From: Nitrospiria bacterium
GTDB lineage: Bacteria > Nitrospirota > UBA9217
Direction of reading: 5' to 3'
DNA length: 64,000 nucleotides
Assembly: GCA_919902495.1 (NCBI GenBank)
Contig: CAKKRC010000012.1
Location: 4,714-68,713 of the forward strand
The translations under genes were made by a program, and so were the position numbers. Below the pieces are notes generated by a model that saw only the letters and a list, made by a program, of their open reading frames with translations, searched no databases and was not told where the DNA came from. This document shows positions 1 to 64,000 of this stretch, piece by piece. The number at the start of each line of letters is the position of its first letter. Position 1 is the first letter of the stretch.

Positions 1-1
1 C

Positions 2-793
2 TTCAAAGGCCCGCGCTTCGGCAGGGATGGGATCCGCAGACTTCTGAACGTGCCCACCCGCCCGCTCCTTTCAACAGCCATCAAACCCATGGGCCATTCA
101 AGCGAGGAGTTTGCCGACTTGGCGTACCGCTTCGCGTTGGGCGGCATGGACATGATAAAGGACGACCACGGCCTGACCGACCAGGGTTGTTCGCCCTTCG
201 AGGAGCGGGTCGAACTCTGCGCCGCAGCGGTCAATAAGGCGAGCAAAGAGACAGGCCAGCCTTCTATATATATAGCGAACATAACTGCACCGCGCCGCGA
301 TGTCATCAAACGGGCCCGTTTCGCGAAGGCCGCGGGCGCAGGCGGCATCATGGTCGCACCGGGCATCATCGGGTTCGATCTCATGCGCGAGCTTGCCGAC
401 GACGACAGCATCGGCCTCCCCATCCTGACGCACCCGGCGCTCCAGGGAAGCTTCGTGACCGGACAGGGCGGCATGTCCCACGGCGTCATCTTCGGCCAGC
501 TTGCACGCCTCGCTGGTTCCGACGCGACCATCTTCCCGAACTTCGGCGGAAGGTTCTCCTTCAGCCGCGAGGAATGCGCCGACATCGTGCACGGAACCGC
601 CGAGCCCATGGGCCATCTCAAGACCATCTTCCCGGCGCCCGGCGGCGGGATGAGCCTGGAGCGCGTGCCCGAAATGCTTGAGACCTACGGCAAGGACCTC
701 ATTTTCCTGATCGGCGGCGGGCTGTTCAAGCATGGGCCGGACCTGGTGGAGAACTGCCGGCACTTCAGGAAGATGGTGGAGAAGATCGGGTAG
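2..793 (+). CDS. RuBisCO-like protein (form IV RLP), 5'-truncated by window edge
   Basis: Open frame from base 2 (FKGPRFG...). Motifs KP.G, GG.D.IKDDHGL, HPA, PAPGGG and IGGG match the RuBisCO large-subunit barrel. KDDH instead of KDDE indicates an RLP. Confidence 0.9.
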   Translation, partial: FKGPRFGRDGIRRLLNVPTRPLLSTAIKPMGHSSEEFADLAYRFALGGMDMIKDDHGLTDQGCSPFEERVELCAAAVNKASKETGQPSIYIANITAPRRDVIKRARFAKAAGAGGIMVAPGIIGFDLMRELADDDSIGLPILTHPALQGSFVTGQGGMSHGVIFGQLARLAGSDATIFPNFGGRFSFSREECADIVHGTAEPMGHLKTIFPAPGGGMSLERVPEMLETYGKDLIFLIGGGLFKHGPDLVENCRHFRKMVEKIG

Positions 794-850
794 GAGCTTG
801 ACTGGGGTCTTCAGTCTGGACAAGGAGAGCCAAAACAACATGACCATGGA

Positions 851-954
851 ACCGCGAATGCGCGAGGGTGCGCGAAGGAAAGCTTTGAAGTCTTTACTTG
901 AATCAAAACGAATGCAGTTCTTGACGTCTTTGCGGCCTTTGCGTTTGCGAGAGA
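851..954. repeat. Inverted short-tandem-repeat element (CGCAAAG/CTTTGCG family)
   Basis: Degenerate left arm cgcgaatg-cgcgaggg-tgcgcgaagg. Right arm tctttgcg-gcctttgcg-tttgcgagaga. Same family as 55628 and 58161. Confidence 0.65.
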
Positions 955-991
955 CGCCTATCTTTTTCAGTTATTCTTGATTAGGCCATCT

Positions 992-1951
992 ATGCCTTAT
1001 ACCATCCTCATCACGGGCCTCGGCGCGCTCGGCACGGTCTTCGCGACCATGCTCAAGAAGGCAGGCCACACGGTCCACGCCCTCACGCGGGAAAAGTATA
1101 TCCCTGTTCTTGCTGACCGGCGGACGCGCGTCACCGGCATCTGGGGCGGGCACGAGGCAACACTCGACGGCCTTCACGTTTCCATCGATCCCCTTAAGAA
1201 TATTCCCCTTGACCTCATCATCCTCACCGTAAAATCCTACGACACTGCAGCGGCCATCGAACAGGTGAAGCCGCTTGTGGGAAAGGACACTCTCGTGATC
1301 GTCGCCCAGAACGGTTACGGCAACTATGAGACCGTTGCCGCTGCTGTCGGAAAAGAACACACGCTCCTGGCGCGGATCATCTTTGGCGTCAAGCTGCCTG
1401 CGCCTGGCCGCGCCGAGGTCACGGTCATCGCCGACGATGTTCGCATCGGCCAGCCGCATAACGCTGTCGATCCCGACCGGATCAAGGCCATCGCACGAGC
1501 GATCAGCAGTGCCGGCATCCCGACCGCCTACGCAGAGAACGTCGCCGCCATACTCTGGGACAAGATACTGTACAACGCGGCGCTGAACCCGCTCGGCGCT
1601 GTGCTCGAGTGCACGTATGGCCAGCTCGCGGAGAACGCGGGCACGCGGCAGGTGATGGACCGGATCATCGACGAGATCTTCCTGGTCGCGGAGGCCCACG
1701 GGATGCCGCTTAACTGGAAAACGCCCGAGGAGTACCGCCGGCATTTCTATACCAATCTCGTCCCTCCCACGGCAAAGCATTTCCCTTCAATGTATTACGA
1801 CGTCAAGGCGGGCAAGCGGCTCGAGATCGACGCCTTGAACGGCGCTATTGTTAAACTCGCTCACGAGAAAGGGATCAGCGTTCCGGTGAACGAGACCATA
1901 ACGTCGCTCATCAAGACGAAAGAGACGATGTCCTCGCGTCAGCCCGGATGA
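992..1951 (+). CDS. panE: 2-dehydropantoate 2-reductase (ApbA/PanE)
   Basis: GLGALG Rossmann motif, TVKSYD, QNG, W.K..YN..LNP, SM..D...G..LEIDALNG. ATG at 992. Confidence 0.92.
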   Translation: MPYTILITGLGALGTVFATMLKKAGHTVHALTREKYIPVLADRRTRVTGIWGGHEATLDGLHVSIDPLKNIPLDLIILTVKSYDTAAAIEQVKPLVGKDTLVIVAQNGYGNYETVAAAVGKEHTLLARIIFGVKLPAPGRAEVTVIADDVRIGQPHNAVDPDRIKAIARAISSAGIPTAYAENVAAILWDKILYNAALNPLGAVLECTYGQLAENAGTRQVMDRIIDEIFLVAEAHGMPLNWKTPEEYRRHFYTNLVPPTAKHFPSMYYDVKAGKRLEIDALNGAIVKLAHEKGISVPVNETITSLIKTKETMSSRQPG

Positions 1952-2012
1952 TCGTGCGCAAAGCGATGCAACTGCTTCCTCCCTCTTCAGGGATTCATAG
2001 TTTCGAATATCA

Positions 2013-2041
2013 TTGACACTGGCCGTTCCTTTTGCTACTGT
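2013..2041 (+). promoter_or_regulatory. sigma70-type promoter
   Basis: TTGACA-17nt-TACTGT upstream of the 2121 ORF. Confidence 0.6.
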
Positions 2042-2120
2042 CATACAGGGGCCTGTCACCAGTGAGAGCATCTTCGTTTTCATCCATCAGGCCAGAATAT
2101 AAGGAGCGAAAGGAGATCCC

Positions 2121-3035
2121 ATGAAACTGCGTACGATCATCAGTGTTGCACTGGCCAGTCTCGTTCTCTTCACCGTTGTTTCGATCGCCCAGGCAGAGGG
2201 GCTGAAGCCCTTTGTGCTCGGAGCGGAGCCGCAGCAGGCAGATGTCGATCAAACGGCCGCCGCGGTGCGGACCGCCCTGCTGGGCCAGGGTTTCGAGGTG
2301 GCAGGGAGCTACGCGCCTTATCCGAACGCCGTGGTGATCATCGTGACCAGCGAGGCGCTCAAGGCCAACGCCGCTAAGAGCGACTTCGGCGGGTACGGCG
2401 CCGCCATGCGTGTTGCCGTGACGAAGGTGAAGGACAAGGTCCAGGTGTCCTATACCAATCCTCCGTATCTTGCCGCTGCCTACCGGATGAAGGGGAACCT
2501 TGAGGACGTGAAGGCAAAGCTGGAGGCCGCGCTGGGAAAACAGAAGGAATACGGTTCCGAGGACGGGATCAAGGAAAAAAGCCTGCGCAAGTACAATTAC
2601 ATGATGGGCATGGCCAAGTTCGACAGTCTCGGCGACCATGAGCTGGCGGAGTTCAAGACCTTCGCGGAGGCTTTGAGCGCCGTCGAGGCGGGCCTTGCTG
2701 CGGGCAAGTCGGGCGTGACCAAGGTGTACCGCGTCGATGTCCCGGGCAAGGAAGAGGCCGTCTACGGCGTGGCCATCGCCAAGGGAAAGGGCGGCGACAA
2801 GTACGTCATGGACTACATCGACTTCGGCGACGTAAAATCAACGGCGCATCTTCCCTACGAGGTCCTGGTGTCGGGGAACAAGGTGTATCACCTCTTCGCC
2901 AAGTTCCGTATCGCCATCAGCTTTCCGGACCTCAGCATGATGGGCAGCAACAGCTTCATGTCCATCATGAGCGCGCCGGGGGCCATCAAGGAATCGCTCA
3001 CCGAGACGGTAACGCCGGCCAGCGAGAAGAAATAA
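2121..3035 (+). CDS. Secreted/periplasmic hypothetical protein
   Basis: AAGGAG RBS, Sec signal peptide ending AQA, host-like codon usage. Confidence 0.8.
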   Translation: MKLRTIISVALASLVLFTVVSIAQAEGLKPFVLGAEPQQADVDQTAAAVRTALLGQGFEVAGSYAPYPNAVVIIVTSEALKANAAKSDFGGYGAAMRVAVTKVKDKVQVSYTNPPYLAAAYRMKGNLEDVKAKLEAALGKQKEYGSEDGIKEKSLRKYNYMMGMAKFDSLGDHELAEFKTFAEALSAVEAGLAAGKSGVTKVYRVDVPGKEEAVYGVAIAKGKGGDKYVMDYIDFGDVKSTAHLPYEVLVSGNKVYHLFAKFRIAISFPDLSMMGSNSFMSIMSAPGAIKESLTETVTPASEKK

Positions 3036-3053
3036 GCGACCGAAGATCTACCG

Positions 3054-3111
3054 GGGTCATATCCCACGTGTGCCAGTGGCATCCATGGCGGGATATGGCC
3101 CTGCCTTTTTT
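3054..3111 (+). terminator. Putative intrinsic terminator between convergent genes
   Basis: GGGTCATATCCC...GGGATATGGCCC stem followed by a T-run. Confidence 0.55.
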
Positions 3112-3133
3112 GTTCGTAGCATCGCATCCTTCT

Positions 3134-3817
3134 TCACTTCATATCCTTCTTCTTCGCGATATAGACGACGTGCCGCAACCCACCCCGCCCCGGCCGCAAA
3201 CGTTCAAAGGTAAATCGTGCGGCAACCAGCCGTTTCTCGAACGCGGCATCGGGGTTCTCCCCCCAGATCGCGAAGATCCCGCCAGGCGTCAGGGCGCGTG
3301 CTGTCGTCTGGAGCGCGTGGCTCCCGTAGTAGGGGTCGAAGTGCTCGTCGGAGTCCGCGCTCGGTCCGACGTAGAGATCGATGACGATGGCATCGTAGCG
3401 CTTCGCGCCTTTCAGCGTGGCCGCGATGATGACCGCGGCGACATCGTCGGTCTCGACCAACACCCGCGGGTCGCTCACCGCGCATGTCGTCAGGTCCGCG
3501 AGGGGACCGCGGCACCATTCCACAATGACGGGATTAAGCTCTGCGACGACGACCTGCGCGGACGCAGGGAGGGCATTGAGCGCCGCGCGCAGAGTGAATC
3601 CCATGCCCAGGCCGCCGATGAGCACCCGCGGAGCGGGGCGTCCGGCCACCAGCCCGCAGGCGTGTTCGCCCAGCGTGACCTCGGACCGGTTCGCGCTGCT
3701 GTTCATGAGGACGCGCCCGTTGACCAGCAGCAGAAAGTCCCGGTCGCCCCGCTTGCGCAGTTCCAGTACGTTGTCCTCTTTGTCGATCTTGTCTATGGTC
3801 TGCCAGGGTTTGGCCAA
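3134..3817 (-). CDS. Spermidine-synthase-like SAM-dependent transferase
   Basis: LMNS, VLIGGLGMGFTLRAAL, AELNP and D.I.IDL.VGP motifs. Confidence 0.85.
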   Translation of the reverse strand: MAKPWQTIDKIDKEDNVLELRKRGDRDFLLLVNGRVLMNSSANRSEVTLGEHACGLVAGRPAPRVLIGGLGMGFTLRAALNALPASAQVVVAELNPVIVEWCRGPLADLTTCAVSDPRVLVETDDVAAVIIAATLKGAKRYDAIVIDLYVGPSADSDEHFDPYYGSHALQTTARALTPGGIFAIWGENPDAAFEKRLVAARFTFERLRPGRGGLRHVVYIAKKKDMK

Positions 3818-3944
3818 CGGGATCCCTCTTCGGTTCGTAAAATATCGGCATCATACACGCACGGTCACGACGGGTCAAGAAGGAAGGAGAAACGTGTGGA
3901 GCGGAAGATCATGGTACAGGGGGGAAGGGGCGAGAGCAATACTA

Positions 3945-4080
3945 AGAGCATCAGTTCTTTGCGCCACCGCCAAACGTAGGCGCTTCTAAGCGAGGTTGCC
4001 GAGGACACCGAGGAAAGCTAAACACTTCTCCTCATAGCATTTCTCTGGGCACTCTGCGTCCTCTGTGGCAGAAAGATGCT
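3945..4080. repeat. Inverted 9-mer tandem-repeat element (CAGAGG/CTCTG family)
   Basis: Left arm cgaggttgc-cgaggacac-cgaggaaag. Right arm ctctgggca-ctctgcgtc-ctctgtggc. Outer IR agcatc...gccac / gtggc...gatgct. Confidence 0.65.
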
Positions 4081-4207
4081 AATCATGATGTGCGCTTGAA
4101 ATAACGGCCATATTTCGTGATGCGATCCCTGATAGGAGGAACAACGATCACGGTGACAAGCTGACGCGTATCAACAAAAGGAAGGAGGACGGTCCGACGG
4201 AGACGCC

Positions 4208-4594
4208 TTATTTCTTGCTCTTGCAGTACTCCACATTTACCTCGTACGCGATGCTGGCATGGTTATGGCCGAGGTTCTCGGTCTTCCCCTGACAGGCGAT
4301 ATTCCCCTTGACCGAGGTCTTGCGGTTCTTCACCAGGCTGGTGATCACCGGGGTCAGATCGAACCCGCCGTTGGAGCATTCATCGCGCATGCAGTCCATG
4401 CGGAAGCAGGCGTAATTGGTGGGAGTGAAGCTGACCGTGCGCTTCATCAGGACCGGGTCCACGGTCCTCTGGTAATAGGTCATGCGTAGTTCGATGTTCG
4501 AAACCCCGGGGTATCGATCCGAGATCAGGCCGTTTGCTACCAGGACGACCCTCTTCTGCTCCATCTTGTCCTTATAGCTTTGTTTTTGTATCAT
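4208..4594 (-). CDS. Hypothetical protein with Cys/His motif (C-x4-C-x2-GGFDL...C...H)
   Basis: 128 aa ORF with GGGGG RBS-like run and a plausible metal-binding residue pattern. Confidence 0.75.
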   Translation of the reverse strand: MIQKQSYKDKMEQKRVVLVANGLISDRYPGVSNIELRMTYYQRTVDPVLMKRTVSFTPTNYACFRMDCMRDECSNGGFDLTPVITSLVKNRKTSVKGNIACQGKTENLGHNHASIAYEVNVEYCKSKK

Positions 4595-4823
4595 AATTTC
4601 CCCCGCTCCGGTCCACCCCGGGAAAAGCTAAGGCCACAAAGATCCAGGTCTTTGTGGCCTGTCTGTGTCACTTCTTTTGTAAGTATATCACATAATCGCA
4701 CTTTTATCACTTAATAGCAACACTTGTTTGGGCGCGTCCGGGATGCACCGGCAGGGGTTTTGGTATACTATCTCTTAAGTAGCCCGGCCAGCCCGTGGCT
4801 CGGGGAACCGGGGAACGTGTGAA

Positions 4824-5822
4824 ATGAACAGGCGTGCATTTTTCATAGCGGCGGCGGGCGGCGTGATCTCTGCCGCGGCGATGGTGCGGGGAGGGGAACG
4901 CGTGGCAAACAGGCCTGCGGACAAGCGGGCGACCGGGACAGCGAAGGTCGCTCTCGTGAGAACTGCCGACCGGGCGGTCGGCATCAGGCGGTCCATCGAA
5001 CTTCTGGGGATAAATCCTGTGCAGGGCAAGGAGGTTCTGCTCAAGCCGAACTTCAACACCGCGGACCCGTTCCCCGGCTCCACCCATAATGATACCCTGA
5101 CGCACCTGGTGCTCCAGCTCAGATCCATGGGTGCATCGGGCATCACCATCGGCGAGCGGAGCGGCCCTCCCGACACGGCAGATGTTCTCAAGGACAAAGG
5201 GATCGACGAACTCTGCAGGAAGCTCGGCGTGGGGCTCATCGATTTCGAGACGCTCCCTCCCGGGGACTGGGTGCGGATCAAGCCGGAGCAGAGCAACTGG
5301 AGGAACGGTTTTGAGGTGGCACGGCCGGTGCTCGAGTCGCCCTGTGTAGTAACCACCTGCTGCCTCAAGACCCACGGCTTCGGCGGCGTCTTCACCATGT
5401 CCCTGAAGCTTTCCGTGGGCATTACGGGCAAGCGCAACATGACGGAGCTGCATGCATCGTTCCTGAGCATGCGCAAGATGATCGCCGAGATCAACCAGGC
5501 CTATACACCGTCGCTGATCCTGCTGGACGGGATCGAGGCCTTCGTGGACAAGGGGCCCGGCAAAGGAACAAGGAAAAAGGCCGACATCATCCTTGCCGGC
5601 ACGGACCGTATCGCCATCGACGCCGTCGGGGTAGCCATCCTGAAGGAGCTGGGCAGCAACGCGGCCATCATGGAGAAAAAGATCTTCGACCAGGAACAGA
5701 TAGCCAGGGCCGTGGAGCTGGGCCTGGGCGTGTCCCGGCCGCAGGACATCGAGATCGCGGCCGATGACGGGGACGGCAGGCAGTATGTGGAGCGGTTGCG
5801 GTCCATCCTGGACCAAGGGTGA
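4824..5822 (+). CDS. DUF362 family protein with Tat signal
   Basis: MNRRAFF twin-arginine signal. Motifs VLLKPNFN, LKTH, T.SLK..VG and D..AIDAVG. Confidence 0.85.
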   Translation: MNRRAFFIAAAGGVISAAAMVRGGERVANRPADKRATGTAKVALVRTADRAVGIRRSIELLGINPVQGKEVLLKPNFNTADPFPGSTHNDTLTHLVLQLRSMGASGITIGERSGPPDTADVLKDKGIDELCRKLGVGLIDFETLPPGDWVRIKPEQSNWRNGFEVARPVLESPCVVTTCCLKTHGFGGVFTMSLKLSVGITGKRNMTELHASFLSMRKMIAEINQAYTPSLILLDGIEAFVDKGPGKGTRKKADIILAGTDRIAIDAVGVAILKELGSNAAIMEKKIFDQEQIARAVELGLGVSRPQDIEIAADDGDGRQYVERLRSILDQG

Positions 5823-5853
5823 CCATAATCTATCGCAGGACAAGGAGGGGACC

Positions 5854-6243
5854 ATGAACTATCTGGTAGTGCTGGGAAGGGTGCTGTACGCGCTGATCTT
5901 CGTGATGGCGGGGCCGGGGCATTTCACGGCGAACACCATCGCCTACGCGGCGGGCAAAGGGGTGCCGCTGGCGTCCATCGCCGTGCCGCTGTCGGGCATC
6001 ATTGCACTCGCCGGGGGCCTCAGCATCGCGCTGGGTTACCGGGCGAGGTGGGGTGGCTGGCTGATCGTGCTCTTTCTTGTGCCCGTCACGGTCATGATGC
6101 ACAACTTCTGGGCCATGACCGATCCCAACATGGCGCAGATGCAGCAGATCATGTTCATGAAGAACCTGTCAATGCTCGGCGCGGCGCTGCTCATCGCGCA
6201 CTTCGGCTCCGGGTCGCTGAGCATTGACGGGCGGAAAGCGTAG
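5854..6243 (+). CDS. DoxX family membrane protein
   Basis: GRVL..LIF, LG...R, HNFW and F.KNLS..GA motifs. GGAGG RBS. Confidence 0.9.
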   Translation: MNYLVVLGRVLYALIFVMAGPGHFTANTIAYAAGKGVPLASIAVPLSGIIALAGGLSIALGYRARWGGWLIVLFLVPVTVMMHNFWAMTDPNMAQMQQIMFMKNLSMLGAALLIAHFGSGSLSIDGRKA

Positions 6244-6296
6244 GGAGACAGGCGGCAGGCAAAGGCGAGCACAACGGACGGGTAGTATGGCGATCA

Positions 6297-6326
6297 AAGG
6301 CGGAGGTTTTCACAGACCCCCGCCTT
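6297..6326. terminator. Hairpin between convergent genes
   Basis: AAGGCGGAGGT...ACCCCCGCCTT stem. Confidence 0.5.
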
Positions 6327-6339
6327 GTTCAATGAAAGG

Positions 6340-7062
6340 TCAGGCGACCAGAGTTGAAGCATGCGGATCCGTCAAGTACTGGCGCAGTATTTCATGGTCG
6401 ACGAACTCCGCGAGCGCTGATTCTGCGCCGGAGGCGAACCGCCGGAAGCGGATCCCGTAATGCGTTGTTTCCGATGCTTGATCCGCCTTGCATGCTCTGG
6501 CGATGTCTCCGATCGCGCCCACGCGGAAGCCGTCGGGAAGATAGAACGAACACTCTACGCGGTCTCCCGCGGCAAGGTTTTCCCTGGTCCTGATGAGCAT
6601 TCCGTGGGCGCTGACGTTCTCCGAGGTGCACATGACCGGTCGGCTGTTATGAACGCCTTCCACTGCGATGTTAAGCACGACGCGGTAGGACCGTCGCGGC
6701 GGAACATCGAGAAGCTGCTGAACCTTGGAGGAGAAGATCGACGGATCGACCGGCCTGGTCAATACGGCGTTGGCGTTGCACCGTTCCGCCTGTTGTTTAT
6801 GGGCAGGGTCGTTTTCGCACACGAGGAGGAGGGAGACCTTTTTCATGGTTTCACCGCGCCGGATGATATGGAAGAGGGTCTCGCACGCGAGGCCGGGCAG
6901 GGCGGGACTCGCCACAATGAGGTTCGCGCTCTTCTCGATATGGAACTTCAGGAGCTCATCATTGGTTGCCGCCGTGTGGACGGCAATATCCGAACGGTGA
7001 AGAAAGTTCATGGCGGTCGCCATCAGGGGTTTCAGGTCTTGTGAGATAAGGAGTGTTTTCAT
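6340..7062 (-). CDS. Pseudo-receiver + PilZ domain protein
   Basis: CheY-like N-terminus lacking the acceptor Asp (NLIVAS). PilZ motifs RRSYR and NVSAHG. Confidence 0.82.
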   Translation of the reverse strand: MKTLLISQDLKPLMATAMNFLHRSDIAVHTAATNDELLKFHIEKSANLIVASPALPGLACETLFHIIRRGETMKKVSLLLVCENDPAHKQQAERCNANAVLTRPVDPSIFSSKVQQLLDVPPRRSYRVVLNIAVEGVHNSRPVMCTSENVSAHGMLIRTRENLAAGDRVECSFYLPDGFRVGAIGDIARACKADQASETTHYGIRFRRFASGAESALAEFVDHEILRQYLTDPHASTLVA

Positions 7063-7217
7063 GTGAGCCCTCGCTGGTCCTGGAGATCGGCAGTGCCTTG
7101 CCTGCGCATCGATCTGCAATTTATTGACGAATGCCGTTACTGCTCACTATTCAGTATAGCACAGGGAAGGGGGCGTGATGCCGCCGTGAGCGCGGAAAGG
7201 TAAACAAGAAGGCCGGC

Positions 7218-9146
7218 CTATTTCCTCAGGTCTTCGAAGAACTTCCTGAACTCCTCGCGGTCGTCGGTGATGCGGCACTTGGGGATGGACTTGAGGAAGG
7301 ACCTTCCGTAGTTCTTCGTCATGATGCGCGTATCGAGCACCGCGACCGCGCCCTTGTCCGTTTTCGTCCTGATGAGCCTGCCGAAGCCCTGCCGGAACAA
7401 TAATGTCGCCTGCGGGACTTGATATTCATAGAACGGGTTCTTCAGCCGCTCCATGCGCGCCTCGATGAGCGGCTCGTCGGGCACGGCGAAGGGGAGCTTG
7501 GCGATGACCACGCACTGGAGCGCGTCGCCGGGGATGTCGATGCCCTGCCAGAACGATGCGGTTCCCAGCAGCACGGCATTCGGTATCTCCTTGAACTGCT
7601 CGATGAGCCGGTAGGCCGGCATATCGCCCTGGCAGAGGATGCCGAGCTCGGGCATCGCGCTCCGGAGCGTTTCCCGGGTCTTCCTGAGCTGGCCGTAGCT
7701 GGTGAACAGGACGAGGGTTCTGCCTTGCGTGATGCCGAGGATCGCCATGAGCTCCTTGTCGAACCGCTCCTGGTAGCCATCCGCCTGCTGGTCGTCGAGC
7801 CCCGGCGAGATGTAGAGCATGGCCTGGTTCTCGAAATCGAAGGGAGAGTCGAGCAGCAGGTCCGTGGGAGCGTCCAATCCGACGCGGCCTTTAATATAAT
7901 TGAAGGACCCCGAGGCCGAGAGCGTGGCGGAGGTAAGGACCGCGGTATCCAGCCTGCCGAAAAGGTGTTCGCGCAGGGTCCCGGCGATGTCGATGGGCGA
8001 GGCCACGAGGCGATAGCGCTTGTTCTCCCGCTCGGCCCAATACACGAAGCCCTCCTGCCCCTGATCGAGGTTCTGCCGGATGGCTGCGGCAAGACCTCCC
8101 GCCCTTCCGGCGAAGGCCTTCACTTCCTGTTCTTCCTCGAGGGTGTCGACCTTGAGCGTCAGCAGCGTATCCTTGAGCATCGTGAGCGGCCCGCTCAGGA
8201 TGTCGGGGATGATGCCGGGCTGCCGCACGCGCAGGACCGTTTCCTGCTTCAGCGCGTCGTGGAGGTTCAGGAAGAAGTTCTCGGCCGTGAGCCGCAGGTC
8301 GTCCACCAGGTCCCGAGCGGCGTGGGCCTCCCCGCCCTGGACCTTGAGGCGCGTAAGGAGCCCCTTTCGGGTGCGCTGGCTCAGGAGGTTGTCGAGGAGA
8401 TAGCGGACCGAAAAATTGGACACTTCGATGCCGAGATAATCCGTGGCCACGTCCTCGATCTGGTGCGCTTCGTCGAAGACCACCGCCTTGTGCTGGGGCA
8501 GGACGTTGCCGCCGGTTGCCATGTCGGCGAAGAAGAGGTGGTGGTTCGCCACGAGCACCTGGGCCTGCTGCTCCAGCAGTTTCCCCTTCTGGTAGAAGCA
8601 GTCCTTGTAATGGGCGCATTCCCTGCCGAAGCAGAGGTCCGCCTCGCGGCAGGCCTTCCCCCAGAGCCCCCAGGGCGGCTCGAAGGCGAGCTCGCTCCGG
8701 AGCCCGGTGCGTGTGTGCGTGGACCATTCGAAGAGGCGGTTCAGCGGCTCCACTTCGGCCTGCTCGTAGAGGTCGCCCATGCGGAGCTGGTCGAAGCGCC
8801 GCAGGCAGAGATAGTTCTCGCCGCCCACGCACAGGGCAACGCGAAAGTCGCCCAGGACGGTCTTCAGGAACGGGATGTCCTTTTTGATGATCTGCTGCTG
8901 GAGGGCCTTGGTGTAGGTGGCCACGACGACGCGGCAGTTCTCGTCGCGCGCCCAGAGGATGAGCGGGACGAGGTAGGCCAGGCTCTTGCCGACGCCGGTG
9001 CCCGCTTCGACGACCAGGTGGGTCTTGCTCCGGAGCGCCTTCCGGACGGCCTCGGCCATCTCCATCTGCTGGGGGCGGAACTCGTAGGCCTGCCCCATGG
9101 CGTCGGCGACGAGCCCTGACCTTCCGAGGATGTCCGCGATCTTCAT
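7218..9146 (-). CDS. dinG: DinG/YoaA family ATP-dependent DNA helicase
   Basis: EAGTGVGKS, Fe-S Cys cluster, DEAH, TSATL, SPF, LFTSY, FWQGID, QGFGRLIR. Confidence 0.93.
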   Translation of the reverse strand: MKIADILGRSGLVADAMGQAYEFRPQQMEMAEAVRKALRSKTHLVVEAGTGVGKSLAYLVPLILWARDENCRVVVATYTKALQQQIIKKDIPFLKTVLGDFRVALCVGGENYLCLRRFDQLRMGDLYEQAEVEPLNRLFEWSTHTRTGLRSELAFEPPWGLWGKACREADLCFGRECAHYKDCFYQKGKLLEQQAQVLVANHHLFFADMATGGNVLPQHKAVVFDEAHQIEDVATDYLGIEVSNFSVRYLLDNLLSQRTRKGLLTRLKVQGGEAHAARDLVDDLRLTAENFFLNLHDALKQETVLRVRQPGIIPDILSGPLTMLKDTLLTLKVDTLEEEQEVKAFAGRAGGLAAAIRQNLDQGQEGFVYWAERENKRYRLVASPIDIAGTLREHLFGRLDTAVLTSATLSASGSFNYIKGRVGLDAPTDLLLDSPFDFENQAMLYISPGLDDQQADGYQERFDKELMAILGITQGRTLVLFTSYGQLRKTRETLRSAMPELGILCQGDMPAYRLIEQFKEIPNAVLLGTASFWQGIDIPGDALQCVVIAKLPFAVPDEPLIEARMERLKNPFYEYQVPQATLLFRQGFGRLIRTKTDKGAVAVLDTRIMTKNYGRSFLKSIPKCRITDDREEFRKFFEDLRK

Positions 9147-9257
9147 GGGGAGGTACAGTACCACGGGGGAGGGGAGAAGGCAAACGGTTTCATTGCTTCT
9201 CTATCTGTCTGCGCGAAGAGGATCGTCCCACCGCGCTTTTTGGTTTCCTTTTTGGGG

Positions 9258-9286
9258 TTGACAGTCCGGGCATCTTACGGTACGAT
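9258..9286 (+). promoter_or_regulatory. sigma70-type promoter
   Basis: TTGACA-17nt-TACGAT. Confidence 0.65.
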
Positions 9287-9386
9287 TGTGACTGCTGATC
9301 TGACGTTCAAGGACCGCGCACGGTTTCCCGGGCGCACCCTTCATAATGATGACAGATCTTTCGAGCGACCATTTCAGGAGGCAATA

Positions 9387-10778
9387 ATGAAGACGCGATC
9401 CCGTTGGTTCTTTCTCCTTGTCGTGCTGGCCTCGGTGATCGGCGGCTGCGCGATCCCCCACGCGCCGCTTCCCACCGATCCGAGCAATCCGCTGAAGCGG
9501 ATCGCGGTCCTTCCGATGAAGAACGATACGAACGATGTGGACGGCCCCGACGTGGTCCGTCAGAAGATTGCCGAGGCACTGACGAAACGGTCCTATGTGG
9601 TCATGGACACCAAGGAATCGGACCAGATCCTGCGGGACCGCATGGGGATCAACCTGGGCGGCCAGCTTGAGCTGACGACGCCGCAAAAACTGGGCGAGAC
9701 GCTGGGTGTCGAGGGCGTGCTGTACGGGACCCTCATGGACTTCGACGAGACCACGACCGGCCTGTACAACGCGAAGAAGGTGCGTGGCACGTTCAAGCTC
9801 GTGAACACCGCAACGGGCCAGACGATGTGGCAACGGGGGCTGGGCGTCAAGAAGGAACAGGGCACGTCCGGCCTGGCGAGCGGCCTCGTGAAGCTCGGCG
9901 CGAGGGCGGCTGACGCCCGGGACAAGGATGCGCCGTGGGTCCTGCTGCAGAGCACCACGACGAACCAGAGCGCGAAGGACTCGTTCATCATGGGATTAGG
10001 GACCAAACTGCTGTCAAAGGCGATCGGGATCCATCTCGAGGCCGAGTCCAAGGAACTGGCCCGCCTGGTCACGGACAATCTGGGTTGGGGCCCGGGAACG
10101 GGAGCGGCGCCCGCCGCCCCGGCGGCGCTCAAGTTCGCAATGCCGGAGATCAAGGCGCCCGCGCCGCCGTCCTTCGGCTACATGGATTGGGAAGGCAAGA
10201 AGGATTTCTACGCGGTTGTGCATTCAGTCAGCCTCAACAAGAGCGACAACAAGAGCTGGGTCATGGACGCGCCGCTCTGGATCACCGGCCCGAAGATGAA
10301 GATGGAAATGGACATGAGCAAGATGATGCAGGCCTCGGGCGCAAAGGACGCGGAACAGTCCCCCATGAGCAAGATGACCATGCTGAACCGCGGGGACAAG
10401 AAGACGGGCTACACGCTCTACCCGAACGTCCAGAAATACATCGTCCACACCGACACCGAGGAGCAGGGCGAGAAGCCGAAGGTGGAGAAGACCAAGGTGG
10501 GCAGCGAGACCATCGACGGCCACCCCTGTGACAAGTACAAGGTCGTCATCACCTACAAGAGCGAAAAGCCGCAGGAAGGGTTCATCTGGAACGCCAGGGA
10601 CCTGGGCGGCATGACCATCAAGAGCGAGGTGGAGAACAAGGACTTCAAGATGACGACGGAGCTCAAGAACATCGTGCTGAAGTCGTCACCCGCTTCGGTC
10701 TTCGAGATCCCGCAGGGCTATTTGGAGTCGAAGAATTTCATGGAGATCATGATGCCGGCGCAGCAGAAAGAGAAATAG
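9387..10778 (+). CDS. Lipoprotein: DUF799/GNA1162-like domain fused to DUF4412-like domain
   Basis: Lipobox VIGGC. IAVLP..N.T..VDGP...LG.EGVLYG.L N-domain, Pro/Ala linker, C-domain with G.ETIDGHPC.KY and P...FEIP.GY. Confidence 0.75.
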   Translation: MKTRSRWFFLLVVLASVIGGCAIPHAPLPTDPSNPLKRIAVLPMKNDTNDVDGPDVVRQKIAEALTKRSYVVMDTKESDQILRDRMGINLGGQLELTTPQKLGETLGVEGVLYGTLMDFDETTTGLYNAKKVRGTFKLVNTATGQTMWQRGLGVKKEQGTSGLASGLVKLGARAADARDKDAPWVLLQSTTTNQSAKDSFIMGLGTKLLSKAIGIHLEAESKELARLVTDNLGWGPGTGAAPAAPAALKFAMPEIKAPAPPSFGYMDWEGKKDFYAVVHSVSLNKSDNKSWVMDAPLWITGPKMKMEMDMSKMMQASGAKDAEQSPMSKMTMLNRGDKKTGYTLYPNVQKYIVHTDTEEQGEKPKVEKTKVGSETIDGHPCDKYKVVITYKSEKPQEGFIWNARDLGGMTIKSEVENKDFKMTTELKNIVLKSSPASVFEIPQGYLESKNFMEIMMPAQQKEK

Positions 10779-10821
10779 AAGAGAGATATTCCCGATATTC
10801 GGATCATTTAAGGAGGATACA

Positions 10822-11793
10822 ATGAAAGCAGTACTTCGGTTGATGGTTGTAATGATGGTCGTGACGGGCATACTGTCGACGGCCGGGTGCGCGCCCAAGA
10901 TCTCGGGTGCGGTGAAGGACGACACAACGGTCACCGGGACGTCGAAGGAACTGGCTAAAACGACTTCGGATGTAGAACAGTATACAGGCCCCAAGCTTCG
11001 CATTGGCGTAGTGAACTTCCAGAACAAGACCCCTTCGAAGGTGCTGGGCATCGGCGAGGCGGCGGCCGACATCCTGGGCACAATTTTACAAAAAACGGGC
11101 CGGTTCATCGTGATCCCGCAGCAGGACATCGAGTCCATCATGAAGCAGCAGGCTATGGGCGCCACGGGCGCCATCAATTCTGACACGGCGGCCAAGATGG
11201 GGTCGATCCTCGGGCTGAACGCCATCCTGACCGGCGCGGTGACGGCCTATTCCGAGGCGGAAGAGGGCCAGGACATGCTGGTGTACAAGACGAAGAAGCA
11301 GGTTGCCCGGGTGACGGTGGACTACCGCATCGTCGACACGACAACAGGCGTGCAGATGATGGCGGACTCCGGCGCGGGCATCTACGAGAAGAGCGTGGGC
11401 CGCGTGCTCGGCATGGGCGGCAAGTCGTCCTACGACTCCGACCTGCGTGACGGCGCATTGCGCGACGCGCTTACCAAGGCCATGGTCAACATGATGAAAT
11501 CGCTTGAGAGCAGCCCCTGGAAGGGCAAGATCATGAAGATCGCGGGCGATAAGGTCTACATCAACGCCGGCAAGAAGACCGGCCTGAAGGTCGGCGACAA
11601 GCTCGATGTCTACCGGGTAGGCGAGGACCTGATCGATCCGGATACCAAGATGAAGCTCGGTACGACGGAAGACAAGGTCGGCCAGGTGCTGATCACCCAG
11701 AACGACATCGGCGACAAGGGTGATGTGTCGGTCGCGCGCACGTCCTCCGGCACGGGATTCAAGCAGGGAGACATCGTCAAGTTTGTCAAATAA
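10822..11793 (+). CDS. CsgG/HfaB-family lipoprotein with FlgT-like C-terminal domain
   Basis: Lipobox TAGC. GPKLRIGVVNF, GRF.V, G.ILG...ILTG.VT, VD.RIVDTTTG, and VYINAG...GLKVGD...LIDPDT...LG. Confidence 0.85.
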   Translation: MKAVLRLMVVMMVVTGILSTAGCAPKISGAVKDDTTVTGTSKELAKTTSDVEQYTGPKLRIGVVNFQNKTPSKVLGIGEAAADILGTILQKTGRFIVIPQQDIESIMKQQAMGATGAINSDTAAKMGSILGLNAILTGAVTAYSEAEEGQDMLVYKTKKQVARVTVDYRIVDTTTGVQMMADSGAGIYEKSVGRVLGMGGKSSYDSDLRDGALRDALTKAMVNMMKSLESSPWKGKIMKIAGDKVYINAGKKTGLKVGDKLDVYRVGEDLIDPDTKMKLGTTEDKVGQVLITQNDIGDKGDVSVARTSSGTGFKQGDIVKFVK

Positions 11794-11813
11794 CTGCCCC
11801 CCGCGTGACTTTG

Positions 11814-11848
11814 AAGCCCCTTTGGGTATTGCCCAAAGGGGCTTTTTT
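11814..11848 (+). terminator. Intrinsic terminator
   Basis: 13-bp stem AAGCCCCTTTGGG/CCCAAAGGGGCTT plus T-run. Confidence 0.85.
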
Positions 11849-12133
11849 ATTGAGTGAATCCAGAAGCGATTGCATTCCCAGACGCTTGAAAGGGGGTTAG
11901 CGAGCGATTTAGGGTAGTGATAACTTCCTTGAAGTTCGAACAATGTGTTTGAGGCGGATGATTGAGATGTCCGAGAAAGAAAGCTTGAAAAATAATTGTA
12001 AGAAGCATATATTAGATTTCAGTTTACTATTAAAGCAATATTATCAATTGGTTGGGTTTCCGTATGCGGTTTTAGAGGCGTCATGATTCATAAGCGCTGG
12101 CCAATTTAAGAACAAAAGTTTTTTGATAAATCT

Positions 12134-12862
12134 ATGCAAAAGGCTTTGACCAAAGAGAAGCAGGTTAAGACGATTGGCTCCTTTAAATTGCCTTTAGTAA
12201 ACTGGTTTTTATTTGTCCCGTCTGTAGCTATTAGCAGTGTTCAGCTATCAAAAATAGATCCCCTTTACCGGCGCCGGCTGAGTAGTTTATCAAAAATGGC
12301 AATTGTGGCGGCATCTTCTTGCTTAAATGAGAAGCTTCCTCGACTACATACAGTTTTTGCGTCTAGGCACGGCGAGATTGGGAGTACGGTAAAAATGCTT
12401 CATGATTTATCTAGTCAAACACAGCTTTCCCCTGCAGCTTTTAGCCTATCAGTACATAGTACGGCAGCGGGCTTCTTGTCAATTGCGCGCTCGGACCATT
12501 CTTCCTTTACGACTGTATCAGCCGGTACAGAGACGCTATTCGCAGCTTTTCAAGAAGCAGCAGGGCAATTAGCAAAAAATCCGTCTTTGTCTTTACTCGT
12601 GATTTGTGCTGATGAGGTCCTACCGGAGGAACTGAGCAAGTTTGGAGATTCGACGGATAAAGATCATGCCTTAGCCCTTTATTTTAATGCGGCTGCAATG
12701 CAGAAGGAATTAGTTATTGAAAGTGATGCTTTTATTGGCGAGAGAAGTAGATCGCAACCAGCAATTGCTTTTGCAGATTTTCTGGTCAGTGGCGAGCGTG
12801 TATTTCATTGGAATGGGATGAGGACCTCGTGGAAGATTAAACTAAATGAAAAATCGCATTGA
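12134..12862 (+). CDS. apeC: Beta-ketoacyl synthase chain-length factor
   Basis: RRRLS.LSKMA, VFASRHGE and LSP..FSLSVH motifs. No catalytic Cys. Confidence 0.88.
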   Translation: MQKALTKEKQVKTIGSFKLPLVNWFLFVPSVAISSVQLSKIDPLYRRRLSSLSKMAIVAASSCLNEKLPRLHTVFASRHGEIGSTVKMLHDLSSQTQLSPAAFSLSVHSTAAGFLSIARSDHSSFTTVSAGTETLFAAFQEAAGQLAKNPSLSLLVICADEVLPEELSKFGDSTDKDHALALYFNAAAMQKELVIESDAFIGERSRSQPAIAFADFLVSGERVFHWNGMRTSWKIKLNEKSH

Positions 12863-13622
12863 ATATTTATGGCGGCTAGTTGCTACCGCTGGCTGCTATG
12901 CCGTATTTTATGCGTCTGCTTTTGTTTTCATAGTGCTGGTACTGCCTGTTATCCATGTTGTTTTCCAAAACAGCGCGTCGCGAAATAGAAAGGTCCGCTG
13001 GATTATCAACAAGTACTTCATTTTCTTTGTACGCCTAATGGTCGGTTTGGGATGCATTCATATAGGGCTTTATGGAGCAGATCAATTAAAGAGTCGTAGT
13101 CCTAGGATGGTGATTGCGAACCATCCATCGTATTTAGATATCGTTATTCTTCTTTCTCTGATTCCCAATGCATGCTGTATTGTTAACAGTAATTTATTGT
13201 CAAATCCTTTTATAGGGCTGATTGTAAAGTCTGCCGGTTTTATTTGCAATAAGATGGATTCTGAACAGGTTATTAACGATTGTATCAGTGCATTAAATAG
13301 TGGATGCCCTATAATATTTTTCCCTGAAGGGACGAGATCCGTTCCTGGCCGAGCGTTCAAGTTTCACCGGGGATTCGCTCACGTTGTTCTGAAAAGCGGG
13401 TTTGATATTCAACCTGTAACTATCAACTGTGAACCATCGATTTTAGCCAAGAGTGTTCCGTGGTATAAGATTCCCGATCGTTCAGCAAAGTTTATTATAC
13501 ACGCAAAGCAAAACATGAAAGCATCCAATATTACTGATGTTCATGAGGCACCTGCGATCGCAGCACGCAAAGTAGTGAGATATTTAGAGTGTTATTATGA
13601 CAAAGAGATGGGGATTCGATGA
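12846..13622 (+). CDS. apeD: Lysophospholipid (PlsC-like) acyltransferase
   Basis: NHPSYLD (HX4D) and FFPEGTRS motifs. Confidence 0.9.
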   Translation: MKNRIEYLWRLVATAGCYAVFYASAFVFIVLVLPVIHVVFQNSASRNRKVRWIINKYFIFFVRLMVGLGCIHIGLYGADQLKSRSPRMVIANHPSYLDIVILLSLIPNACCIVNSNLLSNPFIGLIVKSAGFICNKMDSEQVINDCISALNSGCPIIFFPEGTRSVPGRAFKFHRGFAHVVLKSGFDIQPVTINCEPSILAKSVPWYKIPDRSAKFIIHAKQNMKASNITDVHEAPAIAARKVVRYLECYYDKEMGIR

Positions 13623-13879
13623 GCGTAAATTTTGAAGACGAAGTGAAAATCTTTATTATTGAAGCGCTAGGATTAGAAGATGTGAGGCCGGAGAATATTA
13701 CTGGCGATACACACTTGTTTGGAGAAGGGCTTGGCCTTGATTCTATTGATGCATTAGAATTGGGTATGGCCATTCACAAGAAATACGGTATTCGTATTGA
13801 GTCGGGAGATAAAAGCATTCGGCAGCATTTTAGAACCGTGACAACATTATCGAAGTTCATAGATGCTAATAAAAAATAG
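13619..13879 (+). CDS. apeE: Acyl carrier protein
   Basis: LFGEGLGLDSIDALE phosphopantetheine site. Confidence 0.92.
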   Translation: MSVNFEDEVKIFIIEALGLEDVRPENITGDTHLFGEGLGLDSIDALELGMAIHKKYGIRIESGDKSIRQHFRTVTTLSKFIDANKK

Positions 13880-13891
13880 CAGAGGAAAGAT

Positions 13892-14143
13892 ATGAGATTA
13901 TCTGAACAAGAGATATTTGAAAAATTAAAAAAAATACTGATCGATAAGTTTGAAATAAAAGAAGATAAAATAACGCTGGATGCGCACTTATATCGCGATC
14001 TCGGTCTTGATTCAATTGATGCGGTCGATTTGGCTATTCGAGTGCAGGACCTCACAGGCAAGCGAATTGAGCGAGATGATTTTCATGATGTGAGAACCGT
14101 GGGGGATATTGTTAAGGCTGCGCATGCCCTGTTTAATGAATGA
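13892..14143 (+). CDS. apeF: Acyl carrier protein
   Basis: DLGLDSIDAVD phosphopantetheine site. Confidence 0.92.
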   Translation: MRLSEQEIFEKLKKILIDKFEIKEDKITLDAHLYRDLGLDSIDAVDLAIRVQDLTGKRIERDDFHDVRTVGDIVKAAHALFNE

Positions 14144-14727
14144 ATGCCATGAGCATAATTGCCACGGTATTGACCGCCATTTATCCATTGCTGGTATATT
14201 TTGGATTGAACAGATTTGAACCGCAGGTGATGGCTGTTCTTCTTGCTTTTGCAGCGCTCCTGCGCTGGCGGGGCGGTCAGAAAGCCCTGTCTGGTCTCGG
14301 CTGGGAGGGTTATGCTGCCCTGGCCGTGCCCATGTCTCTGGCTATTGCGACGGGCATAGGGAACAAGGAAATAACCCTTAAGTTATATCCGGTTGCCGTT
14401 AATGTAACATTGCTTGTAACCTTCGGCGCAACCTTATTCAGCAAAGAAAGCATGGTAGAACGAATAGCGCGTATGCGCAGTAAAGATAGACATCTTAATG
14501 ACGAAGAGGTGCTGTATACACGAAGAGTGACTGAAATATGGTGCGCTTTCTTTGCGGTGAATGGAGCAATTTCTGCGTGGACGGCCATGCGAACGAGCCG
14601 TGAAATTTGGGCATTCTATAATGGTTTCCTTGTCTATATTGTCATAGCGACAATTTTCAGCGTTGAATGGTTGTGTCGTCGTCGATTAATATCCAAAAAG
14701 GATCGTGAAAAACTTGAGCCTAAGTAG
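14140..14727 (+). CDS. apeG: APE-cluster membrane protein (COG4648-like)
   Basis: YP.LVYFG, LKLYPV..N, YTRRVT..W..FF..NG and W..YNG...Y motifs. Position in operon. Confidence 0.85.
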   Translation: MNAMSIIATVLTAIYPLLVYFGLNRFEPQVMAVLLAFAALLRWRGGQKALSGLGWEGYAALAVPMSLAIATGIGNKEITLKLYPVAVNVTLLVTFGATLFSKESMVERIARMRSKDRHLNDEEVLYTRRVTEIWCAFFAVNGAISAWTAMRTSREIWAFYNGFLVYIVIATIFSVEWLCRRRLISKKDREKLEPK

Positions 14728-16369
14728 ACTACTTTTGGATATTCGCCCCGCTGAGCAGCCGATTGCGCTCAAAAATCGGGGCTCAGCAGTTACGTGGGAT
14801 GCCTTTATAGGCGGCACGGAAAAACTATATAGTGATATTGTTTCATCAACGTCCGACAGATGGATTCTTGCATGTCCAGATCCTATAGAGTTTCTTGCAG
14901 CGATGTTCGCAGTATGGCATGCCGGTAAAATACCCGTAATTCCCTCCAACTATCAGAAAGAAAGCATATCAGCTGCTCGCAGTAAATCTGATGGCATTAT
15001 CGATAATGTTGACTTGTCTCCATCAAAGCGTCCTCCAGTAAAATTCAATGCTCTCGACCTTCACGCAAGCAAGCTAATTCTTTTTACCTCAGGGTCATCT
15101 GGTAAACCAAAACTCGTAGAGAAGACACTCTTGCAACTAGATTCCGAAGTGCTTTCCCTGGAATTGCAATGGGGGGCAAGACTTAATAAATACCCGGTTG
15201 TTGCCACCGTTCCGCATTATCATATCTATGGGCTGCTCTTTCGATTGCTATGGCCGGTGCTGGCCGGCCGGGTGTTTATCGCAGATGAATTGACCATGCC
15301 GGATATCTTATTTTCGCAAATCCGAAAGATCGGTCCTGTTGTCCTCATTTCAAGTCCTGCCCACCTGACTCGAATACCAGCGCTTGTTGACTTGCAGGAT
15401 ATTAAACCTTACGTAGAATGTATCTTTTCTTCCGGGGCTCCTTTACCACATGATGTGGCATCGCTGTACGGTGAAAAAATGGGTAGTGCGCCGATAGAAG
15501 TATACGGCTCGACCGAAACAGGCGGAATCGGCTGGCGACAGGGTAGTTTATCGTGGACGCCTTTTCCATCGGTCAACATCAGGCTATCCGGAGCAGGAAC
15601 GTTAGAAGCGAAGTCGCAGCATACAGATAATCAGGATTGGTTTCGAACCGAAGATCTTGCAAAGATCGAAGAGGACGGTCGATTCTCTATTTCTGGCCGT
15701 GCAGATCGTATTGTTAAAATCGAAGGCAAGAGGGTTTCGCTTGATGAAATAACGGATCGTTTGAGTAATCATCCCTGGACCGATAGTTCGGGGGTTGTGT
15801 TTCTTGAAAAAGCGCGAAATACGCTTGGTGCCGTGGTCGTTTTATCAACGGAAGGAAGCGAGCAGCACAGTCGGCAGGATAAATCACAGATTGTTAAAAG
15901 ACTAAAAGAACATCTGTCCCAATGGTACGACCCCGTAGTCATTCCGAGACTTTGGCGCTTTGTTAGCCGCATGCCTACATCCGATCGAGGAAAAACCACG
16001 ATATCAGGTCTAACATCACTCTTTGCAGATGATCCCGCTGACGGGCCAGTGATTATTTCAATGAGTAAGGCTGACAACGTCCTCGATCTTCTGCTGTTCG
16101 TACCTTCCACATTGCCACACTTTGAAGGTCACTTTCCCGAATTCCCAGTTTTGCCAGGCGTGCTTCAAATACACTGGGCAGCGCTATATGGGATGCGTGA
16201 ACTCAATATCAAAGGACATTTTGCGAGAATCAAGAAATTGAAATTTCACCGCGTAATATTGCCGAACACGGAATTGACACTGCAGGTAGTCGCACATAAC
16301 AATAAACTCGATTTTTCATATAAAACCGCTGAGGGTATGCATTCTTCGGGACAACTGGAATTTAAGTAA
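14705..16369 (+). CDS. apeH: AMP-binding acyl-ACP synthetase fused to ApeI-like hotdog dehydratase
   Basis: FTSGSSGKPK, YGSTETGG and GRADR.VKIEG motifs. C-terminal FEGHFP..PVLPGV.Q. Confidence 0.9.
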   Translation: MKNLSLSRLLLDIRPAEQPIALKNRGSAVTWDAFIGGTEKLYSDIVSSTSDRWILACPDPIEFLAAMFAVWHAGKIPVIPSNYQKESISAARSKSDGIIDNVDLSPSKRPPVKFNALDLHASKLILFTSGSSGKPKLVEKTLLQLDSEVLSLELQWGARLNKYPVVATVPHYHIYGLLFRLLWPVLAGRVFIADELTMPDILFSQIRKIGPVVLISSPAHLTRIPALVDLQDIKPYVECIFSSGAPLPHDVASLYGEKMGSAPIEVYGSTETGGIGWRQGSLSWTPFPSVNIRLSGAGTLEAKSQHTDNQDWFRTEDLAKIEEDGRFSISGRADRIVKIEGKRVSLDEITDRLSNHPWTDSSGVVFLEKARNTLGAVVVLSTEGSEQHSRQDKSQIVKRLKEHLSQWYDPVVIPRLWRFVSRMPTSDRGKTTISGLTSLFADDPADGPVIISMSKADNVLDLLLFVPSTLPHFEGHFPEFPVLPGVLQIHWAALYGMRELNIKGHFARIKKLKFHRVILPNTELTLQVVAHNNKLDFSYKTAEGMHSSGQLEFK

Positions 16370-16375
16370 TATCCT

Positions 16376-17131
16376 ATGATTTTTAAACCATGCATAGTAA
16401 TACCAATATACAACCACGGTTATGCTATCGCAGCGACTATAGATAGCTTGAAAATATATGGTCTGCCGATTATCGTAATCGATGATGGCTCAGAGGAGAC
16501 GACTAAACGTTCAATAGCAAAGGTCGCTACGACGCATCCGGATCTTCAAGTGCTTGTCCACAAACAAAACAAGGGGAAGGGAGCCGCACTAAAGACGGGA
16601 TTTCGAAAGGCACTTAATGATGGTTTTACTCATGCCTTGCAGGTAGATGCTGATGGTCAACATAATTTAAACGATATTCCTTCATTCCTCGTGAAAGGAA
16701 AAGAATCTCCCAACTGCCTAATCTGCGGTGAGCCTGTATACGATGAGTCAATACCCAAAAGTCGTCTCTATGGCCGGCGCATAACAAACTTTTGGATAGT
16801 TGTTGAAACGCTGTCGCATAAGATTCCGGATGCTATGTGTGGTTACCGGCTGTATCCACTTCAACAAACGGTTTCGTTGCTAGATAGATACTTTGTCGGA
16901 GATCGGATGGAATCCGATATCGATCTCCTCGTGCGCTTTGCTTGGCTACCTATGCCGATATATTGGATAAAAACGAAGGTGCAATATCCTAAGGGCGGAT
17001 GGTCAAATTTCCGTCTGTTTCAGGATAACGCACGGATATCCTGGGCTCATACCCGTCTTGTGGCCGGGATGATAACGCATCTTCCTTCGCTGTTAAGCAA
17101 TAAAATGAACATGGGGCGAACTAGTGGGTAG
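16376..17131 (+). CDS. Family 2 glycosyltransferase (N-terminal half of ApeJ-like)
   Basis: VIP.YNH, IDDGS, N.GKGAA, QVDADGQH. Confidence 0.9.
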   Translation: MIFKPCIVIPIYNHGYAIAATIDSLKIYGLPIIVIDDGSEETTKRSIAKVATTHPDLQVLVHKQNKGKGAALKTGFRKALNDGFTHALQVDADGQHNLNDIPSFLVKGKESPNCLICGEPVYDESIPKSRLYGRRITNFWIVVETLSHKIPDAMCGYRLYPLQQTVSLLDRYFVGDRMESDIDLLVRFAWLPMPIYWIKTKVQYPKGGWSNFRLFQDNARISWAHTRLVAGMITHLPSLLSNKMNMGRTSG

Positions 17132-18047
17132 ATCTGCTCATTGGGCAAAGCTTGCAGAACGCGGTAGCTATTGGGGGCTTGCTTTAACTTTTACAATCTA
17201 CCGAGTGCTTGGGCGAGCGATTGCACGGTTGCTGCTGTTTCCGATTACTATATGGTTTTTCATTACCGGCACAAAAGCGCGGCGCGCATCTCATGATTAT
17301 TTAAATAGGATCCACCGGGCAGGTGCGCTTGCTGAACCTCCTACGGTTATAGACGCCTTTCGGCATTTCTATTCCTTTGCGGAAACGGCCTTAGACAAGG
17401 TCGAAGCATGGACGGGTCGTATTGCAGCTGAGCGGATCGACTTCCCCAATCAGTACGAACTTGAACAATTAGCCAGGAGCGGGCGAGGAGCGCTCTTTAT
17501 TACCGCACATTTGGGAAACATAGAGCTGGCCCGCGCTATAGGTACGAATGCGGGGTGGAAAAAGATAAATGCAATTGTGTACACAGAGCATGCACAGAAA
17601 TTCAATTCCCTATTGAATAAGATGCATCCACAATCGGCGCTAAAACTGATTCACATATCGTCATTTGGGGTCGATACGGCCATCTCCCTTAAAGAAAAAA
17701 TTGATGCAGGAGAATGGGTTTTCATTGTCGGGGACAGGACGCCGGTTTCCTCAAGCGGACGTGTGGTAATGGCAAATTTTCTGGGATCACCGGCGCCATT
17801 TGCCATAGGCCCGTACATGCTTGCTCATCTTATGGCATGTAAAGTATATTTAATATTCTGTGTGCGTAAGAAGGAAAGGTTTCATATCTACTTGGAGCCT
17901 TTTGCTGAGAAAATCGAGCTCCCGTCGAGGACGCGACAAGCCGCTATCGAGAAATGGGCGGCTCTCTATGCCGAGCGGCTGGCTTATTACACGATGAAAA
18001 CGCCTTATCAGTGGTTCAATTTTTATAACTACTGGGGAAGAAATTAA
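17124..18047 (+). CDS. LpxL/LpxP-like acyltransferase (C-terminal half of ApeJ-like)
   Basis: HW....ERG, AHLGN.E, GDR and PYQWFNFY.YW motifs. Confidence 0.88.
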   Translation: MGRSAHWAKLAERGSYWGLALTFTIYRVLGRAIARLLLFPITIWFFITGTKARRASHDYLNRIHRAGALAEPPTVIDAFRHFYSFAETALDKVEAWTGRIAAERIDFPNQYELEQLARSGRGALFITAHLGNIELARAIGTNAGWKKINAIVYTEHAQKFNSLLNKMHPQSALKLIHISSFGVDTAISLKEKIDAGEWVFIVGDRTPVSSSGRVVMANFLGSPAPFAIGPYMLAHLMACKVYLIFCVRKKERFHIYLEPFAEKIELPSRTRQAAIEKWAALYAERLAYYTMKTPYQWFNFYNYWGRN

Positions 18048-18068
18048 ATACGATTGTTCGGTGAGACA

Positions 18069-19619
18069 ATGACAGAGAAGAACAAACAAGCAGAACAGAG
18101 TAAGGCTTTAGTAATAGGAGAAGGCCGCATCACTATTGATGATGTGGTTTCAGTCTCAAGGGGAAGAGCGGTGACCCTCGCTAAAGGCGAGGCATTCAGA
18201 TCTCGCATAGTGCGCGGCGCTCGTTATCTTGAGGAACGACTTTCTATTGGCGATACGGTGTATGGCGTGAATACCGGCTACGGCGAATCATGCCATACGG
18301 ACGTGCCCGCTGAGCTTGTCGAAGACTTGCCGATACACCTGTCTCGTTATCACGGTTGCGGACTCGGCAAATTCCTTTCGCCACCTGCATCCCGGGCCGT
18401 CATGGTTTGCAGGCTCACATCGCTTGCGCAGGGTTATTCCGGAGTACGCATAGAGTTGCTTGAAGGAATAGAAGCTCTTCTCAATAACAACATATTACCC
18501 CGTATTCCAGAAGAGGGCTCCGTTGGCGCATCTGGCGACCTTACGCCGTTATCATATATTGCGGCTGCGCTTATTGGCGAACGTACGGTATTGTTCAACG
18601 GATCAGTCCGGCCTGCAGCAAAAGCGCTTGCGGAGGCAAGAATACGACCATTGAAGCTGGCACCGAAGGAAGCACTGGGCATCATGAACGGAACTGCTGT
18701 CATGACGGCGTTGGCGTGCCTGGCATTTGATCGATCTGAATATCTAACGCGGCTAACGGCTCGAATAACAGCGCTTGCTTCAATAGCTTTAAGTGGAAAT
18801 AAAGGACATTTTGATCCCCGCTTGTTTGCCCTGAAGCCGCATCAAGGTCAAAATGAAGTAGCAGCCTGGATATTTAATGAGCTGCCGTCAGAACCGGGAG
18901 AAACGAGTCGGATCCAGGACCGCTATTCTATACGATGTGCGCCGCACGTGATTGGCGTGCTGCGAGATGCTCTTACGTGGATCAGACGCGACATTGAAAA
19001 TGAGTTAAACAGTGCAAATGATAATCCATTGATAGACCCGGATGAGGGATGGGTGTTGCACGGAGGACACTTCTACGGGGGCCATGTGGCATTTGCCATG
19101 GATGGCCTTAAGGCAGCCGTGGCAGGCCTGGCTGATCTTATGGACCGACAAATGGCCCTATTGGTAGATCATCGCTATAGTAACGGACTGCCCCAGAACC
19201 TGTCAGGCTCGACCGGTACACGAGCGGCAATAAATCACGGGTTCAAGGCCGTGCAAATTGCGACTTCTGCGTGGGCCGCTGAAGCATTGAAATTAACAAT
19301 GCCTGCGGCCAGCTTTTCTCGCTCTACTGAGTGTCATAATCAGGACAAGGTATCAATGGGGACGATTGCCGCGCGAGACGGGCTTCGTATCTTAGAACTG
19401 ACGGAACAAGTGACGGCAGCCCTTATACTGGCGTGTTCGCAAGGCGTTCAATTACGAGAAAAGCTAAGCACAGGCCATTACAAGAAACTGCCGGCGGAGA
19501 TTCGCGCGTTCCATGAAAGTGTTGCATTTAAATATCTGGATGAAGACCGCCCGCTTGATGAAGAGCTTCGAGCGGTAATCGAGGATATACACAATAAGCG
19601 ATGGGAGTTGTACAAATGA
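18069..19619 (+). CDS. MIO-dependent aromatic amino acid ammonia-lyase (HAL/PAL/TAL family)
   Basis: YGVNTGYG, GSVGASGDL (ASG MIO), QDRYSIRC, NDNP, NQDKVSMG. Confidence 0.93.
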   Translation: MTEKNKQAEQSKALVIGEGRITIDDVVSVSRGRAVTLAKGEAFRSRIVRGARYLEERLSIGDTVYGVNTGYGESCHTDVPAELVEDLPIHLSRYHGCGLGKFLSPPASRAVMVCRLTSLAQGYSGVRIELLEGIEALLNNNILPRIPEEGSVGASGDLTPLSYIAAALIGERTVLFNGSVRPAAKALAEARIRPLKLAPKEALGIMNGTAVMTALACLAFDRSEYLTRLTARITALASIALSGNKGHFDPRLFALKPHQGQNEVAAWIFNELPSEPGETSRIQDRYSIRCAPHVIGVLRDALTWIRRDIENELNSANDNPLIDPDEGWVLHGGHFYGGHVAFAMDGLKAAVAGLADLMDRQMALLVDHRYSNGLPQNLSGSTGTRAAINHGFKAVQIATSAWAAEALKLTMPAASFSRSTECHNQDKVSMGTIAARDGLRILELTEQVTAALILACSQGVQLREKLSTGHYKKLPAEIRAFHESVAFKYLDEDRPLDEELRAVIEDIHNKRWELYK

Positions 19620-20038
19620 AGACGTTGATTTCAGCCTTTGTGGAACTCGAAGTGCCATTTCACGATGTGGATGTTATGGGAGTGGTGTGGCATGGTCACT
19701 ATTTAAAATACTTCGAACAAGCGCGCACCGCTCTTCTGCAAAAAATAGGGTTTGATTATCCGCAAATGATCGAGATTGGTTATGTATGGCCGGTTGTAGA
19801 AAGCTATGTGAAGTACTTGCGGCCGATACGGTATTCACAGCGGATAAAGGTTGACGCTCAGATGGTGGAATATGAAAATCGACTACGGATGGCGTATGTG
19901 ATAACGGACAGGGATACCGGAGAGAAATTGACAAAAGGAGAAACGACGCAGGTAGCCATTGAAATTAATACGAAGGAGCTGCAATTTGTATCTCCACGGC
20001 GGTTTATCGAAATAGTTGAGCAGGTGAACAATGGATAA
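19616..20038 (+). CDS. apeK: 4HBT-type acyl-CoA/ACP thioesterase
   Basis: V.F.DVD.MGVVWHG.Y.KYFE.AR motif. Confidence 0.9.
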   Translation: MKTLISAFVELEVPFHDVDVMGVVWHGHYLKYFEQARTALLQKIGFDYPQMIEIGYVWPVVESYVKYLRPIRYSQRIKVDAQMVEYENRLRMAYVITDRDTGEKLTKGETTQVAIEINTKELQFVSPRRFIEIVEQVNNG

Positions 20039-20648
20039 ACGTATGGGAATAGCATTGGCGATCTGCGCAGTAGTAACAGGAGTCAGTGCATATGCGAATG
20101 CAATAACAGTAAAAGAAATCGCGTCCCATGTTGGGGAAAACAGCGTTATTCATGCCGAGTTTACGCAAACTCGAAAGCTGGTGGCATTGAAGCGCCCCAT
20201 CGTATCTAAAGGGAGCGTGGCCGTAGCGGGTGGAAAAGGGATAGTGTGGCAGATAGAACATCCATACCAAGCGACATATATTATAACGAAGAATTCTATT
20301 GCAGAGGTCGACCAGGATGGTCGAAAAAAATCAGGCCAGGCAGAGCAGGCGCAGCAGTTTAAGCAGGTAACGAAGCTGATCAGCTCTTTATTAGAATTGA
20401 ATGAAAAAGATCTTTCCGAAAATTTCTCTATGTTGTCATCGGGAACTCTCGATCAGTGGACCGTAAATCTCGCTGCACGCGACACCCTTGCTAAATATAT
20501 AGCCAAAATAACGATGCGAGGCGGTTCTTTTGTCGATGAGGTGACTATTGAGGAAACATCAGGCGACAGTAGCCAGATACAGTTTCACTCTGCCCGAAAG
20601 GACGAACCGCTTTCATCCCGGGAGTTAATGCTTATACAAGGGCGCTAA
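20031..20648 (+). CDS. apeL: LolA-like periplasmic carrier
   Basis: Signal peptide. F.Q.R.L..L..P..S.G...GI.W....PY and E..GD motifs. Confidence 0.85.
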   Translation: MDKRMGIALAICAVVTGVSAYANAITVKEIASHVGENSVIHAEFTQTRKLVALKRPIVSKGSVAVAGGKGIVWQIEHPYQATYIITKNSIAEVDQDGRKKSGQAEQAQQFKQVTKLISSLLELNEKDLSENFSMLSSGTLDQWTVNLAARDTLAKYIAKITMRGGSFVDEVTIEETSGDSSQIQFHSARKDEPLSSRELMLIQGR

Positions 20649-20651
20649 ATA

Positions 20652-22943
20652 ATGCGTTATTGGGTCTACTGTATAGCTCTACTATTGATTCTGGCGGGAT
20701 TATTATTTCAATTTATCGGGAAGCAGCCAATTGAAACGGATCTTTTGGCGCTCTTGCCTGACGTTAAGCAGAATCCGGTGGCAGAGCAAGCTGCGGATCG
20801 ATTAACCAGTCTGTTAAGCGAAAGGATGATTTTCTTAATCGGGAGTCAGAATAGTGTCGAGGCAAAGAAATCTGCCGAGGCATTTACAACGTCTCTGCGC
20901 GAAAGCAAAGCGTTCAAGTCCGTGCAGGCTAAGATCAACGCGCCAGACCTGGATTCGCTGATCAATTTGTATGCACGTTACCAAAATGGTCTCCTCGTTT
21001 CCGATGATTTGCAGGCATTGATTGAAGGAAAGGAAGTTCTGAACAAAAGACTAATCAGTCGTCTTGCCTCTCCTTTTGCGCATGGAATGATTTCCGTATC
21101 AAAGGACCCTTTTGGATTTTATAGTAACTGGCTTGGACATCTGCCGTATCGCAACCTTCGACTTCAGGTTAGCGACGGATGGTTGATGGCGAGTCAAAAT
21201 GACAATACTTGGATTTTGGCGAGTACGGCATTAGATGGTTCTCCTTTTACGCCATCTATAGAGGAAAAAAGTCTTCATGCAGTGCATGAGGCAACAGCGC
21301 TTCTAAAAAAAGAATATCCTGACGTAAAAATACTGCGTGCCGGGACCATATTTCACAGCTCGGTCATCCGGAAACGGGCAGAACAGGAAATCAATCTTAT
21401 CGGCGGAGTGTCGCTAGCAGGCATAATATTATTGATTCTAAGCGCATATCGCTCGCTGAAAGTCTTGAGCCTAGGCTTATTGTCAGTCGGGACAGGCATA
21501 TGTGTTGGATTGCTGACAACGATAACTATATATGGCCGAATCCATTTGATGACGCTGATATTCGGCGCTAGTCTTCTTGGAGAGGCAATTGACTATTCCA
21601 TTCAGTACTTTTCCGTTCGTCTAGGCGCAGGCGAGAGTTGGGAGCCACATAGTGGTTTGAGGAATGTGAGCCCTCGCCTGATGGTAGCGTTGCTAACGAG
21701 TATACTGGGCTATACAGCTCTTACCTTGACGCCATTCCCCGTGTTGTCTCAGATCGGCGTGTTTGCGATCTCGGGGCTTATCGCCTCTTTTATAACTGTC
21801 GTTATGGTATTCCCTTTTGCATTATCTGATATGCAAAAGATACTGCCAAGACGTCTATTGAAGCTGTCAGGTCGATTCATGACATCTTATAAGGATCGGC
21901 TCTCTAAGCTACATGTCATGGTGATAATAACACTCATTCTCCTAATATCAGCGCTCGGTCTGTTCAAACTTACGAGTAATGATGACATCAAACTATTAGT
22001 GTCGTTATCGCCCGCGCTTGTCCAGGAAGAGCAGCAAGTGCGCGAACTTACGGGTGTGAGTGGCAGCAGTCAGTTTATCCTAGTTGAGGGATCCACTGAT
22101 CAAGAAGTCCTGGAAAATGAAGAAAATCTGGGAAAGCTGCTGATAAAGGAAGGGATAGAGATGCAAGGCGTATCGAGCTACGTTCCCTCGTGTAAAAAAC
22201 AAACTGAAAATAGAATTATTTATAAAAAGAGGATGGCAGATCTCAAAGCAATAATGTCGGATATCGGATTTACGGATAGCGCCATACATTCGATGGCGTT
22301 AACGGCACGTAATAATGACTGCATGACGGTCGATCGATGGCTGGCATCTCCCATTTCAAAACCACTAGAGCATATGTGGATGGGGAAGACACAACATGGA
22401 TATGCCTCAATTGTACTTCCGTCGGGATATAAGAGTGTCGGCGATCTGGCCATGGCGGTCAATGGTATCTCTGGGGCGACGGTAGTAGACAAGCCAGGGA
22501 CAATATCGAAGTTAATCGGTAAATTTAGGCGGCTGGCGGGCTGGGCGTTGATTGGGGCAATCGCACTCGTTTCCCTCGTTCTGGTTGTACGATATGGCCT
22601 AATAAACGGTGGCGGTGTGCTCCTGCCAACGGTCTTGTCATTGCTTGTGACAGCGTCTCTATTGGGATATATGGCGATTCCTATAACACTTTTCCACGTG
22701 CTCGCTTTATTGCTTGTAGTTGGCGTCGGTGTCAATTATTCAATATTTCTCGTTGAGGGCATTGATCAAGAAAACTCAACAACACTTGGTGTGCTGCTGT
22801 CGGTTCTAACAGCCTTCCTTTCCTTTGGCTTGCTATCTTTTTCGTCAATGCCGGCGGCGCATAATTTTGGAGTTACCTTGGCAATTGGCCTATTTGGTGT
22901 GGCATTGCTTTCCCCGATATCAGTGGTGCTGAAAGGGAAATGA
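20652..22943 (+). CDS. apeM: MMPL/RND-family exporter
   Basis: IETDLLALLP, two periplasmic loops, ~12 TM segments, FGASLLG.AIDY, G.GVNYSIF. Confidence 0.9.
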   Translation: MRYWVYCIALLLILAGLLFQFIGKQPIETDLLALLPDVKQNPVAEQAADRLTSLLSERMIFLIGSQNSVEAKKSAEAFTTSLRESKAFKSVQAKINAPDLDSLINLYARYQNGLLVSDDLQALIEGKEVLNKRLISRLASPFAHGMISVSKDPFGFYSNWLGHLPYRNLRLQVSDGWLMASQNDNTWILASTALDGSPFTPSIEEKSLHAVHEATALLKKEYPDVKILRAGTIFHSSVIRKRAEQEINLIGGVSLAGIILLILSAYRSLKVLSLGLLSVGTGICVGLLTTITIYGRIHLMTLIFGASLLGEAIDYSIQYFSVRLGAGESWEPHSGLRNVSPRLMVALLTSILGYTALTLTPFPVLSQIGVFAISGLIASFITVVMVFPFALSDMQKILPRRLLKLSGRFMTSYKDRLSKLHVMVIITLILLISALGLFKLTSNDDIKLLVSLSPALVQEEQQVRELTGVSGSSQFILVEGSTDQEVLENEENLGKLLIKEGIEMQGVSSYVPSCKKQTENRIIYKKRMADLKAIMSDIGFTDSAIHSMALTARNNDCMTVDRWLASPISKPLEHMWMGKTQHGYASIVLPSGYKSVGDLAMAVNGISGATVVDKPGTISKLIGKFRRLAGWALIGAIALVSLVLVVRYGLINGGGVLLPTVLSLLVTASLLGYMAIPITLFHVLALLLVVGVGVNYSIFLVEGIDQENSTTLGVLLSVLTAFLSFGLLSFSSMPAAHNFGVTLAIGLFGVALLSPISVVLKGK

Positions 22944-23497
22944 TGGCAAGGAGCCTAATCTTATGCATGCTGATTCTTGGCGGCTGCGCGAAGCTTCCGG
23001 ATACGTGCACAACAGTATTTCCCCGAACAACATATTGCATCCAAGGTACCGAGGGAATTGACGCTTTTTCAGTCTTGCAGGAAGTGGAATTCAAAAGTAA
23101 TGACTCATCAGGCAAATTCCTCATTCGCCTGGAAGTTGATCAGACGGCTTTTCGTATGGCACTCTTAACCATGCTTGGTCAAAGCTTGGGGAGTCTGAGC
23201 TATGAGAAAAATAGCGAAATAAGAGTGATTGCACCAGGCGGCGAGAAACACTTTAATATTTTGATGCCAGTAGCATATGTTCAATTAGCCCTTTGGCCCA
23301 GGGAAATAATTCTGAAAGGATTGCAGGCGCAGTCCATCGATGTGCAGGAGTCGAGCAGGCGGCGAGTGTTCATGAACAAGAAAGGAAATACAATCATTGC
23401 CATAGAATATGAGGGGACGGCCCCTCCGTATGATCGTCTTGTTATGTCATCTTCCGAAGGCCATAAGGTGATTATTACTACGCTGGAAAGGGATTGA
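22940..23497 (+). CDS. apeN: DUF3261 lipoprotein
   Basis: Lipobox LGGC, QLALWP motif, position in operon. Confidence 0.8.
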   Translation: MMARSLILCMLILGGCAKLPDTCTTVFPRTTYCIQGTEGIDAFSVLQEVEFKSNDSSGKFLIRLEVDQTAFRMALLTMLGQSLGSLSYEKNSEIRVIAPGGEKHFNILMPVAYVQLALWPREIILKGLQAQSIDVQESSRRRVFMNKKGNTIIAIEYEGTAPPYDRLVMSSSEGHKVIITTLERD

Positions 23498-24684
23498 TGG
23501 GACAGCCTGCTTATTTAAATGCCCTGGGCATCGTTTCGGCCTTAGGGGTAGGAAAGGTCGAAACGACCAGACGCCTGATGGCCGGTGATACATTAGGTAT
23601 GGGCAAAGACGAAAATCTGCTCATTGGTGGAACTGTCTTAGTGGGTTGCGTAACAGCAAAAACAGCTATCGTTCCCCAAGAATATCCATATCATAATTCA
23701 AGGAACAATGAATTATTGCTCACAGCAATTGACGAGATACGCGATGATATTGATAATATCATCTCAAAGTATGGGGCTCAGAGGGTCGGTGTGGTCCTCG
23801 GAACGAGCACGTCCGGGATCAGGGAGGGCGAAAAGGCAATAGCAACATATGATAGAAATGGCAAGCTGCCGGATTCTTTTGATTATAGAATGTGGGAAAT
23901 CGGATCCCCCGCGCTATTCCTGTCTAAGTACCTGGACATTTCGGGCCCTTCATACGTTGTATCAACTGCGTGTTCGTCCAGTGCAAAGGCCCTGATAGCG
24001 GCGCGTAACATGCTGCTGGCAGGTCTTTGTGACGCTGTAATCACCGGTGGAGTTGACAGCCTTTGCCAATTAACCGTGAATGGCTTTAATGCCCTTGAAT
24101 CGATATCCTCGGAGCTCATGAATCCCATGAGCATCAATCGTAAAGGTTTAAACATTGGAGAGGGAGCTGCTGTATTTATTATGTCACGAGAGCCGGCGCC
24201 AATAGCTCTTCTCGGGGCGGGAGAGGCGAGTGACGCATATCATTTTACGGCACCGGATCCGAAGGGTGTCGGCGCCACTATGGCAATTAATGATGCATTG
24301 ACAGACTCTGGCATTGCAAAAGACGACTTGTGCTATCTCAACCTCCACGGGACCGCTACCAAAAAAAATGATGAAATGGAATCGAATGTGATTTTCAGGG
24401 TGCTCTCGCCCCACATACCCTCGAGTTCAACAAAGCCTTTAACGGGTCATACCCTGGGGGCAGCAGGCGCAATCGAAGCCGCCTTTTGCTGGCTGACGAT
24501 TTCGGACTATAATACTGAAGGTGTTCTTCCTCCGCACATATGGGATGGGAAAATCGATATCAACTTGCCGACTATAACGCTTGTTGAACATGGCCGCAAA
24601 CTACAAGGGCCAAAATATACCATGAGCAATTCATTCGCTTTTGGAGGAAGCAATGCGTCCCTGGTTGTCGGAGAAGCGCGATGA
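23494..24684 (+). CDS. apeO: Beta-ketoacyl-ACP synthase
   Basis: GTSTSG, TACSSS, HGTAT, GHTLGAAG, SNSFAFGG. Confidence 0.92.
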   Translation: MMGQPAYLNALGIVSALGVGKVETTRRLMAGDTLGMGKDENLLIGGTVLVGCVTAKTAIVPQEYPYHNSRNNELLLTAIDEIRDDIDNIISKYGAQRVGVVLGTSTSGIREGEKAIATYDRNGKLPDSFDYRMWEIGSPALFLSKYLDISGPSYVVSTACSSSAKALIAARNMLLAGLCDAVITGGVDSLCQLTVNGFNALESISSELMNPMSINRKGLNIGEGAAVFIMSREPAPIALLGAGEASDAYHFTAPDPKGVGATMAINDALTDSGIAKDDLCYLNLHGTATKKNDEMESNVIFRVLSPHIPSSSTKPLTGHTLGAAGAIEAAFCWLTISDYNTEGVLPPHIWDGKIDINLPTITLVEHGRKLQGPKYTMSNSFAFGGSNASLVVGEAR

Positions 24685-25151
24685 GTGTGTATCCTCCTAT
24701 CGAGATGCTCATACCACATAGACCTCCGATGATGCTTATCAACGGAGTCGTTGGCGAAGTTGAGGAAGGACTTATCGCAACTGCGCTGCCTGATCCTAAA
24801 GCTTGGTATGCTAATGAAGATGGGTCGATGCCGGCATGGATAGGGATCGAATTGATGGCTCAAGCAATCTCTGCATGGGCTGGTCTGCAGGCATATAAAG
24901 CAGGCATGCCCCCAAGAAAAGGTTTTCTGATTGGTACAAGAGAATATATGAGCAAATGCCCGTCCTTTACCGCAGGAAATGCATTGTTTATAGAAGTACG
25001 CAAGGTCTTTTCTGATCCCCAGGGTCTTGCCGCATTTAACTGCCTGATACGGGATGACAGAACTGTGTTTGCAGAAGCTGTGGTGAAAGTTATAAATGTC
25101 GATAACTACGAAGCCGCAATGGCGCCATCAGGAAAATCATATGAACAATAA
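24681..25151 (+). CDS. apeP: Hotdog-fold 3-hydroxyacyl-ACP dehydratase
   Basis: LIPHRPPM.LI, PAWIGIELMAQ, GFLIGTR. Confidence 0.9.
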   Translation: MSVYPPIEMLIPHRPPMMLINGVVGEVEEGLIATALPDPKAWYANEDGSMPAWIGIELMAQAISAWAGLQAYKAGMPPRKGFLIGTREYMSKCPSFTAGNALFIEVRKVFSDPQGLAAFNCLIRDDRTVFAEAVVKVINVDNYEAAMAPSGKSYEQ

Positions 25152-25854
25152 GCGCATATTAATCACTGGTTCTACAAGAGGTATCGGTCGCGAAATAGCT
25201 CGCAAGTTGGTAGGTAGCGGCTACAAGGTAACAGTTCACGGACGATCCAAAGAGGATTCGCGCAGAGTAGCGCAGGAACTCTCTGCTGACGACGCGCTGG
25301 CATTTGATGTAACGGATCGAGCGGGTGCTAAGGATGTGCTGGAAAGAGTTGTTGAGGAAAAAGGCGCTTATTGGGGTGTCGTTTTAAGTACCGGATTGGC
25401 GCGAGATAATACATTTGTAGCCCTGTCAGACGAAGATTGGGATCTTGTTCTTGCAAGCAGTCTCGATGGATTTTATAATGTTCTCCATCCACTCATGCTT
25501 CCATTGGTGCGATTGCGAAGTGGCGGGCGAGTAGTGGTCATTTCTTCCGTGTCTGGTGTAACTGGGAATAGAGGCCAGGTAAATTATTCTGCAGCAAAGG
25601 CGGGCCTCATCGGTGCCGCAAAAGCCTTGGCGGTAGAATTAGCTACTCGCAAGATAACAGTTAACTGCGTAGCTCCAGGCCTCATTGATACGGAGATGAC
25701 CCGTGACGTGCCCATTGAAGAAGCGCTGAAGATCGTTCCCATGGGAAGACTGGGGAAACCAGAGGAAGTTGCTGCTCTCGTTGCTTTCCTAATGTCAGAA
25801 GAAGCGTCTTACATTACACGACAGGTGATAGGGGTTAATGGGGGCATCATATGA
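25141..25854 (+). CDS. apeQ: 3-oxoacyl-ACP reductase (FabG-like)
   Basis: TGSTRGIG, GNRGQVNYSAAK, VAPGLIDT. Confidence 0.93.
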   Translation: MNNKRILITGSTRGIGREIARKLVGSGYKVTVHGRSKEDSRRVAQELSADDALAFDVTDRAGAKDVLERVVEEKGAYWGVVLSTGLARDNTFVALSDEDWDLVLASSLDGFYNVLHPLMLPLVRLRSGGRVVVISSVSGVTGNRGQVNYSAAKAGLIGAAKALAVELATRKITVNCVAPGLIDTEMTRDVPIEEALKIVPMGRLGKPEEVAALVAFLMSEEASYITRQVIGVNGGII

Positions 25855-27080
25855 GCCGTCGTGTAGTGATCACGGGGATGGGATGTGTATCCGCTCTTGG
25901 TGATGATTGGGCGACTCTAAAGGCTAATCTTCTTAAGCAGAAGACCGCGACTCGAGTAATGCCCGAATGGGATAAGTTCGTCGATTTGCAAACCCGGCTG
26001 GGTGCTCCTGTGGATCATTTTCAACTACCTTCTCACTATACACGTCGTGCCGCTCGGTCTATGGGACGCGTATCGCTTTTGGCCGTCAGGGCTTCTGAGC
26101 TTGCGATACAAGAATCCGGTTTGATCGATAATCCGGTTCTGACCAATGGCAATACTGGGATTGCTTATGGATCTTCAGCTGGGAGTATGGATTCGTTAAG
26201 GATCATCGGGTATATTTTGGAAACAGGAAAAATGAAGGGTTTAACCGCGGCAACCTATATTCAGTCAATGAGTCATACTGCGGCGGTTAATATTGGAATA
26301 TTCTTTAAGATACGCGGAAGGGTAATTCCGACGTCCAGTGCATGTACCTCAGGCAGTCAGGCAATTGGTTATGCGTATGAGTCGATTCGTTACGGTAAGC
26401 AAAAGGTCATGGTGGCAGGCGGAGCTGAGGAGCTATCAGCCTTTACGGCGATGATCTTTGACGTGTTGTTTGCGACGAGTACTAAGAATACAACTCCGCA
26501 GTTAACTCCGAGCCCTTTTGACAAAAGTCGAGACGGCTTAGTCGTCGGGGAGGGAGCGGCGACATTAATTCTGGAAGAGTATGAGCATGCGAGGACCCGA
26601 GGAGCAAAGATATATGCAGAAATTGCTGGTTACGGATGCAACTCGGATGGCATGCATATAACACAGCCAGATGCAGTATCCATGGCAGCTGTAATGAGAT
26701 TGTCTTTGCAGGATGCAGGACTCAAAGAAAAAGAGATTGGTTACATTAATTTGCACGGGACCGGTACTAAGCACGGCGACATAGCAGAGTCGATGGCGAC
26801 AAATGAAGTTTTTAGCAGCGCAGTGCCAGTGTCGGGTGTCAAAGGACATTTCGGACATACTTTGGGAGCCAGCGGAGCTTTGGAGGCAATGATCACGATT
26901 AACATGATTAACGAGGGCTGGGCTGTACCGAATGCAAACCTGGTTGAAGTTGATCCCGATTGTGCTAAAATAGATTTCATTATTGAATCAGCACGAAAGA
27001 TATCTACGCAGTATTCAATGAGCAATAACTTTGCATTCGGTGGAATAAATACATCTCTTATTTTTAGAAAGACTATTTGA
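25851..27080 (+). CDS. apeR: Beta-ketoacyl-ACP synthase (FabF-like)
   Basis: SACTSGS, HGTGT, GHTLGA, SNNFAFGG. Confidence 0.93.
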   Translation: MSRRVVITGMGCVSALGDDWATLKANLLKQKTATRVMPEWDKFVDLQTRLGAPVDHFQLPSHYTRRAARSMGRVSLLAVRASELAIQESGLIDNPVLTNGNTGIAYGSSAGSMDSLRIIGYILETGKMKGLTAATYIQSMSHTAAVNIGIFFKIRGRVIPTSSACTSGSQAIGYAYESIRYGKQKVMVAGGAEELSAFTAMIFDVLFATSTKNTTPQLTPSPFDKSRDGLVVGEGAATLILEEYEHARTRGAKIYAEIAGYGCNSDGMHITQPDAVSMAAVMRLSLQDAGLKEKEIGYINLHGTGTKHGDIAESMATNEVFSSAVPVSGVKGHFGHTLGASGALEAMITINMINEGWAVPNANLVEVDPDCAKIDFIIESARKISTQYSMSNNFAFGGINTSLIFRKTI

Positions 27081-27167
27081 TCAGCGATGTGTGCGCATTC
27101 GTGGATTGTAGTTTTTGAATCAGCATTCAGCTTATAGGTCGTCTAATAACGTTAAAGGAGAAGGGCA

Positions 27168-27803
27168 ATGAAAAGAAAACTTGTTTTACTGATCGCGTAT
27201 TGCGCGGCAGTCCTTAGCGGCTGTGCCATCGGGAACACGCACCGATATCACGACACACTAGCAGACATCAATTTCTCCGGCTCGATCACGATCGCCGTAG
27301 CGACCCATGATCAGCGTGAGTACGTTCTTTCCGGCGTGAAGGAGCCGGATTTTGTCGGTTTGTCTCGCGGCGGTTTTGGAAATCCGTTCAATATAAACAC
27401 AGAAAGCGGCAAGCAGCTAGCAGAGGACATGACTTTGTCCATCGCCAATTCACTTGGAAAGAAGGGATTTAAAGTTGTTCCGGTCCTGGTTCCTCATTCA
27501 GATCAACGTCAAGCAGTGGTTGGAAAGCTCAAGGGTGCGGGTGGAGAGCGGCTGCTCATCTTTACCCTCTCAGAATGGAAAAGCGATACCTACATGAACA
27601 CAGCCCTTCTCTATGATATAAAGGCCGAGGTGCTGAACAAGGAAGGAACGACCTTGGCCCAAAAGAGCTTAAATGGAAAGGATGATCTGGGAGGCAGCTT
27701 TATGAACCCACCCCAGCATGCGAAAGAGGCGGTGCCGGTCGCATTTAAGGAAAAGATCGAGAAGCTCCTGAAAAGTCCGGAGATCGAGGCTGCGCTCCGG
27801 TAA
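27168..27803 (+). CDS. Hypothetical lipoprotein (YajG-like fold possible)
   Basis: AAGGAG RBS, lipobox LSGC, D.R motif, VG..RGGFGNP. Confidence 0.78.
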   Translation: MKRKLVLLIAYCAAVLSGCAIGNTHRYHDTLADINFSGSITIAVATHDQREYVLSGVKEPDFVGLSRGGFGNPFNINTESGKQLAEDMTLSIANSLGKKGFKVVPVLVPHSDQRQAVVGKLKGAGGERLLIFTLSEWKSDTYMNTALLYDIKAEVLNKEGTTLAQKSLNGKDDLGGSFMNPPQHAKEAVPVAFKEKIEKLLKSPEIEAALR

Positions 27804-27939
27804 ATTCATTATGTACCGCTGGACGATTGCCTTGATCTCGGAAAATCGAGGGTAAAAATAATGCCGTAATCTTTAATGGACGAACCGGTAATAAGCCAAA
27901 ATGGATTTGTATCCTATCTCAATTTGACGGAGGTGCTCC

Positions 27940-28368
27940 ATGATTTCTCATAAATCAATAGTAGTTTGGTCTCTCGTATTTATTTTCATAGTATCCTTCT
28001 TTGCATGTTCGCGGCGCTCTGTCCCTATTATTAATTATGACGATGTTTCATTTACAAGCCGAAGTGATAAAACATTAAGTCTAGATGACGTCAATAAAGC
28101 CCTGGCAATCGCGGCAGTCGCTAAACAATGGAAACTATCCGATACTAGACCGGGACATGCAACGGCCACCTATATTGTTCGTGGCAAACATACCGTCGTA
28201 GTCGATATAACCTATACGGAAAAAACGTTATCCATTAAATACAAAAATAGTACTAACATGCTTTATGATAAGGATAAGGACGGAAATGAAACTATACACA
28301 CAAATTATAATAGGTGGGTGAGCAATTTTATAACAGAAGTAAATAAAGAACTATTGGAGTTGAAGTAG
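27940..28368 (+). CDS. Small lipoprotein (IH.NYNRWV family, ApeA-like)
   Basis: GGAGG RBS, lipobox FFAC, C-terminal IHTNYNRWV. Very AT-rich. Confidence 0.75.
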   Translation: MISHKSIVVWSLVFIFIVSFFACSRRSVPIINYDDVSFTSRSDKTLSLDDVNKALAIAAVAKQWKLSDTRPGHATATYIVRGKHTVVVDITYTEKTLSIKYKNSTNMLYDKDKDGNETIHTNYNRWVSNFITEVNKELLELK

Positions 28369-28454
28369 TTGTTTATGTGGTGTGCTATTAACGGGTCTTT
28401 TGCTTTGGATGTCGGGTATCAGATTTCATCCGTCCAGGGGGCATTCGTGCGGCT

Positions 28455-29321
28455 ATGAGAATATTCTATCGATTTATTCTCTTTTGCCTCCTGCTTGCGA
28501 CCACGGGCTGCAGCTCGCTCTTTTTTCATCCCTCCCGGAACATGCAGGAAGGGCCCGCAGTGAAGCTGTTCAACCACCGCGATATCGTGTTCGCCTCGTC
28601 TGACGGGGTCCCGATCCACGGCTGGTACTTCCCTGCGGAGAACGCCCTCGGCAGCATCCTCGTCCTGCACGGCAACGCCCAGAACCTGAGCACGCACGTG
28701 AACAGCGTCTTGTGGCTCGTGAAGGAAGGCTACAACCTCTTTATTATTGACTACCGCGGATACGGGTGGTCCGGCGGGGAGCCGACGCTCGAAGGCGTTC
28801 ACCGCGACGCCGATGCGGCCCTCGAGAAACTCATGAGCATGCCGGAAACGGACCCTGATCGTGTCGTGGTGCTTGGTCAGAGCCTGGGCGGCTCGATCGC
28901 GACCTACACCGTCGCCCGTTCCCGGCACAAGGACCGCATACGGGCACTGGTCATCGACAGCGCCTTCTCGAGCTTTCGCTGCATCGCCCGGGAGAAACTG
29001 GGCAGTTTCTGGCTCACCTGGCCGTTCCAGTATCCCCTGTCCTGGACGGTCAACGACGACTACAGCGCCGAGAAATGGATAGGGCAGGTCTCGCCGATGC
29101 CGGTCCTCATCCTGCACGGACTCGACGACCCGGTCGTGCCGCTCCATCACGGCAGGATGCTCGGCGAGGCCGCGCGGCAGCCGAAGGAAATCTGGCTGAC
29201 GGCGCGGCCCGGACATGTCCAGTCGTTTGGCGACGAATCTCTAAGAAAGAATTTCGTGGACTATCTCTCCCGCGTGCTGCGGTCGAAGCCAACCGTTGGA
29301 CCGCCCGCGAAAGGTTCTTGA
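28455..29321 (+). CDS. Alpha/beta-hydrolase lipoprotein
   Basis: Lipobox TTGC. HGNAQN, DYRGYG.S.G.P, GQSLGG, HG.DD.VVP, GH triad. Confidence 0.92.
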   Translation: MRIFYRFILFCLLLATTGCSSLFFHPSRNMQEGPAVKLFNHRDIVFASSDGVPIHGWYFPAENALGSILVLHGNAQNLSTHVNSVLWLVKEGYNLFIIDYRGYGWSGGEPTLEGVHRDADAALEKLMSMPETDPDRVVVLGQSLGGSIATYTVARSRHKDRIRALVIDSAFSSFRCIAREKLGSFWLTWPFQYPLSWTVNDDYSAEKWIGQVSPMPVLILHGLDDPVVPLHHGRMLGEAARQPKEIWLTARPGHVQSFGDESLRKNFVDYLSRVLRSKPTVGPPAKGS

Positions 29322-29324
29322 CCC

Positions 29325-29353
29325 TTGACAAAGACGGCAAAATACGCTTTAAT
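29325..29353 (+). promoter_or_regulatory. sigma70-type promoter for DUF3015 gene
   Basis: TTGACA-17nt-TTTAAT. Confidence 0.55.
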
Positions 29354-29396
29354 CTATTGCACGGTTTCTATTTTTTAAATTTTCGAAGGAGGCACT

Positions 29397-29873
29397 ATGA
29401 AGAAACTCGCAGTTGTCGCAGCAGTAGTGGCAGTAACGCTCGTGTTGGCCGGATCCGCGTTTGCAGCCGGACAGGCTCACACGAATACGGGTTGTGGTCT
29501 CGGCACCATGCTGTTCAAGGGCAGCGCCGATAACTCGGTCCTGCTCCAGACGTTCCAGGCGACGACCAACGGCACGTACGGCAACCAGACCTTCGGCATC
29601 ACCACCGGCACGTCGGATTGCCAGCAGCCCAAGAACTTCGCAAGCAACGTGCAGATCAACGAGTTCATGGTCGCCAACATGGACAACCTGGCCCGCGACA
29701 TCGCCCAGGGCCGCGGCGAGACGCTCGATGCCTTTGCCGAACTTCTGCAGGTCCCGGCGGAGAAGCGCTCCGAGTTCTACGGGCAGCTGCAGTCCGGTTT
29801 CGCCCGCATCTTCACGTCCCCCGGCGTGCAGATGGCGAGCGTGATGGACAACATCTCGACCGTTTCGAAATAA
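29397..29873 (+). CDS. DUF3015 family secreted protein
   Basis: GGAGG RBS, signal peptide, GCGLG, TTNGT.GNQTFGITTGTS.C, D.A.G.GE.L. Confidence 0.9.
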   Translation: MKKLAVVAAVVAVTLVLAGSAFAAGQAHTNTGCGLGTMLFKGSADNSVLLQTFQATTNGTYGNQTFGITTGTSDCQQPKNFASNVQINEFMVANMDNLARDIAQGRGETLDAFAELLQVPAEKRSEFYGQLQSGFARIFTSPGVQMASVMDNISTVSK

Positions 29874-31846
29874 TGCTATTCCGTTCCCGGGTGTTAATTT
29901 CACAGCGTCACACCCAGGCATGCAGAACGCTCCGTTCTGCATGCCTTTTTATTTGCTTCTCCCTCTTCGCCTCCCTCCTGACGGGGGCCGCCGCTGCCGC
30001 GGGGACTCCGTCGGACGGGTACCTCGGAGAGCTGCAGCGGCTGGCCCGGGAAAAAGGGCTTGCGCGTGCGCGGACGTGGGAGGTGCTGCTCCACTACAAG
30101 CCCGCCGGTTCCGGCATCAAGAGCCTGGTGGACGATCCGCGCTTTTTCAATGCGCCGGACGGCAGCCGCGATCCCGGGGCAGAACTGAACGCGACGCTCA
30201 CGGCATTCTTCCAGGATGTCGTGAAGGAGGACGAGGAGCATCCGCGCTGCCGCTTCATCGCCCGGTACACCTGGCTTCGCGAGGAATTGGCCATCGACGA
30301 GCAGAAGCTGCCGAAGGCCGACTGCATCAAGTTCGAGAAGGCGTTGGCCGCGGTGAACCCCCGATCCGTGGTGCTGGTCTTTCCCAACACCCTCCTGAAC
30401 AGCCCTTCGTCCATGTTCGGCCATACCTTGCTCCGGATCAACACGCAGTACGAGAGCGATCTTCTTTCCCACGCGGTCAATTATGCCGCCATTACCGGTG
30501 ATACCCTCGGTCTTTTTTATGCGGTCAAGGGCATCTTCGGATTCTATCACGGCCGCTATTCCAACCTGCCGTACTACGAGAAGGTGCGGGAGTACAGCGA
30601 CCTGGAGCACCGGGACATCTGGGAGTACCATCTGGACCTGACGCCCGACGAGGCTTACCGCGTGTTCCTGCATATCTGGGAGATGAAGGAGTTCTATGCG
30701 AACTACTACTTCTTCGACCAGAACTGCTCATTCAATCTTCTCTTTCTGATCGAGGCGGGACGACCATCGCTCCGGCTCACCGATGAGTTCTACGGCAAGC
30801 TTCATTTCTGGGTCATCCCGGTGGACACGGTCCGCGCCGTGCAGAAGTTCGGGGTCGTGACCAAGGTGACGTACAGGCCGTCGCAGGGGACGAAGATCCT
30901 GAGGATCGCTTCGGACATGGACGATGGCCTCAAGGGAAAGGCCTTTGCGATCGTGGACCGGAAGCTGACGCCGCAAAGCGTGCTGACGGAGGACCTGCCT
31001 GTAGAGAAGAAACGGATCGTCCTGGACCTGGCCGCGGAGCTTTCCCAATACCGCGGCGCTCTTCGCATGCTGGAGCGGGACCAGTTCCAAAGACAGTTCC
31101 TGGACGTTCTCTCCGCCCGCAGCATCCTTGGCATACCTCCGACAGACCCGTATCCGATCGCGACACCGACGCAGCCTGACCAGGGGCATCTGTCCAGCAG
31201 GTTCCGCGGGGGAGGGGGCTACCGGACGGGATCGTGGTTCACGGAGCTTGAGTGGCGGCCGGCGTACCACGACATCACGGACCTTGACGAGGGATATGTC
31301 CGGGGCGCGCAGATCAACTTCATGGATATGTCATTCCGGTATTACTTTGACGAGGATAAACTGCGGCTGCACCGGTGGCATGTGATCGACATCGTTTCCC
31401 TGTCACCGTGGAACGGCATTTTCAAGCCCATTTCCTGGAAGGTGAACGCCGGCGCGGAAGAGATGCTGCTTCGCGACGGCAAGGAACATCCCGTGCCCCG
31501 CTTGAACGCCGGCGGCGGGATGAGCGGGAGCGTCGGGACTACGGGCAGGGCATACCTCCTGGCCGAGGCCGACCTCAATGCGAGCAGCCGCCTGGAGAAG
31601 GACTATGCCCTCGGCTTCGGCGGCACCGCCGGTCTCATGACGAACCTGACGACGGACTGGAAGGTGAACCTCTGGGCGCAGGGGCTGTTCTACGGCGCGG
31701 GGGATGAGCATCGGAGCGTCGCGGCGGGATTGCAGCAGAACCTTCGCTTCACGACGAACACCAGCCTGTCGCTGGACGCGAAGCGGGAACAGACATTCAA
31801 CATCTACAAGACCGACATTGTGCTGCGCGGGAACTGGTACTACTGA
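29873..31846 (+). CDS. DUF4105 (Lnb N-terminal-like) protein with probable C-terminal beta-barrel
   Basis: W..LLHY, CRF.ARY.WL, SPSSMFGHTLLRI, E.RDIWEY.L, YYFF..NCS. Amphipathic strands ending WYY. ATG overlaps upstream stop (TAATG); start uncertain. Confidence 0.85.
   Translation: MLFRSRVLISQRHTQACRTLRSACLFICFSLFASLLTGAAAAAGTPSDGYLGELQRLAREKGLARARTWEVLLHYKPAGSGIKSLVDDPRFFNAPDGSRDPGAELNATLTAFFQDVVKEDEEHPRCRFIARYTWLREELAIDEQKLPKADCIKFEKALAAVNPRSVVLVFPNTLLNSPSSMFGHTLLRINTQYESDLLSHAVNYAAITGDTLGLFYAVKGIFGFYHGRYSNLPYYEKVREYSDLEHRDIWEYHLDLTPDEAYRVFLHIWEMKEFYANYYFFDQNCSFNLLFLIEAGRPSLRLTDEFYGKLHFWVIPVDTVRAVQKFGVVTKVTYRPSQGTKILRIASDMDDGLKGKAFAIVDRKLTPQSVLTEDLPVEKKRIVLDLAAELSQYRGALRMLERDQFQRQFLDVLSARSILGIPPTDPYPIATPTQPDQGHLSSRFRGGGGYRTGSWFTELEWRPAYHDITDLDEGYVRGAQINFMDMSFRYYFDEDKLRLHRWHVIDIVSLSPWNGIFKPISWKVNAGAEEMLLRDGKEHPVPRLNAGGGMSGSVGTTGRAYLLAEADLNASSRLEKDYALGFGGTAGLMTNLTTDWKVNLWAQGLFYGAGDEHRSVAAGLQQNLRFTTNTSLSLDAKREQTFNIYKTDIVLRGNWYY
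29916..29954 (+). terminator. Terminator-like hairpin inside 5' end of DUF4105 gene
   Basis: Perfect 14-bp stem AGGCATGCAGAACG-ctc-CGTTCTGCATGCCT followed by TTTTATTT. Confidence 0.7.
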
Positions 31847-31884
31847 GCGAACGGGGATCGATAGGATTGCTATCCTCTTCAGCA

Positions 31885-31966
31885 GTCATTGCGAGCGTCT
31901 AAGAGGAGCTCGGCGATCTCGGTGCGGGGCATGAGATTGCTTCGTCACGCTGTTCCTCGCAATGAC
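31885..31966. repeat. Palindromic REP-like element (GTCATTGCGAG...CTCGCAATGAC)
   Basis: 11-bp terminal IR with internal gcgatctc / gagattgc IR. Confidence 0.75.
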
Positions 31967-31989
31967 ACAATGAGGGACAGATTAGCAAT

Positions 31990-32021
31990 AAAAAAAGGCC
32001 GCGCACACAGCGCGGCCTTTG
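31990..32021 (-). terminator. Intrinsic terminator
   Basis: AAAAAAAGGCCGCGC...GCGCGGCCTTT. Confidence 0.75.
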
Positions 32022-32054
32022 CTGCTCCTATTGTTAGGAGCGAATCCGGCTGCC

Positions 32055-32936
32055 TTAGTCGGTCTTGCGCCGCATGAAGCTGGGCATGGGGATGAGCCCG
32101 CGGCGCTCGCCCGAGTCCTGCTGGACCGACTTGTTCTCCGTCGAATCCATGTCCAGGCTGTCCTTCGTAGAGCTGCGGACCATGCTCCCGTACGCGACGG
32201 CGTTCGGAGTGCTTTCCTGGACGATCATGCCGATCGCGGTCTTATCCTTCACGTCCCTGATCTCGATCAGTCCGGTCTCTATCGTCTCCACGTCGAGCAC
32301 TTCGCCCGTCTTCGGATGCTTGATGATCTTTCCTTCCTTGAAGACGATGAACTTCATGCCCGGCCTGACGCCGATCTGCTTGCCCAGGTCGATCGTAACC
32401 TTCTTGTCGACCCGCTGGACGATATAGCCCTCCATGGGGAAGGCAAGGACGATCTTGTCGGTGATCTTGTTGACGAGGTCGCGCAGTTTTTCCGCGCTTC
32501 CGGCCCGCACCTTCTCGGCCGCGATGATCGATGCCGAGTCAACGTTGATGAGCCGGGCATTGATCTCCGTGTAGCCTTCGAGGCTTGTTACCGTGCCGGA
32601 GACGATGATCCTGACGCCGAGGATCTTGCCGAGCTGTGCCGCGCTGTTCGGGTCGATGGCGCCGGTAACGCCGAGTTTCTGCTCTTCGAGGAGCTTCTCG
32701 AGCAGCCGACGCTCGATCACGTCGAAGCGGCCGGTCTCGACGAGGCCGGTGATGAGCCACTCGGCCACGATCTTGCCCATGTCCTTCGCCGAGGTCTGCT
32801 CGCCTTGCATCTGGAAGTCAAGCACGGCGATCTTGGTTTTTTTGAACTGGGCGTGGGCCGGTGACCACATGCCAAGGACCAGGAGCAGGATTGCGGTCAG
32901 TGCGGACAGGAGCAGTGCGAATCGAGCATGTTTCAT
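32055..32936 (-). CDS. CsgG/FlgO-like + FlgT C-terminal domain protein
   Basis: Signal peptide. KIAVLDF, TGRFDVIER, EQKL, LGKILG, ARLINV, IDLG...G...GM.F.V..EG..IKHPKTGEVL. Confidence 0.85.
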   Translation of the reverse strand: MKHARFALLLSALTAILLLVLGMWSPAHAQFKKTKIAVLDFQMQGEQTSAKDMGKIVAEWLITGLVETGRFDVIERRLLEKLLEEQKLGVTGAIDPNSAAQLGKILGVRIIVSGTVTSLEGYTEINARLINVDSASIIAAEKVRAGSAEKLRDLVNKITDKIVLAFPMEGYIVQRVDKKVTIDLGKQIGVRPGMKFIVFKEGKIIKHPKTGEVLDVETIETGLIEIRDVKDKTAIGMIVQESTPNAVAYGSMVRSSTKDSLDMDSTENKSVQQDSGERRGLIPMPSFMRRKTD

Positions 32937-32967
32937 CGATCGTTACCTCGTCGGATAAAGTTAGGTC

Positions 32968-32996
32968 ATTCTAAAGATGTGTGTACGGTTTGTCAA
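32968..32996 (-). promoter_or_regulatory. sigma70-type promoter
   Basis: Minus strand TTGACA-17nt-TAGAAT. Confidence 0.7.
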
Positions 32997-33069
32997 GATA
33001 AAGGATAGCTGAAGGGCTTACGTGCCATTTTGCAAGAAACAAGACGGGTGAAGGAAGGAATTGACGATG

Positions 33070-33106
33070 AAAAAAAACGAAAGACAGCCATACGGTCTGT
33101 CTTTCG
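33070..33106 (-). terminator. Intrinsic terminator
   Basis: Minus strand CGAAAGACAG...CTGTCTTTCG followed by T8. Confidence 0.8.
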
Positions 33107-33137
33107 ATCGAAGATTCGGCAATAGTTGCTGTACTAT

Positions 33138-33854
33138 CTAGAACGTGTAGGTTGCTCCGAATGTAACTCCTGTAAATGTATCCGTATAATTGTCCCCGCT
33201 GAAGGCCTGGCTTTTATATCCAATGTTTGCCGAGAAGTAATTGCTCAGCGCAAAGGCCAGACCAATCTCAAGTGCGGCACCGGCCACATCATCCGTATCA
33301 GATGGTGAGCCATCGGTATAGGATAACTCCCAGTCCATATTCATTATGGCGAGGCTTCCATACAATGCAACTGTTTCGTTAAACGGGTAGTTGCCCTGGA
33401 TTCCGATGCCGGGCCCGCTAATTGTTTGGGATCCCAGTTTTTCATTATTGAATCCCAAAGGAGCATAGGTGTAGTTGACATCACCTTTAATCGACTTATA
33501 GCCGACAAAAGCGCCGAAATATGGATTGAACATGTAGCCCGCGACGAAGTCAGCATCGCTTCTGTCAATGGTCATCTTGTCACCAGTGAAGAAGGCATTG
33601 GTGGCTTCGTAATCTGACATGGATTTCATATAGGATAATCCGAGATACATGTTGTTGCTAAATTTTATATTCACTGCCGGGCCTACCATGAGCGCTGAGC
33701 CCAGATCGAAGGTTTCGCCCGTTATGTCGTCCGTTTCTTCCCAACTGTTTTGCCATGCCTTGATGGCAACTGAAACCTTTGTGTCCTCCGCAAACGCCAT
33801 TCCTGACATGAACACAAACATGCTGAGGATAAAAAAAACGAGCAGCTTCTTCAT
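33138..33854 (-). CDS. Outer-membrane beta-barrel protein
   Basis: Signal peptide (AFA), alternating amphipathic strands, C-terminal YTF. Lower GC than neighbours. Confidence 0.85.
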   Translation of the reverse strand: MKKLLVFFILSMFVFMSGMAFAEDTKVSVAIKAWQNSWEETDDITGETFDLGSALMVGPAVNIKFSNNMYLGLSYMKSMSDYEATNAFFTGDKMTIDRSDADFVAGYMFNPYFGAFVGYKSIKGDVNYTYAPLGFNNEKLGSQTISGPGIGIQGNYPFNETVALYGSLAIMNMDWELSYTDGSPSDTDDVAGAALEIGLAFALSNYFSANIGYKSQAFSGDNYTDTFTGVTFGATYTF

Positions 33855-33935
33855 GGTATTCCCCTTTCATGATATAAGGTTCACTGAACCTGCGCATTCA
33901 GTGTGTGGCTTTTTTTGTAGCTTACCATGGACTGA

Positions 33936-34811
33936 TTAAAATGTTGGCATGGGGATAGCGGGCTTCTTCGGGCCTCCTGGCGCCCTGTCGGATCGCGAAG
34001 GCGTTCTCTGGGACTCCCACTCGTCACTGTTGACCAGCTGTCCTTTGATCGCGCTGCGAACCATGGTGCCATAGGACACGGCCTCTTGCACGGACTCCTT
34101 GCTTACATCGCCCGTAGCCGTCTTCTCTCGCGCCTCGGTGATCTCGATCTCGCCGACCTCGATCGTTTCTACATCGAGAACCTCTCCTGTCTTTGGGTGT
34201 TTGATTACCCGTCCTTCCTTGAAGGCGATAAACCGCATGCCGGGCCTGACGCCCACCTGCCTACCCAGGTCAAGGGTCACACGCTTTCCAACCCGCTGGA
34301 CCACGTATCCTTCAAGAGGGAAGGCTAAAACGATCTTTTCCGTGATCTGCGACACGAGGTCATTAAGACGGCCGGCGCTGCCTGCCCGTACTTTTTCTGC
34401 CGCTACGATAGATGCCGTATCCACATTGATCAGCCGGGCATTGATCTCAATAATTCCTTCTAAGCTTGTGAGAGTGCCGGAGACGATGGTCTTGACGCCC
34501 AGGATCTTGCCGAGTTGGGCCGCGCTGTTCGGGTCGATGGCGCCGGTAACGCCGAGCTTCTGCTCTTCGAGGATTTTCTCAAGAAGCCGCCGCTCGATCA
34601 CATCGAACCTGCCGGTCTCGACCAGGCCGGTGATTAGCCACTCCGCCACGATTTTGCCCATGTCTTTCGAGGAAAAGCTCTCACCTTGCAACTGGAAGTC
34701 GAGAACGGCTATCTTGGTCTTTTTGAAGTCGGCCGACGCTATCGACGGCGGCAGGAGCATGGCCGCGCTGACCAGAATGCGGAGAATGGTCCTCTGAGTG
34801 AAGGTCGGCAT
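33936..34811 (-). CDS. CsgG/FlgO-like + FlgT C-terminal domain protein (paralog of 32055-32936)
   Basis: Near-identical blocks FKKTKIAVLDFQ and DMGKIVAEWLITGLVETGRFDVIERRLLEK. Confidence 0.85.
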   Translation of the reverse strand: MPTFTQRTILRILVSAAMLLPPSIASADFKKTKIAVLDFQLQGESFSSKDMGKIVAEWLITGLVETGRFDVIERRLLEKILEEQKLGVTGAIDPNSAAQLGKILGVKTIVSGTLTSLEGIIEINARLINVDTASIVAAEKVRAGSAGRLNDLVSQITEKIVLAFPLEGYVVQRVGKRVTLDLGRQVGVRPGMRFIAFKEGRVIKHPKTGEVLDVETIEVGEIEITEAREKTATGDVSKESVQEAVSYGTMVRSAIKGQLVNSDEWESQRTPSRSDRAPGGPKKPAIPMPTF

Positions 34812-34874
34812 GCGGGGGGCCTCGTCGGGATGGATTATAAACAACTGCGGTAAGGCGCAGACTCAACTTAAGTA

Positions 34875-34903
34875 ATTCTATAGGACGCCCTTCTAATTGT
34901 CAA
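34875..34903 (-). promoter_or_regulatory. sigma70-type promoter
   Basis: Minus strand TTGACA-17nt-TAGAAT. Confidence 0.65.
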
Positions 34904-34975
34904 GGCGGCAACTAGGAGCGGAAAAACTGCGCTGTATGTTGTCCAGACCGGAAAAAACCGCAGGGAAAACAACGC

Positions 34976-35004
34976 TTGACAATCTAGCCCGTTCCTTTTA
35001 ATAT
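34976..35004 (+). promoter_or_regulatory. tRNA promoter
   Basis: TTGACA-17nt-TAATAT followed by a GC-rich discriminator. Confidence 0.7.
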
Positions 35005-35013
35005 GAGCCCCGT

Positions 35014-35100
35014 GCCGAAGTGGTGGAACTGGTAGACGCGCTGCGTTCAGGGCGCAGTGGGAGCAATCCCGTGGGGGTTCGAGTCCCCCCTTCGGCACCA
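35014..35100 (+). tRNA. tRNA-Leu (anticodon CAG)
   Basis: Acceptor GCCGAAG/CTTCGGC+ACCA, D-arm GGAACTGGTAGAC, anticodon stem CTGCG-TTCAGGG-CGCAG, long variable arm, GGTTCGAGTCC. Confidence 0.97.
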
Positions 35101-35123
35101 TTTCTCAAAACCCAAGAGCTCCT

Positions 35124-35190
35124 GCCGCAGATTTCGCCAATCAACGCAGATCAAACCAGCGTTCTTCCCTGTCTGCGGGACCTGCGGATA
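35124..35190. repeat. Degenerate inverted repeat element (CGCAGAT family)
   Basis: gccgcagat-ttcgccaat-caacgcagat ... tctgcggga-cctgcggat. Confidence 0.5.
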
Positions 35191-35205
35191 ACGAGATCAT
35201 CTCCT

Positions 35206-36000
35206 ATGAAAAAGACCATATTTCTATTACTGTTCGCGCTCGTTGCCGGTTGCGGCAAGGAACCGCCCTTCGACCCGGTCGAGAAGTTCAAGGAAGCCGA
35301 GGAGCAGATGCAGAAGTTCAGGTACGAGGACGCCCGCAAGGCGTACCAGGAGATCCAGGAGAAGGCGCCGGACCGGAGCTACGACGCGGACATCATGCTC
35401 AGGATCGCGGACACGTACTACGGCGAGGAGAAGTACAGCGAGGCCCTGGTGGAATACCAGGCCTTTATCAACTTTCACCCCGTGCACCGGGATGCCTCCT
35501 ATGCGCAGTACCAGATCGGAATGTGCAGCTACCAGGAGCTTACGACCATCGATCGCGATCCCGCGGTCACCCGCGCCGCGCTCAAGGAGTTCCAGAACCT
35601 GCTCGTGAAGTATCCGGGGAACCCCTACGAGGAGGAGGCGAAGAAATACATCGCCATCTGCAAGGAACGGCTCGCCGAGTACGAGCTGTACGTGGGAAAG
35701 TTCTACCATAAGAAGGGGTCCTACCCGGCCGCGGTTGGAAGGCTGGAGAGACTTCTGAAGGATTATCCCGGAAGTTCAGTGGAGAAAGACGCCCTCTATT
35801 ATACCGGTCTCTCCTATCAGGAATTGTCCGAATCAGAGGTAAGCGACGAGGAGATCAAGGAAAAGGGCAAGGAAAAGATCTCCGCGGAAAAAAAGAGCCA
35901 GAAAGCGCTGGCGCTCAAGAACTTTGAGCTCCTCGCCGCCAGGCACCCGGACATGGCCAAAAAGGTAAGCTCCCACATCGCGAAGCTCCGAACCCCATGA
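35206..36000 (+). CDS. bamD: Outer membrane protein assembly factor BamD
   Basis: Lipobox VAGC, TPRs, F...HP.H..A.YA.Y, DRD..., YP.NPY, LAEYE.YV.KFY. Confidence 0.9.
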   Translation: MKKTIFLLLFALVAGCGKEPPFDPVEKFKEAEEQMQKFRYEDARKAYQEIQEKAPDRSYDADIMLRIADTYYGEEKYSEALVEYQAFINFHPVHRDASYAQYQIGMCSYQELTTIDRDPAVTRAALKEFQNLLVKYPGNPYEEEAKKYIAICKERLAEYELYVGKFYHKKGSYPAAVGRLERLLKDYPGSSVEKDALYYTGLSYQELSESEVSDEEIKEKGKEKISAEKKSQKALALKNFELLAARHPDMAKKVSSHIAKLRTP

Positions 36001-36635
36001 AGTACTATCCCGCCTTTCTCGATCTGCGCGACCGCCCCTGTCTGGTCGTTGGCGGCGGCCCGGTCGCCGAGCGCAAGGCCATCTCCCTCTTTGATGCGGG
36101 CGCAGACCTCTCCGTGGTGAGCCCCACGCTCACGCCCGCCCTCCACGAGCTTGCCGACAAGGGCAAGATCACTTATCGAAAAAAGAACTTCGACCAGCAT
36201 GATCTCACCGGGATGTTCCTCGCGGTCGCCGCGACCGATGATGGCGCGGTGAACATGGCCGTTGCTCATGCCTGCCGGAAGAACGGTGTTCTCGTCAATG
36301 TGGCGACCGCTCCCGATGAAGGAACGTTCGTCGTTCCTTCGGTGGTGGAGCGGGGCGACCTGCTGATCGCCATCTCGACCTGCGGGGACAGCCCGGCGCT
36401 GGCCCGGCGGATCCGGGAAGAGCTGGAGCGGACCTACGGGCCGGAATACGGGGTATTTCTCGAGAAGATGGCATTGCTGCGGAGGAAGCTCCTCCAGGAA
36501 GTGCCGAACGAGGAGGACCGGCGGAAGGTATTTCAGGCGCTGGTCGATGCGGACATCGTGTATTTGCTGCGGGCGGGACAGGTCCACGAGGCTGACAATC
36601 GGATCGCGGAGATCGTGAAGGCCGTTGCCGGATAG
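35997..36635 (+). CDS. Precorrin-2 dehydrogenase/sirohydrochlorin ferrochelatase (CysG N-terminal/Met8-like)
   Basis: YYP.FLDL, LVVGGG.VA.RK, AATDD..VN, F..PS...RG.L.IAIST.G.SPALAR. Confidence 0.92.
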   Translation: MKYYPAFLDLRDRPCLVVGGGPVAERKAISLFDAGADLSVVSPTLTPALHELADKGKITYRKKNFDQHDLTGMFLAVAATDDGAVNMAVAHACRKNGVLVNVATAPDEGTFVVPSVVERGDLLIAISTCGDSPALARRIREELERTYGPEYGVFLEKMALLRRKLLQEVPNEEDRRKVFQALVDADIVYLLRAGQVHEADNRIAEIVKAVAG

Positions 36636-36653
36636 GCCCTGCCGTCAATGCGG

Positions 36654-38732
36654 CTACTTCTTGAAAAGCTTTGAGAACATGCCGCTCTTCTTCTCTTCGG
36701 TGGTTGATCCCGCCACGGTGCCGCCTGCCGCTTTGATGGCGTCCGTTAGTTTCGGCGCATCGGGGAAGCGCATCAGGGCGTTGTTGAGGATGCCGAGCCC
36801 TTTCGTCTTGTGTCCGCTCTTGATATAGAAATTCCCGAGCTCGAGATGATGTTCCAGCTTTGCGGCATCCAACTCGAGGGCCTTCCGCAGGGGTTCTTCC
36901 GCATCATCCCGCCGCCGTGCAATATTGAGCAGACAGATGCCGAGATAGTACTGGTACTGCGCCTTCGTAGGATCCAGCTTGGCGGCATCGGCGAGCCCGT
37001 TCACCGCCGCGCCGAAATTGTTCGCCCGTAATTCCTTCATGCCGCCGTTGAATTTTTCCAGCGCTTGCGCCGCGTTCCCCTTGGTGACCTTTGGACGCGC
37101 CCCCGATTGCTGCTTGGTCTCGCCTGCGGCTACAGCGGAGAGCTTGCCTTCACCTGCCGCCGCGATGGCTTCATTGATCCGCGGAGAATCAGGATGGTGG
37201 TTCAGGGCGTTGTTGAGCACGCCGATCGCCTTGGTCTTGAGCCCGCTCTTGATGTACAGGTTGCTCAGCTCGATGTGGTATTCGATCTTGGTGGGATCGA
37301 TCTCAATGGCCTTCTGCAGGTTCTCCTCCGATTCGTGCTTCCGGCGCGGAATGTTCATCAAACAGAGCCCCAGGTAGTAGAAATAGGGGGCCTTGATGGG
37401 GTCCAGCCGGGTGGCCCAGGCGAACTTTTCCTCGGCGCCCCAATAGTTCCCGGTCTTGAACTCCTGCATGCCGCTGTTGAACTGTTCCGCGGCGCGCACG
37501 GTGTTCTCCTTGTAGTGCTCCTGGTAGTCCTCGCCGCGCTGCTCGACGAACTCATCCGACGCCGCTGGACGCTTCTGGGACTGCGCGGCCCTTTTCAAGA
37601 CCGCCGCGTCATATTCTGCGCGTCTTGCCTGGTCGCTCAGGATCGTATAGGCCTTGTGGATCCGGTCGAACAGGGCCTCGAGCTTGTTCTTCATGTCCGC
37701 CATGGTAGGGTCGAAGTGCCGGTCGGGATGGTACGACTTGGCAAGTCGGAAGTAGGCGTGTTTGAGCTGCTGGGCGGTCGACGTTACCGTGACGCCGAGG
37801 ACCTGGTAGTGGTCCTGGGCCGCCAGGGCGTCGTATGCCTTCTGGATCGTCTCCCGCGTGGCGATGACCTCCGGTTCCGCGGGTCGTTCGGGCTTCTTTT
37901 CCTCTTTCTTTTCCCGGGCGGGGCGTACGGCCTCGCGTACGGCCTCGCGCGCGAATTCCATTTCTGCGTCGGTCTTGATCTTCCCGATCTCCGCCATCCG
38001 AAGGGAGAGCAGCAGGAACATGGCCTTCATGGCGTTGAAGTCGCCGACGCCGGACAGGCCGCAGATCTCTTCGATGCTCCGTTTGCCGTCGATGAAGGAG
38101 AAGACCGTTCTCTGTTCGTCGGTCAAGTGGGCATCCTGGAAGAGGCACGACGGGTCGGTGGCTGGACGGACGATGGTCGTGGGGGCGGGGAGGGACTTCC
38201 GGATCGCCTGCCACTCAAGGCTGGTGACACCTTCGAGGATCACGTTTCCCGTGCTCATCTGGAGCGGAATGATGTCCGCCATGGGCAGCGGGCCCTCGTC
38301 GAAGCGGTAGGTCCCCATGCGAACGCGGAAGAGGCTCAGGATGATCTGCATCACCTGGAGCTTCACTCCTTCCACGAGCGCCTGGGGCGTCATGAACCCG
38401 AGCTCCACGAGGATGGCGCCCTGCTTCTTTCTGGTCTTGGAAACAAGCTCTTCCGATGCCGCGCACTGTTGTTCGGTGAGCTTGCCGGCACGGACCAGGG
38501 ACCTGCCAAGCCAGTCCTCCTGCAGGCTCGACGCCGCGAAGGTGATGTCGCCGTTCTTGAAGTAGATCTTTTTTGCGACCTTTTCCGCGGTCTGGTCCTG
38601 GATGTAGTCAAAGACCGCCGTGCCTGTCATGGACCGGGCGCGGATGCTCTGGAACAACCAGGGGATGGTCATCTGCTTGATGTCCCCTGACAGGGGGATC
38701 GGCGTCTGGTCAGTGCAGGATTCTTCAGCCAT
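36654..38732 (-). CDS. DUF4388/PATAN-like + DnaJ (HPD) + TPR protein
   Basis: N-terminal LSGDI...IYF..G.I.FA.S...LG..L, J-domain HYQVLGV...YHPD, two duplicated TPR blocks. Confidence 0.85.
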   Translation of the reverse strand: MAEESCTDQTPIPLSGDIKQMTIPWLFQSIRARSMTGTAVFDYIQDQTAEKVAKKIYFKNGDITFAASSLQEDWLGRSLVRAGKLTEQQCAASEELVSKTRKKQGAILVELGFMTPQALVEGVKLQVMQIILSLFRVRMGTYRFDEGPLPMADIIPLQMSTGNVILEGVTSLEWQAIRKSLPAPTTIVRPATDPSCLFQDAHLTDEQRTVFSFIDGKRSIEEICGLSGVGDFNAMKAMFLLLSLRMAEIGKIKTDAEMEFAREAVREAVRPAREKKEEKKPERPAEPEVIATRETIQKAYDALAAQDHYQVLGVTVTSTAQQLKHAYFRLAKSYHPDRHFDPTMADMKNKLEALFDRIHKAYTILSDQARRAEYDAAVLKRAAQSQKRPAASDEFVEQRGEDYQEHYKENTVRAAEQFNSGMQEFKTGNYWGAEEKFAWATRLDPIKAPYFYYLGLCLMNIPRRKHESEENLQKAIEIDPTKIEYHIELSNLYIKSGLKTKAIGVLNNALNHHPDSPRINEAIAAAGEGKLSAVAAGETKQQSGARPKVTKGNAAQALEKFNGGMKELRANNFGAAVNGLADAAKLDPTKAQYQYYLGICLLNIARRRDDAEEPLRKALELDAAKLEHHLELGNFYIKSGHKTKGLGILNNALMRFPDAPKLTDAIKAAGGTVAGSTTEEKKSGMFSKLFKK

Positions 38733-38847
38733 GGCGGGAATTATATCAGGTTTCTGCAATTTTGTGGAGAGGAATATACACCTTTTTGTCCGGCCGGCCG
38801 CGTTTCCCCCCTTTACCTTCGCATCCGGTCTGTGCTAATATGCCCCT

Positions 38848-40341
38848 GTGAGCGATCAGCCCGTCATCATCCCCCGATCAGACCATCCTATCTCCCGCAA
38901 GTGGATCAGCCAGAACGCAATCCGGGTACTGTACCGCCTCAAGGAGTCGGGCCATCTTGCGTACCTGGTCGGCGGCGGGGTTCGCGACCTTCTCCTTGGC
39001 CGGGAGCCCAAGGACTTCGACATTGCCACCGACGCCAAGCCGAACGAGATCAAGAAGATCTTCCGGAACTGCCGGCTCATCGGCAGGAGGTTCCGGCTCG
39101 CCCATATCCACTTCCATGACGAGATCATCGAGGTGGCCACCTTCCGTTCGAACATCACCGATGAGGAGTCTGCTGTCGAGACGGCGGTCAACGTTGACGC
39201 GGGAGCATCGGCGTCAATGCAGGCCATCGCTCGAACGGAGACCGCTGTGCCGGATACCGTTCTTCCCGGATCCACGAACTCCGCTGAGGTCCACGGCCCC
39301 GTTCCTTCCGAGCGGCCGCGTCCGCCGCGCATGCTCAAGTCCGGCGACGGCATGATACTCAGGGACAATGTTTTCGGCACCCCCGAGCAGGACGCGATCC
39401 GGCGCGACTTCACGGTGAACGCCCTGTTCTACGGCATCGTCGATTATGCCGTCATCGACTACGTGGGCGGGATGGACGACCTCCAGAAAGGGCTCATTCG
39501 CATCATCGGCGACCCCGTGGTCCGGTTCACCGAGGACCCGGTGCGCATGGTCCGCGCCGTGCGGTTCGCCGCGGTGCTGGGTTTTGAGATCGAGGCAAGG
39601 ACGTACGAGGCCCTGCTCGATCACAAGGACAAGATCGCCCTGGCCTCGCCCGCCCGCATGTACGAAGAAGTGCAGAAGCTCTTCCTCCTGGGTGAGGGCG
39701 AAAAAACGTTCCAGATGCTCCGTCACACCGGCATGTTCGGCGTCCTGTTCCCGCACATCAACGCGTGGATCGACACGGAGGAGGAAGGGTTCCCCCATAC
39801 CTGGGTGGGCAAGGCCCTGGAGTGGGTGGACACCTGTGTACAGGCTGGACGGAAGGTCCAACCCCATATCCTCTTCTGCCTCATGTTCGGCCCGTATGTC
39901 GAAATGAAGGCGGCGGGTCTGCGGTCGGGAGGCATGGCGCCGCTCGATGCGCTGGATGCGGCCGTGGTGGAGTTCCTCGCCGAGATCGTTCCCCGCGTGC
40001 AGGTGCCGCGCAAGGTAGCCCTTGCCATCAGGGAGATCCTCTGGAACCAGGGGCGGTTCGAGAAGACGCAGGGGAAGGCCCCCCTGTATTTCCTGCGGCG
40101 GCCGGGTTTTGCGGACGCCTTCGAGTACCTGCGGTTCACGAGCGAGCTCACCGGCGAACGGCTTGAGCTTCGCGCATGGTGGAAGGAATTCTTCAAGGCC
40201 CATCCGCTGCAGCCCGGCGAGGCGGTTCCGGCGCAGGAGCGCAAGGCTGCCCCGTTGCAGGCCAAAGGGCCGGAGGGCCGGAAGCGGCGGAGGAGAAGGC
40301 CGGGCCGAAGCAGGCCGAAGCCGGGAGCGCCGAAAACGTAA
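38848..40341 (+). CDS. pcnB: Poly(A) polymerase I
   Basis: LVGGGVRDLLLG..PKDFDIAT, PAP signature LIGRRFRLAHI, RRDFT.NAL, EDPVRM.RA, Arg-rich tail. Confidence 0.95.
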   Translation: MSDQPVIIPRSDHPISRKWISQNAIRVLYRLKESGHLAYLVGGGVRDLLLGREPKDFDIATDAKPNEIKKIFRNCRLIGRRFRLAHIHFHDEIIEVATFRSNITDEESAVETAVNVDAGASASMQAIARTETAVPDTVLPGSTNSAEVHGPVPSERPRPPRMLKSGDGMILRDNVFGTPEQDAIRRDFTVNALFYGIVDYAVIDYVGGMDDLQKGLIRIIGDPVVRFTEDPVRMVRAVRFAAVLGFEIEARTYEALLDHKDKIALASPARMYEEVQKLFLLGEGEKTFQMLRHTGMFGVLFPHINAWIDTEEEGFPHTWVGKALEWVDTCVQAGRKVQPHILFCLMFGPYVEMKAAGLRSGGMAPLDALDAAVVEFLAEIVPRVQVPRKVALAIREILWNQGRFEKTQGKAPLYFLRRPGFADAFEYLRFTSELTGERLELRAWWKEFFKAHPLQPGEAVPAQERKAAPLQAKGPEGRKRRRRRPGRSRPKPGAPKT

Positions 40342-40359
40342 ACTCTGAATGTGACCCTC

Positions 40360-41094
40360 ATGTCCAAACCCCCTCGTTTCTTCATAACACCCGACCAGGT
40401 CCGCGACCCCTATATTACCGTTGTCGATGATGATGTACGGCACATCGGCGCGGTCCTGCGGAAGCAGCCCGGCGACCTGCTGACGCTCCTCGACGGGCAG
40501 GGGAAGGAGTACACGGTCAGGATAACGGCGATCGAGAAGACCGAGATCGACACCGAGATCGTGGACCGGAGAGAACGCAAGCCGCTCTCTCCCATGATCA
40601 TCCTGGGCCAGGGCCTGCCCAAGTCAGACAAGATGGACTGGATCGTGCAGAAGGCCACGGAGCTGGGCGTCTCGTCCCTCGCGCCCATTGTCACCGAGCG
40701 GACCATCCTGAAGGTCAAGGACGAGGAGAAACGCGTTGCCCGGTGGCAGAAGATCGCCCGGGAGGCGGCCATGCAGTGCGACCGGCCGGACATCCCGCAG
40801 GTAAAAACCATCCGTTCGTTCAGCACATTCATCCGTACCCTTGCCCCCGGCCCCCAGACATTGCTTCTTCTTCCCTGGGAGGAGGGGACCGAGCCGGTCA
40901 AGAACGTCCTCCGGGGGCAGAAAGATCTGAAGCACGTCGTTGTCCTTATCGGACCCGAAGGCGGGTTCTCGCAGGCCGAAGCCGACGCTGCCAAAGAGAA
41001 GGGCTTCCATCTCGTGAGCCTCGGTCCGAACATCCTGCGCACCGAGACCGCTGCCATCGCGGTACTTTCCATTATCGGGTATGAGTTGCATTGA
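40360..41094 (+). CDS. rsmE: 16S rRNA m3U1498 methyltransferase
   Basis: H...VLR, QKATELG, EAA.Q, IGPEGGFS, SLGPNILRTETA. Confidence 0.96.
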   Translation: MSKPPRFFITPDQVRDPYITVVDDDVRHIGAVLRKQPGDLLTLLDGQGKEYTVRITAIEKTEIDTEIVDRRERKPLSPMIILGQGLPKSDKMDWIVQKATELGVSSLAPIVTERTILKVKDEEKRVARWQKIAREAAMQCDRPDIPQVKTIRSFSTFIRTLAPGPQTLLLLPWEEGTEPVKNVLRGQKDLKHVVVLIGPEGGFSQAEADAAKEKGFHLVSLGPNILRTETAAIAVLSIIGYELH

Positions 41095-41133
41095 GCCGAC
41101 ATCCGTCCTGTATTTACCAAAACGTGGATGATG

Positions 41134-41162
41134 TTGACAAATAAATATTTCGCCATTATAGT
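41134..41162 (+). promoter_or_regulatory. sigma70-type promoter of TA locus
   Basis: TTGACA-17nt-TATAGT. Confidence 0.75.
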
Positions 41163-41189
41163 ACTTCCAGCATACGGTAAGGAGTTGCC

Positions 41190-41459
41190 ATGCCTACCAT
41201 TTCGATGTTTTATGGCATTATCATTTTCATGTACTTCTATGACAACAAGAAGCACAGGCTTCCTCATATACATGCAGCATATGGTGACGAAGAGGCGGTC
41301 CTGTCTATAGAAGATGGAGAAGTTCTGGAGGGCAGTATTCCGCGGAATAAGCTGCGTCTGGTTCAGGCCTGGATCGAGATCCATCGCGACGACCTTATGA
41401 CTGATTGGAAACTGGCGGTCAATGGGCAAAATCCGATGCCGATCAAACCATTGGAGTAA
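41190..41459 (+). CDS. DUF4160 protein (DhiT-like putative toxin)
   Basis: MPTISMFYGI.I.MY...H..PHIHA.Y...W...H...L...W. Confidence 0.92.
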   Translation: MPTISMFYGIIIFMYFYDNKKHRLPHIHAAYGDEEAVLSIEDGEVLEGSIPRNKLRLVQAWIEIHRDDLMTDWKLAVNGQNPMPIKPLE

Positions 41460-41463
41460 GACC

Positions 41464-41709
41464 ATGAAAAAAGTGATAGGCGTTAAGCCGCTCGAAGAGA
41501 AGATGCTGTCAGTGACCTTCTCCGACGGGGCAACCGGCGTATTTGATGTTTCACCGTATATTCGAAGTGACTTCTTTAAACGGCTGGAAGACGAGGCATA
41601 CTTCAAGCAAGTGCGTTTGTTTTTCAGCGGGGTAGGATGGCCCGATGGCCAGGACCTGGGACCGGATACGATCGCTGCGGAATTGCGAACGCCGGTAGAG
41701 AGTCGATGA
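41464..41709 (+). CDS. DUF2442 protein (DhiA-like putative antitoxin)
   Basis: V.PL....L...FSDG..G.FD, F..V, V.WP.G.DL.P. Confidence 0.9.
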   Translation: MKKVIGVKPLEEKMLSVTFSDGATGVFDVSPYIRSDFFKRLEDEAYFKQVRLFFSGVGWPDGQDLGPDTIAAELRTPVESR

Positions 41710-41710
41710 G

Positions 41711-41989
41711 ATGATGAGCGACCTTAAGAAATACATTGCTGCGCGGAAAAAGAACGATAAGAACTTTGCCAAAGGTTACGATGATAGATACGAACAGTTC
41801 AAGGTCGGTGTTCTCCTCCGGGAGGCGCGCCAAGCCGCGGGCCTGACCCAGGAAGAACTGGCGCGGCGGCTGAAGACGAAAAAGACCGCAATATCACGGA
41901 TTGAGAACCATGCCGAAGACATAAAACTGTCAACACTGGAGCGCGTTGCCGGAGCACTTGGCAAACGGCTGCATGTGAGCATTGCATAA
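41711..41989 (+). CDS. XRE-family HTH protein (HigA-like orphan antitoxin)
   Basis: L.EAR..AGLTQEELA..L.TKK.AISRIEN...DI.LSTL..VA.ALG. Confidence 0.9.
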   Translation: MMSDLKKYIAARKKNDKNFAKGYDDRYEQFKVGVLLREARQAAGLTQEELARRLKTKKTAISRIENHAEDIKLSTLERVAGALGKRLHVSIA

Positions 41990-42138
41990 TTATGGACCTG
42001 TCTTATCGGTCCAATCGATGCTATCCGCTTAAACGTGCGATAGTCGCTGATCACAATTATACAAGCTGTTTCAGGAGCTCCCAAGTATTGTTCGTTAGGC
42101 CGTTTGTCCGTAATTCTCGTTACTTTGAGGAGGAGAAC

Positions 42139-42580
42139 ATGAGAAATATTGATAAAGGAATGTCTTTGATCGGCCTGATGGTTTGCGCAGCTTTCATTGC
42201 TGCCTGCGGCGGTGGGGGTGGCAGTACGCCTCCTGCCACGAACACCGGATCGGGTTCAGTTGCTGTTACGATAAATAACAGCGGCGATGGAACAGGAAAG
42301 TCGGGCGATCTCCGAGTCACGGTAAAGACCTGCGGTGGCGGGGGAGCGACCCTTGGCAGCGCTCCCCGCACAGACGCTGAGCGCGGGGGTGCCGATATCT
42401 ATTACGACGATCACGAGCATACCAGCAGGGACAGCGTGCGTTACTGCATATCTTGATGTCAATACGAATACAAAACTCGATACCGGCGATATCAGCCCTT
42501 TGAGCGGCGAGACCTCTGTGGTAATCAGTTCTGGGGGAACAACATCAACTTCGATTGACCTGAATCAGATACAACCGTGA
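42139..42580 (+). pseudogene. Frameshifted lipoprotein gene (or sequencing error)
   Basis: GAGGAGG RBS and lipobox IAAC+GGGGG. The beta-rich continuation (PAQTLSAG...AYLDVN...) lies in the +1 frame after ~42340-42368. Confidence 0.65.
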
Positions 42581-42641
42581 GGTTCATAGCCCTGCACTCG
42601 CTTACAGGAGTGCAGGGATCCGCTTCCTTCCGGTATTTCCC

Positions 42642-42671
42642 TTGACACCCCAACATCTTGAATGTTAATAT
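42642..42671 (+). promoter_or_regulatory. sigma70-type promoter of rpiB-glyA operon
   Basis: TTGACA-18nt-TAATAT with extended -10 TG. Confidence 0.6.
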
Positions 42672-42710
42672 CATCTCCTTCTACATGCAGGGGAAAGGAC
42701 GTTTGGCGAC

Positions 42711-43157
42711 ATGAAACTGGCCATTGGCGCGGACCACGGCGGCTATATATTGAAGAAAGAGATCGTTGATTTCCTCAGCAAGATCGGGAACATCGAGGTC
42801 GCTGACTACGGCACGTCCGGTCCCGAATCCGTGGACTACCCGGACTACGGCAGGAAGGTGTCCGAAGCCGTATCGAACGGCACGGTGGACCGGGGAATCC
42901 TCATCTGCGGGACGGGGATCGGCATGTCCATTGTGGCCAACCGGTACCCAAAAGTACGCGCCGCGCTCTGCCATGACAACTTTACGGCGCGGATGAGCCG
43001 CCTGCACAATGACGCCAATGTCCTGGTGATGGGCGAGCGGGTCATCGGCAGGGGTGTTGCCCTGGACATCGTCAAGGTCTGGCTCGAGACCGAGTTCGAA
43101 GGAAGCCGGCACGCGCGTAGGTTGCAGAAGATCGAAGAACTCCGGCCAGGGAAATAG
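42711..43157 (+). CDS. rpiB: Ribose-5-phosphate isomerase B
   Basis: IGADHGG, SVDYPDY, ICGTGIGM, HNDAN, FEG.RH.RR. Confidence 0.97.
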   Translation: MKLAIGADHGGYILKKEIVDFLSKIGNIEVADYGTSGPESVDYPDYGRKVSEAVSNGTVDRGILICGTGIGMSIVANRYPKVRAALCHDNFTARMSRLHNDANVLVMGERVIGRGVALDIVKVWLETEFEGSRHARRLQKIEELRPGK

Positions 43158-43186
43158 AATATCATAAACCGAAAAAGAGCTGTTGA

Positions 43187-43293
43187 AACCACGGGAGCTT
43201 CGCTCACACGGGGCTTCGCCACACGGCGAAAATCATTGACGAGAGGTTCTCTCAGTGTGTGCGGCGGCGCCGCACCCGTGTTCATCTGTGGTT
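43187..43293. repeat. Inverted ACACGG-repeat element with nested mini-hairpins
   Basis: AACCACGG[GAGCttcGCTC]ACACGG[GGCttcGCC]ACACGG ... CAGTGT[GTGCGGCGgCGCCGCAC]CCGTGT-TCAT-CTGTGGTT. Confidence 0.8.
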
Positions 43294-43324
43294 GCAGGTT
43301 TCTTCGGGTGCAAAGGAACAGATC

Positions 43325-44578
43325 ATGTCGGAACTGAGAGATACGGACATCGAAGTTTACAACGCCATCCAGAACGAGGAAAAGCGCGAGCTTGAGAAGA
43401 TCCTGCTGATCGCTTCGGAGAACTGCGTGAGCAAGGCGGTCCTGGAGGCGCAGGGTTCGGTGTTCACAAACAAATACGCCGAAGGCTACCCCAACCGTCG
43501 CTACTACGGCGGCTGCGAGTACGCCGATATCGTGGAGTCGCTGGCCATCGAACGGGCGAAGCAGCTCTTCGGCTGCGAGCATGTGAACGTGCAGCCCCAC
43601 TCCGGCTCCTCGGCGAACATGGCGGTCTATTTCAGCGTGCTCCAGCCAGGGGACACCATCCTCGGCATGGCGCTGCCCCATGGCGGCCACCTGACGCACG
43701 GCGCGTCGGTGAGCTTCTCGGGCCAGCTCTACAAATCCTTCTCCTATCATGTGGACAAGAAGACCGAGCTGCTCGACTACGACGAGCTGGAACGGCTCGC
43801 GGTGGAGCATAAGCCCAAGATGATCGTGGCCGGCTACAGCGCCTATTCGCGGATCCTCGACTTCGCCCGGTTCCGCAAGATCGCCGACAAGGTCGGCGCG
43901 TATCTCATGGCCGACATCGCCCACATCTCCGGCCTCGTGGCCGCGGGCGAACATCCCAGCCCGGTGCCCTATGCCGACTTCGTCACCACGACGACCCATA
44001 AGACGCTGCGGGGACCGCGCGGCGGCATGATCATGTGCCGCGAGAAGTTCGCCAAGGCTGTGGACAAGGTCATCTTCCCGGGCATCCAGGGCGGCCCGCT
44101 CGTGCACGTTATCGCCGCAAAGGCGGTCTCCTTCAAGGAAGCGCTCATGCCGGAGTTCAAGGAGTACCAGCGCCAGGTCATCAAGAACGCGAAGGCGCTT
44201 GCGAAGCGGCTTACCGAGGACGGCTTCCGCATCGTCTCCGGCGGCACGGACAACCACCTGATGCTCGTGGACCTGACGTCCAAGAACATCACGGGGCGTG
44301 ACGCCGAGACAGCCCTCGACGCAGCCGGCATCACGGTGAACAAGAACAGCATTCCCTGGGACCAGAAGCCGCCGGTGACCACGAGCGGCATCCGGCTCGG
44401 TACGCCGCTGGTAACGACGCGCGGCATGCGTGAGCCCGAAATGAAGGTCATCGGCGACCTGGTCTGCGAGACGCTTGCGAACATCAGCGATGCCGGGAAG
44501 CTCGCGGCCCTCAAGGAGCGCACGAAGCAGTTCTGCGCCAAGTATCCCATGTTCGCCATGGACAAGGCGGCGGTGTAG
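43325..44578 (+). CDS. glyA: Serine hydroxymethyltransferase
   Basis: [46 protein letters not shown]. Confidence 0.98.
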
Positions 44579-44589
44579 TATCTGAATTC

Positions 44590-44689
44590 ATTGTAAAGTG
44601 CAAATTGTAAACAGTAAATTGTAAAGGTGTGGAGTTTTACAGGTTATTTAAAATTTACATTTTCCAATCTGCAATTTGATATTTCCAAT
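44590..44689. repeat. Inverted heptamer array (ATTGYAA x5 / TTRCAAT x5)
   Basis: attgtaa agtgcaa attgtaa acagtaa attgtaa ... ttacatt ttccaat ctgcaat ttgatat ttccaat. Confidence 0.85.
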
Positions 44690-44692
44690 TCT

Positions 44693-45148
44693 ATGGTTAT
44701 GACAAGACCGGCCTGGGACGAGTACTTCATGGAGATCGCGCACCTGGTGAAGAAGCGCGCGACCTGCCTGCGCCGGCAGGTGGGCGCGGTGCTCGTTAAG
44801 GACAAGAACATCCTGGCGACCGGATACAACGGCTCGCCGTCGGGCATCGAGCACTGCCTCACGCGCGGGTGCCTTCGTGAACAAATGGGCATCCCCTCGG
44901 GCGAACGCCACGAGATCTGCCGGGGCCTCCACGCCGAGCAGAACGCCATCATTCAGGCGGCGAAGCACGGCACGAACATCGACGGCGCGACCCTCTACTG
45001 TACGAACCAGCCCTGCGGCATCTGCGCCAAGATGATCATCAACGCGGGCATCAAAAAACTTATCTTCGATGACGGGTATCCCGACCAGCTGGCGGCGGAG
45101 ATGATCAAGGAATCGGGACTCGAGGTCGTGCAGTACAAGAAAAGCTGA
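44693..45148 (+). CDS. dCMP deaminase (ComEB-like)
   Basis: [31 protein letters not shown]. Confidence 0.95.
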
Positions 45149-45153
45149 AAGAG

Positions 45154-45254
45154 ATTGTAAAATGCAAATTGTAAATTGGAAATTGCAAAATGGTAAGGAC
45201 GGAATGTAGCCTTGCTGTTTTGCGATTTACAATTTGATATTTGCAATTTGCAAA
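45154..45254. repeat. Inverted heptamer array (ATTGYAA x6 / TTRCAAT x5)
   Basis: attgtaa aatgcaa attgtaa attggaa attgcaa aatggta ... ttgcgat ttacaat ttgatat ttgcaat ttgcaaa. Confidence 0.85.
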
Positions 45255-45268
45255 GAGGTCAAGTTCTC

Positions 45269-45766
45269 ATGCGCTGCCCCTACTGCTCCAGTGTTGACAA
45301 CAAGGTGGTGGATTCCCGGATGGGGAAGGAAGGCGAGACCATCCGCCGTCGGAGGGAGTGCCTCAAGTGCGAGGGCCGCTTCACCACCTACGAACGCGTC
45401 GAGGAGATCCTGCCGTCGGTCATCAAGAAGGATGGACGCCGCGAACCCTATGATCGCCTGAAGATCCTGCACGGGCTCACCAAGGCCTGCGAGAAGCGCC
45501 CTATCAGCGTTGAGGTCCTCGAAAAGTCCGTGGACGACATCGAGAAGTCCCTGCAGGAAAAGGGCTACAAGGAGATCCCGAGCAAGGCCATCGGCGAAGA
45601 AGTGATGAACCGCCTTCACAACCTCGACGAGGTCGCCTATGTCCGGTTCGCGTCGGTCTACCGTTCCTTCAAGGACATCAACGAATTCATGAGCGAGCTC
45701 AAGGACATCCTGAATGAGAAGGAAGTGAAGGTCCCTCAGAAGCCGGAAGCCAAGAGTCAGAAGTAA
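45269..45766 (+). CDS. nrdR: Transcriptional repressor NrdR
   Basis: MRCPYC, VVDSR, IRRRREC..C..RFTTYE, ATP cone, [11 protein letters not shown]. Confidence 0.98.
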
Positions 45767-45868
45767 GACCCCAGATGACAGACTACAGACCACAGATTAC
45801 AGACAACAGACAACAGATGGAGGATCTTGACCCAGTCTGCACTCTGACCGTCTGATGTCTGAAAGTCT
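45737..45868. repeat. Inverted heptamer array (CAGAnnn x12 / nnnTCTG x5) overlapping nrdR 3' end
   Basis: cagaagc cggaagc caagagt cagaagt aagaccc cagatga cagacta cagacca cagatta cagacaa cagacaa cagatgg ... cagtctg cactctg accgtctg atgtctg. Confidence 0.8.
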
Positions 45869-45872
45869 TCCC

Positions 45873-48047
45873 ATGCCTTCCTTCATCGTCGACATAGCAG
45901 TTCCCGTTTCCGTCCCCAAAACATTCCATTATCTCGCCCCCGAGGAGCTGAAAAGCTCGCTCGCTGTCGGTTCGCGCGTACTCGTCCCTTTCGGCAGCAG
46001 GCGGGTGACCGGAACGGTCGTCGGTTTTCCCTCCAGGTCCGACCAGGAAGGTCTAAAGATCATCATCGAGGTCCTGGGAGACCCGCTTTCGACGGACCTC
46101 ATCAAGCTCGCCCGCTGGATGGCGGACTACTACCTTCATCCCCTTGGCCTGTGCATCGAGACCATGGTGCCCGCAGCACTCGGCACCGCGAAGGTAAAAA
46201 AGAAAAAAAGCCTCGCTCTTTTGTCCGGCGATCACGATGTAAAAGCGATCAAGGGGCCGAAGCAGGCGGAGCTGCTCCTGCTCCTGTGCGGCCGCCAGCT
46301 GATTCCCTGGGAAGAGCTGGAAGGTTTTTCTCCCGCGACCATCAAGGCCCTGTGCGACAAAGGCATGGCGGAGATCGTCGAGAAGGCCGCTGAAGAAGCA
46401 GCGGGGTCCGGGGAATTCATCGCCGACCGGCCGCCGACGCTCATGCCCGAGCAGGAAGAGGCCGTGCGCACGATCGGGGCATCGGCCGCCGCGGGAGCGT
46501 TCGATGTTTTTCTGCTCCACGGGGTGACGGGGAGCGGCAAGACCGAGGTATATCTTCATTGCATCGCACGCCTCGCCGGAAGCGGCAAAGGCGCCATTGT
46601 GCTGGTCCCCGAGATCGCGCTCACGCCGCAGCTCCTCGGACGGTTCCGGAAGCGCTTCGGCAACCGTGTGGCCGTTCTGCATAGCGGCCTGACCGACCGG
46701 GAGCGGGCCGACGAGTACCGCCGCATCAGCGCGGGCCTCGTGGACGTGGCGATCGGCGCCCGGTCCGCCGTGTTCGCGCCGTTCCCGAGCCTGGGGCTCG
46801 TGGTCGTGGACGAGGAGCACGAGAATTCCTATAAACAGGACGAAGGCCTGCGCTACCATGCCCGCGACGTCGCGGTGATGCGCGCGAAGTTCCAGGACGC
46901 CGTTTGCGTCCTCGGCTCCGCCACACCGTCCCTGGAAAGTTTCTACAACGCCAGGGCCGGCAAGTACCGGTATCTTCCCATTACGAACCGCGTCGACCAC
47001 CGACCGATGCCGGAGGTGGAGATCATCGATGTCAAGGGTCTGCCCAGAGTGTCGGTCTATTCTCCTGACCTCATTTCCGCCGTGCAGCAGCGGCTGGACA
47101 AGAAGGAACAGACCCTGCTCCTTCTGAACCGCCGGGGATTCTCGTCGGTCCTGATCTGCGGCGACTGCGGCAAGGTCATCCAGTGCCCGAGCTGCAGCGT
47201 GTCCCTCACGTTCCACAAGAGCGAGCGCAGGCTCAAATGCCACTACTGCGATTTCCATATGCCGCCGCCTGCAACGTGCCCGGTGTGCGGCGGCATCAAC
47301 CTGAAGCCCCTCGGCACGGGGACGCAGAAGGTCGAAGAAGAGATCTCGGCGCTCTTCCCCGGCGCAGCCGTCGCCCGCATGGACAGCGACAATACGCGCG
47401 GCAGGGACTCCCATGACCGCCTGCTCGGACGGGTGGACCGGGGGGAGATCGACATCCTTCTGGGTACGCAGATGATCGCCAAGGGCCATGATTTTCCCGC
47501 CGTGACGCTGGTGGGCGCGGTGGATGCCGACGTGGGGCTGAATCTCCCGGACTTCCGGTCCGCCGAGAAGACCTTCCAGCTCATCACCCAGGCCGCGGGC
47601 AGGGCAGGGCGCGGCGCGATCGCGGGCGAAGTGATCATCCAGACGATGAACCCCGGACATTATGCCCTCAGGCACAGCATGACCCACGACTACGAGGGAT
47701 TCTACCGGGAGGAGATCGTCTACCGGAGCGAGCTCGGGTATCCGCCCGTCCGGAGGATCATCAAGATAGAGGTGAAGAGCAGCCAGGAGAAGATCGCGGC
47801 CGCGGCGGCCGTGACGGCACGGGACCGCATCCGCCACCTCCTCAAAGGAAAAGAGGCGGCGCTGCTCGGACCGGCGCCCTCGCCCATAGCAAAAGTGCGG
47901 GGCAAACACCGGTTCCAGATGCTCCTGCTGTCGCCGAAACGGGAAACGCTGCGCATGCTGGCCCTGGAGGCCCGCAAGGCGGTGGAGGAGAAGTACGGGC
48001 GGAAGGTCCAGGTGATCGTGGACGTGGATCCCGTGAATCTGATGTAG
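45873..48047 (+). CDS. priA: Primosomal protein N'
   Basis: G.RV.VPFG, GVTGSGKTEVY, DEEH, LGSATPSLES, two Zn-binding CxxC pairs, GTQMIAKGHDF, Q.AGRAGR. Confidence 0.97.
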   Translation: MPSFIVDIAVPVSVPKTFHYLAPEELKSSLAVGSRVLVPFGSRRVTGTVVGFPSRSDQEGLKIIIEVLGDPLSTDLIKLARWMADYYLHPLGLCIETMVPAALGTAKVKKKKSLALLSGDHDVKAIKGPKQAELLLLLCGRQLIPWEELEGFSPATIKALCDKGMAEIVEKAAEEAAGSGEFIADRPPTLMPEQEEAVRTIGASAAAGAFDVFLLHGVTGSGKTEVYLHCIARLAGSGKGAIVLVPEIALTPQLLGRFRKRFGNRVAVLHSGLTDRERADEYRRISAGLVDVAIGARSAVFAPFPSLGLVVVDEEHENSYKQDEGLRYHARDVAVMRAKFQDAVCVLGSATPSLESFYNARAGKYRYLPITNRVDHRPMPEVEIIDVKGLPRVSVYSPDLISAVQQRLDKKEQTLLLLNRRGFSSVLICGDCGKVIQCPSCSVSLTFHKSERRLKCHYCDFHMPPPATCPVCGGINLKPLGTGTQKVEEEISALFPGAAVARMDSDNTRGRDSHDRLLGRVDRGEIDILLGTQMIAKGHDFPAVTLVGAVDADVGLNLPDFRSAEKTFQLITQAAGRAGRGAIAGEVIIQTMNPGHYALRHSMTHDYEGFYREEIVYRSELGYPPVRRIIKIEVKSSQEKIAAAAAVTARDRIRHLLKGKEAALLGPAPSPIAKVRGKHRFQMLLLSPKRETLRMLALEARKAVEEKYGRKVQVIVDVDPVNLM

Positions 48048-48169
48048 TAAGACCCCGTTAACTTATTTTCCGACAGCCGTTTCGGCTTTACATTCCCCGT
48101 TGGTATATAGTATCCTCGAATCGCTCCTCAGCACGTCCAAGTACCATAGATAAATAAGCAATAATTCAT

Positions 48170-48219
48170 TAACCCCAGGGGTTATTTATATTGACAGCGG
48201 TTCGCGGCCATGCTACTAT
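48170..48219 (+). promoter_or_regulatory. Palindromic operator plus sigma70 promoter at higBA-like locus
   Basis: TAACCCC-A-GGGGTTA (48170-48184), then TTGACA-17nt-TACTAT (48191-48219). Confidence 0.6.
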
Positions 48220-48548
48220 CCTTTCACACCGGAAAATTCGAGAAGGAATGTAATGATCAGAAGGCCCTCACGCGCCGATGGGGGCCGGAGCAGGCGAAGC
48301 TCATCGCCCGCAGGCTCGCGGAACTTGAGGCCGCTGATAACCTCGAGGTCCTGCGATCATTACCCCAGGTCCGGGCCCATGAACTGAAAGGAAGCCGGGC
48401 CGGCCAGATATCGCTCGACGTGAAGCATCCCTACCGCCTGCTGATCGCCCCCGACTACGACGACCCGCCTTGCAAGAAGGATGGGGGCCTGGACTGGCAA
48501 AGAATAACGAAGATCAAGATCCTTGGAGTGACCAATACCCATGAGTAA
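48210..48548 (+). CDS. higB: HigB/RelE-family toxin (plasmid maintenance killer type)
   Basis: F...K.EK.CN, RL.EL.AA..L..L, HELKG.R.GQ.S.D.KHPYRL. Confidence 0.88.
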   Translation: MLLSFHTGKFEKECNDQKALTRRWGPEQAKLIARRLAELEAADNLEVLRSLPQVRAHELKGSRAGQISLDVKHPYRLLIAPDYDDPPCKKDGGLDWQRITKIKILGVTNTHE

Positions 48549-49638
48549 GAAAGTACAAAGCGCATACAGGCCGAACTACGCCGTGTTTCCGGGGGACACC
48601 CTGCGCGAGACCATCGAGGCGTACGGCATGAGCCAGGCGGAACTGGCGGAACGCACCGGAAGGCCGTACAAGACCATCAGCGAGATCATTACAGGCAAGG
48701 CGTCCATTACCGCGGAGACAGCGCTCCAGTTCGAGCGGGTCCTCAGTGTTCCCGCGTCGTTTTGGAATAACCTGGAGCGAAACTACCAGGAGGCGCGCGC
48801 CCGGATGAAGGAGGAGGAGCACCTCCAGGCGAAAGTGGCGTGGCTCAAGAACTTCCCGGTCAAACAGCTCGTGAAGCTCGGCTGGGTCCCCCGGCAGGAA
48901 GAACTGCTTAAGCAGATGCAAGCCCTCCTGAATTTCTTCGGTGTTGCCGGGATCGAGGAATGGGACGCCCTGTGGAAGACACCACAGGCCGCCTACCGGA
49001 AATCAGAGGCCTTCAAGAGCAGCCCCTATGCAACCGCTGCGTGGCTGCGAAAAGGTGAGGTCGACGCGGCCGCAATCCAGTGCAAGCCGCACGACGCGGC
49101 GGCATTTGAAGATGCCCTCAGTAAGATCAGAACTCTAACGACCAAGCCGCCCGACTCCTTCGCAACGCAGATGGTAAAGCTCTGCGCCGAGACTGGGGTC
49201 GCGGTAACGTTCGTGCCCGAACTTCCCGGCACGCGCGTATACGGCGTAACACGGTGGCTGAATCCGAACAAGGCACTGATCCAACTCAGTCTCCGGGGAA
49301 AGAGCGACGATCATCTCTGGTTCACCTTCTTCCACGAAGCGGGACATATTCTCTATCACGGGAAGAGAGAGGTGTTCATCGAGGAAAAGGGCAAGCAGGA
49401 GAGCAAGGCGGAGCAGGAAGCGGACCGCTATGCTCAGGACCTTCTCATTCCTTCCAGCGAATACAAAGCCTTTCTGGCCGGCAACAAATATGACAACGCA
49501 TCCATAAGCAGCCTTGCAAAGAAGATCGGCATTGCTCCTGGTATCGTGGTTGGTCGGTTGCAGCATGAAAGGGTCATCCCGTATAGTAAGGGCAATAGTT
49601 TGAAATCTCAATTTCGACTTGCTATTGCCGAAGCATAG
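48541..49638 (+). CDS. higA: HigA antitoxin fused to ImmA/IrrE zinc metallopeptidase domain
   Basis: PG.TL.E......MSQ.ELA.R.G, IT..TA...E.VL..PA.FW..LE. C-terminal WFTFFHEAGH, E..AD.YA...LIP, GI..GIVVGRLQH. Confidence 0.9.
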   Translation: MSKKVQSAYRPNYAVFPGDTLRETIEAYGMSQAELAERTGRPYKTISEIITGKASITAETALQFERVLSVPASFWNNLERNYQEARARMKEEEHLQAKVAWLKNFPVKQLVKLGWVPRQEELLKQMQALLNFFGVAGIEEWDALWKTPQAAYRKSEAFKSSPYATAAWLRKGEVDAAAIQCKPHDAAAFEDALSKIRTLTTKPPDSFATQMVKLCAETGVAVTFVPELPGTRVYGVTRWLNPNKALIQLSLRGKSDDHLWFTFFHEAGHILYHGKREVFIEEKGKQESKAEQEADRYAQDLLIPSSEYKAFLAGNKYDNASISSLAKKIGIAPGIVVGRLQHERVIPYSKGNSLKSQFRLAIAEA

Positions 49639-49661
49639 AGAATAATAGAGAAAAGGAAAGC

Positions 49662-49922
49662 ATGATGCCCGTAACCGTGTCGGCGGCAAAAAAGGAATTA
49701 CACAGGCTTGTCGGTGTTGTGCAGGGCAACGGTAAGACCGTTGTAATAACGAAGCGTGGCACTCCCGCTGCGGTGCTGATGAGTTATGCGGCTTACGAAA
49801 GTCTCCGAGAGACAGCTCTCGTATCCTCCGACGGGTCGCTTATGCGTGATATTCGACGCGGTCTTCGGGACTTGCGGGCAAAGAAAGCCCGTCTTTATAC
49901 GCTTGACGAGCTTTTCTCATAG
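49662..49922 (+). CDS. Phd/YefM family antitoxin (orphan)
   Basis: VS.AK..L..LV, VVITKRG.PAAVLMS...YESL.ET. Confidence 0.88.
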   Translation: MMPVTVSAAKKELHRLVGVVQGNGKTVVITKRGTPAAVLMSYAAYESLRETALVSSDGSLMRDIRRGLRDLRAKKARLYTLDELFS

Positions 49923-49930
49923 CATACATT

Positions 49931-50398
49931 ATGACCCAGAAAAAAGAAGATACAACGGTAGCTACGAACCGCAAGGCGCGCCACGACTACTTCATTGAAG
50001 AGACCGTTGAAGCGGGGATAGCGCTCCGGGGCACGGAGGTGAAGTCCCTTCGCCTCGGCCTCGCGAACTTGACGGACAGCTACGTCCTGATCAGGAACAA
50101 CGAGGCGTTCCTGTTCAATGCGAACATCAGCCCCTATACCCACGGCAACATTGCGAACCACGAGCCGCTCCGGACACGCAAACTCCTGCTTCACAAAGCG
50201 GAGATCGTCAAGCTTCTCTGGAAAATGTCCCAGAAGGGCTTCACGCTCATCCCGCTCAAGCTCTACTTCGTCCGGGGCAAGGCCAAGGTGCTCATCGGCC
50301 TGGCCAAGGGCAAAAAATCCTTTGACAAGCGCGACACGATCAAGGAAAAGGAATCGAAGCGCGAAGTGGAACGGGTTATGAAGGACCGGCACCGGTAG
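49931..50398 (+). CDS. smpB: SsrA-binding protein
   Basis: NRKARHDY, EAGI.L.GTEVKSLR, R.RKLLLH..EI, GKK..DKR..IK. Confidence 0.98.
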   Translation: MTQKKEDTTVATNRKARHDYFIEETVEAGIALRGTEVKSLRLGLANLTDSYVLIRNNEAFLFNANISPYTHGNIANHEPLRTRKLLLHKAEIVKLLWKMSQKGFTLIPLKLYFVRGKAKVLIGLAKGKKSFDKRDTIKEKESKREVERVMKDRHR

Positions 50399-50535
50399 GC
50401 CCCACCCCGCCTTTTTTCTGCTACACTTAGAACAGGTCGTCACGAAGCACCCACCCCGAACGATAAGACACGATACCGTGTGGCATCGCTAGTTGCGCCG
50501 TGGCGACACTATTTTCTGCTTTAAGGGAGGTAGCC

Positions 50536-51342
50536 ATGAAACAGGTACTGACAATATTGATGGTGATAGCTCTGGTCATGGTTGGTGCCGGCCTCGCAGC
50601 AGCGGCCCCCAAGATCGAGGGCAAACCCGTGGAATACACCGCGGGCGGCGTCACCCTGAAGGGATATATCGCCTATGACGCGAATGTGAAAGGAACGCGG
50701 CCGGGCGTCCTGGTGGTCCATGAGTGGTGGGGACAGAATGAATATGTCCGAAAGCGGGCGCGCATGCTGGCCGAGCTGGGTTATACGGCCCTTGCGCTCG
50801 ACATGTATGGCGAAGGGAAAATGGCAGAGCATCCCGGAGACGCGGGCAAATTCTCGTCCGAGGTGATGAAGAACTTTCCGGTGGCGAAGGAACGCTTCTT
50901 CGCGGCTATGGACTTTCTGAAGAAGCAGCCGACCGTGGACCCCGCCAGGATCGCGGCCGTCGGGTACTGTTTCGGTGGCGGGGTGGTGCTGAACATGGCA
51001 CGCCAGGGCGTGGACCTCAAGGGCGTGGCCAGCTTCCACGGCAGCCTGGCTGTCGTGAAGCCGGACCAGCCGACGCCGATCAGGGCAGCGGTGCGGGTCT
51101 ACAACGGCGCCGATGACAAGTTCATCCCGGCCGAGGCCATCGAGGGGCTCAAGATGGAGATGGCCGATGGGAAGGTGAACTTCATGTTCACGAACTATCC
51201 CGGCGCGGTCCACAGCTTCACGAACCCGGACGCCACCGAGCTTGCCAAGAAGTTCAATATGCCCATTGCATACAATGCTGCTGCGGATAAGGGATCCTGG
51301 GAGGATATGCAGAAGTTCTTCAAGGAGATCTTCAAGAAGTAG
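50536..51342 (+). CDS. Dienelactone hydrolase family protein, secreted
   Basis: Signal peptide. HEWWG, GYCFGG, SFHG, GADD, HSFTNP. Confidence 0.93.
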   Translation: MKQVLTILMVIALVMVGAGLAAAAPKIEGKPVEYTAGGVTLKGYIAYDANVKGTRPGVLVVHEWWGQNEYVRKRARMLAELGYTALALDMYGEGKMAEHPGDAGKFSSEVMKNFPVAKERFFAAMDFLKKQPTVDPARIAAVGYCFGGGVVLNMARQGVDLKGVASFHGSLAVVKPDQPTPIRAAVRVYNGADDKFIPAEAIEGLKMEMADGKVNFMFTNYPGAVHSFTNPDATELAKKFNMPIAYNAAADKGSWEDMQKFFKEIFKK

Positions 51343-51363
51343 CGAGGGAAGGCTTTCATCGAG

Positions 51364-51394
51364 AGCGCAGGCTTGCATGCCTGCGCTTTTTTTT
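51364..51394 (+). terminator. Intrinsic terminator
   Basis: AGCGCAGGC...GCCTGCGCT plus T-run. Confidence 0.85.
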
Positions 51395-51455
51395 GCCCCG
51401 GCAGCGGAACGGTCCTTATTGGCGCGGCGTCTGATGTATGGTACAATGCAACATT

Positions 51456-51719
51456 ATGCATGACACGATCACGTGTATGGAATTTCCCTGTTCCTTTCCG
51501 CTCAAGGTGATGGGGCAGAAGAGCGATGCCTTCGAAAAGGCGGTGCGCGGGATCCTGTCGAGGCACCTGCCGGGGATAGCGGTCGAGTACGAAAGCCGGC
51601 CGAGCGGCACCGGCAAATACCTGGCCATTACCGCGACCTTCACTGCAACGAGCCGGGAACAACTGGACGCCCTCTATCGGGAACTGAACGCACACGAGCT
51701 GGTCGTGATGACGTTGTAA
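51456..51719 (+). CDS. ybeD: YbeD/DUF493 family protein
   Basis: EFPC.FPLKVMG, S..GKY, QLDALY.EL..H..V.M.L. Confidence 0.9.
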   Translation: MHDTITCMEFPCSFPLKVMGQKSDAFEKAVRGILSRHLPGIAVEYESRPSGTGKYLAITATFTATSREQLDALYRELNAHELVVMTL

Positions 51720-51742
51720 CGAGTTGTTGAAAAAGACTTCTT

Positions 51743-51827
51743 GTAGCAACAACGCACCCTAAAGGGTGCGGCTACCCTGTGAAGAACAATACGTTATCGT
51801 TGGTAGCCGTCCCGTGCTAGCGGGACG
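51743..51827. repeat. Pair of GTAG-type REP-like palindromes
   Basis: Minus strand GTAGC-CGCACCCT-tt-AGGGTGCG (51753-51775). Plus strand GTAGC-CGTCCCG-tgctag-CGGGACG (51803-51827). Confidence 0.65.
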
Positions 51828-51847
51828 ACATAGCGTTTTTCACCTTT

Positions 51848-52549
51848 ATGAAAAAAGTACTGATCGCAAAAGAGCTCCACGCCCTGCTTGAGCAGGACCG
51901 TTCCTTTCTGGACCGGACGGACATGCAGGTGTTCGTCGCCGCAACGAACGACGAGGTGTTGACCATCCATCGCGCCGAGCGGGTGGACCTCATCATAGCG
52001 AAGCTCGATCTGCCGGGCATGGCCAGCGAGAAACTGTATGGTCTGATCCGGGAGGATGCGGCACTTCGCACGGTCTCGACGATCTTGTGCTGCGCGAACA
52101 CTCCCGCGGCGATCAAGCAATGCTCGCACTGCAGGGTGAACGCCGTTCTTCTGGAGCCGCTCCATTCCGTTCTGCTCATGGCAAAGGCACAGCAGCTCCT
52201 CGATATTGCCGCCCGGGAGATGATCCGCGTGCTTCTGGGCGTGGTCATAGATGGCCGCTTCGGGGACGAAGCGTTCTACTGCCGTACGAAGAACGTCAGC
52301 GCCACCGGCATGATGATCGAGACCAGGAAGCGGCTTGTTGAAGGCGCGCGGCTGACGTGTCAATTCTATCTCCCCGATGCGACAAGGATCCAGGCGCCAG
52401 GCAAGATCGTCAGGATCATTCAACAGACGTCCGGAGGCGGAGACCAGCAATACGGTCTCATGTTCACCGACATCGCCCCCGAGACCAAACAGCTGCTTGC
52501 CGACTTTGTCGAAAGCACCCGGCGCAAATCGCAGCCGGGCGGTCAATGA
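51848..52549 (+). CDS. Pseudo-receiver + PilZ domain protein (paralog of 6340-7062)
   Basis: DLIIAKLDLPG (no acceptor Asp), REMIR and NVSATG PilZ motifs. Confidence 0.83.
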   Translation: MKKVLIAKELHALLEQDRSFLDRTDMQVFVAATNDEVLTIHRAERVDLIIAKLDLPGMASEKLYGLIREDAALRTVSTILCCANTPAAIKQCSHCRVNAVLLEPLHSVLLMAKAQQLLDIAAREMIRVLLGVVIDGRFGDEAFYCRTKNVSATGMMIETRKRLVEGARLTCQFYLPDATRIQAPGKIVRIIQQTSGGGDQQYGLMFTDIAPETKQLLADFVESTRRKSQPGGQ

Positions 52550-52602
52550 ACGTGTCATTGCCTCCGGAATGAAGTAATACCGACCCGGCAGATCCTTTAT
52601 GT

Positions 52603-52706
52603 AACCACGGGTCCCGACACTTACGGGACACACAGATAAACACTGTTTTGAATTTTGCTCGTAGAACCAGTATTTTTAACCGTGTGCGGCGAAGCCGCCA
52701 GTGGTT
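52603..52706. repeat. Inverted ACACGG-repeat element with nested mini-hairpins
   Basis: AACCACGG[GTCCCG-acactta-CGGGAC]ACACAG-ATAA-ACACTG ... CCGTGT[GCGGC-gaa-GCCGC]CAGTGGTT. Confidence 0.8.
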
Positions 52707-52856
52707 ATAAAGCCTTTTATGTCAAATAGGACAGCTCGTGGTGAGGCCCTCCCCCCTGCAACCCATTCAAAATCCCGTTGTGCAAGCCTAAAAAATAGTA
52801 TAGAATTATTTCACTTTTCGCGCTCAGTCCCTTATTTTATTTTTCAGGAGGAAGCA

Positions 52857-54209
52857 ATGAGACAGACCAAGATCGTGCTTTCAGACAAAGAGATCCCCAC
52901 CAAGTGGTACAACATCATGGCAGACATGCCGAACAAGCCGAAACCGCCGCTCCATCCCGGCACCCGGCAGCCCGTGGGGCCGCAGGACCTCGCGGCGATC
53001 TTTCCCATGGACCTGATCCTGCAGGAAGTGAGCACCGAGCGCTGGATCGACATTCCCGAAGAAGTGCTGGACATCTATTCCCTCTGGCGGCCGTCGCCGC
53101 TCTACCGGGCCCATCGGCTCGAAGCGGCCCTGGGCACGCCGGCGAAGATCTACTATAAATATGAAGGCGTGAGCCCCGCCGGCAGCCACAAGCCGAACAC
53201 CTCCATCCCCCAGGCCTTCTATAATAAGAAGGCCGGCATGAAGCGCATCGCCACCGAGACCGGCGCGGGCCAGTGGGGCTCGTCCATGGCCCTTGCGGGT
53301 AAGCTCTTCGGCCTCGACGTGACCGTATACATGGTGAAGGTGAGCTACGGTCAGAAACCCTATCGCCGCATCATGATGGAGACCTGGGGTGCCACGGTCC
53401 ACGCCAGCCCGTCCAAGGTGACGAATTCTGGGCGAAAGGTCCTGGAGTTGGACCCGAACAGCCAGGGCAGCCTCGGCATCGCGATCTCCGAGGCCGTCGA
53501 GGACGCCGCCACGCATAACGATACGAACTACGCGCTCGGCTCGGTGCTGAACCATGTCTGCCTGCACCAGACCGTCATTGGCCTCGAGGCCAAGAAGCAG
53601 ATGGAGATCGCCGGCGATTATCCCGACGTCGTGATAGGCTGCTGCGGCGGTGGAAGCAACCTTGCCGGCATCGCTTTTCCCTTCCTTCACGACAAGATCG
53701 GCGGCAAGAAGGTCCGCGTGATGGCCGTGGAGCCGGCGTCGTGCCCCACGCTCACCAAGGGCGAGTTCCGCTATGACTTCGGCGACGTTGCCGGGCTCAC
53801 GCCCCTCATGACGATGTATACCCTCGGCCATGACTTCATGCCGCCGGGCATCCACGCGGGCGGGCTCCGGTATCACGGCGATTCGCCGCTCATCTCCCAG
53901 CTCTACCACGACAAGCTTATCGAGGCCCGGGCCTACAACCAGGTGCCGGTGTTCGAAGCCGCGCTGCAGTTCGCGAACACCGAGTCCATCATCCCGGCCC
54001 CCGAGAGCGCCCATGCGATCCGGGCCGTCATCGACGAGGCGCTCCTGGCGAAAGAGGAAGGGAAGCAGAAGACCATCCTCTTCAACCTGAGCGGACACGG
54101 GTACATGGACCTTCAGGCATATGCCGACTATCACGACGGCAAGCTCAAGGATTTCGAGTATCCCTCCGAAGAGATCAAAAAATCCCTCGCAAAACTCCCC
54201 AAGATATAA
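52857..54209 (+). CDS. trpB2: TrpB2-type tryptophan synthase beta subunit
   Basis: [55 protein letters not shown]. Confidence 0.95.
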
Positions 54210-54215
54210 ATAGAA

Positions 54216-54243
54216 CGGGGGAGCCGGATAACCGGCTCCCCCG
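54216..54243. terminator. GC-rich hairpin after trpB2
   Basis: CGGGGGAGCCGG-ataa-CCGGCTCCCCCG. Confidence 0.65.
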
Positions 54244-54329
54244 AACTGTTCTCATCCCTTCTTTGCTACATCAAGATCCCTTTCTTTTTTCTGCACCCCG
54301 GTTTCTTAATTACCGTGCAAGCAGACGTG

Positions 54330-54376
54330 ACTCACCCCACCCGGCCTCCCCTTAACAAGAGGAGGCGCGGAGGGGT
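54330..54376. repeat. Palindromic element (CTCACCCC...CCTCCCCTT-AAGAGGAGG)
   Basis: Hairpin cctcccctt-aac-aagaggagg flanked by acccc/ggggt. Confidence 0.5.
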
Positions 54377-54454
54377 CTGTTCGGAAACAAAATGGATATG
54401 AAAAAATAACACCAGTTGAACGTAGCACAGGAAGCCAGAGGAATTTCAGGCGGG

Positions 54455-55138
54455 TTATATCGAGGAGCGGTGTTTGATCTGTTCCAGGGCGTTCTCGGCG
54501 ATGAGGAGGTGACCGTCGGATTCCTTGACGATGCCGTTGGTGGCCAGCAGCTTCATGCACTTCGAAACGGCTTCGCGGGACGATCCGATCATGCCGGCGA
54601 GCTCCTTGTGGGTAAGCTTGCCGCGTTTGAGGAATCCCTTGCCACAGCTGTCATCGTGCTTCGCGCCGTCGAGGAGCGCCCTGATGAGCCGTTCACTGAC
54701 CTCCTGGAATGCGAGCGACTCGATCTTATCGTCAGCCTTTCGCAACCGCTCGACGAGGGTGGTCATGAGCGCGATGGAGATCTTGGGGTCCTTGTTCAGC
54801 AGCCCCAGAAAATCGACCTGGCTCAGGACCGACAGTTCCGAATCCGAGTCCGCCACGATCGTTGCCGACCTGCCTTTGCCGTCCAGCAGGCTCAGTTCGC
54901 CGAAGAACGCGCCCTTGTCGAAGTGGGCGAGGACGATCTCGTCCCCTTCGTCGTCCGACAGCAGGGCCTTCAGTCTTCCCGCGTCCACGATGTACAGGTC
55001 GGTGCTCATATCCTTCATGTGAAAGATGACCGACCCTTTTTTGAACCGGACCTTCTTGCAGTGCGACGCGATCGCCTTGAGCTGGGTGTCCTTGAGGTGG
55101 GCAAAGAGAGGGATCTGTTTGAGGTAATTGATAAGCAT
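54455..55138 (-). CDS. Crp/Fnr family regulator (cNMP-binding)
   Basis: FFGELSLLDG..RSAT, LTH.ELA.MIGSSRE.VS HTH. Confidence 0.95.
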   Translation of the reverse strand: MLINYLKQIPLFAHLKDTQLKAIASHCKKVRFKKGSVIFHMKDMSTDLYIVDAGRLKALLSDDEGDEIVLAHFDKGAFFGELSLLDGKGRSATIVADSDSELSVLSQVDFLGLLNKDPKISIALMTTLVERLRKADDKIESLAFQEVSERLIRALLDGAKHDDSCGKGFLKRGKLTHKELAGMIGSSREAVSKCMKLLATNGIVKESDGHLLIAENALEQIKHRSSI

Positions 55139-55232
55139 GGCTTCCCCTGAGAGGCGGCTGCGTGTTGCTTGAGCGCAACCCTGGATTTAATGGCTAACTA
55201 TACCATAGACCGTCCGAAAAATAAATATCAGC

Positions 55233-55261
55233 TTGACAGAGGGTATGGAAATCGGTACTAT
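55233..55261 (+). promoter_or_regulatory. sigma70-type promoter of csp
   Basis: TTGACA-17nt-TACTAT. Confidence 0.75.
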
Positions 55262-55318
55262 TGTTAGCGTCCGCAGAAAATTGCGGATAAATAAACATGA
55301 AAGGTTGAGGTAACAGAA

Positions 55319-55519
55319 ATGGCAGAAGGCGTCGTGAAGTGGTTCAATGACAGCAAGGGGTTTGGTTTTTTGAAGCAGGAGAACGGTGAAGATGTATTCG
55401 TACATTTTTCCGCGATCCAGACGGAGGGTTTCAAGTCGCTCAAGGAAGGCGAGCGCGTCTCCTTTGACATTGTGCAGGGGCCCAAGGGCCTGCAGGCCGC
55501 CAATGTCCAGAAGATCTAA
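55319..55519 (+). CDS. cspA: Cold-shock protein
   Basis: [35 protein letters not shown]. Confidence 0.97.
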
Positions 55520-55549
55520 CAACTAAAACTACAGCAATACCAAATCCTG

Positions 55550-55577
55550 AGCCCCGGAGCGATCCGGGGCTTTTTTA
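55550..55577 (+). terminator. Intrinsic terminator
   Basis: AGCCCCGGA-gcga-TCCGGGGCT plus T-run. Confidence 0.88.
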
Positions 55578-55627
55578 TTGCCCGCTTTAAGCTAAATTAG
55601 CGAGTGGAAAAACATAGATCAAAGGCA

Positions 55628-55702
55628 TCTCTCGCAAAGCCGCAAAGGTTTCAAGACAAATGGGCATCCTGCCTTTCTTTGCGAGCTTGGCGCTTTGCGA
55701 GA
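55628..55702. repeat. Inverted repeat element (CGCAAAG family)
   Basis: tctctcgcaaagccgcaaagg ... ctttgcgagcttggcgctttgcgaga. Confidence 0.75.
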
Positions 55703-55763
55703 TAACATGCTTATTGTTTGGTTCGGTTTGTCCCTCAAAAATGAATTCAGCTGGCTGTCAGCG

Positions 55764-56561
55764 TCACATCTTGCCATGAGTTTTTGTCCGTTCGTGGTAC
55801 GCCGAGCTGATCACCTGGTGCGCCCTCGTCGCCAGGTCCTTCCGTGACAGATGCTGATGCGCAGCGATGGGCTTCAGGATCGCGCATTCCACGTCAATGG
55901 ACTTGAGCGCCAGGAACCTCGGTAGGTGCTGAAAGAACGTCGTCCCGCCGTAGTAATAAAGAGAATCGCGGTTCGTCAGGTCAACGAGGCGTCCGTTGGC
56001 CGCCAGGTAGCGGATGCAGACCGGGAGGAGGCTGGTGCCGGCCGTGATGGCTGCGGTGATGAGCGAGTTCTTGAAGGGCTGCACCGTGTCTCCGTTCGAG
56101 GTTGTGCCTTCCGGGAACAACGCTACCGAGGTCCCCTGGCCGAGCACCGTTGCGATATCCTCGATCTCCCCCTTCAGGCCCGCGCGGCTCCGGCGCTCCA
56201 CGAAGAGGCACCCGCCGAGCCATGCGAACAGACCGAGCGGGAAGGTCTGCTTCAGTTCCACGGACGTGATGAACACCGAGGGCATGAGGGAGGCAACGAC
56301 GAGGATGTCCGCGTACGTGAGGTGGTTCGATATGATGAGGTAGTTCGTGCGGCGCTGCCGGAGGCCCTTTCGCTTCAGACGGCGGGAATGGACACGGATG
56401 CCCAGCAACCTGAGGCCGAGGCGCGCGAAGAACATGACGTTCCCGGTCAGGCGCTCCAGTTTCCGGGCGCGCTTCGCGGGCAGCGCCATGATGCAGAGCG
56501 CGACCAGCGCGTACAGGATAAGGAGCAGGAAGACGGCCAGAGATTTGAGAAGTATTCTCAT
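55764..56561 (-). CDS. Lysophospholipid/lyso-ornithine lipid acyltransferase
   Basis: SNHLTYADI (HX4D), FVER, LFPEGTTS.G. Confidence 0.9.
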   Translation of the reverse strand: MRILLKSLAVFLLLILYALVALCIMALPAKRARKLERLTGNVMFFARLGLRLLGIRVHSRRLKRKGLRQRRTNYLIISNHLTYADILVVASLMPSVFITSVELKQTFPLGLFAWLGGCLFVERRSRAGLKGEIEDIATVLGQGTSVALFPEGTTSNGDTVQPFKNSLITAAITAGTSLLPVCIRYLAANGRLVDLTNRDSLYYYGGTTFFQHLPRFLALKSIDVECAILKPIAAHQHLSRKDLATRAHQVISSAYHERTKTHGKM

Positions 56562-56800
56562 AGGAACTACGAGCTTTGTATCGTGGAGATTGCTGCAAAA
56601 ATACGATCAACATCCTTGTGTCGAACCGATTATGTAGCAAATACCGACGATTTTCAATGAGAAACTCAGCCTGACAGGTATTTTCCCTTCCTTTACATCC
56701 CTCCGAACGGGAGCTATACTTTAAGTGTAAGGAGACCATTCCCGTTCAATGAGTTGCATTCCGTGCTCATCGGTTCCCCCATAGAAGGAGGCATCGATCC

Positions 56801-57106
56801 ATGATGATAGAGTTCAGCGTTGTTCCCCTCGGAAAAGGGGTGAGCGTGAGTCCCGTTATCGCCCGGGTCATGCAGATTGTAATTGACAGCGGCGTGCGAT
56901 ACAAGGCGAACCCCATGGGGACGGTGATCGAAGGAGAGTGGGGGCGGCTGATGGACCTTATAAAGAAGTGCCACGACGAGGCGATGAAGGACGCGGACCG
57001 TGTTGTAACGTCCATCAAGATCGACGATTACAAAGGCAAGGGAGAGCGGCTCGACACCAAGTTAGAGTCGGTCGAGCAGAAGCTCGGGAAGAAGCTTAGC
57101 CGCTGA
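56801..57106 (+). CDS. MTH1187/YkoF thiamine-binding family protein
   Basis: FSVVPLG...SVS, SG..Y...PMGT.IEGE, RV.T.IKID. Confidence 0.92.
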   Translation: MMIEFSVVPLGKGVSVSPVIARVMQIVIDSGVRYKANPMGTVIEGEWGRLMDLIKKCHDEAMKDADRVVTSIKIDDYKGKGERLDTKLESVEQKLGKKLSR

Positions 57107-57132
57107 AGATAAGAGAGGCAAGGAGGCAGGCC

Positions 57133-57648
57133 ATGAAGACACCCGCAGGAAAAGGTAAGAACTACAGCACCAACTACAAGAAAAAGATCGTGACCACCGA
57201 CGCGTATCTCACGAAGAGCGGCCAGGGCGTAGCGGTCTGCGAGGGCTGCCAGGCGGTGTACCGGAACAAACGCTGGTATGTGGGCCCCGAGATCGTCAAG
57301 GCCGGGACGGTGGCGGTGAAGGTGGTCTGCCCGGCATGCCTTAAGATCCGGGACAATTTCCCGGGCGGCATCGTGACCCTGTCGGGCGACTACGTCCTTC
57401 CGCACAAGATGGAGCTGCTGAAGCTCGTCAAGAACGAGGAGGGCCGCGCCCGGGGCTTCAATCCGCTGGAGCGGGTGATGACCGTCAAGGAGAACGGCCA
57501 CGGGAGCGTCATTATCACCACGACGAACGAGAAGCTCGCCCAGCGACTTGGACGGGCCATCAAGAAGGCGTTCCATGGCGATGTCAAGTACCACTGGTCC
57601 CACGACAATAAGCTGGTGCGGGTGGATTGGGTGAAGGACGTGGCGTAG
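57133..57648 (+). CDS. BCAM0308 family protein
   Basis: C..C.AVY...RW, CPAC.KI.D.FP.G, PLER.M, TT...LA.RLGRAI..A..G, RV.W. Confidence 0.85.
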   Translation: MKTPAGKGKNYSTNYKKKIVTTDAYLTKSGQGVAVCEGCQAVYRNKRWYVGPEIVKAGTVAVKVVCPACLKIRDNFPGGIVTLSGDYVLPHKMELLKLVKNEEGRARGFNPLERVMTVKENGHGSVIITTTNEKLAQRLGRAIKKAFHGDVKYHWSHDNKLVRVDWVKDVA

Positions 57649-57652
57649 ATCT

Positions 57653-57722
57653 GACAAGGAGAAAGATCAAGAACGACAAGGGGACAAGGGGAAACTGACA
57701 CGGTGACGCGGAGACGCGGAGA
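57653..57722 (+). repeat. One-armed 8-mer tandem array (GACAAGGR / GACRCGGA)
   Basis: gacaagga ... gacaaggg gacaaggg ... gacacggt gacgcgga gacgcgga. Confidence 0.55.
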
Positions 57723-57738
57723 AATAACCAGAACAGCG

Positions 57739-57767
57739 AAGCGGGGATCTATGATCTCCGCTTTTTT
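57739..57767 (+). terminator. Intrinsic terminator
   Basis: AAGCGGGGATC-tat-GATCTCCGCTT plus T-run. Confidence 0.8.
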
Positions 57768-57773
57768 ATTGCT

Positions 57774-58073
57774 TCATTCCTCTTTTTTCAGCGAAGACAG
57801 GTACTCTTCCCATTCGGTGGGAAGAGAATATTTTTTCTTTGAGTTGCAGTCCTTGCAGGCGGGGACCACGTTGCCTGCGACGGACTTCCCTCCGCGCACG
57901 ACCGGAATGAGGTGGTCCATGGTGAGCTCGTCGGCCTTGAATTTTCCCCCGCAGTAATAACAGATCCCCGTCGACCGCTTGCGCTTCCACCACTGGGAGT
58001 TCCTGAGCTCCCGCGCCCGGGATTTTTCCCGCCTGATGTGTTCTTCGTCCGCTGATATGAAATGATCGGGCAT
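57774..58073 (-). CDS. Small HNH endonuclease
   Basis: CYYCG, LTMDH.IP..RGG.S...N.V.AC..CN. Confidence 0.92.
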   Translation of the reverse strand: MPDHFISADEEHIRREKSRARELRNSQWWKRKRSTGICYYCGGKFKADELTMDHLIPVVRGGKSVAGNVVPACKDCNSKKKYSLPTEWEEYLSSLKKEE

Positions 58074-58160
58074 GGGATTCGGCTCTTTCGTATTTTAGTT
58101 GAAATTACTTTATTGCCCTGTATCGACAAAGAACAGCGATTCCTCAATAAAAGACTATTT

Positions 58161-58329
58161 TCTCGCAAAGCCGCAAAGGCGCAAAGAAAGGATATCCCTC
58201 ATGAAAACAGTAAGTCGTAATAACAGAATGAAAAACAAGAACTTGGTTTAAGGTCTTCGCATCCAAATCAAGCCTTTCTCAGGCTGTTGTCGTTGTTTTT
58301 CTTTGCGTGCTTTGCGGCTTTGCGCGAGA
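58161..58329. repeat. Inverted repeat element (CGCAAAG family)
   Basis: tctcgcaaagccgcaaaggcgcaaagaaa ... tttctttgcgtgctttgcggctttgcgcgaga, with a ~110 bp AT-rich core. Confidence 0.82.
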
Positions 58330-58378
58330 CAGAAGTCCGTCGTTGCTTTTTCTAAATTTATTACAAATGAACCTTAAA

Positions 58379-58440
58379 TTCAGAAGTCAGGGGACGGATA
58401 ACAGAGGACTGATAACAGATCTAATCTATCATCTGGATTC
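58379..58440. repeat. Degenerate heptamer array (CAGA family)
   Basis: tcagaag tcagggg acggata acagagg actgata acagatc ... ctatcat ctggatt. Confidence 0.45.
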
Positions 58441-58538
58441 AAATTCTACCTATTTCTTCCGCCCTTGTCACGAACAATAACGGCCGATTCCCGGAAAGCC
58501 GCCCCACCCCGTAACACCTCAAAATATTAATATTTTTC

Positions 58539-58601
58539 TTGACATAGACCATGTGGATAGATATACTTTGCCAAAAGGTGGTATGAAGTGGGGAAGGGTG
58601 G
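58539..58601 (+). promoter_or_regulatory. dcw promoter with MraZ-binding boxes
   Basis: TTGACA-17nt-TATACT, then GTGG at 58578, 58588 and 58598 (10-bp period). Confidence 0.85.
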
Positions 58602-58615
58602 AGAAGGGGTCCTGA

Positions 58616-59050
58616 ATGTTCCGTGGCAGCTTCGAACATAGCGTAGATTCCAAGGGCAGGGTGAGCGTCCCCTCCCGCTTCCGCGAACTCCTTGCGGAGC
58701 GGTACGAGGGCAAACTTGTGCTGACCATGGACTTCGATAAATGCATCATGGTCTATCCGCTCGAAGAATGGGAGCGGGTCGAAGAAAAGATAAAGTCCCT
58801 TCCCCAATCGCAGAAGGAAGTGAAGGACTATACGCGGTTTGTCTTTTCCAACGCCACGGAATGCGAGCTCGACAAGCAGGGACGTATCCTGATCCCGCCT
58901 TCGCTCCGTGAGGGCGCGCGGATCAATAAAAGCGTCATGGTCGTTGGCATTCTGAACAAGATGGAGATCTGGGACAAAGGAGCTTGGGACACGCGAAAAT
59001 CACAGACCGGGGACAAGATCGGCGAGGTCTTGTCCACCCTGGGACTCTAG
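58616..59050 (+). CDS. mraZ: Division/cell wall cluster repressor MraZ
   Basis: MFRG...H..D.KGRV..P..FR, D.QGRILIP..LR, EIW. Confidence 0.97.
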   Translation: MFRGSFEHSVDSKGRVSVPSRFRELLAERYEGKLVLTMDFDKCIMVYPLEEWERVEEKIKSLPQSQKEVKDYTRFVFSNATECELDKQGRILIPPSLREGARINKSVMVVGILNKMEIWDKGAWDTRKSQTGDKIGEVLSTLGL

Positions 59051-59052
59051 CG

Positions 59053-59418
59053 ATGGACGGACAGCTAAAAATATATCTGATGAATCTCGAGGGCGAGATC
59101 GACGCCGCCAAGATCGCGGAGATCAACCGCGTCGTGGGCCAGTTGATCAAGGGCGAGATGTACGGCCTGATCCTGAATTTCGAGGCCGTAGAGCACGTCA
59201 ACTTCGCCGTCCTGCCGTCGCTGGTGGAAGAGAAGGGCCGGCTGCAGGCATTTGGCGGAGATATCCGGCTTGCCGGTCTTTCCGATTACCTCAAGAATAT
59301 TTTCAAGACCACTGGCGTTCTGGAGGCCTTTCAGGTGTATGACAGCGTTCAGCAGGCAGCCAAGAGCTTCGGCGTGTCGAAGGACAAGGTCGCGACGAAC
59401 CTGCCGCTGGGACTGTGA
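59053..59418 (+). CDS. STAS domain (anti-sigma-factor-antagonist-like) protein
   Basis: L.GEID, LILNF..V.H.N, GGDIRL..LS.Y...IF..TG, Y.S...A..SF. Confidence 0.85.
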   Translation: MDGQLKIYLMNLEGEIDAAKIAEINRVVGQLIKGEMYGLILNFEAVEHVNFAVLPSLVEEKGRLQAFGGDIRLAGLSDYLKNIFKTTGVLEAFQVYDSVQQAAKSFGVSKDKVATNLPLGL

Positions 59419-59419
59419 A

Positions 59420-59510
59420 CGGGAATTGCGGATCGCGGATTGCGGAATGCGGAATGAAAAAACAAAATCGCATCTGACAAATATTCCGGATCCTGCCTCC
59501 GATATTTCGC
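59420..59510. repeat. Inverted heptamer array (TGCGGAW family)
   Basis: cgggaat tgcggat cgcggat tgcggaa tgcggaa ... attccgg atcctgc ctccgat atttcgc. Confidence 0.75.
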
Positions 59511-59512
59511 GG

Positions 59513-60439
59513 GTGGAACATACGACCGTTCTCCTTCGCGAGGCCGTGGATTTTCTGGCGCCCCGGTCCGGCGGTGTGTACCTGGACGGCACGCTGGGCG
59601 GCGGAGGTCATGCAGAAGAGATCCTGAAACGGTCGGCGCCGGACGGCGTCCTGATCGGCCTGGACCAGGACGGGGCCGCCGTGGCCAGGTCCCGCGAACG
59701 GCTTGCGGGATACGGCGAACGGGCCGTCATTCGTCAGGAGAATTTCCGGGACGTCACCCGGGTCCTTGCGGATCTCGGGATCGATGCTCTTGATGGGGTA
59801 CTTCTGGACCTGGGACTGTCCTGGTTCCATCTCCGGGATCCTGAACGCGGTTTCAGCTTCCAGACGGAGGGGCCGCTGGACATGCGGATGAACGCGGACA
59901 GCTCGACAACGGCCGCGGACCTGGTGAACACCCTGCCGCGGCAGGAACTCGCCCGCATCCTCTTTCAGTACGGTGAAGAAAAAAGGGCGAATGCCATAGC
60001 GAAGGCAATAGAGCGGGCACGAGGCCGGGGGCCGATCACCAGCACGGTTCAACTCGCACAGATCGTTTCCAGTGTTTTTCCTCCCTACCCTCCCCGGCGG
60101 ATACATCCCGCCACGCTGACCTTCCAGGCACTGCGTATCGCCGTGAACGATGAAATGGACGCACTGCGCGAGGGACTGAGCGCGGCCGTCACCGTCCTGA
60201 GACCTCGCGGCCGCATCGCGATCATCTCATTTCATTCGCTCGAAGACCGCATCGTGAAGCAGGCCTATGTCGAGCATGCGAAGGGCTGCATCTGTCCGCC
60301 CCGGCTTCCGGTGTGCCGGTGTGAAAAGAAGGCCGATCTAACAATACTGACCCGCCGTCCGGTGATGGCATCGGAGGCCGAAGTTGCCGGCAATCCTGCA
60401 TCGCGCAGCGCGAAGCTCCGTGCGGCGGAGAAGGTGTGA
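59513..60439 (+). CDS. rsmH: 16S rRNA m4C1402 methyltransferase
   Basis: H..VLL.E, DGTLGGGGH, DLG.S, RGFSF...GPLDMRM, FQALRIAVN.E, ISFHSLEDR.VK, NP.SRSAKLR. GTG start assumed. Confidence 0.96.
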   Translation: MEHTTVLLREAVDFLAPRSGGVYLDGTLGGGGHAEEILKRSAPDGVLIGLDQDGAAVARSRERLAGYGERAVIRQENFRDVTRVLADLGIDALDGVLLDLGLSWFHLRDPERGFSFQTEGPLDMRMNADSSTTAADLVNTLPRQELARILFQYGEEKRANAIAKAIERARGRGPITSTVQLAQIVSSVFPPYPPRRIHPATLTFQALRIAVNDEMDALREGLSAAVTVLRPRGRIAIISFHSLEDRIVKQAYVEHAKGCICPPRLPVCRCEKKADLTILTRRPVMASEAEVAGNPASRSAKLRAAEKV

Positions 60440-60446
60440 TCAGACG

Positions 60447-60552
60447 AATTGAAAATTAGAAATTGGAAACTGCAGATTGAAAAATAATGAGGATAACACC
60501 GTTATGATCGTTTCACGTTTCAAGTTCCAATTCTCAATCTTCAATTTTCAAA
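60447..60552. repeat. Inverted heptamer array (AATTGAA family)
   Basis: aattgaa aattaga aattgga aactgca gattgaa ... tttcacg tttcaag ttccaat tctcaat cttcaat tttcaaa. Confidence 0.85.
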
Positions 60553-60568
60553 TAGAACAGTTATTCTC

Positions 60569-60928
60569 ATGAACACCCGTGCCGGACATATTGGATCGTT
60601 CCCCTTCGTCGGGAGCAGGGGCGGCAATCTGCGCCTGGTCCTGATCTTCGGCCTTATCGTCCTGGGCCTGATGGTGTACGTGGGCGGAAAGGTCCAGATC
60701 ATGCGGCTGGGGTACCAGATCGACGAACTGGAGAAGCAGAAGCGGGACCTGGAGCGCATGAACCGTTCCCTCCAGATCGAGGCCTCGAGCCTCTCGGCGC
60801 CCGGGCGGATCGAGGAGATCGCGGTCAAGCGGCTCGGGATGGTCCGGCCGGCAAAGGAAAACGTCGTGGTGGTGAAACGGAAGCAGGCTGTTGCGGCGCG
60901 AAATGACCGGCGCCCGGCCGCCCCGTAA
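60569..60928 (+). CDS. ftsL: Cell division protein FtsL
   Basis: Single TM, coiled coil, L.IE...L..P.RIE.IA...LGM..P. Position in dcw cluster. Confidence 0.92.
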   Translation: MNTRAGHIGSFPFVGSRGGNLRLVLIFGLIVLGLMVYVGGKVQIMRLGYQIDELEKQKRDLERMNRSLQIEASSLSAPGRIEEIAVKRLGMVRPAKENVVVVKRKQAVAARNDRRPAAP

Positions 60929-60938
60929 CGGATTAGGC

Positions 60939-61204
60939 AATGTCAATGTTCTATAAAAAACAAGAGCTGTTTTGCCGCAGAGGTCGCAGAGGAAGGCAAT
61001 TCTAAAATAACAGCAGAGTAAGTAATGGAATGCTGCTTAATTCCGAGATACTTCGGTTAACTGAAATTCATCTGATAATTGGACAAATGCCTTAGATTCA
61101 AATGACGAGGGTTCGTAGAAATCGTAGAGGGGGAAGAAGCGGAGAAAGAGGGTGCTGTGATTTAAGAAGTCCTCTGCGTCCTCTGCGGTGAAAGATTTGA
61201 CATT
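60939..61204. repeat. Inverted 9-mer element (CGCAGAGG family) with AT-rich core
   Basis: tttgccgcagaggtcgcagagga ... tcctctgcgtcctctgcggtgaaa. Outer IR aatgtcaa/ttgacatt. Confidence 0.8.
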
Positions 61205-61255
61205 ACAGTGGATGACCCAACGTAGTATGAAGAGGATGCCCGTGGATAGTACACG

Positions 61256-62989
61256 ATGAAAGAACGACGCGGACGGATAGTGGCGGTATTCATGCTGATG
61301 GGGGTGGGCTTCGCCCTCGTCGGCCTCCGGCTCGTCCAGCTGCAGATATTCGAACGGGGCGACCTGACGCGCCGCGCGGAGCGGCAGCAGGAGCGCCTCA
61401 TGAAGCTCGAGTCCAAGCGGGGTAACATCTTCGACCGGGCGGGCCGTGAGCTCGCCGTGAGCCTCGATGTCGAGTCCGTCTTCGGCATGCCGAACGAGGT
61501 CGAGAACCCCCGGTCCGTCGCCCGGGAGCTTGCCCGCATCCTGCGGGAGAACCCCGCAGATCTTGAGCGCAGGCTTGCCAGCGACCGCCGCTTCGTCTGG
61601 ATCAGCCGCAAAGTGGATCCGGCCAAAGCGGACCAGGTGCGGGACCTGGACCGTTCCGCCATCGGTCTGCAGGTGGAGTCCCGCAGGTTCTATCCGAAGA
61701 AGACCCTTGCAGGCACCGTGCTCGGTTTCACCAACGTCGATAACAAGGGCATCGAGGGCGTTGAGCTCTGGTACGACAAGATGCTCCGCGGTACGGACGG
61801 CTGGGTGCTGGCGGAGAAGGATGCCCGGGGCCGGACCGTGTTCCCCGGCGGACATGGGTTCCAGTACCAGCTGCCCCGGCCGGGCAAGGACGTGACCCTG
61901 ACCCTCGACGAGGTGATCCAGCACATCGCCGAGAAAGAACTGGACAAAGGGCTCGCGGAATCAAAGGCCCGCGGCGGTGTCTGCCTGGTCATGGATCCCA
62001 GGACCGGGGCGGTCCTCGCTCTCTCTGTCCGCTCCACCGTGCGCGGCCGCGCCGCGTTCAATCCCAACGAACCGAAGCAGTATCGTCCTGAGGAGTGGCG
62101 GAACCGGGCCGTGACCGACGCCTTCGAGCCGGGCTCCATCTTCAAGGCGTTCACGGCGGCCGCGGCGCTCGAGGAGAAGGTGGTCCATCCCCAGGAGCGG
62201 ATCGATTGCAGCGCCGGAAGCATTCAGGTCGCCGACCGCGTGATCAAGGACGCGCACCGCAGCGGCGTGCTCACCTTCACCGATGTGATCACCGAGTCGA
62301 GCAACGTGGGGACCATCAAGGTCGCCCAGCGGCTCGGCAAGGCCCGCTATTTTCAGTACATCACGGCCTTCGGGTTCGGCAGAAAGACCGGTGTGGATAT
62401 GCCCGGCGAGATCTCGGGACTGGTGAAGGATTATCGGTTGTGGTCAGGCGTCTCACTCGGCTCCATATCCATTGGCCAGGAGATCGGCGTGACGCCCATC
62501 CAGATGGCCGCCGCCTACAGCGCCATCGCCAACGGCGGGACGCTCATGAAGCCGTACCTGGTCTCGGAGGTGCGGGACCCGAACGGCAGCGAGGGAGCGA
62601 AGTTCGCGCCGATGATCGTCAACCGCGCGATATCGGAAGAGACGAGCAAAACGCTCAGGCGGATCCTGCAGAAGGTGGTGGAAACGGGAACCGGCCAGAA
62701 GGCCAAGCCGGCAAGCTACACCGCGGCGGGCAAGACAGGCACGGCGCAAAAGATCGACCAGCGGACGGGTCTGTACTCGAAGGAGGATTATGTGAGCTCC
62801 TTCGTGGGGTTCGTGCCGGCCGTCTCGCCGAAGCTGGTCATCGTGGTCATGGTGGACAGCCCGGTGGGTGCCGTATACGGGGGGAGCGTTGCGGCCCCCA
62901 TCTTCAAGTCCGTGGCGGAGTCGAGCCTGACCTATTTGCAGGTGCCGCCGGACGATCTGGGGGGCAGGATGCTCCTGGTGTCGCAATGA
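61256..62989 (+). CDS. ftsI: Peptidoglycan D,D-transpeptidase FtsI (PBP3)
   Basis: RG.IFDR.G, RRFYP, G.EG.E, EPGSIFK (SxxK), SSN, KTGTAQ. Confidence 0.96.
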   Translation: MKERRGRIVAVFMLMGVGFALVGLRLVQLQIFERGDLTRRAERQQERLMKLESKRGNIFDRAGRELAVSLDVESVFGMPNEVENPRSVARELARILRENPADLERRLASDRRFVWISRKVDPAKADQVRDLDRSAIGLQVESRRFYPKKTLAGTVLGFTNVDNKGIEGVELWYDKMLRGTDGWVLAEKDARGRTVFPGGHGFQYQLPRPGKDVTLTLDEVIQHIAEKELDKGLAESKARGGVCLVMDPRTGAVLALSVRSTVRGRAAFNPNEPKQYRPEEWRNRAVTDAFEPGSIFKAFTAAAALEEKVVHPQERIDCSAGSIQVADRVIKDAHRSGVLTFTDVITESSNVGTIKVAQRLGKARYFQYITAFGFGRKTGVDMPGEISGLVKDYRLWSGVSLGSISIGQEIGVTPIQMAAAYSAIANGGTLMKPYLVSEVRDPNGSEGAKFAPMIVNRAISEETSKTLRRILQKVVETGTGQKAKPASYTAAGKTGTAQKIDQRTGLYSKEDYVSSFVGFVPAVSPKLVIVVMVDSPVGAVYGGSVAAPIFKSVAESSLTYLQVPPDDLGGRMLLVSQ

Positions 62990-64000
62990 AGCTTGGAGAA
63001 CTGGTATCCGCGCTGACGGTCAACGGGCCAACCCCCGGGCCGTGGAGCCAGCGCGAGGTGACCGCCGTCGTCCAGGACTCGCGCCGGGCGGCGCCGGGTT
63101 CATTGTTCGTGGCCGTGCGAGGAGCTCACTCGGACGGCCATCGGTTTATTCCCCAGGCCGTCGGACAGGGCGCGGTCGCGGTGGTTGCCGAGGAAAAGGC
63201 CGTTGTCGAGACCGGTCCGGACACCCCGGTGATCCGCGTCCCCGACTCCCGCAAGGCGCTGGCGCGGCTTGCGGCAAAATTTTACGATTATCCATCGCGC
63301 CGGATCAAGCTCGTCGGCATCACCGGAACGAAGGGCAAGACCACGACGAGCTATCTTGTGAGATCCATCATCGAGGCGGCAGGGCACCGGGCGGGACTGA
63401 TCGGCACCATCGATTACCGGATCGGCGACCGGGTCTATCCGGCGCCGAACACCACGCCCGAATCACTGGACCTCCAGGCACTCTTTGCCGAGATGGCGGA
63501 GCAGGGGGCCCGGTACTGCGTCCTGGAGGTGTCGTCCCACGCGCTGGCACTGGGCAGGACCGATGAGTGCGTGTTCGAGGCGGCCGCGTTCACGAACCTC
63601 GCGCATGAACATCTGGACTTTCACCGGACGATGGACGAATATCTGGCGGCAAAGACGCTGCTCTTCTCGGGCCTGTCGCCGGACAAGACCGCGGTGGTGA
63701 ACGTCGACGATGCCGCGGCCGGCACGATCATCAAGCGAACAACGGCCCGGGTCATCACCTACGGCATCATGCATCACGCCGATGTCCGGCCTGCGGGAAC
63801 CATCGGGCACAGCATCAGCGGACTTTCCTTCACCGTGTCGACAGCCGCAGGCGAGATCGGCATCGCGTCGTCCCTCGTGGGACGGCACAATATCTACAAC
63901 ATCCTGGCCGCCGTCGGGCTTGGCGTTGCGCTCGGATGTTCCGGTGAAGCGATCGCCATGGGCATCAGGCAGATGCAGGCGGTCCCGGGCAGGATGGAAA
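62986..64000 (+). CDS. murE: UDP-N-acetylmuramoyl-L-alanyl-D-glutamate ligase MurE, 3'-truncated
   Basis: ATG at 62986 overlapping the ftsI stop. DSR, DGH.FI, GITGTKGKTTT, NTTPE, EVSSHAL, FTNL..EHLDFH, N.DD, VPGRME. Confidence 0.95.
   Translation, partial: MKLGELVSALTVNGPTPGPWSQREVTAVVQDSRRAAPGSLFVAVRGAHSDGHRFIPQAVGQGAVAVVAEEKAVVETGPDTPVIRVPDSRKALARLAAKFYDYPSRRIKLVGITGTKGKTTTSYLVRSIIEAAGHRAGLIGTIDYRIGDRVYPAPNTTPESLDLQALFAEMAEQGARYCVLEVSSHALALGRTDECVFEAAAFTNLAHEHLDFHRTMDEYLAAKTLLFSGLSPDKTAVVNVDDAAAGTIIKRTTARVITYGIMHHADVRPAGTIGHSISGLSFTVSTAAGEIGIASSLVGRHNIYNILAAVGLGVALGCSGEAIAMGIRQMQAVPGRME

Follow-up and report, generated by a model that had tools for sequence, protein, structure and literature searches.

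The 64,000-nucleotide stretch of Nitrospiria DNA analysed here (the window) carries intergenic hairpin repeats which we take, with a probability of roughly 70%, to be small mobile elements in a gene-less form, the full form of which holds one of two tiny genes. These elements would be of the same kind as the 23S rRNA intervening sequence (IVS), mobilised in trans, cut by RNase III and decaying neutrally, and the window would hold about 14 copies of such small palindromic elements, most of them gene-less MITE-like derivatives.

Inverted arrays in the window and across the genome

The original prediction had listed 13 elements and three partial copies. Sequence reading and folding at these 16 coordinates identified 12 of the 13 and two of the three as inverted arrays of 7-9 nt units forming hairpins of 23-42 bp (Table 1). 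The site at 35124 is weak, and the supposed partial copy near 6249 was discarded because folding gives only a terminator-like hairpin there. The element placed at 45737 is a real hairpin (45772-45868), but the start proposed for it falls inside nrdR. The low-GC island had been described as free of elements, and indeed no periodic hairpin occurs at 12000-28500.

Table 1. Elements of the window (copies are genomic copies at ≥70% of element length)
Position	Element	Basis	Copies and context
853..949	empty; units of 8-10 nt, CGCGAAG/CGCAAAG-type; core of 48 nt	read, folded	23 pairs by folding, 7 of them G-U; upstream gene stop at 793, panE-like gene start at 992; 3 copies
3944..4098	empty; family e3945; CACCGAGG-type units; short core	read, copy alignment	three units of 9 nt in each arm, left CACCGAGGN, right reverse complement CACAGAGTN, plus outer inverted repeat; 23 copies
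35124..35190	weak candidate; CGCAGAT-like units, two per arm, spaced	read, folded	adjoins tRNA gene 35014-35097; no second copy found across the genome
43187..43293	empty; arms of AACCACGG type with a period of about 15 nt	read, folded	rpiB-glyA junction; arm type also flanks GxxExxY gene at G000:C91:5852-6196
44590..44690	empty hairpin of ATTGNAA heptamers, about 5 in each arm	read, folded	glyA-dCMP-deaminase junction; orthologous copies in 4 other genomes, missing from at least 5
45155..45253	empty heptamer hairpin; ATTGNAA; 40 pairs	read, folded	deaminase-nrdR junction, with different unit families in other genomes; family e45154, 9 copies
45772..45868	empty heptamer hairpin; ACAGACN; about 7 left units	read, folded	nrdR-priA junction
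52602..52707	empty; AACCACGG-type arms; 92 nt core	read, folded	family e52603, 7 copies
55627..55702	empty; CGCAAAG 8-9 nt units; tiny loop	read, folded	3' of cold-shock gene terminator
57652..57722	left arm alone; units of GACAAGGG followed by GACGCGGA; no right partner	read	terminator next; solo arrays at same junction in G005, G001, G002; composite arm type also flanks four-helix-bundle gene at G000:C12:152950
58159..58329	empty; three CGCAAAG units in each arm; core of 110 nt	read, folded	family e58161, 16 copies; among six congeners, insertion only in the window's genome
58379..58440	decayed ACAGAC-type hairpin	read, folded, orthologue comparison	orthologous hairpins intact in three congeners (G005, G004, G001)
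59424..59512	heptamer element; TTGCGGA	read, folded	STAS-domain gene-rsmH junction; right arm decayed but left arm intact; hairpins related to it in 5/5 congeners compared with the window's genome (6/6 in all)
60447..60552	empty heptamer hairpin; ATTGAAA	read, folded	rsmH-ftsL junction
60934..61208	empty; CGCAGAGG / CGCAGAGGT units and outer inverted repeat; 180 nt core	read, folded	ftsL-ftsI junction

Across the whole genome, 879 arrays (a 5-mer occurring at least three times at intervals of 6-11 nt) were counted, as against 166 in a Markov-2 control. The claim that the arms are reverse complements beyond chance holds at this scale, since a partner array within 400 nt is found in reverse-complement orientation in 181 cases, compared with 17 reverse, 23 complement and 56 direct. 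With one wobble allowed, 179 loci reach at least five units in total (77 and 79 in controls) and 86 reach at least six (19 and 20 in controls). A fold scan of 2276 of the 2319 intergenic regions of at least 40 nt, gene calls being those of our own crude gene finder, returned 376 periodic hairpins at an autocorrelation of at least 0.5 (null, 59) and 154 at 0.6 or above (null, 6), figures that undercount the elements, as the scan recovered only 6 of the 13 listed ones. The elements are MITE-like in that they form multi-copy families, cores included; alignment of the e3945 family reveals outer inverted repeats and a core common to the copies. A search of the elements against Rfam gave no match.

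Full elements and their cargo genes

Full elements consist of a short gene between two inverted arms of about 30 nt, each made of 3-6 tandem units, and fall into two classes. The cargo of the first is a PF05635/TIGR02436 four-helix bundle (Avd-like, "23S rRNA intervening-sequence protein") accompanied by units that are mostly heptamers of highly variable sequence, and that of the second is GxxExxY (PF13366/TIGR04256), with 8-9 nt units of the CGCAAAG, CACAGAG or CGCAGAG type. In the window's genome (G000), 13 of the 14 PF05635 and PF13366 genes sit between arms of unit families present in the window, inverted tandem arrays flanking six of the seven TIGR02436 genes and all seven TIGR04256 genes; no other kind of gene was found as cargo. 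The association, which had been anticipated, extends well beyond this genome. At a flanking inverted-repeat score of at least 30, with the reverse/complement as control, arms were detected at 63 of 79 GxxExxY loci from many phyla (control, 10/79), at 28 of 29 four-helix-bundle loci in relatives (9/29) and at 56 of 71 such loci in metagenome contigs (14/71), where 54 of the 56 pairs of arms are periodic, with period 7 in 36, 8 in 11 and 9 in 7. The three GxxExxY unit types accompany their gene across phyla and many window elements belong to core-sharing multi-copy families, which contradicts the view that only the architecture, and not the sequence, is conserved.

The window itself matches no TIGR02436 or TIGR04256 family, in keeping with the reported lack of cargo, and its elements look like the gene-less counterparts of full forms carrying these genes, as expected of the empty, non-autonomous versions proposed. 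A Pfam scan of the 64 window ORFs likewise detected no transposase or transposase-like enzyme, as had been stated; this counts against the mobile-element explanation.

Arms and gene are inherited together. Among 64 relatives, the number of CGCAAAG arrays tracks that of GxxExxY genes (Spearman 0.66): the 13 relatives lacking the gene have 0, 0, 0, 0, 0, 0, 1, 1, 1, 2, 4, 4 and 100 arrays, as against a median of 27 in the 51 that possess it, and the contrast is seen again inside two genera (g27 and g11). Arm and gene distances are correlated for both GxxExxY (Mantel r = 0.34, p at most 0.001) and the four-helix bundle (r = 0.38, p = 0.0005), although such co-occurrence and correlation are expected from co-inheritance among relatives that are also non-independent, and do not amount to proof of trans-mobilisation. 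The four-helix-bundle protein matches PDB 2GSC. The AF2 model of GxxExxY (pLDDT 95.8) has a restriction-endonuclease-like fold (best Z 8.3), and 39 sequences share E27, D67, E77 and K79 without exception. The protein has a PD-(D/E)XK nuclease fold with invariant E, D and ExK residues.

Turnover at orthologous junctions and competing explanations

Comparison of orthologous junctions, put forward as a gauge of mobility, revealed gain, loss and replacement of elements. At ftsL-ftsI, G004 and G002 have no element, and three different unit families occupy the junction in G000/G005, G001 and G003; the G005 element has the same arms as that of the window's genome with a core of 50 nt rather than 180 nt. 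At rsmH-ftsL, the right arm has decayed in G005, only the last unit remains in G004, a different element is present in G001, and G002 and G003 have a 2 nt spacer. Both rsmH-ftsL and glyA-cdd range from spacers of 2-33 nt to several different elements. Counting against the mobile-element explanation, some copies persist across genera: the ATTGTAA element at glyA-cdd in five genomes of three genera, a related hairpin at STAS-rsmH in 6/6 congeners, and solo arms in four congeners. One suggestive target-site duplication was encountered among the orthologous junctions; none is visible in the 23-copy e3945 family. The proposed targeting of stop/start junctions amounts to no more than a moderate enrichment: elements occupy 17.5% of intergenic regions between co-directional genes, 10.9% of those between convergent genes and 7.5% of those between divergent genes. 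Purifying selection could produce this pattern equally well.

It is unlikely that the hairpins are selected host RNA elements, i.e., stem-loops between cistrons by which operon mRNAs are stabilised or processed, with mobility being secondary. Their location would suit such a role: 89% of periodic hairpins lie between co-directional genes, starting a median of 11 nt past the stop codon and ending a median of 28 nt ahead of the next start. Correia elements act in this way according to the available text of PMC2649163 and PMC10969869, and sense-strand folds are slightly more stable here (mean -0.9 kcal/mol, p = 0.03). The cdd-nrdR junction is occupied by some element, of any family, in most of 19 genomes compared, which could reflect a local function and not mere tolerance. 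However, G-U pairs show no sense-strand bias over A-C (878 vs 826; 142 vs 131 loci), a result that neither supports nor excludes a role as RNA, and in none of the seven families examined do the two arms of one element pair better with each other than with those of other copies. As individual copies do not maintain their pairing and there is no clear strand bias, pairing is inherited rather than locally selected. Arms are visibly decayed at several orthologous sites, many orthologous junctions function with spacers of 2-30 nt, and the failure to match Rfam also weighs against selected host RNAs.

Paired arrays of this type have been read differently in Geobacter metallireducens, where PMC2700814 describes four classes of paired sites, in each of which units of 7-9 nt are repeated 3-5 times in tandem on opposite strands, and interprets them as sites that a global regulator, or else a nucleoid protein such as IHF/HU, would bind. 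The e3945 family keeps a CACNGAG core in both arms. The arms are consistently mismatched at two of nine positions, and at one variable position only 11 of the 23 copies can pair; this pattern suits a protein site more than it does a stem, and the solo arms kept in congeners point the same way. Host regulatory sites are nevertheless improbable here, since the same junction in congeners is empty or holds unrelated unit families, at least seven unit types coexist within a single 64 kb window, and arrays are rarest in the divergent, promoter-bearing intergenic regions. The arrays also flank two particular small genes across phyla and are almost missing from relatives without the gene. An origin in place, by replication slippage for the tandem units and template switching for the palindrome, would account for orthologues that differ in unit number (two vs three CGCAGAGGT units in G000 vs G005) and for the over-representation of heptamer repeats in bacteria reported in the part of PMC4692102 consulted. 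It is very improbable in view of the non-repetitive cores and outer inverted repeats common to dispersed copies, the tie to two gene families across phyla and the purine-rich 5' arm of 327 of 374 loci, a fixed polarity that local slippage does not impose. Hardly credible, finally, are REP/REPIN-type elements moved by RAYT, a Y1 tyrosine transposase. These are likewise intergenic and hairpin-forming, with a presumed mobilising gene between inverted repeat copies, and the present elements, numbering hundreds of copies, share a genome with four PF01797 ORFs; yet tandem-unit arrays flank none of these four Y1_Tnp ORFs, which have short repeats of other kinds, and the genes that arrays do flank are PF05635 and PF13366.

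Related systems and a proposed mechanism

One of the closest parallels to gene-bearing mobile elements of this design is the 23S rRNA IVS of Coxiella, Leptospira and others, in which a small PF05635 gene (S23p) likewise lies between the complementary ends of a long stem. The 5' arm of the Coxiella IVS carries tandem GACAGAT heptamers in variable copy number, and RNase III cuts its stem (PMC4990558); the 45772 element is of the same heptamer type. In contrast to the IVS, which resides in helix 25 or 45 of 23S rRNA, the present elements lie between protein-coding genes, are mostly gene-less, number hundreds per genome and have a second cargo class, GxxExxY, built to the same design. No IVS was found in two 23S rRNA genes of relatives, a point against the mobile-element explanation.

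Correia/NEMIS elements of Neisseria and other bacterial MITEs are similarly short, gene-less, multi-copy and intergenic, with inverted ends and RNA hairpins. The available text of PMC2649163 and PMC10969869 describes cutting of Correia elements by RNase III and outward promoters that can arise from them; outward-facing -10/-35-like matches occur in the ATTGTAA arms here. Correia arms are a single terminal repeat, whereas the arms described here repeat units of 7-9 nt in tandem, with many unit families side by side, full-length partners without a known transposase and scant sign of target-site duplication. Intergenic tandem 7-9 nt arrays, often in convergent opposite-strand pairs, are also known from G. 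metallireducens (paired "global regulator binding sites"), from Xanthomonas (inverted GGGAATC heptamer pairs) and from Beggiatoaceae and cyanobacteria (TAACTGA/STRR heptamer arrays). The portions of PMC2700814, PMC4692102 and PMC4679880 consulted report that their presence varies among close relatives and interpret them as regulator sites, G-quadruplexes or translational signals. Unlike those arrays as described, the ones found here are tied to two cargo genes; the searched text of the two heptamer papers does not mention "intervening sequence", nor that of PMC4679880 and PMC2700814 "four helix", and their supplementary tables might list neighbouring genes.

Altogether, we propose a model in which proteins encoded by the elements would act in trans on full and empty copies alike, using the tandem units as the sites for recognition and movement. 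Copies would afterwards decay neutrally, a step for which the decayed right arms at 59424 and in the G005 rsmH-ftsL element are counted. Inside transcription units, by analogy with the Coxiella IVS and Correia MITEs, from which experimentally shown RNase III cutting is transferred to the present case, the RNA would fold into stems of 25-30 bp that RNase III may cut. Such cutting would account for the tolerance of insertions, whether these lie between cistrons or within rRNA helices.

Inverted tandem-unit elements at gene junctions

The architecture put forward in the original prediction, in which a core separates a left arm of tandem units from a right arm of reverse-complement units, was recognised at 12 of the 13 main sites once all 16 coordinates had been read and folded, and these 12 elements fold as unbranched stems of 23-42 pairs. 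The units are 7-10 nt long, as had been claimed, while left arms were seen to hold 2-7 of them and not 2-12. At least seven unit types are found in the window, where at least six had been proposed: CGCGAAG/CGCAAAG, CACCGAGG/CGCAGAGG, AACCACGG, ATTGNAA, ACAGACN, TTGCGGA and GACGCGGA/GACAAGGG. Two of the sites turned out differently from their description, one being a weak candidate for a full element and one, listed as a partial copy, a merely terminator-like hairpin; the other partial copies are a genuine solo left arm and a decayed hairpin (Table). A Pfam scan places the window elements at junctions between ordinary genes, namely rpiB-glyA-deaminase-nrdR-priA and mraZ-STAS-rsmH-ftsL-ftsI.

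Table. Coordinates of the elements and neighbouring features (plain numbers are window positions; G000 is the genome of the window)
Feature	Position	Strand	Remarks
Element of the 23-copy family (e3945)	3944-4098		outer inverted repeats; 23 full-length relatives, core included
Site listed as partial copy	6249		terminator-like hairpin on folding
Low-GC island	12134-27080		GC 0.38-0.51
Site listed as full element	35124		weak candidate after reading and folding
DUF4160 gene, then small HTH_3 gene	41205-41986		in a local GC dip; looks like a small addiction/defence pair, no relation to the elements
ATTGTAA arrays	44590-44690		sigma-70-like -35/-10 matches, outward from both arms
ATTGTAA arrays	45155-45253		same matches; 9 full-length relatives, core included
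Element listed at 45737	45772 (true start)		present; starts past the nrdR stop codon
Element	52602		7 full-length relatives, core included
Solo left arm	57652-57722		listed as partial copy
HNH endonuclease gene, 99 aa	57777-58073	-	between the solo arm and the CGCAAAG element; kept at the same place in 5/5 compared congeners
CGCAAAG element	58159		16 full-length relatives, core included
Decayed hairpin	58379-58440		listed as partial copy; intact counterpart in 3 congeners
Element	60934-61208		outer inverted repeats
Clear terminator-like sites	54243, 55549, 57738		adjoin elements
Weak 5-pair terminator matches	55662, 58271		inside element cores
TTGCGGA hairpins	G000:C91:9595-10963		one at each of 3 consecutive junctions in a pseudopilin operon (type II secretion)
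TIGR02436 domain within a ~285-300 aa ORF	G000:C45:87251-87463		C-terminal zinc-ribbon-like tail; different context, no clear flanking arrays
Four-helix-bundle gene	G000:C57:22985-23305		in-frame TGA, probably a pseudogene; long GAAGTTGG arrays still flank it
Y1 transposase ORFs, ~300 aa	G000:C13:10408, C86:281, C86:3442, C4:88538		HTH-like tail; flanked by short repeats unrelated to tandem-unit arms

Over the whole genome, arms are more complementary and more periodic than controls, as the original prediction required. There are 879 arrays in which a 5-mer recurs three or more times with a spacing of 6-11 nt (Markov-2 control: 166). A partner array within 400 nt is a reverse complement in 181 cases; reverse, complement and direct partners account for 17, 23 and 56 cases, respectively. 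A fold scan covered 2276 of 2319 intergenic regions of at least 40 nt, delimited by the calls of a crude custom gene finder. Periodic hairpins, defined by a stem of at least 18 pairs and an arm autocorrelation of at least 0.5 at lag 6-10, number 376 against 59 in a shuffled-arm null (154 against 6 at an autocorrelation of at least 0.6). Their period is 7 in 142 loci, 8 in 99 and 9 in 94, arm length stays at about 31-37 nt irrespective of period, the stems have 25-29 pairs (medians), and the loop has a median of 11 nt and a 90th percentile of 110 nt. At least 368 of the 2319 intergenic regions of this 3.7 Mb genome are thus occupied. Since just 6 of the 13 window elements of the original list were recovered in this way, the true total is probably about twice as large. 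Occupancy is 17.5% in co-directional, 10.9% in convergent and 7.5% in divergent regions (chi-square p = 5e-5), and the median distance is 11 nt from the preceding stop codon to an element and 28 nt from its end to the start of the following gene. An exact-k-mer pair detector recovered just one window element, since arms vary by wobble and unit variants; allowing wobble with 2+2 units gave no separation (signal 816, noise 599-714). At 400-3000 nt there are 130 partners (controls: 88 and 71), considered as possible longer elements; inspection showed them to be separate neighbouring elements around ordinary genes such as hslV and gspG/H-like, FHA and bactofilin-like genes. The three TTGCGGA hairpins of the pseudopilin operon indicate that one family can fill several junctions of one operon.

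The low-GC island had been described as free of elements, and the fold scan finds zero periodic hairpins in it. By Pfam, it is a tightly packed biosynthetic cluster with ApeI- and ApeP-like dehydratases, several ketoacyl synthases, an aromatic amino acid lyase, a LolA-like protein, acyltransferases and a glycosyltransferase, a gene content that resembles an aryl-polyene-type cluster. Its near-zero intergenic space may alone account for the lack of elements.

Two gene families between the arms

The window elements had been taken for empty, that is gene-less, versions of a mobile or RNA-processing system, with TIGR02436 four-helix-bundle or TIGR04256 GxxExxY genes as candidate trans-acting partners. 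The genome holds seven matches to each family, with examples confirmed as PF05635 and PF13366, respectively, and 13 of these 14 genes lie between inverted tandem arrays. Six array-flanked PF05635 genes, two of them confirmed on Pfam, are located elsewhere in the genome; the window elements themselves contain no PF05635 ORF, and tblastn at E up to 1 detects no cargo-gene remnants in their cores. Empty window elements and cargo copies have arm units in common: four-helix-bundle genes are flanked by TTGCGGA, ATTGCAA and GACGCGG units repeating every 7-8 nt, and GxxExxY genes by CGCAAAG, CACCGAGG and AACCACGG units repeating every 8-9 nt. As for the genes inside longer copies, a search for longer elements returned just these two kinds and no other cargo.

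The association extends well beyond this genome. With a flanking inverted repeat score of at least 30 as threshold and reverse/complement matching as control, 63 of 79 usable GxxExxY loci pass against 10 of 79, in a set spanning Cyanobacteria, Acidobacteria, Planctomycetes, Bacteroidetes, Verrucomicrobia, Chloroflexi, Proteobacteria and other phyla. Almost all flanking arrays in this set are of CGCAAAG, CGCAGAG or CACAGAG type, and some loci carry a whole hairpin on either side of the gene instead of single arms. Four-helix-bundle loci pass in 28 of 29 cases in relatives (control 9 of 29) and in 56 of 71 usable cases on metagenome contigs (control 14 of 71); 54 of these 56 are periodic, mostly with period 7, and their heptamers differ widely in sequence. 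The more similar two proteins are, the more 6-mers their arms have in common (Mantel r 0.34 for GxxExxY and 0.38 for the four-helix bundle, p <=0.001), so arms and gene are passed on together. Among 64 genomes of the class, which are not phylogenetically independent, the count of CGCAAAG dimers follows that of GxxExxY matches (Spearman 0.66). The genome of the window has 155 such dimers, with about zero for the reversed pattern; 47 of 51 GxxExxY-bearing genomes have at least five, the 13 genomes lacking the gene have 0-4, save one 65%-complete genome with 100, and the contrast recurs within two genera. Co-inheritance would yield the same pattern.

Regarding the proteins, 39 GxxExxY sequences have E27, D67, E77 and K79 invariant, and an AF2 model (pLDDT 95.8) adopts a restriction-endonuclease-like fold. 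Structure searches (best Foldseek E 4e-4; best VIA Z 8.3, to 3IJM; Hjc, Z 6.3) identify this general fold alone and no specific functional relative, a sequence search of the PDB returned zero matches, and a table row in PMC3424549 classes PDDEXK_3 as of unknown function. The four-helix-bundle protein matches PDB 2GSC, described in PMC4990558 as a homopentamer and in PMC10053308 as related to the Avd protein of DGRs. In the literature found on both families, the repeats flanking PF05635/TIGR02436 or PF13366/TIGR04256 genes receive no treatment.

Turnover, dispersal and arm pairing

Comparison of syntenic regions in five congeners (G001-G005) and other genera bears out the expected gain, loss and replacement of elements. 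At ftsL-ftsI, G000 and G005 have CGCAGAGG arms in common around cores of 180 nt and 50 nt, respectively, G001 has a CGGAT-type element, G003 a CGCAAAG element, and G004 and G002 a 71-73 nt spacer with no element. At rsmH-ftsL, the spacer is 2 nt in G002 and G003, one unit is left in G004, the right arm has decayed in G005, and another element stands in G001. At glyA-deaminase, five genomes from three genera have ATTGTAA hairpins, five others have 10-33 nt spacers, and the remainder have other families. Most of 19 related genomes have some tandem-unit hairpin, of at least eight unit families, at deaminase-nrdR; either this junction attracts insertions or a hairpin is useful there.

Such behaviour, together with copy number, resembles that of MITEs, non-autonomous inverted-repeat elements. 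The window elements are short, non-coding and dispersed in multiple mutually similar copies: BLAST against the genome returns 23, 16, 9, 7, 6, 5 and 4 copies of at least 70% length for seven of them. In the alignment of the 23 copies of the e3945 family, the outer inverted repeat and the loop are shared, and each arm consists of three 9 nt units. Terminal inverted repeats are present, the arms being reverse-complement arrays, and orthologous sites are polymorphic for presence and absence. Longer partners with the same arms exist (13/14); their genes belong to PF05635 or PF13366, and neither family is known as a transposase. One filled/empty pair, CGGAT/TGGAT against a single CGGA, suggests a 4-5 bp target-site duplication; none is visible across the 23 copies of the e3945 family. 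When DNA contigs from four runs were compared with positions 43000-62000, depth peaked at arms, and joints were short-sided with other cores between; these observations show that arms are multi-copy in the sample and are no evidence of excision.

Oriented to the flanking genes, wobble positions comprise 878 G-U on the sense and 826 on the antisense strand (142 against 131 loci), sense-strand folds are more stable by just 0.9 kcal/mol (p = 0.03), and in seven families own arms pair no better than arms from different copies. Of the nine positions of a unit in the e3945 family, two consistently lack complementarity, and one that varies is paired in 11 of 23 copies. Complementarity therefore stems from the source element and erodes where a copy has come to lie, instead of being upheld in each copy. 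Purines predominate in the 5' arm at 327 of 374 loci, a fixed polarity that points to common descent or to oriented recognition.

Known systems and a possible class of mobile element

The closest likeness is to the intervening sequences (IVSs) of 23S rRNA. In Coxiella, the S23p ORF of the IVS is preceded by two to three GACAGAT heptamers and a degenerate copy, in variable copy number, and a 28 bp terminal stem is cut within by RNase III (PMC4990558). Complementary ends forming a long stem are common to both; in contrast, the window elements lie between protein genes and not in helix 25/45 of 23S rRNA. The 23S rRNA of two relatives, G016 and G010, has canonical sequence in these regions, and no 23S gene was found in G000, G002, G005 or the relative G067. 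Comparable arrays have other precedents: G. metallireducens has paired sites, each made of 3-5 tandem repeats of 7-9 nt and lying on opposite strands, interpreted as regulator or IHF/HU sites (PMC2700814), and Xanthomonas has 70-75 convergent GGGAATC pairs, interpreted as G-quadruplex formers (PMC4692102). TAACTGA arrays occur in Beggiatoaceae, cyanobacteria and Bacteroidetes (PMC4679880). Within searched text, "intervening sequence" is absent from PMC4692102 and PMC4679880, "four helix" from PMC4679880 and PMC2700814, and any mention of heptamer, tandem repeat or intervening sequence from a 2024 review of prokaryotic MITEs.

Among other candidates, Correia MITEs form hairpins that can be RNase III substrates and can create outward promoters (PMC2649163, PMC10969869); ATTGTAA arms likewise give outward promoter-like matches, the reverse complement of the unit containing TACAAT and the 7 nt period yielding a 17-18 nt promoter spacing. 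A REP/REPIN-RAYT system was rejected, as none of the four PF01797 (Y1_Tnp) ORFs of the genome is flanked by tandem-unit arrays. No element matches an Rfam family, tRNA alone reaching the gathering score in the window. Intrinsic terminators were also discarded: the clear terminator-like sites adjoin elements and are not on them, and the window total of 22 shows no excess over a shuffle mean of 20.3.

Altogether, the original observation is confirmed and its reading largely right: the window contains palindromic elements of IVS type that lack a gene and derive from two cargo classes. The element-encoded proteins presumably mobilise them, and, by analogy, RNase III may process their transcripts here. 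One could go further and propose a cross-phylum class of mobile elements lacking a transposase, in which the units are the read-out of an oligomeric cargo protein; taken jointly with its binding and movement steps, this is unlikely, with roughly one chance in five. An Avd-like pentameric four-helix bundle would bind about one heptamer per subunit, and a small PD-(D/E)XK nuclease would read 8-9 nt units. Movement might proceed by nuclease cleavage of an extruded hairpin or cruciform or, in the Avd-like class, through an RNA released by RNase III and copied back by a reverse transcriptase. The genome has one PF00078 (reverse transcriptase) ORF.

If true, the transposase-less proposal would unite 23S IVSs, cyanobacterial STRR, Xanthomonas GGGAATC pairs, Beggiatoa TAACTGA repeats and Geobacter "regulator sites" as one type. 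Like arrays have been reported repeatedly under differing readings, as regulator sites, G-quadruplexes or translational signals. The elements sit within essential operons (the dcw cluster and glyA-nrdR-priA), disrupt short-read assemblies and confound intergenic-motif searches. Their link to two genes that are both very common and functionally uncharacterised ("four helix bundle protein" and "GxxExxY protein") gives both families a testable role, explains a recurring annotation puzzle and suggests that 23S rRNA IVSs are the visible tip of a far larger element family.
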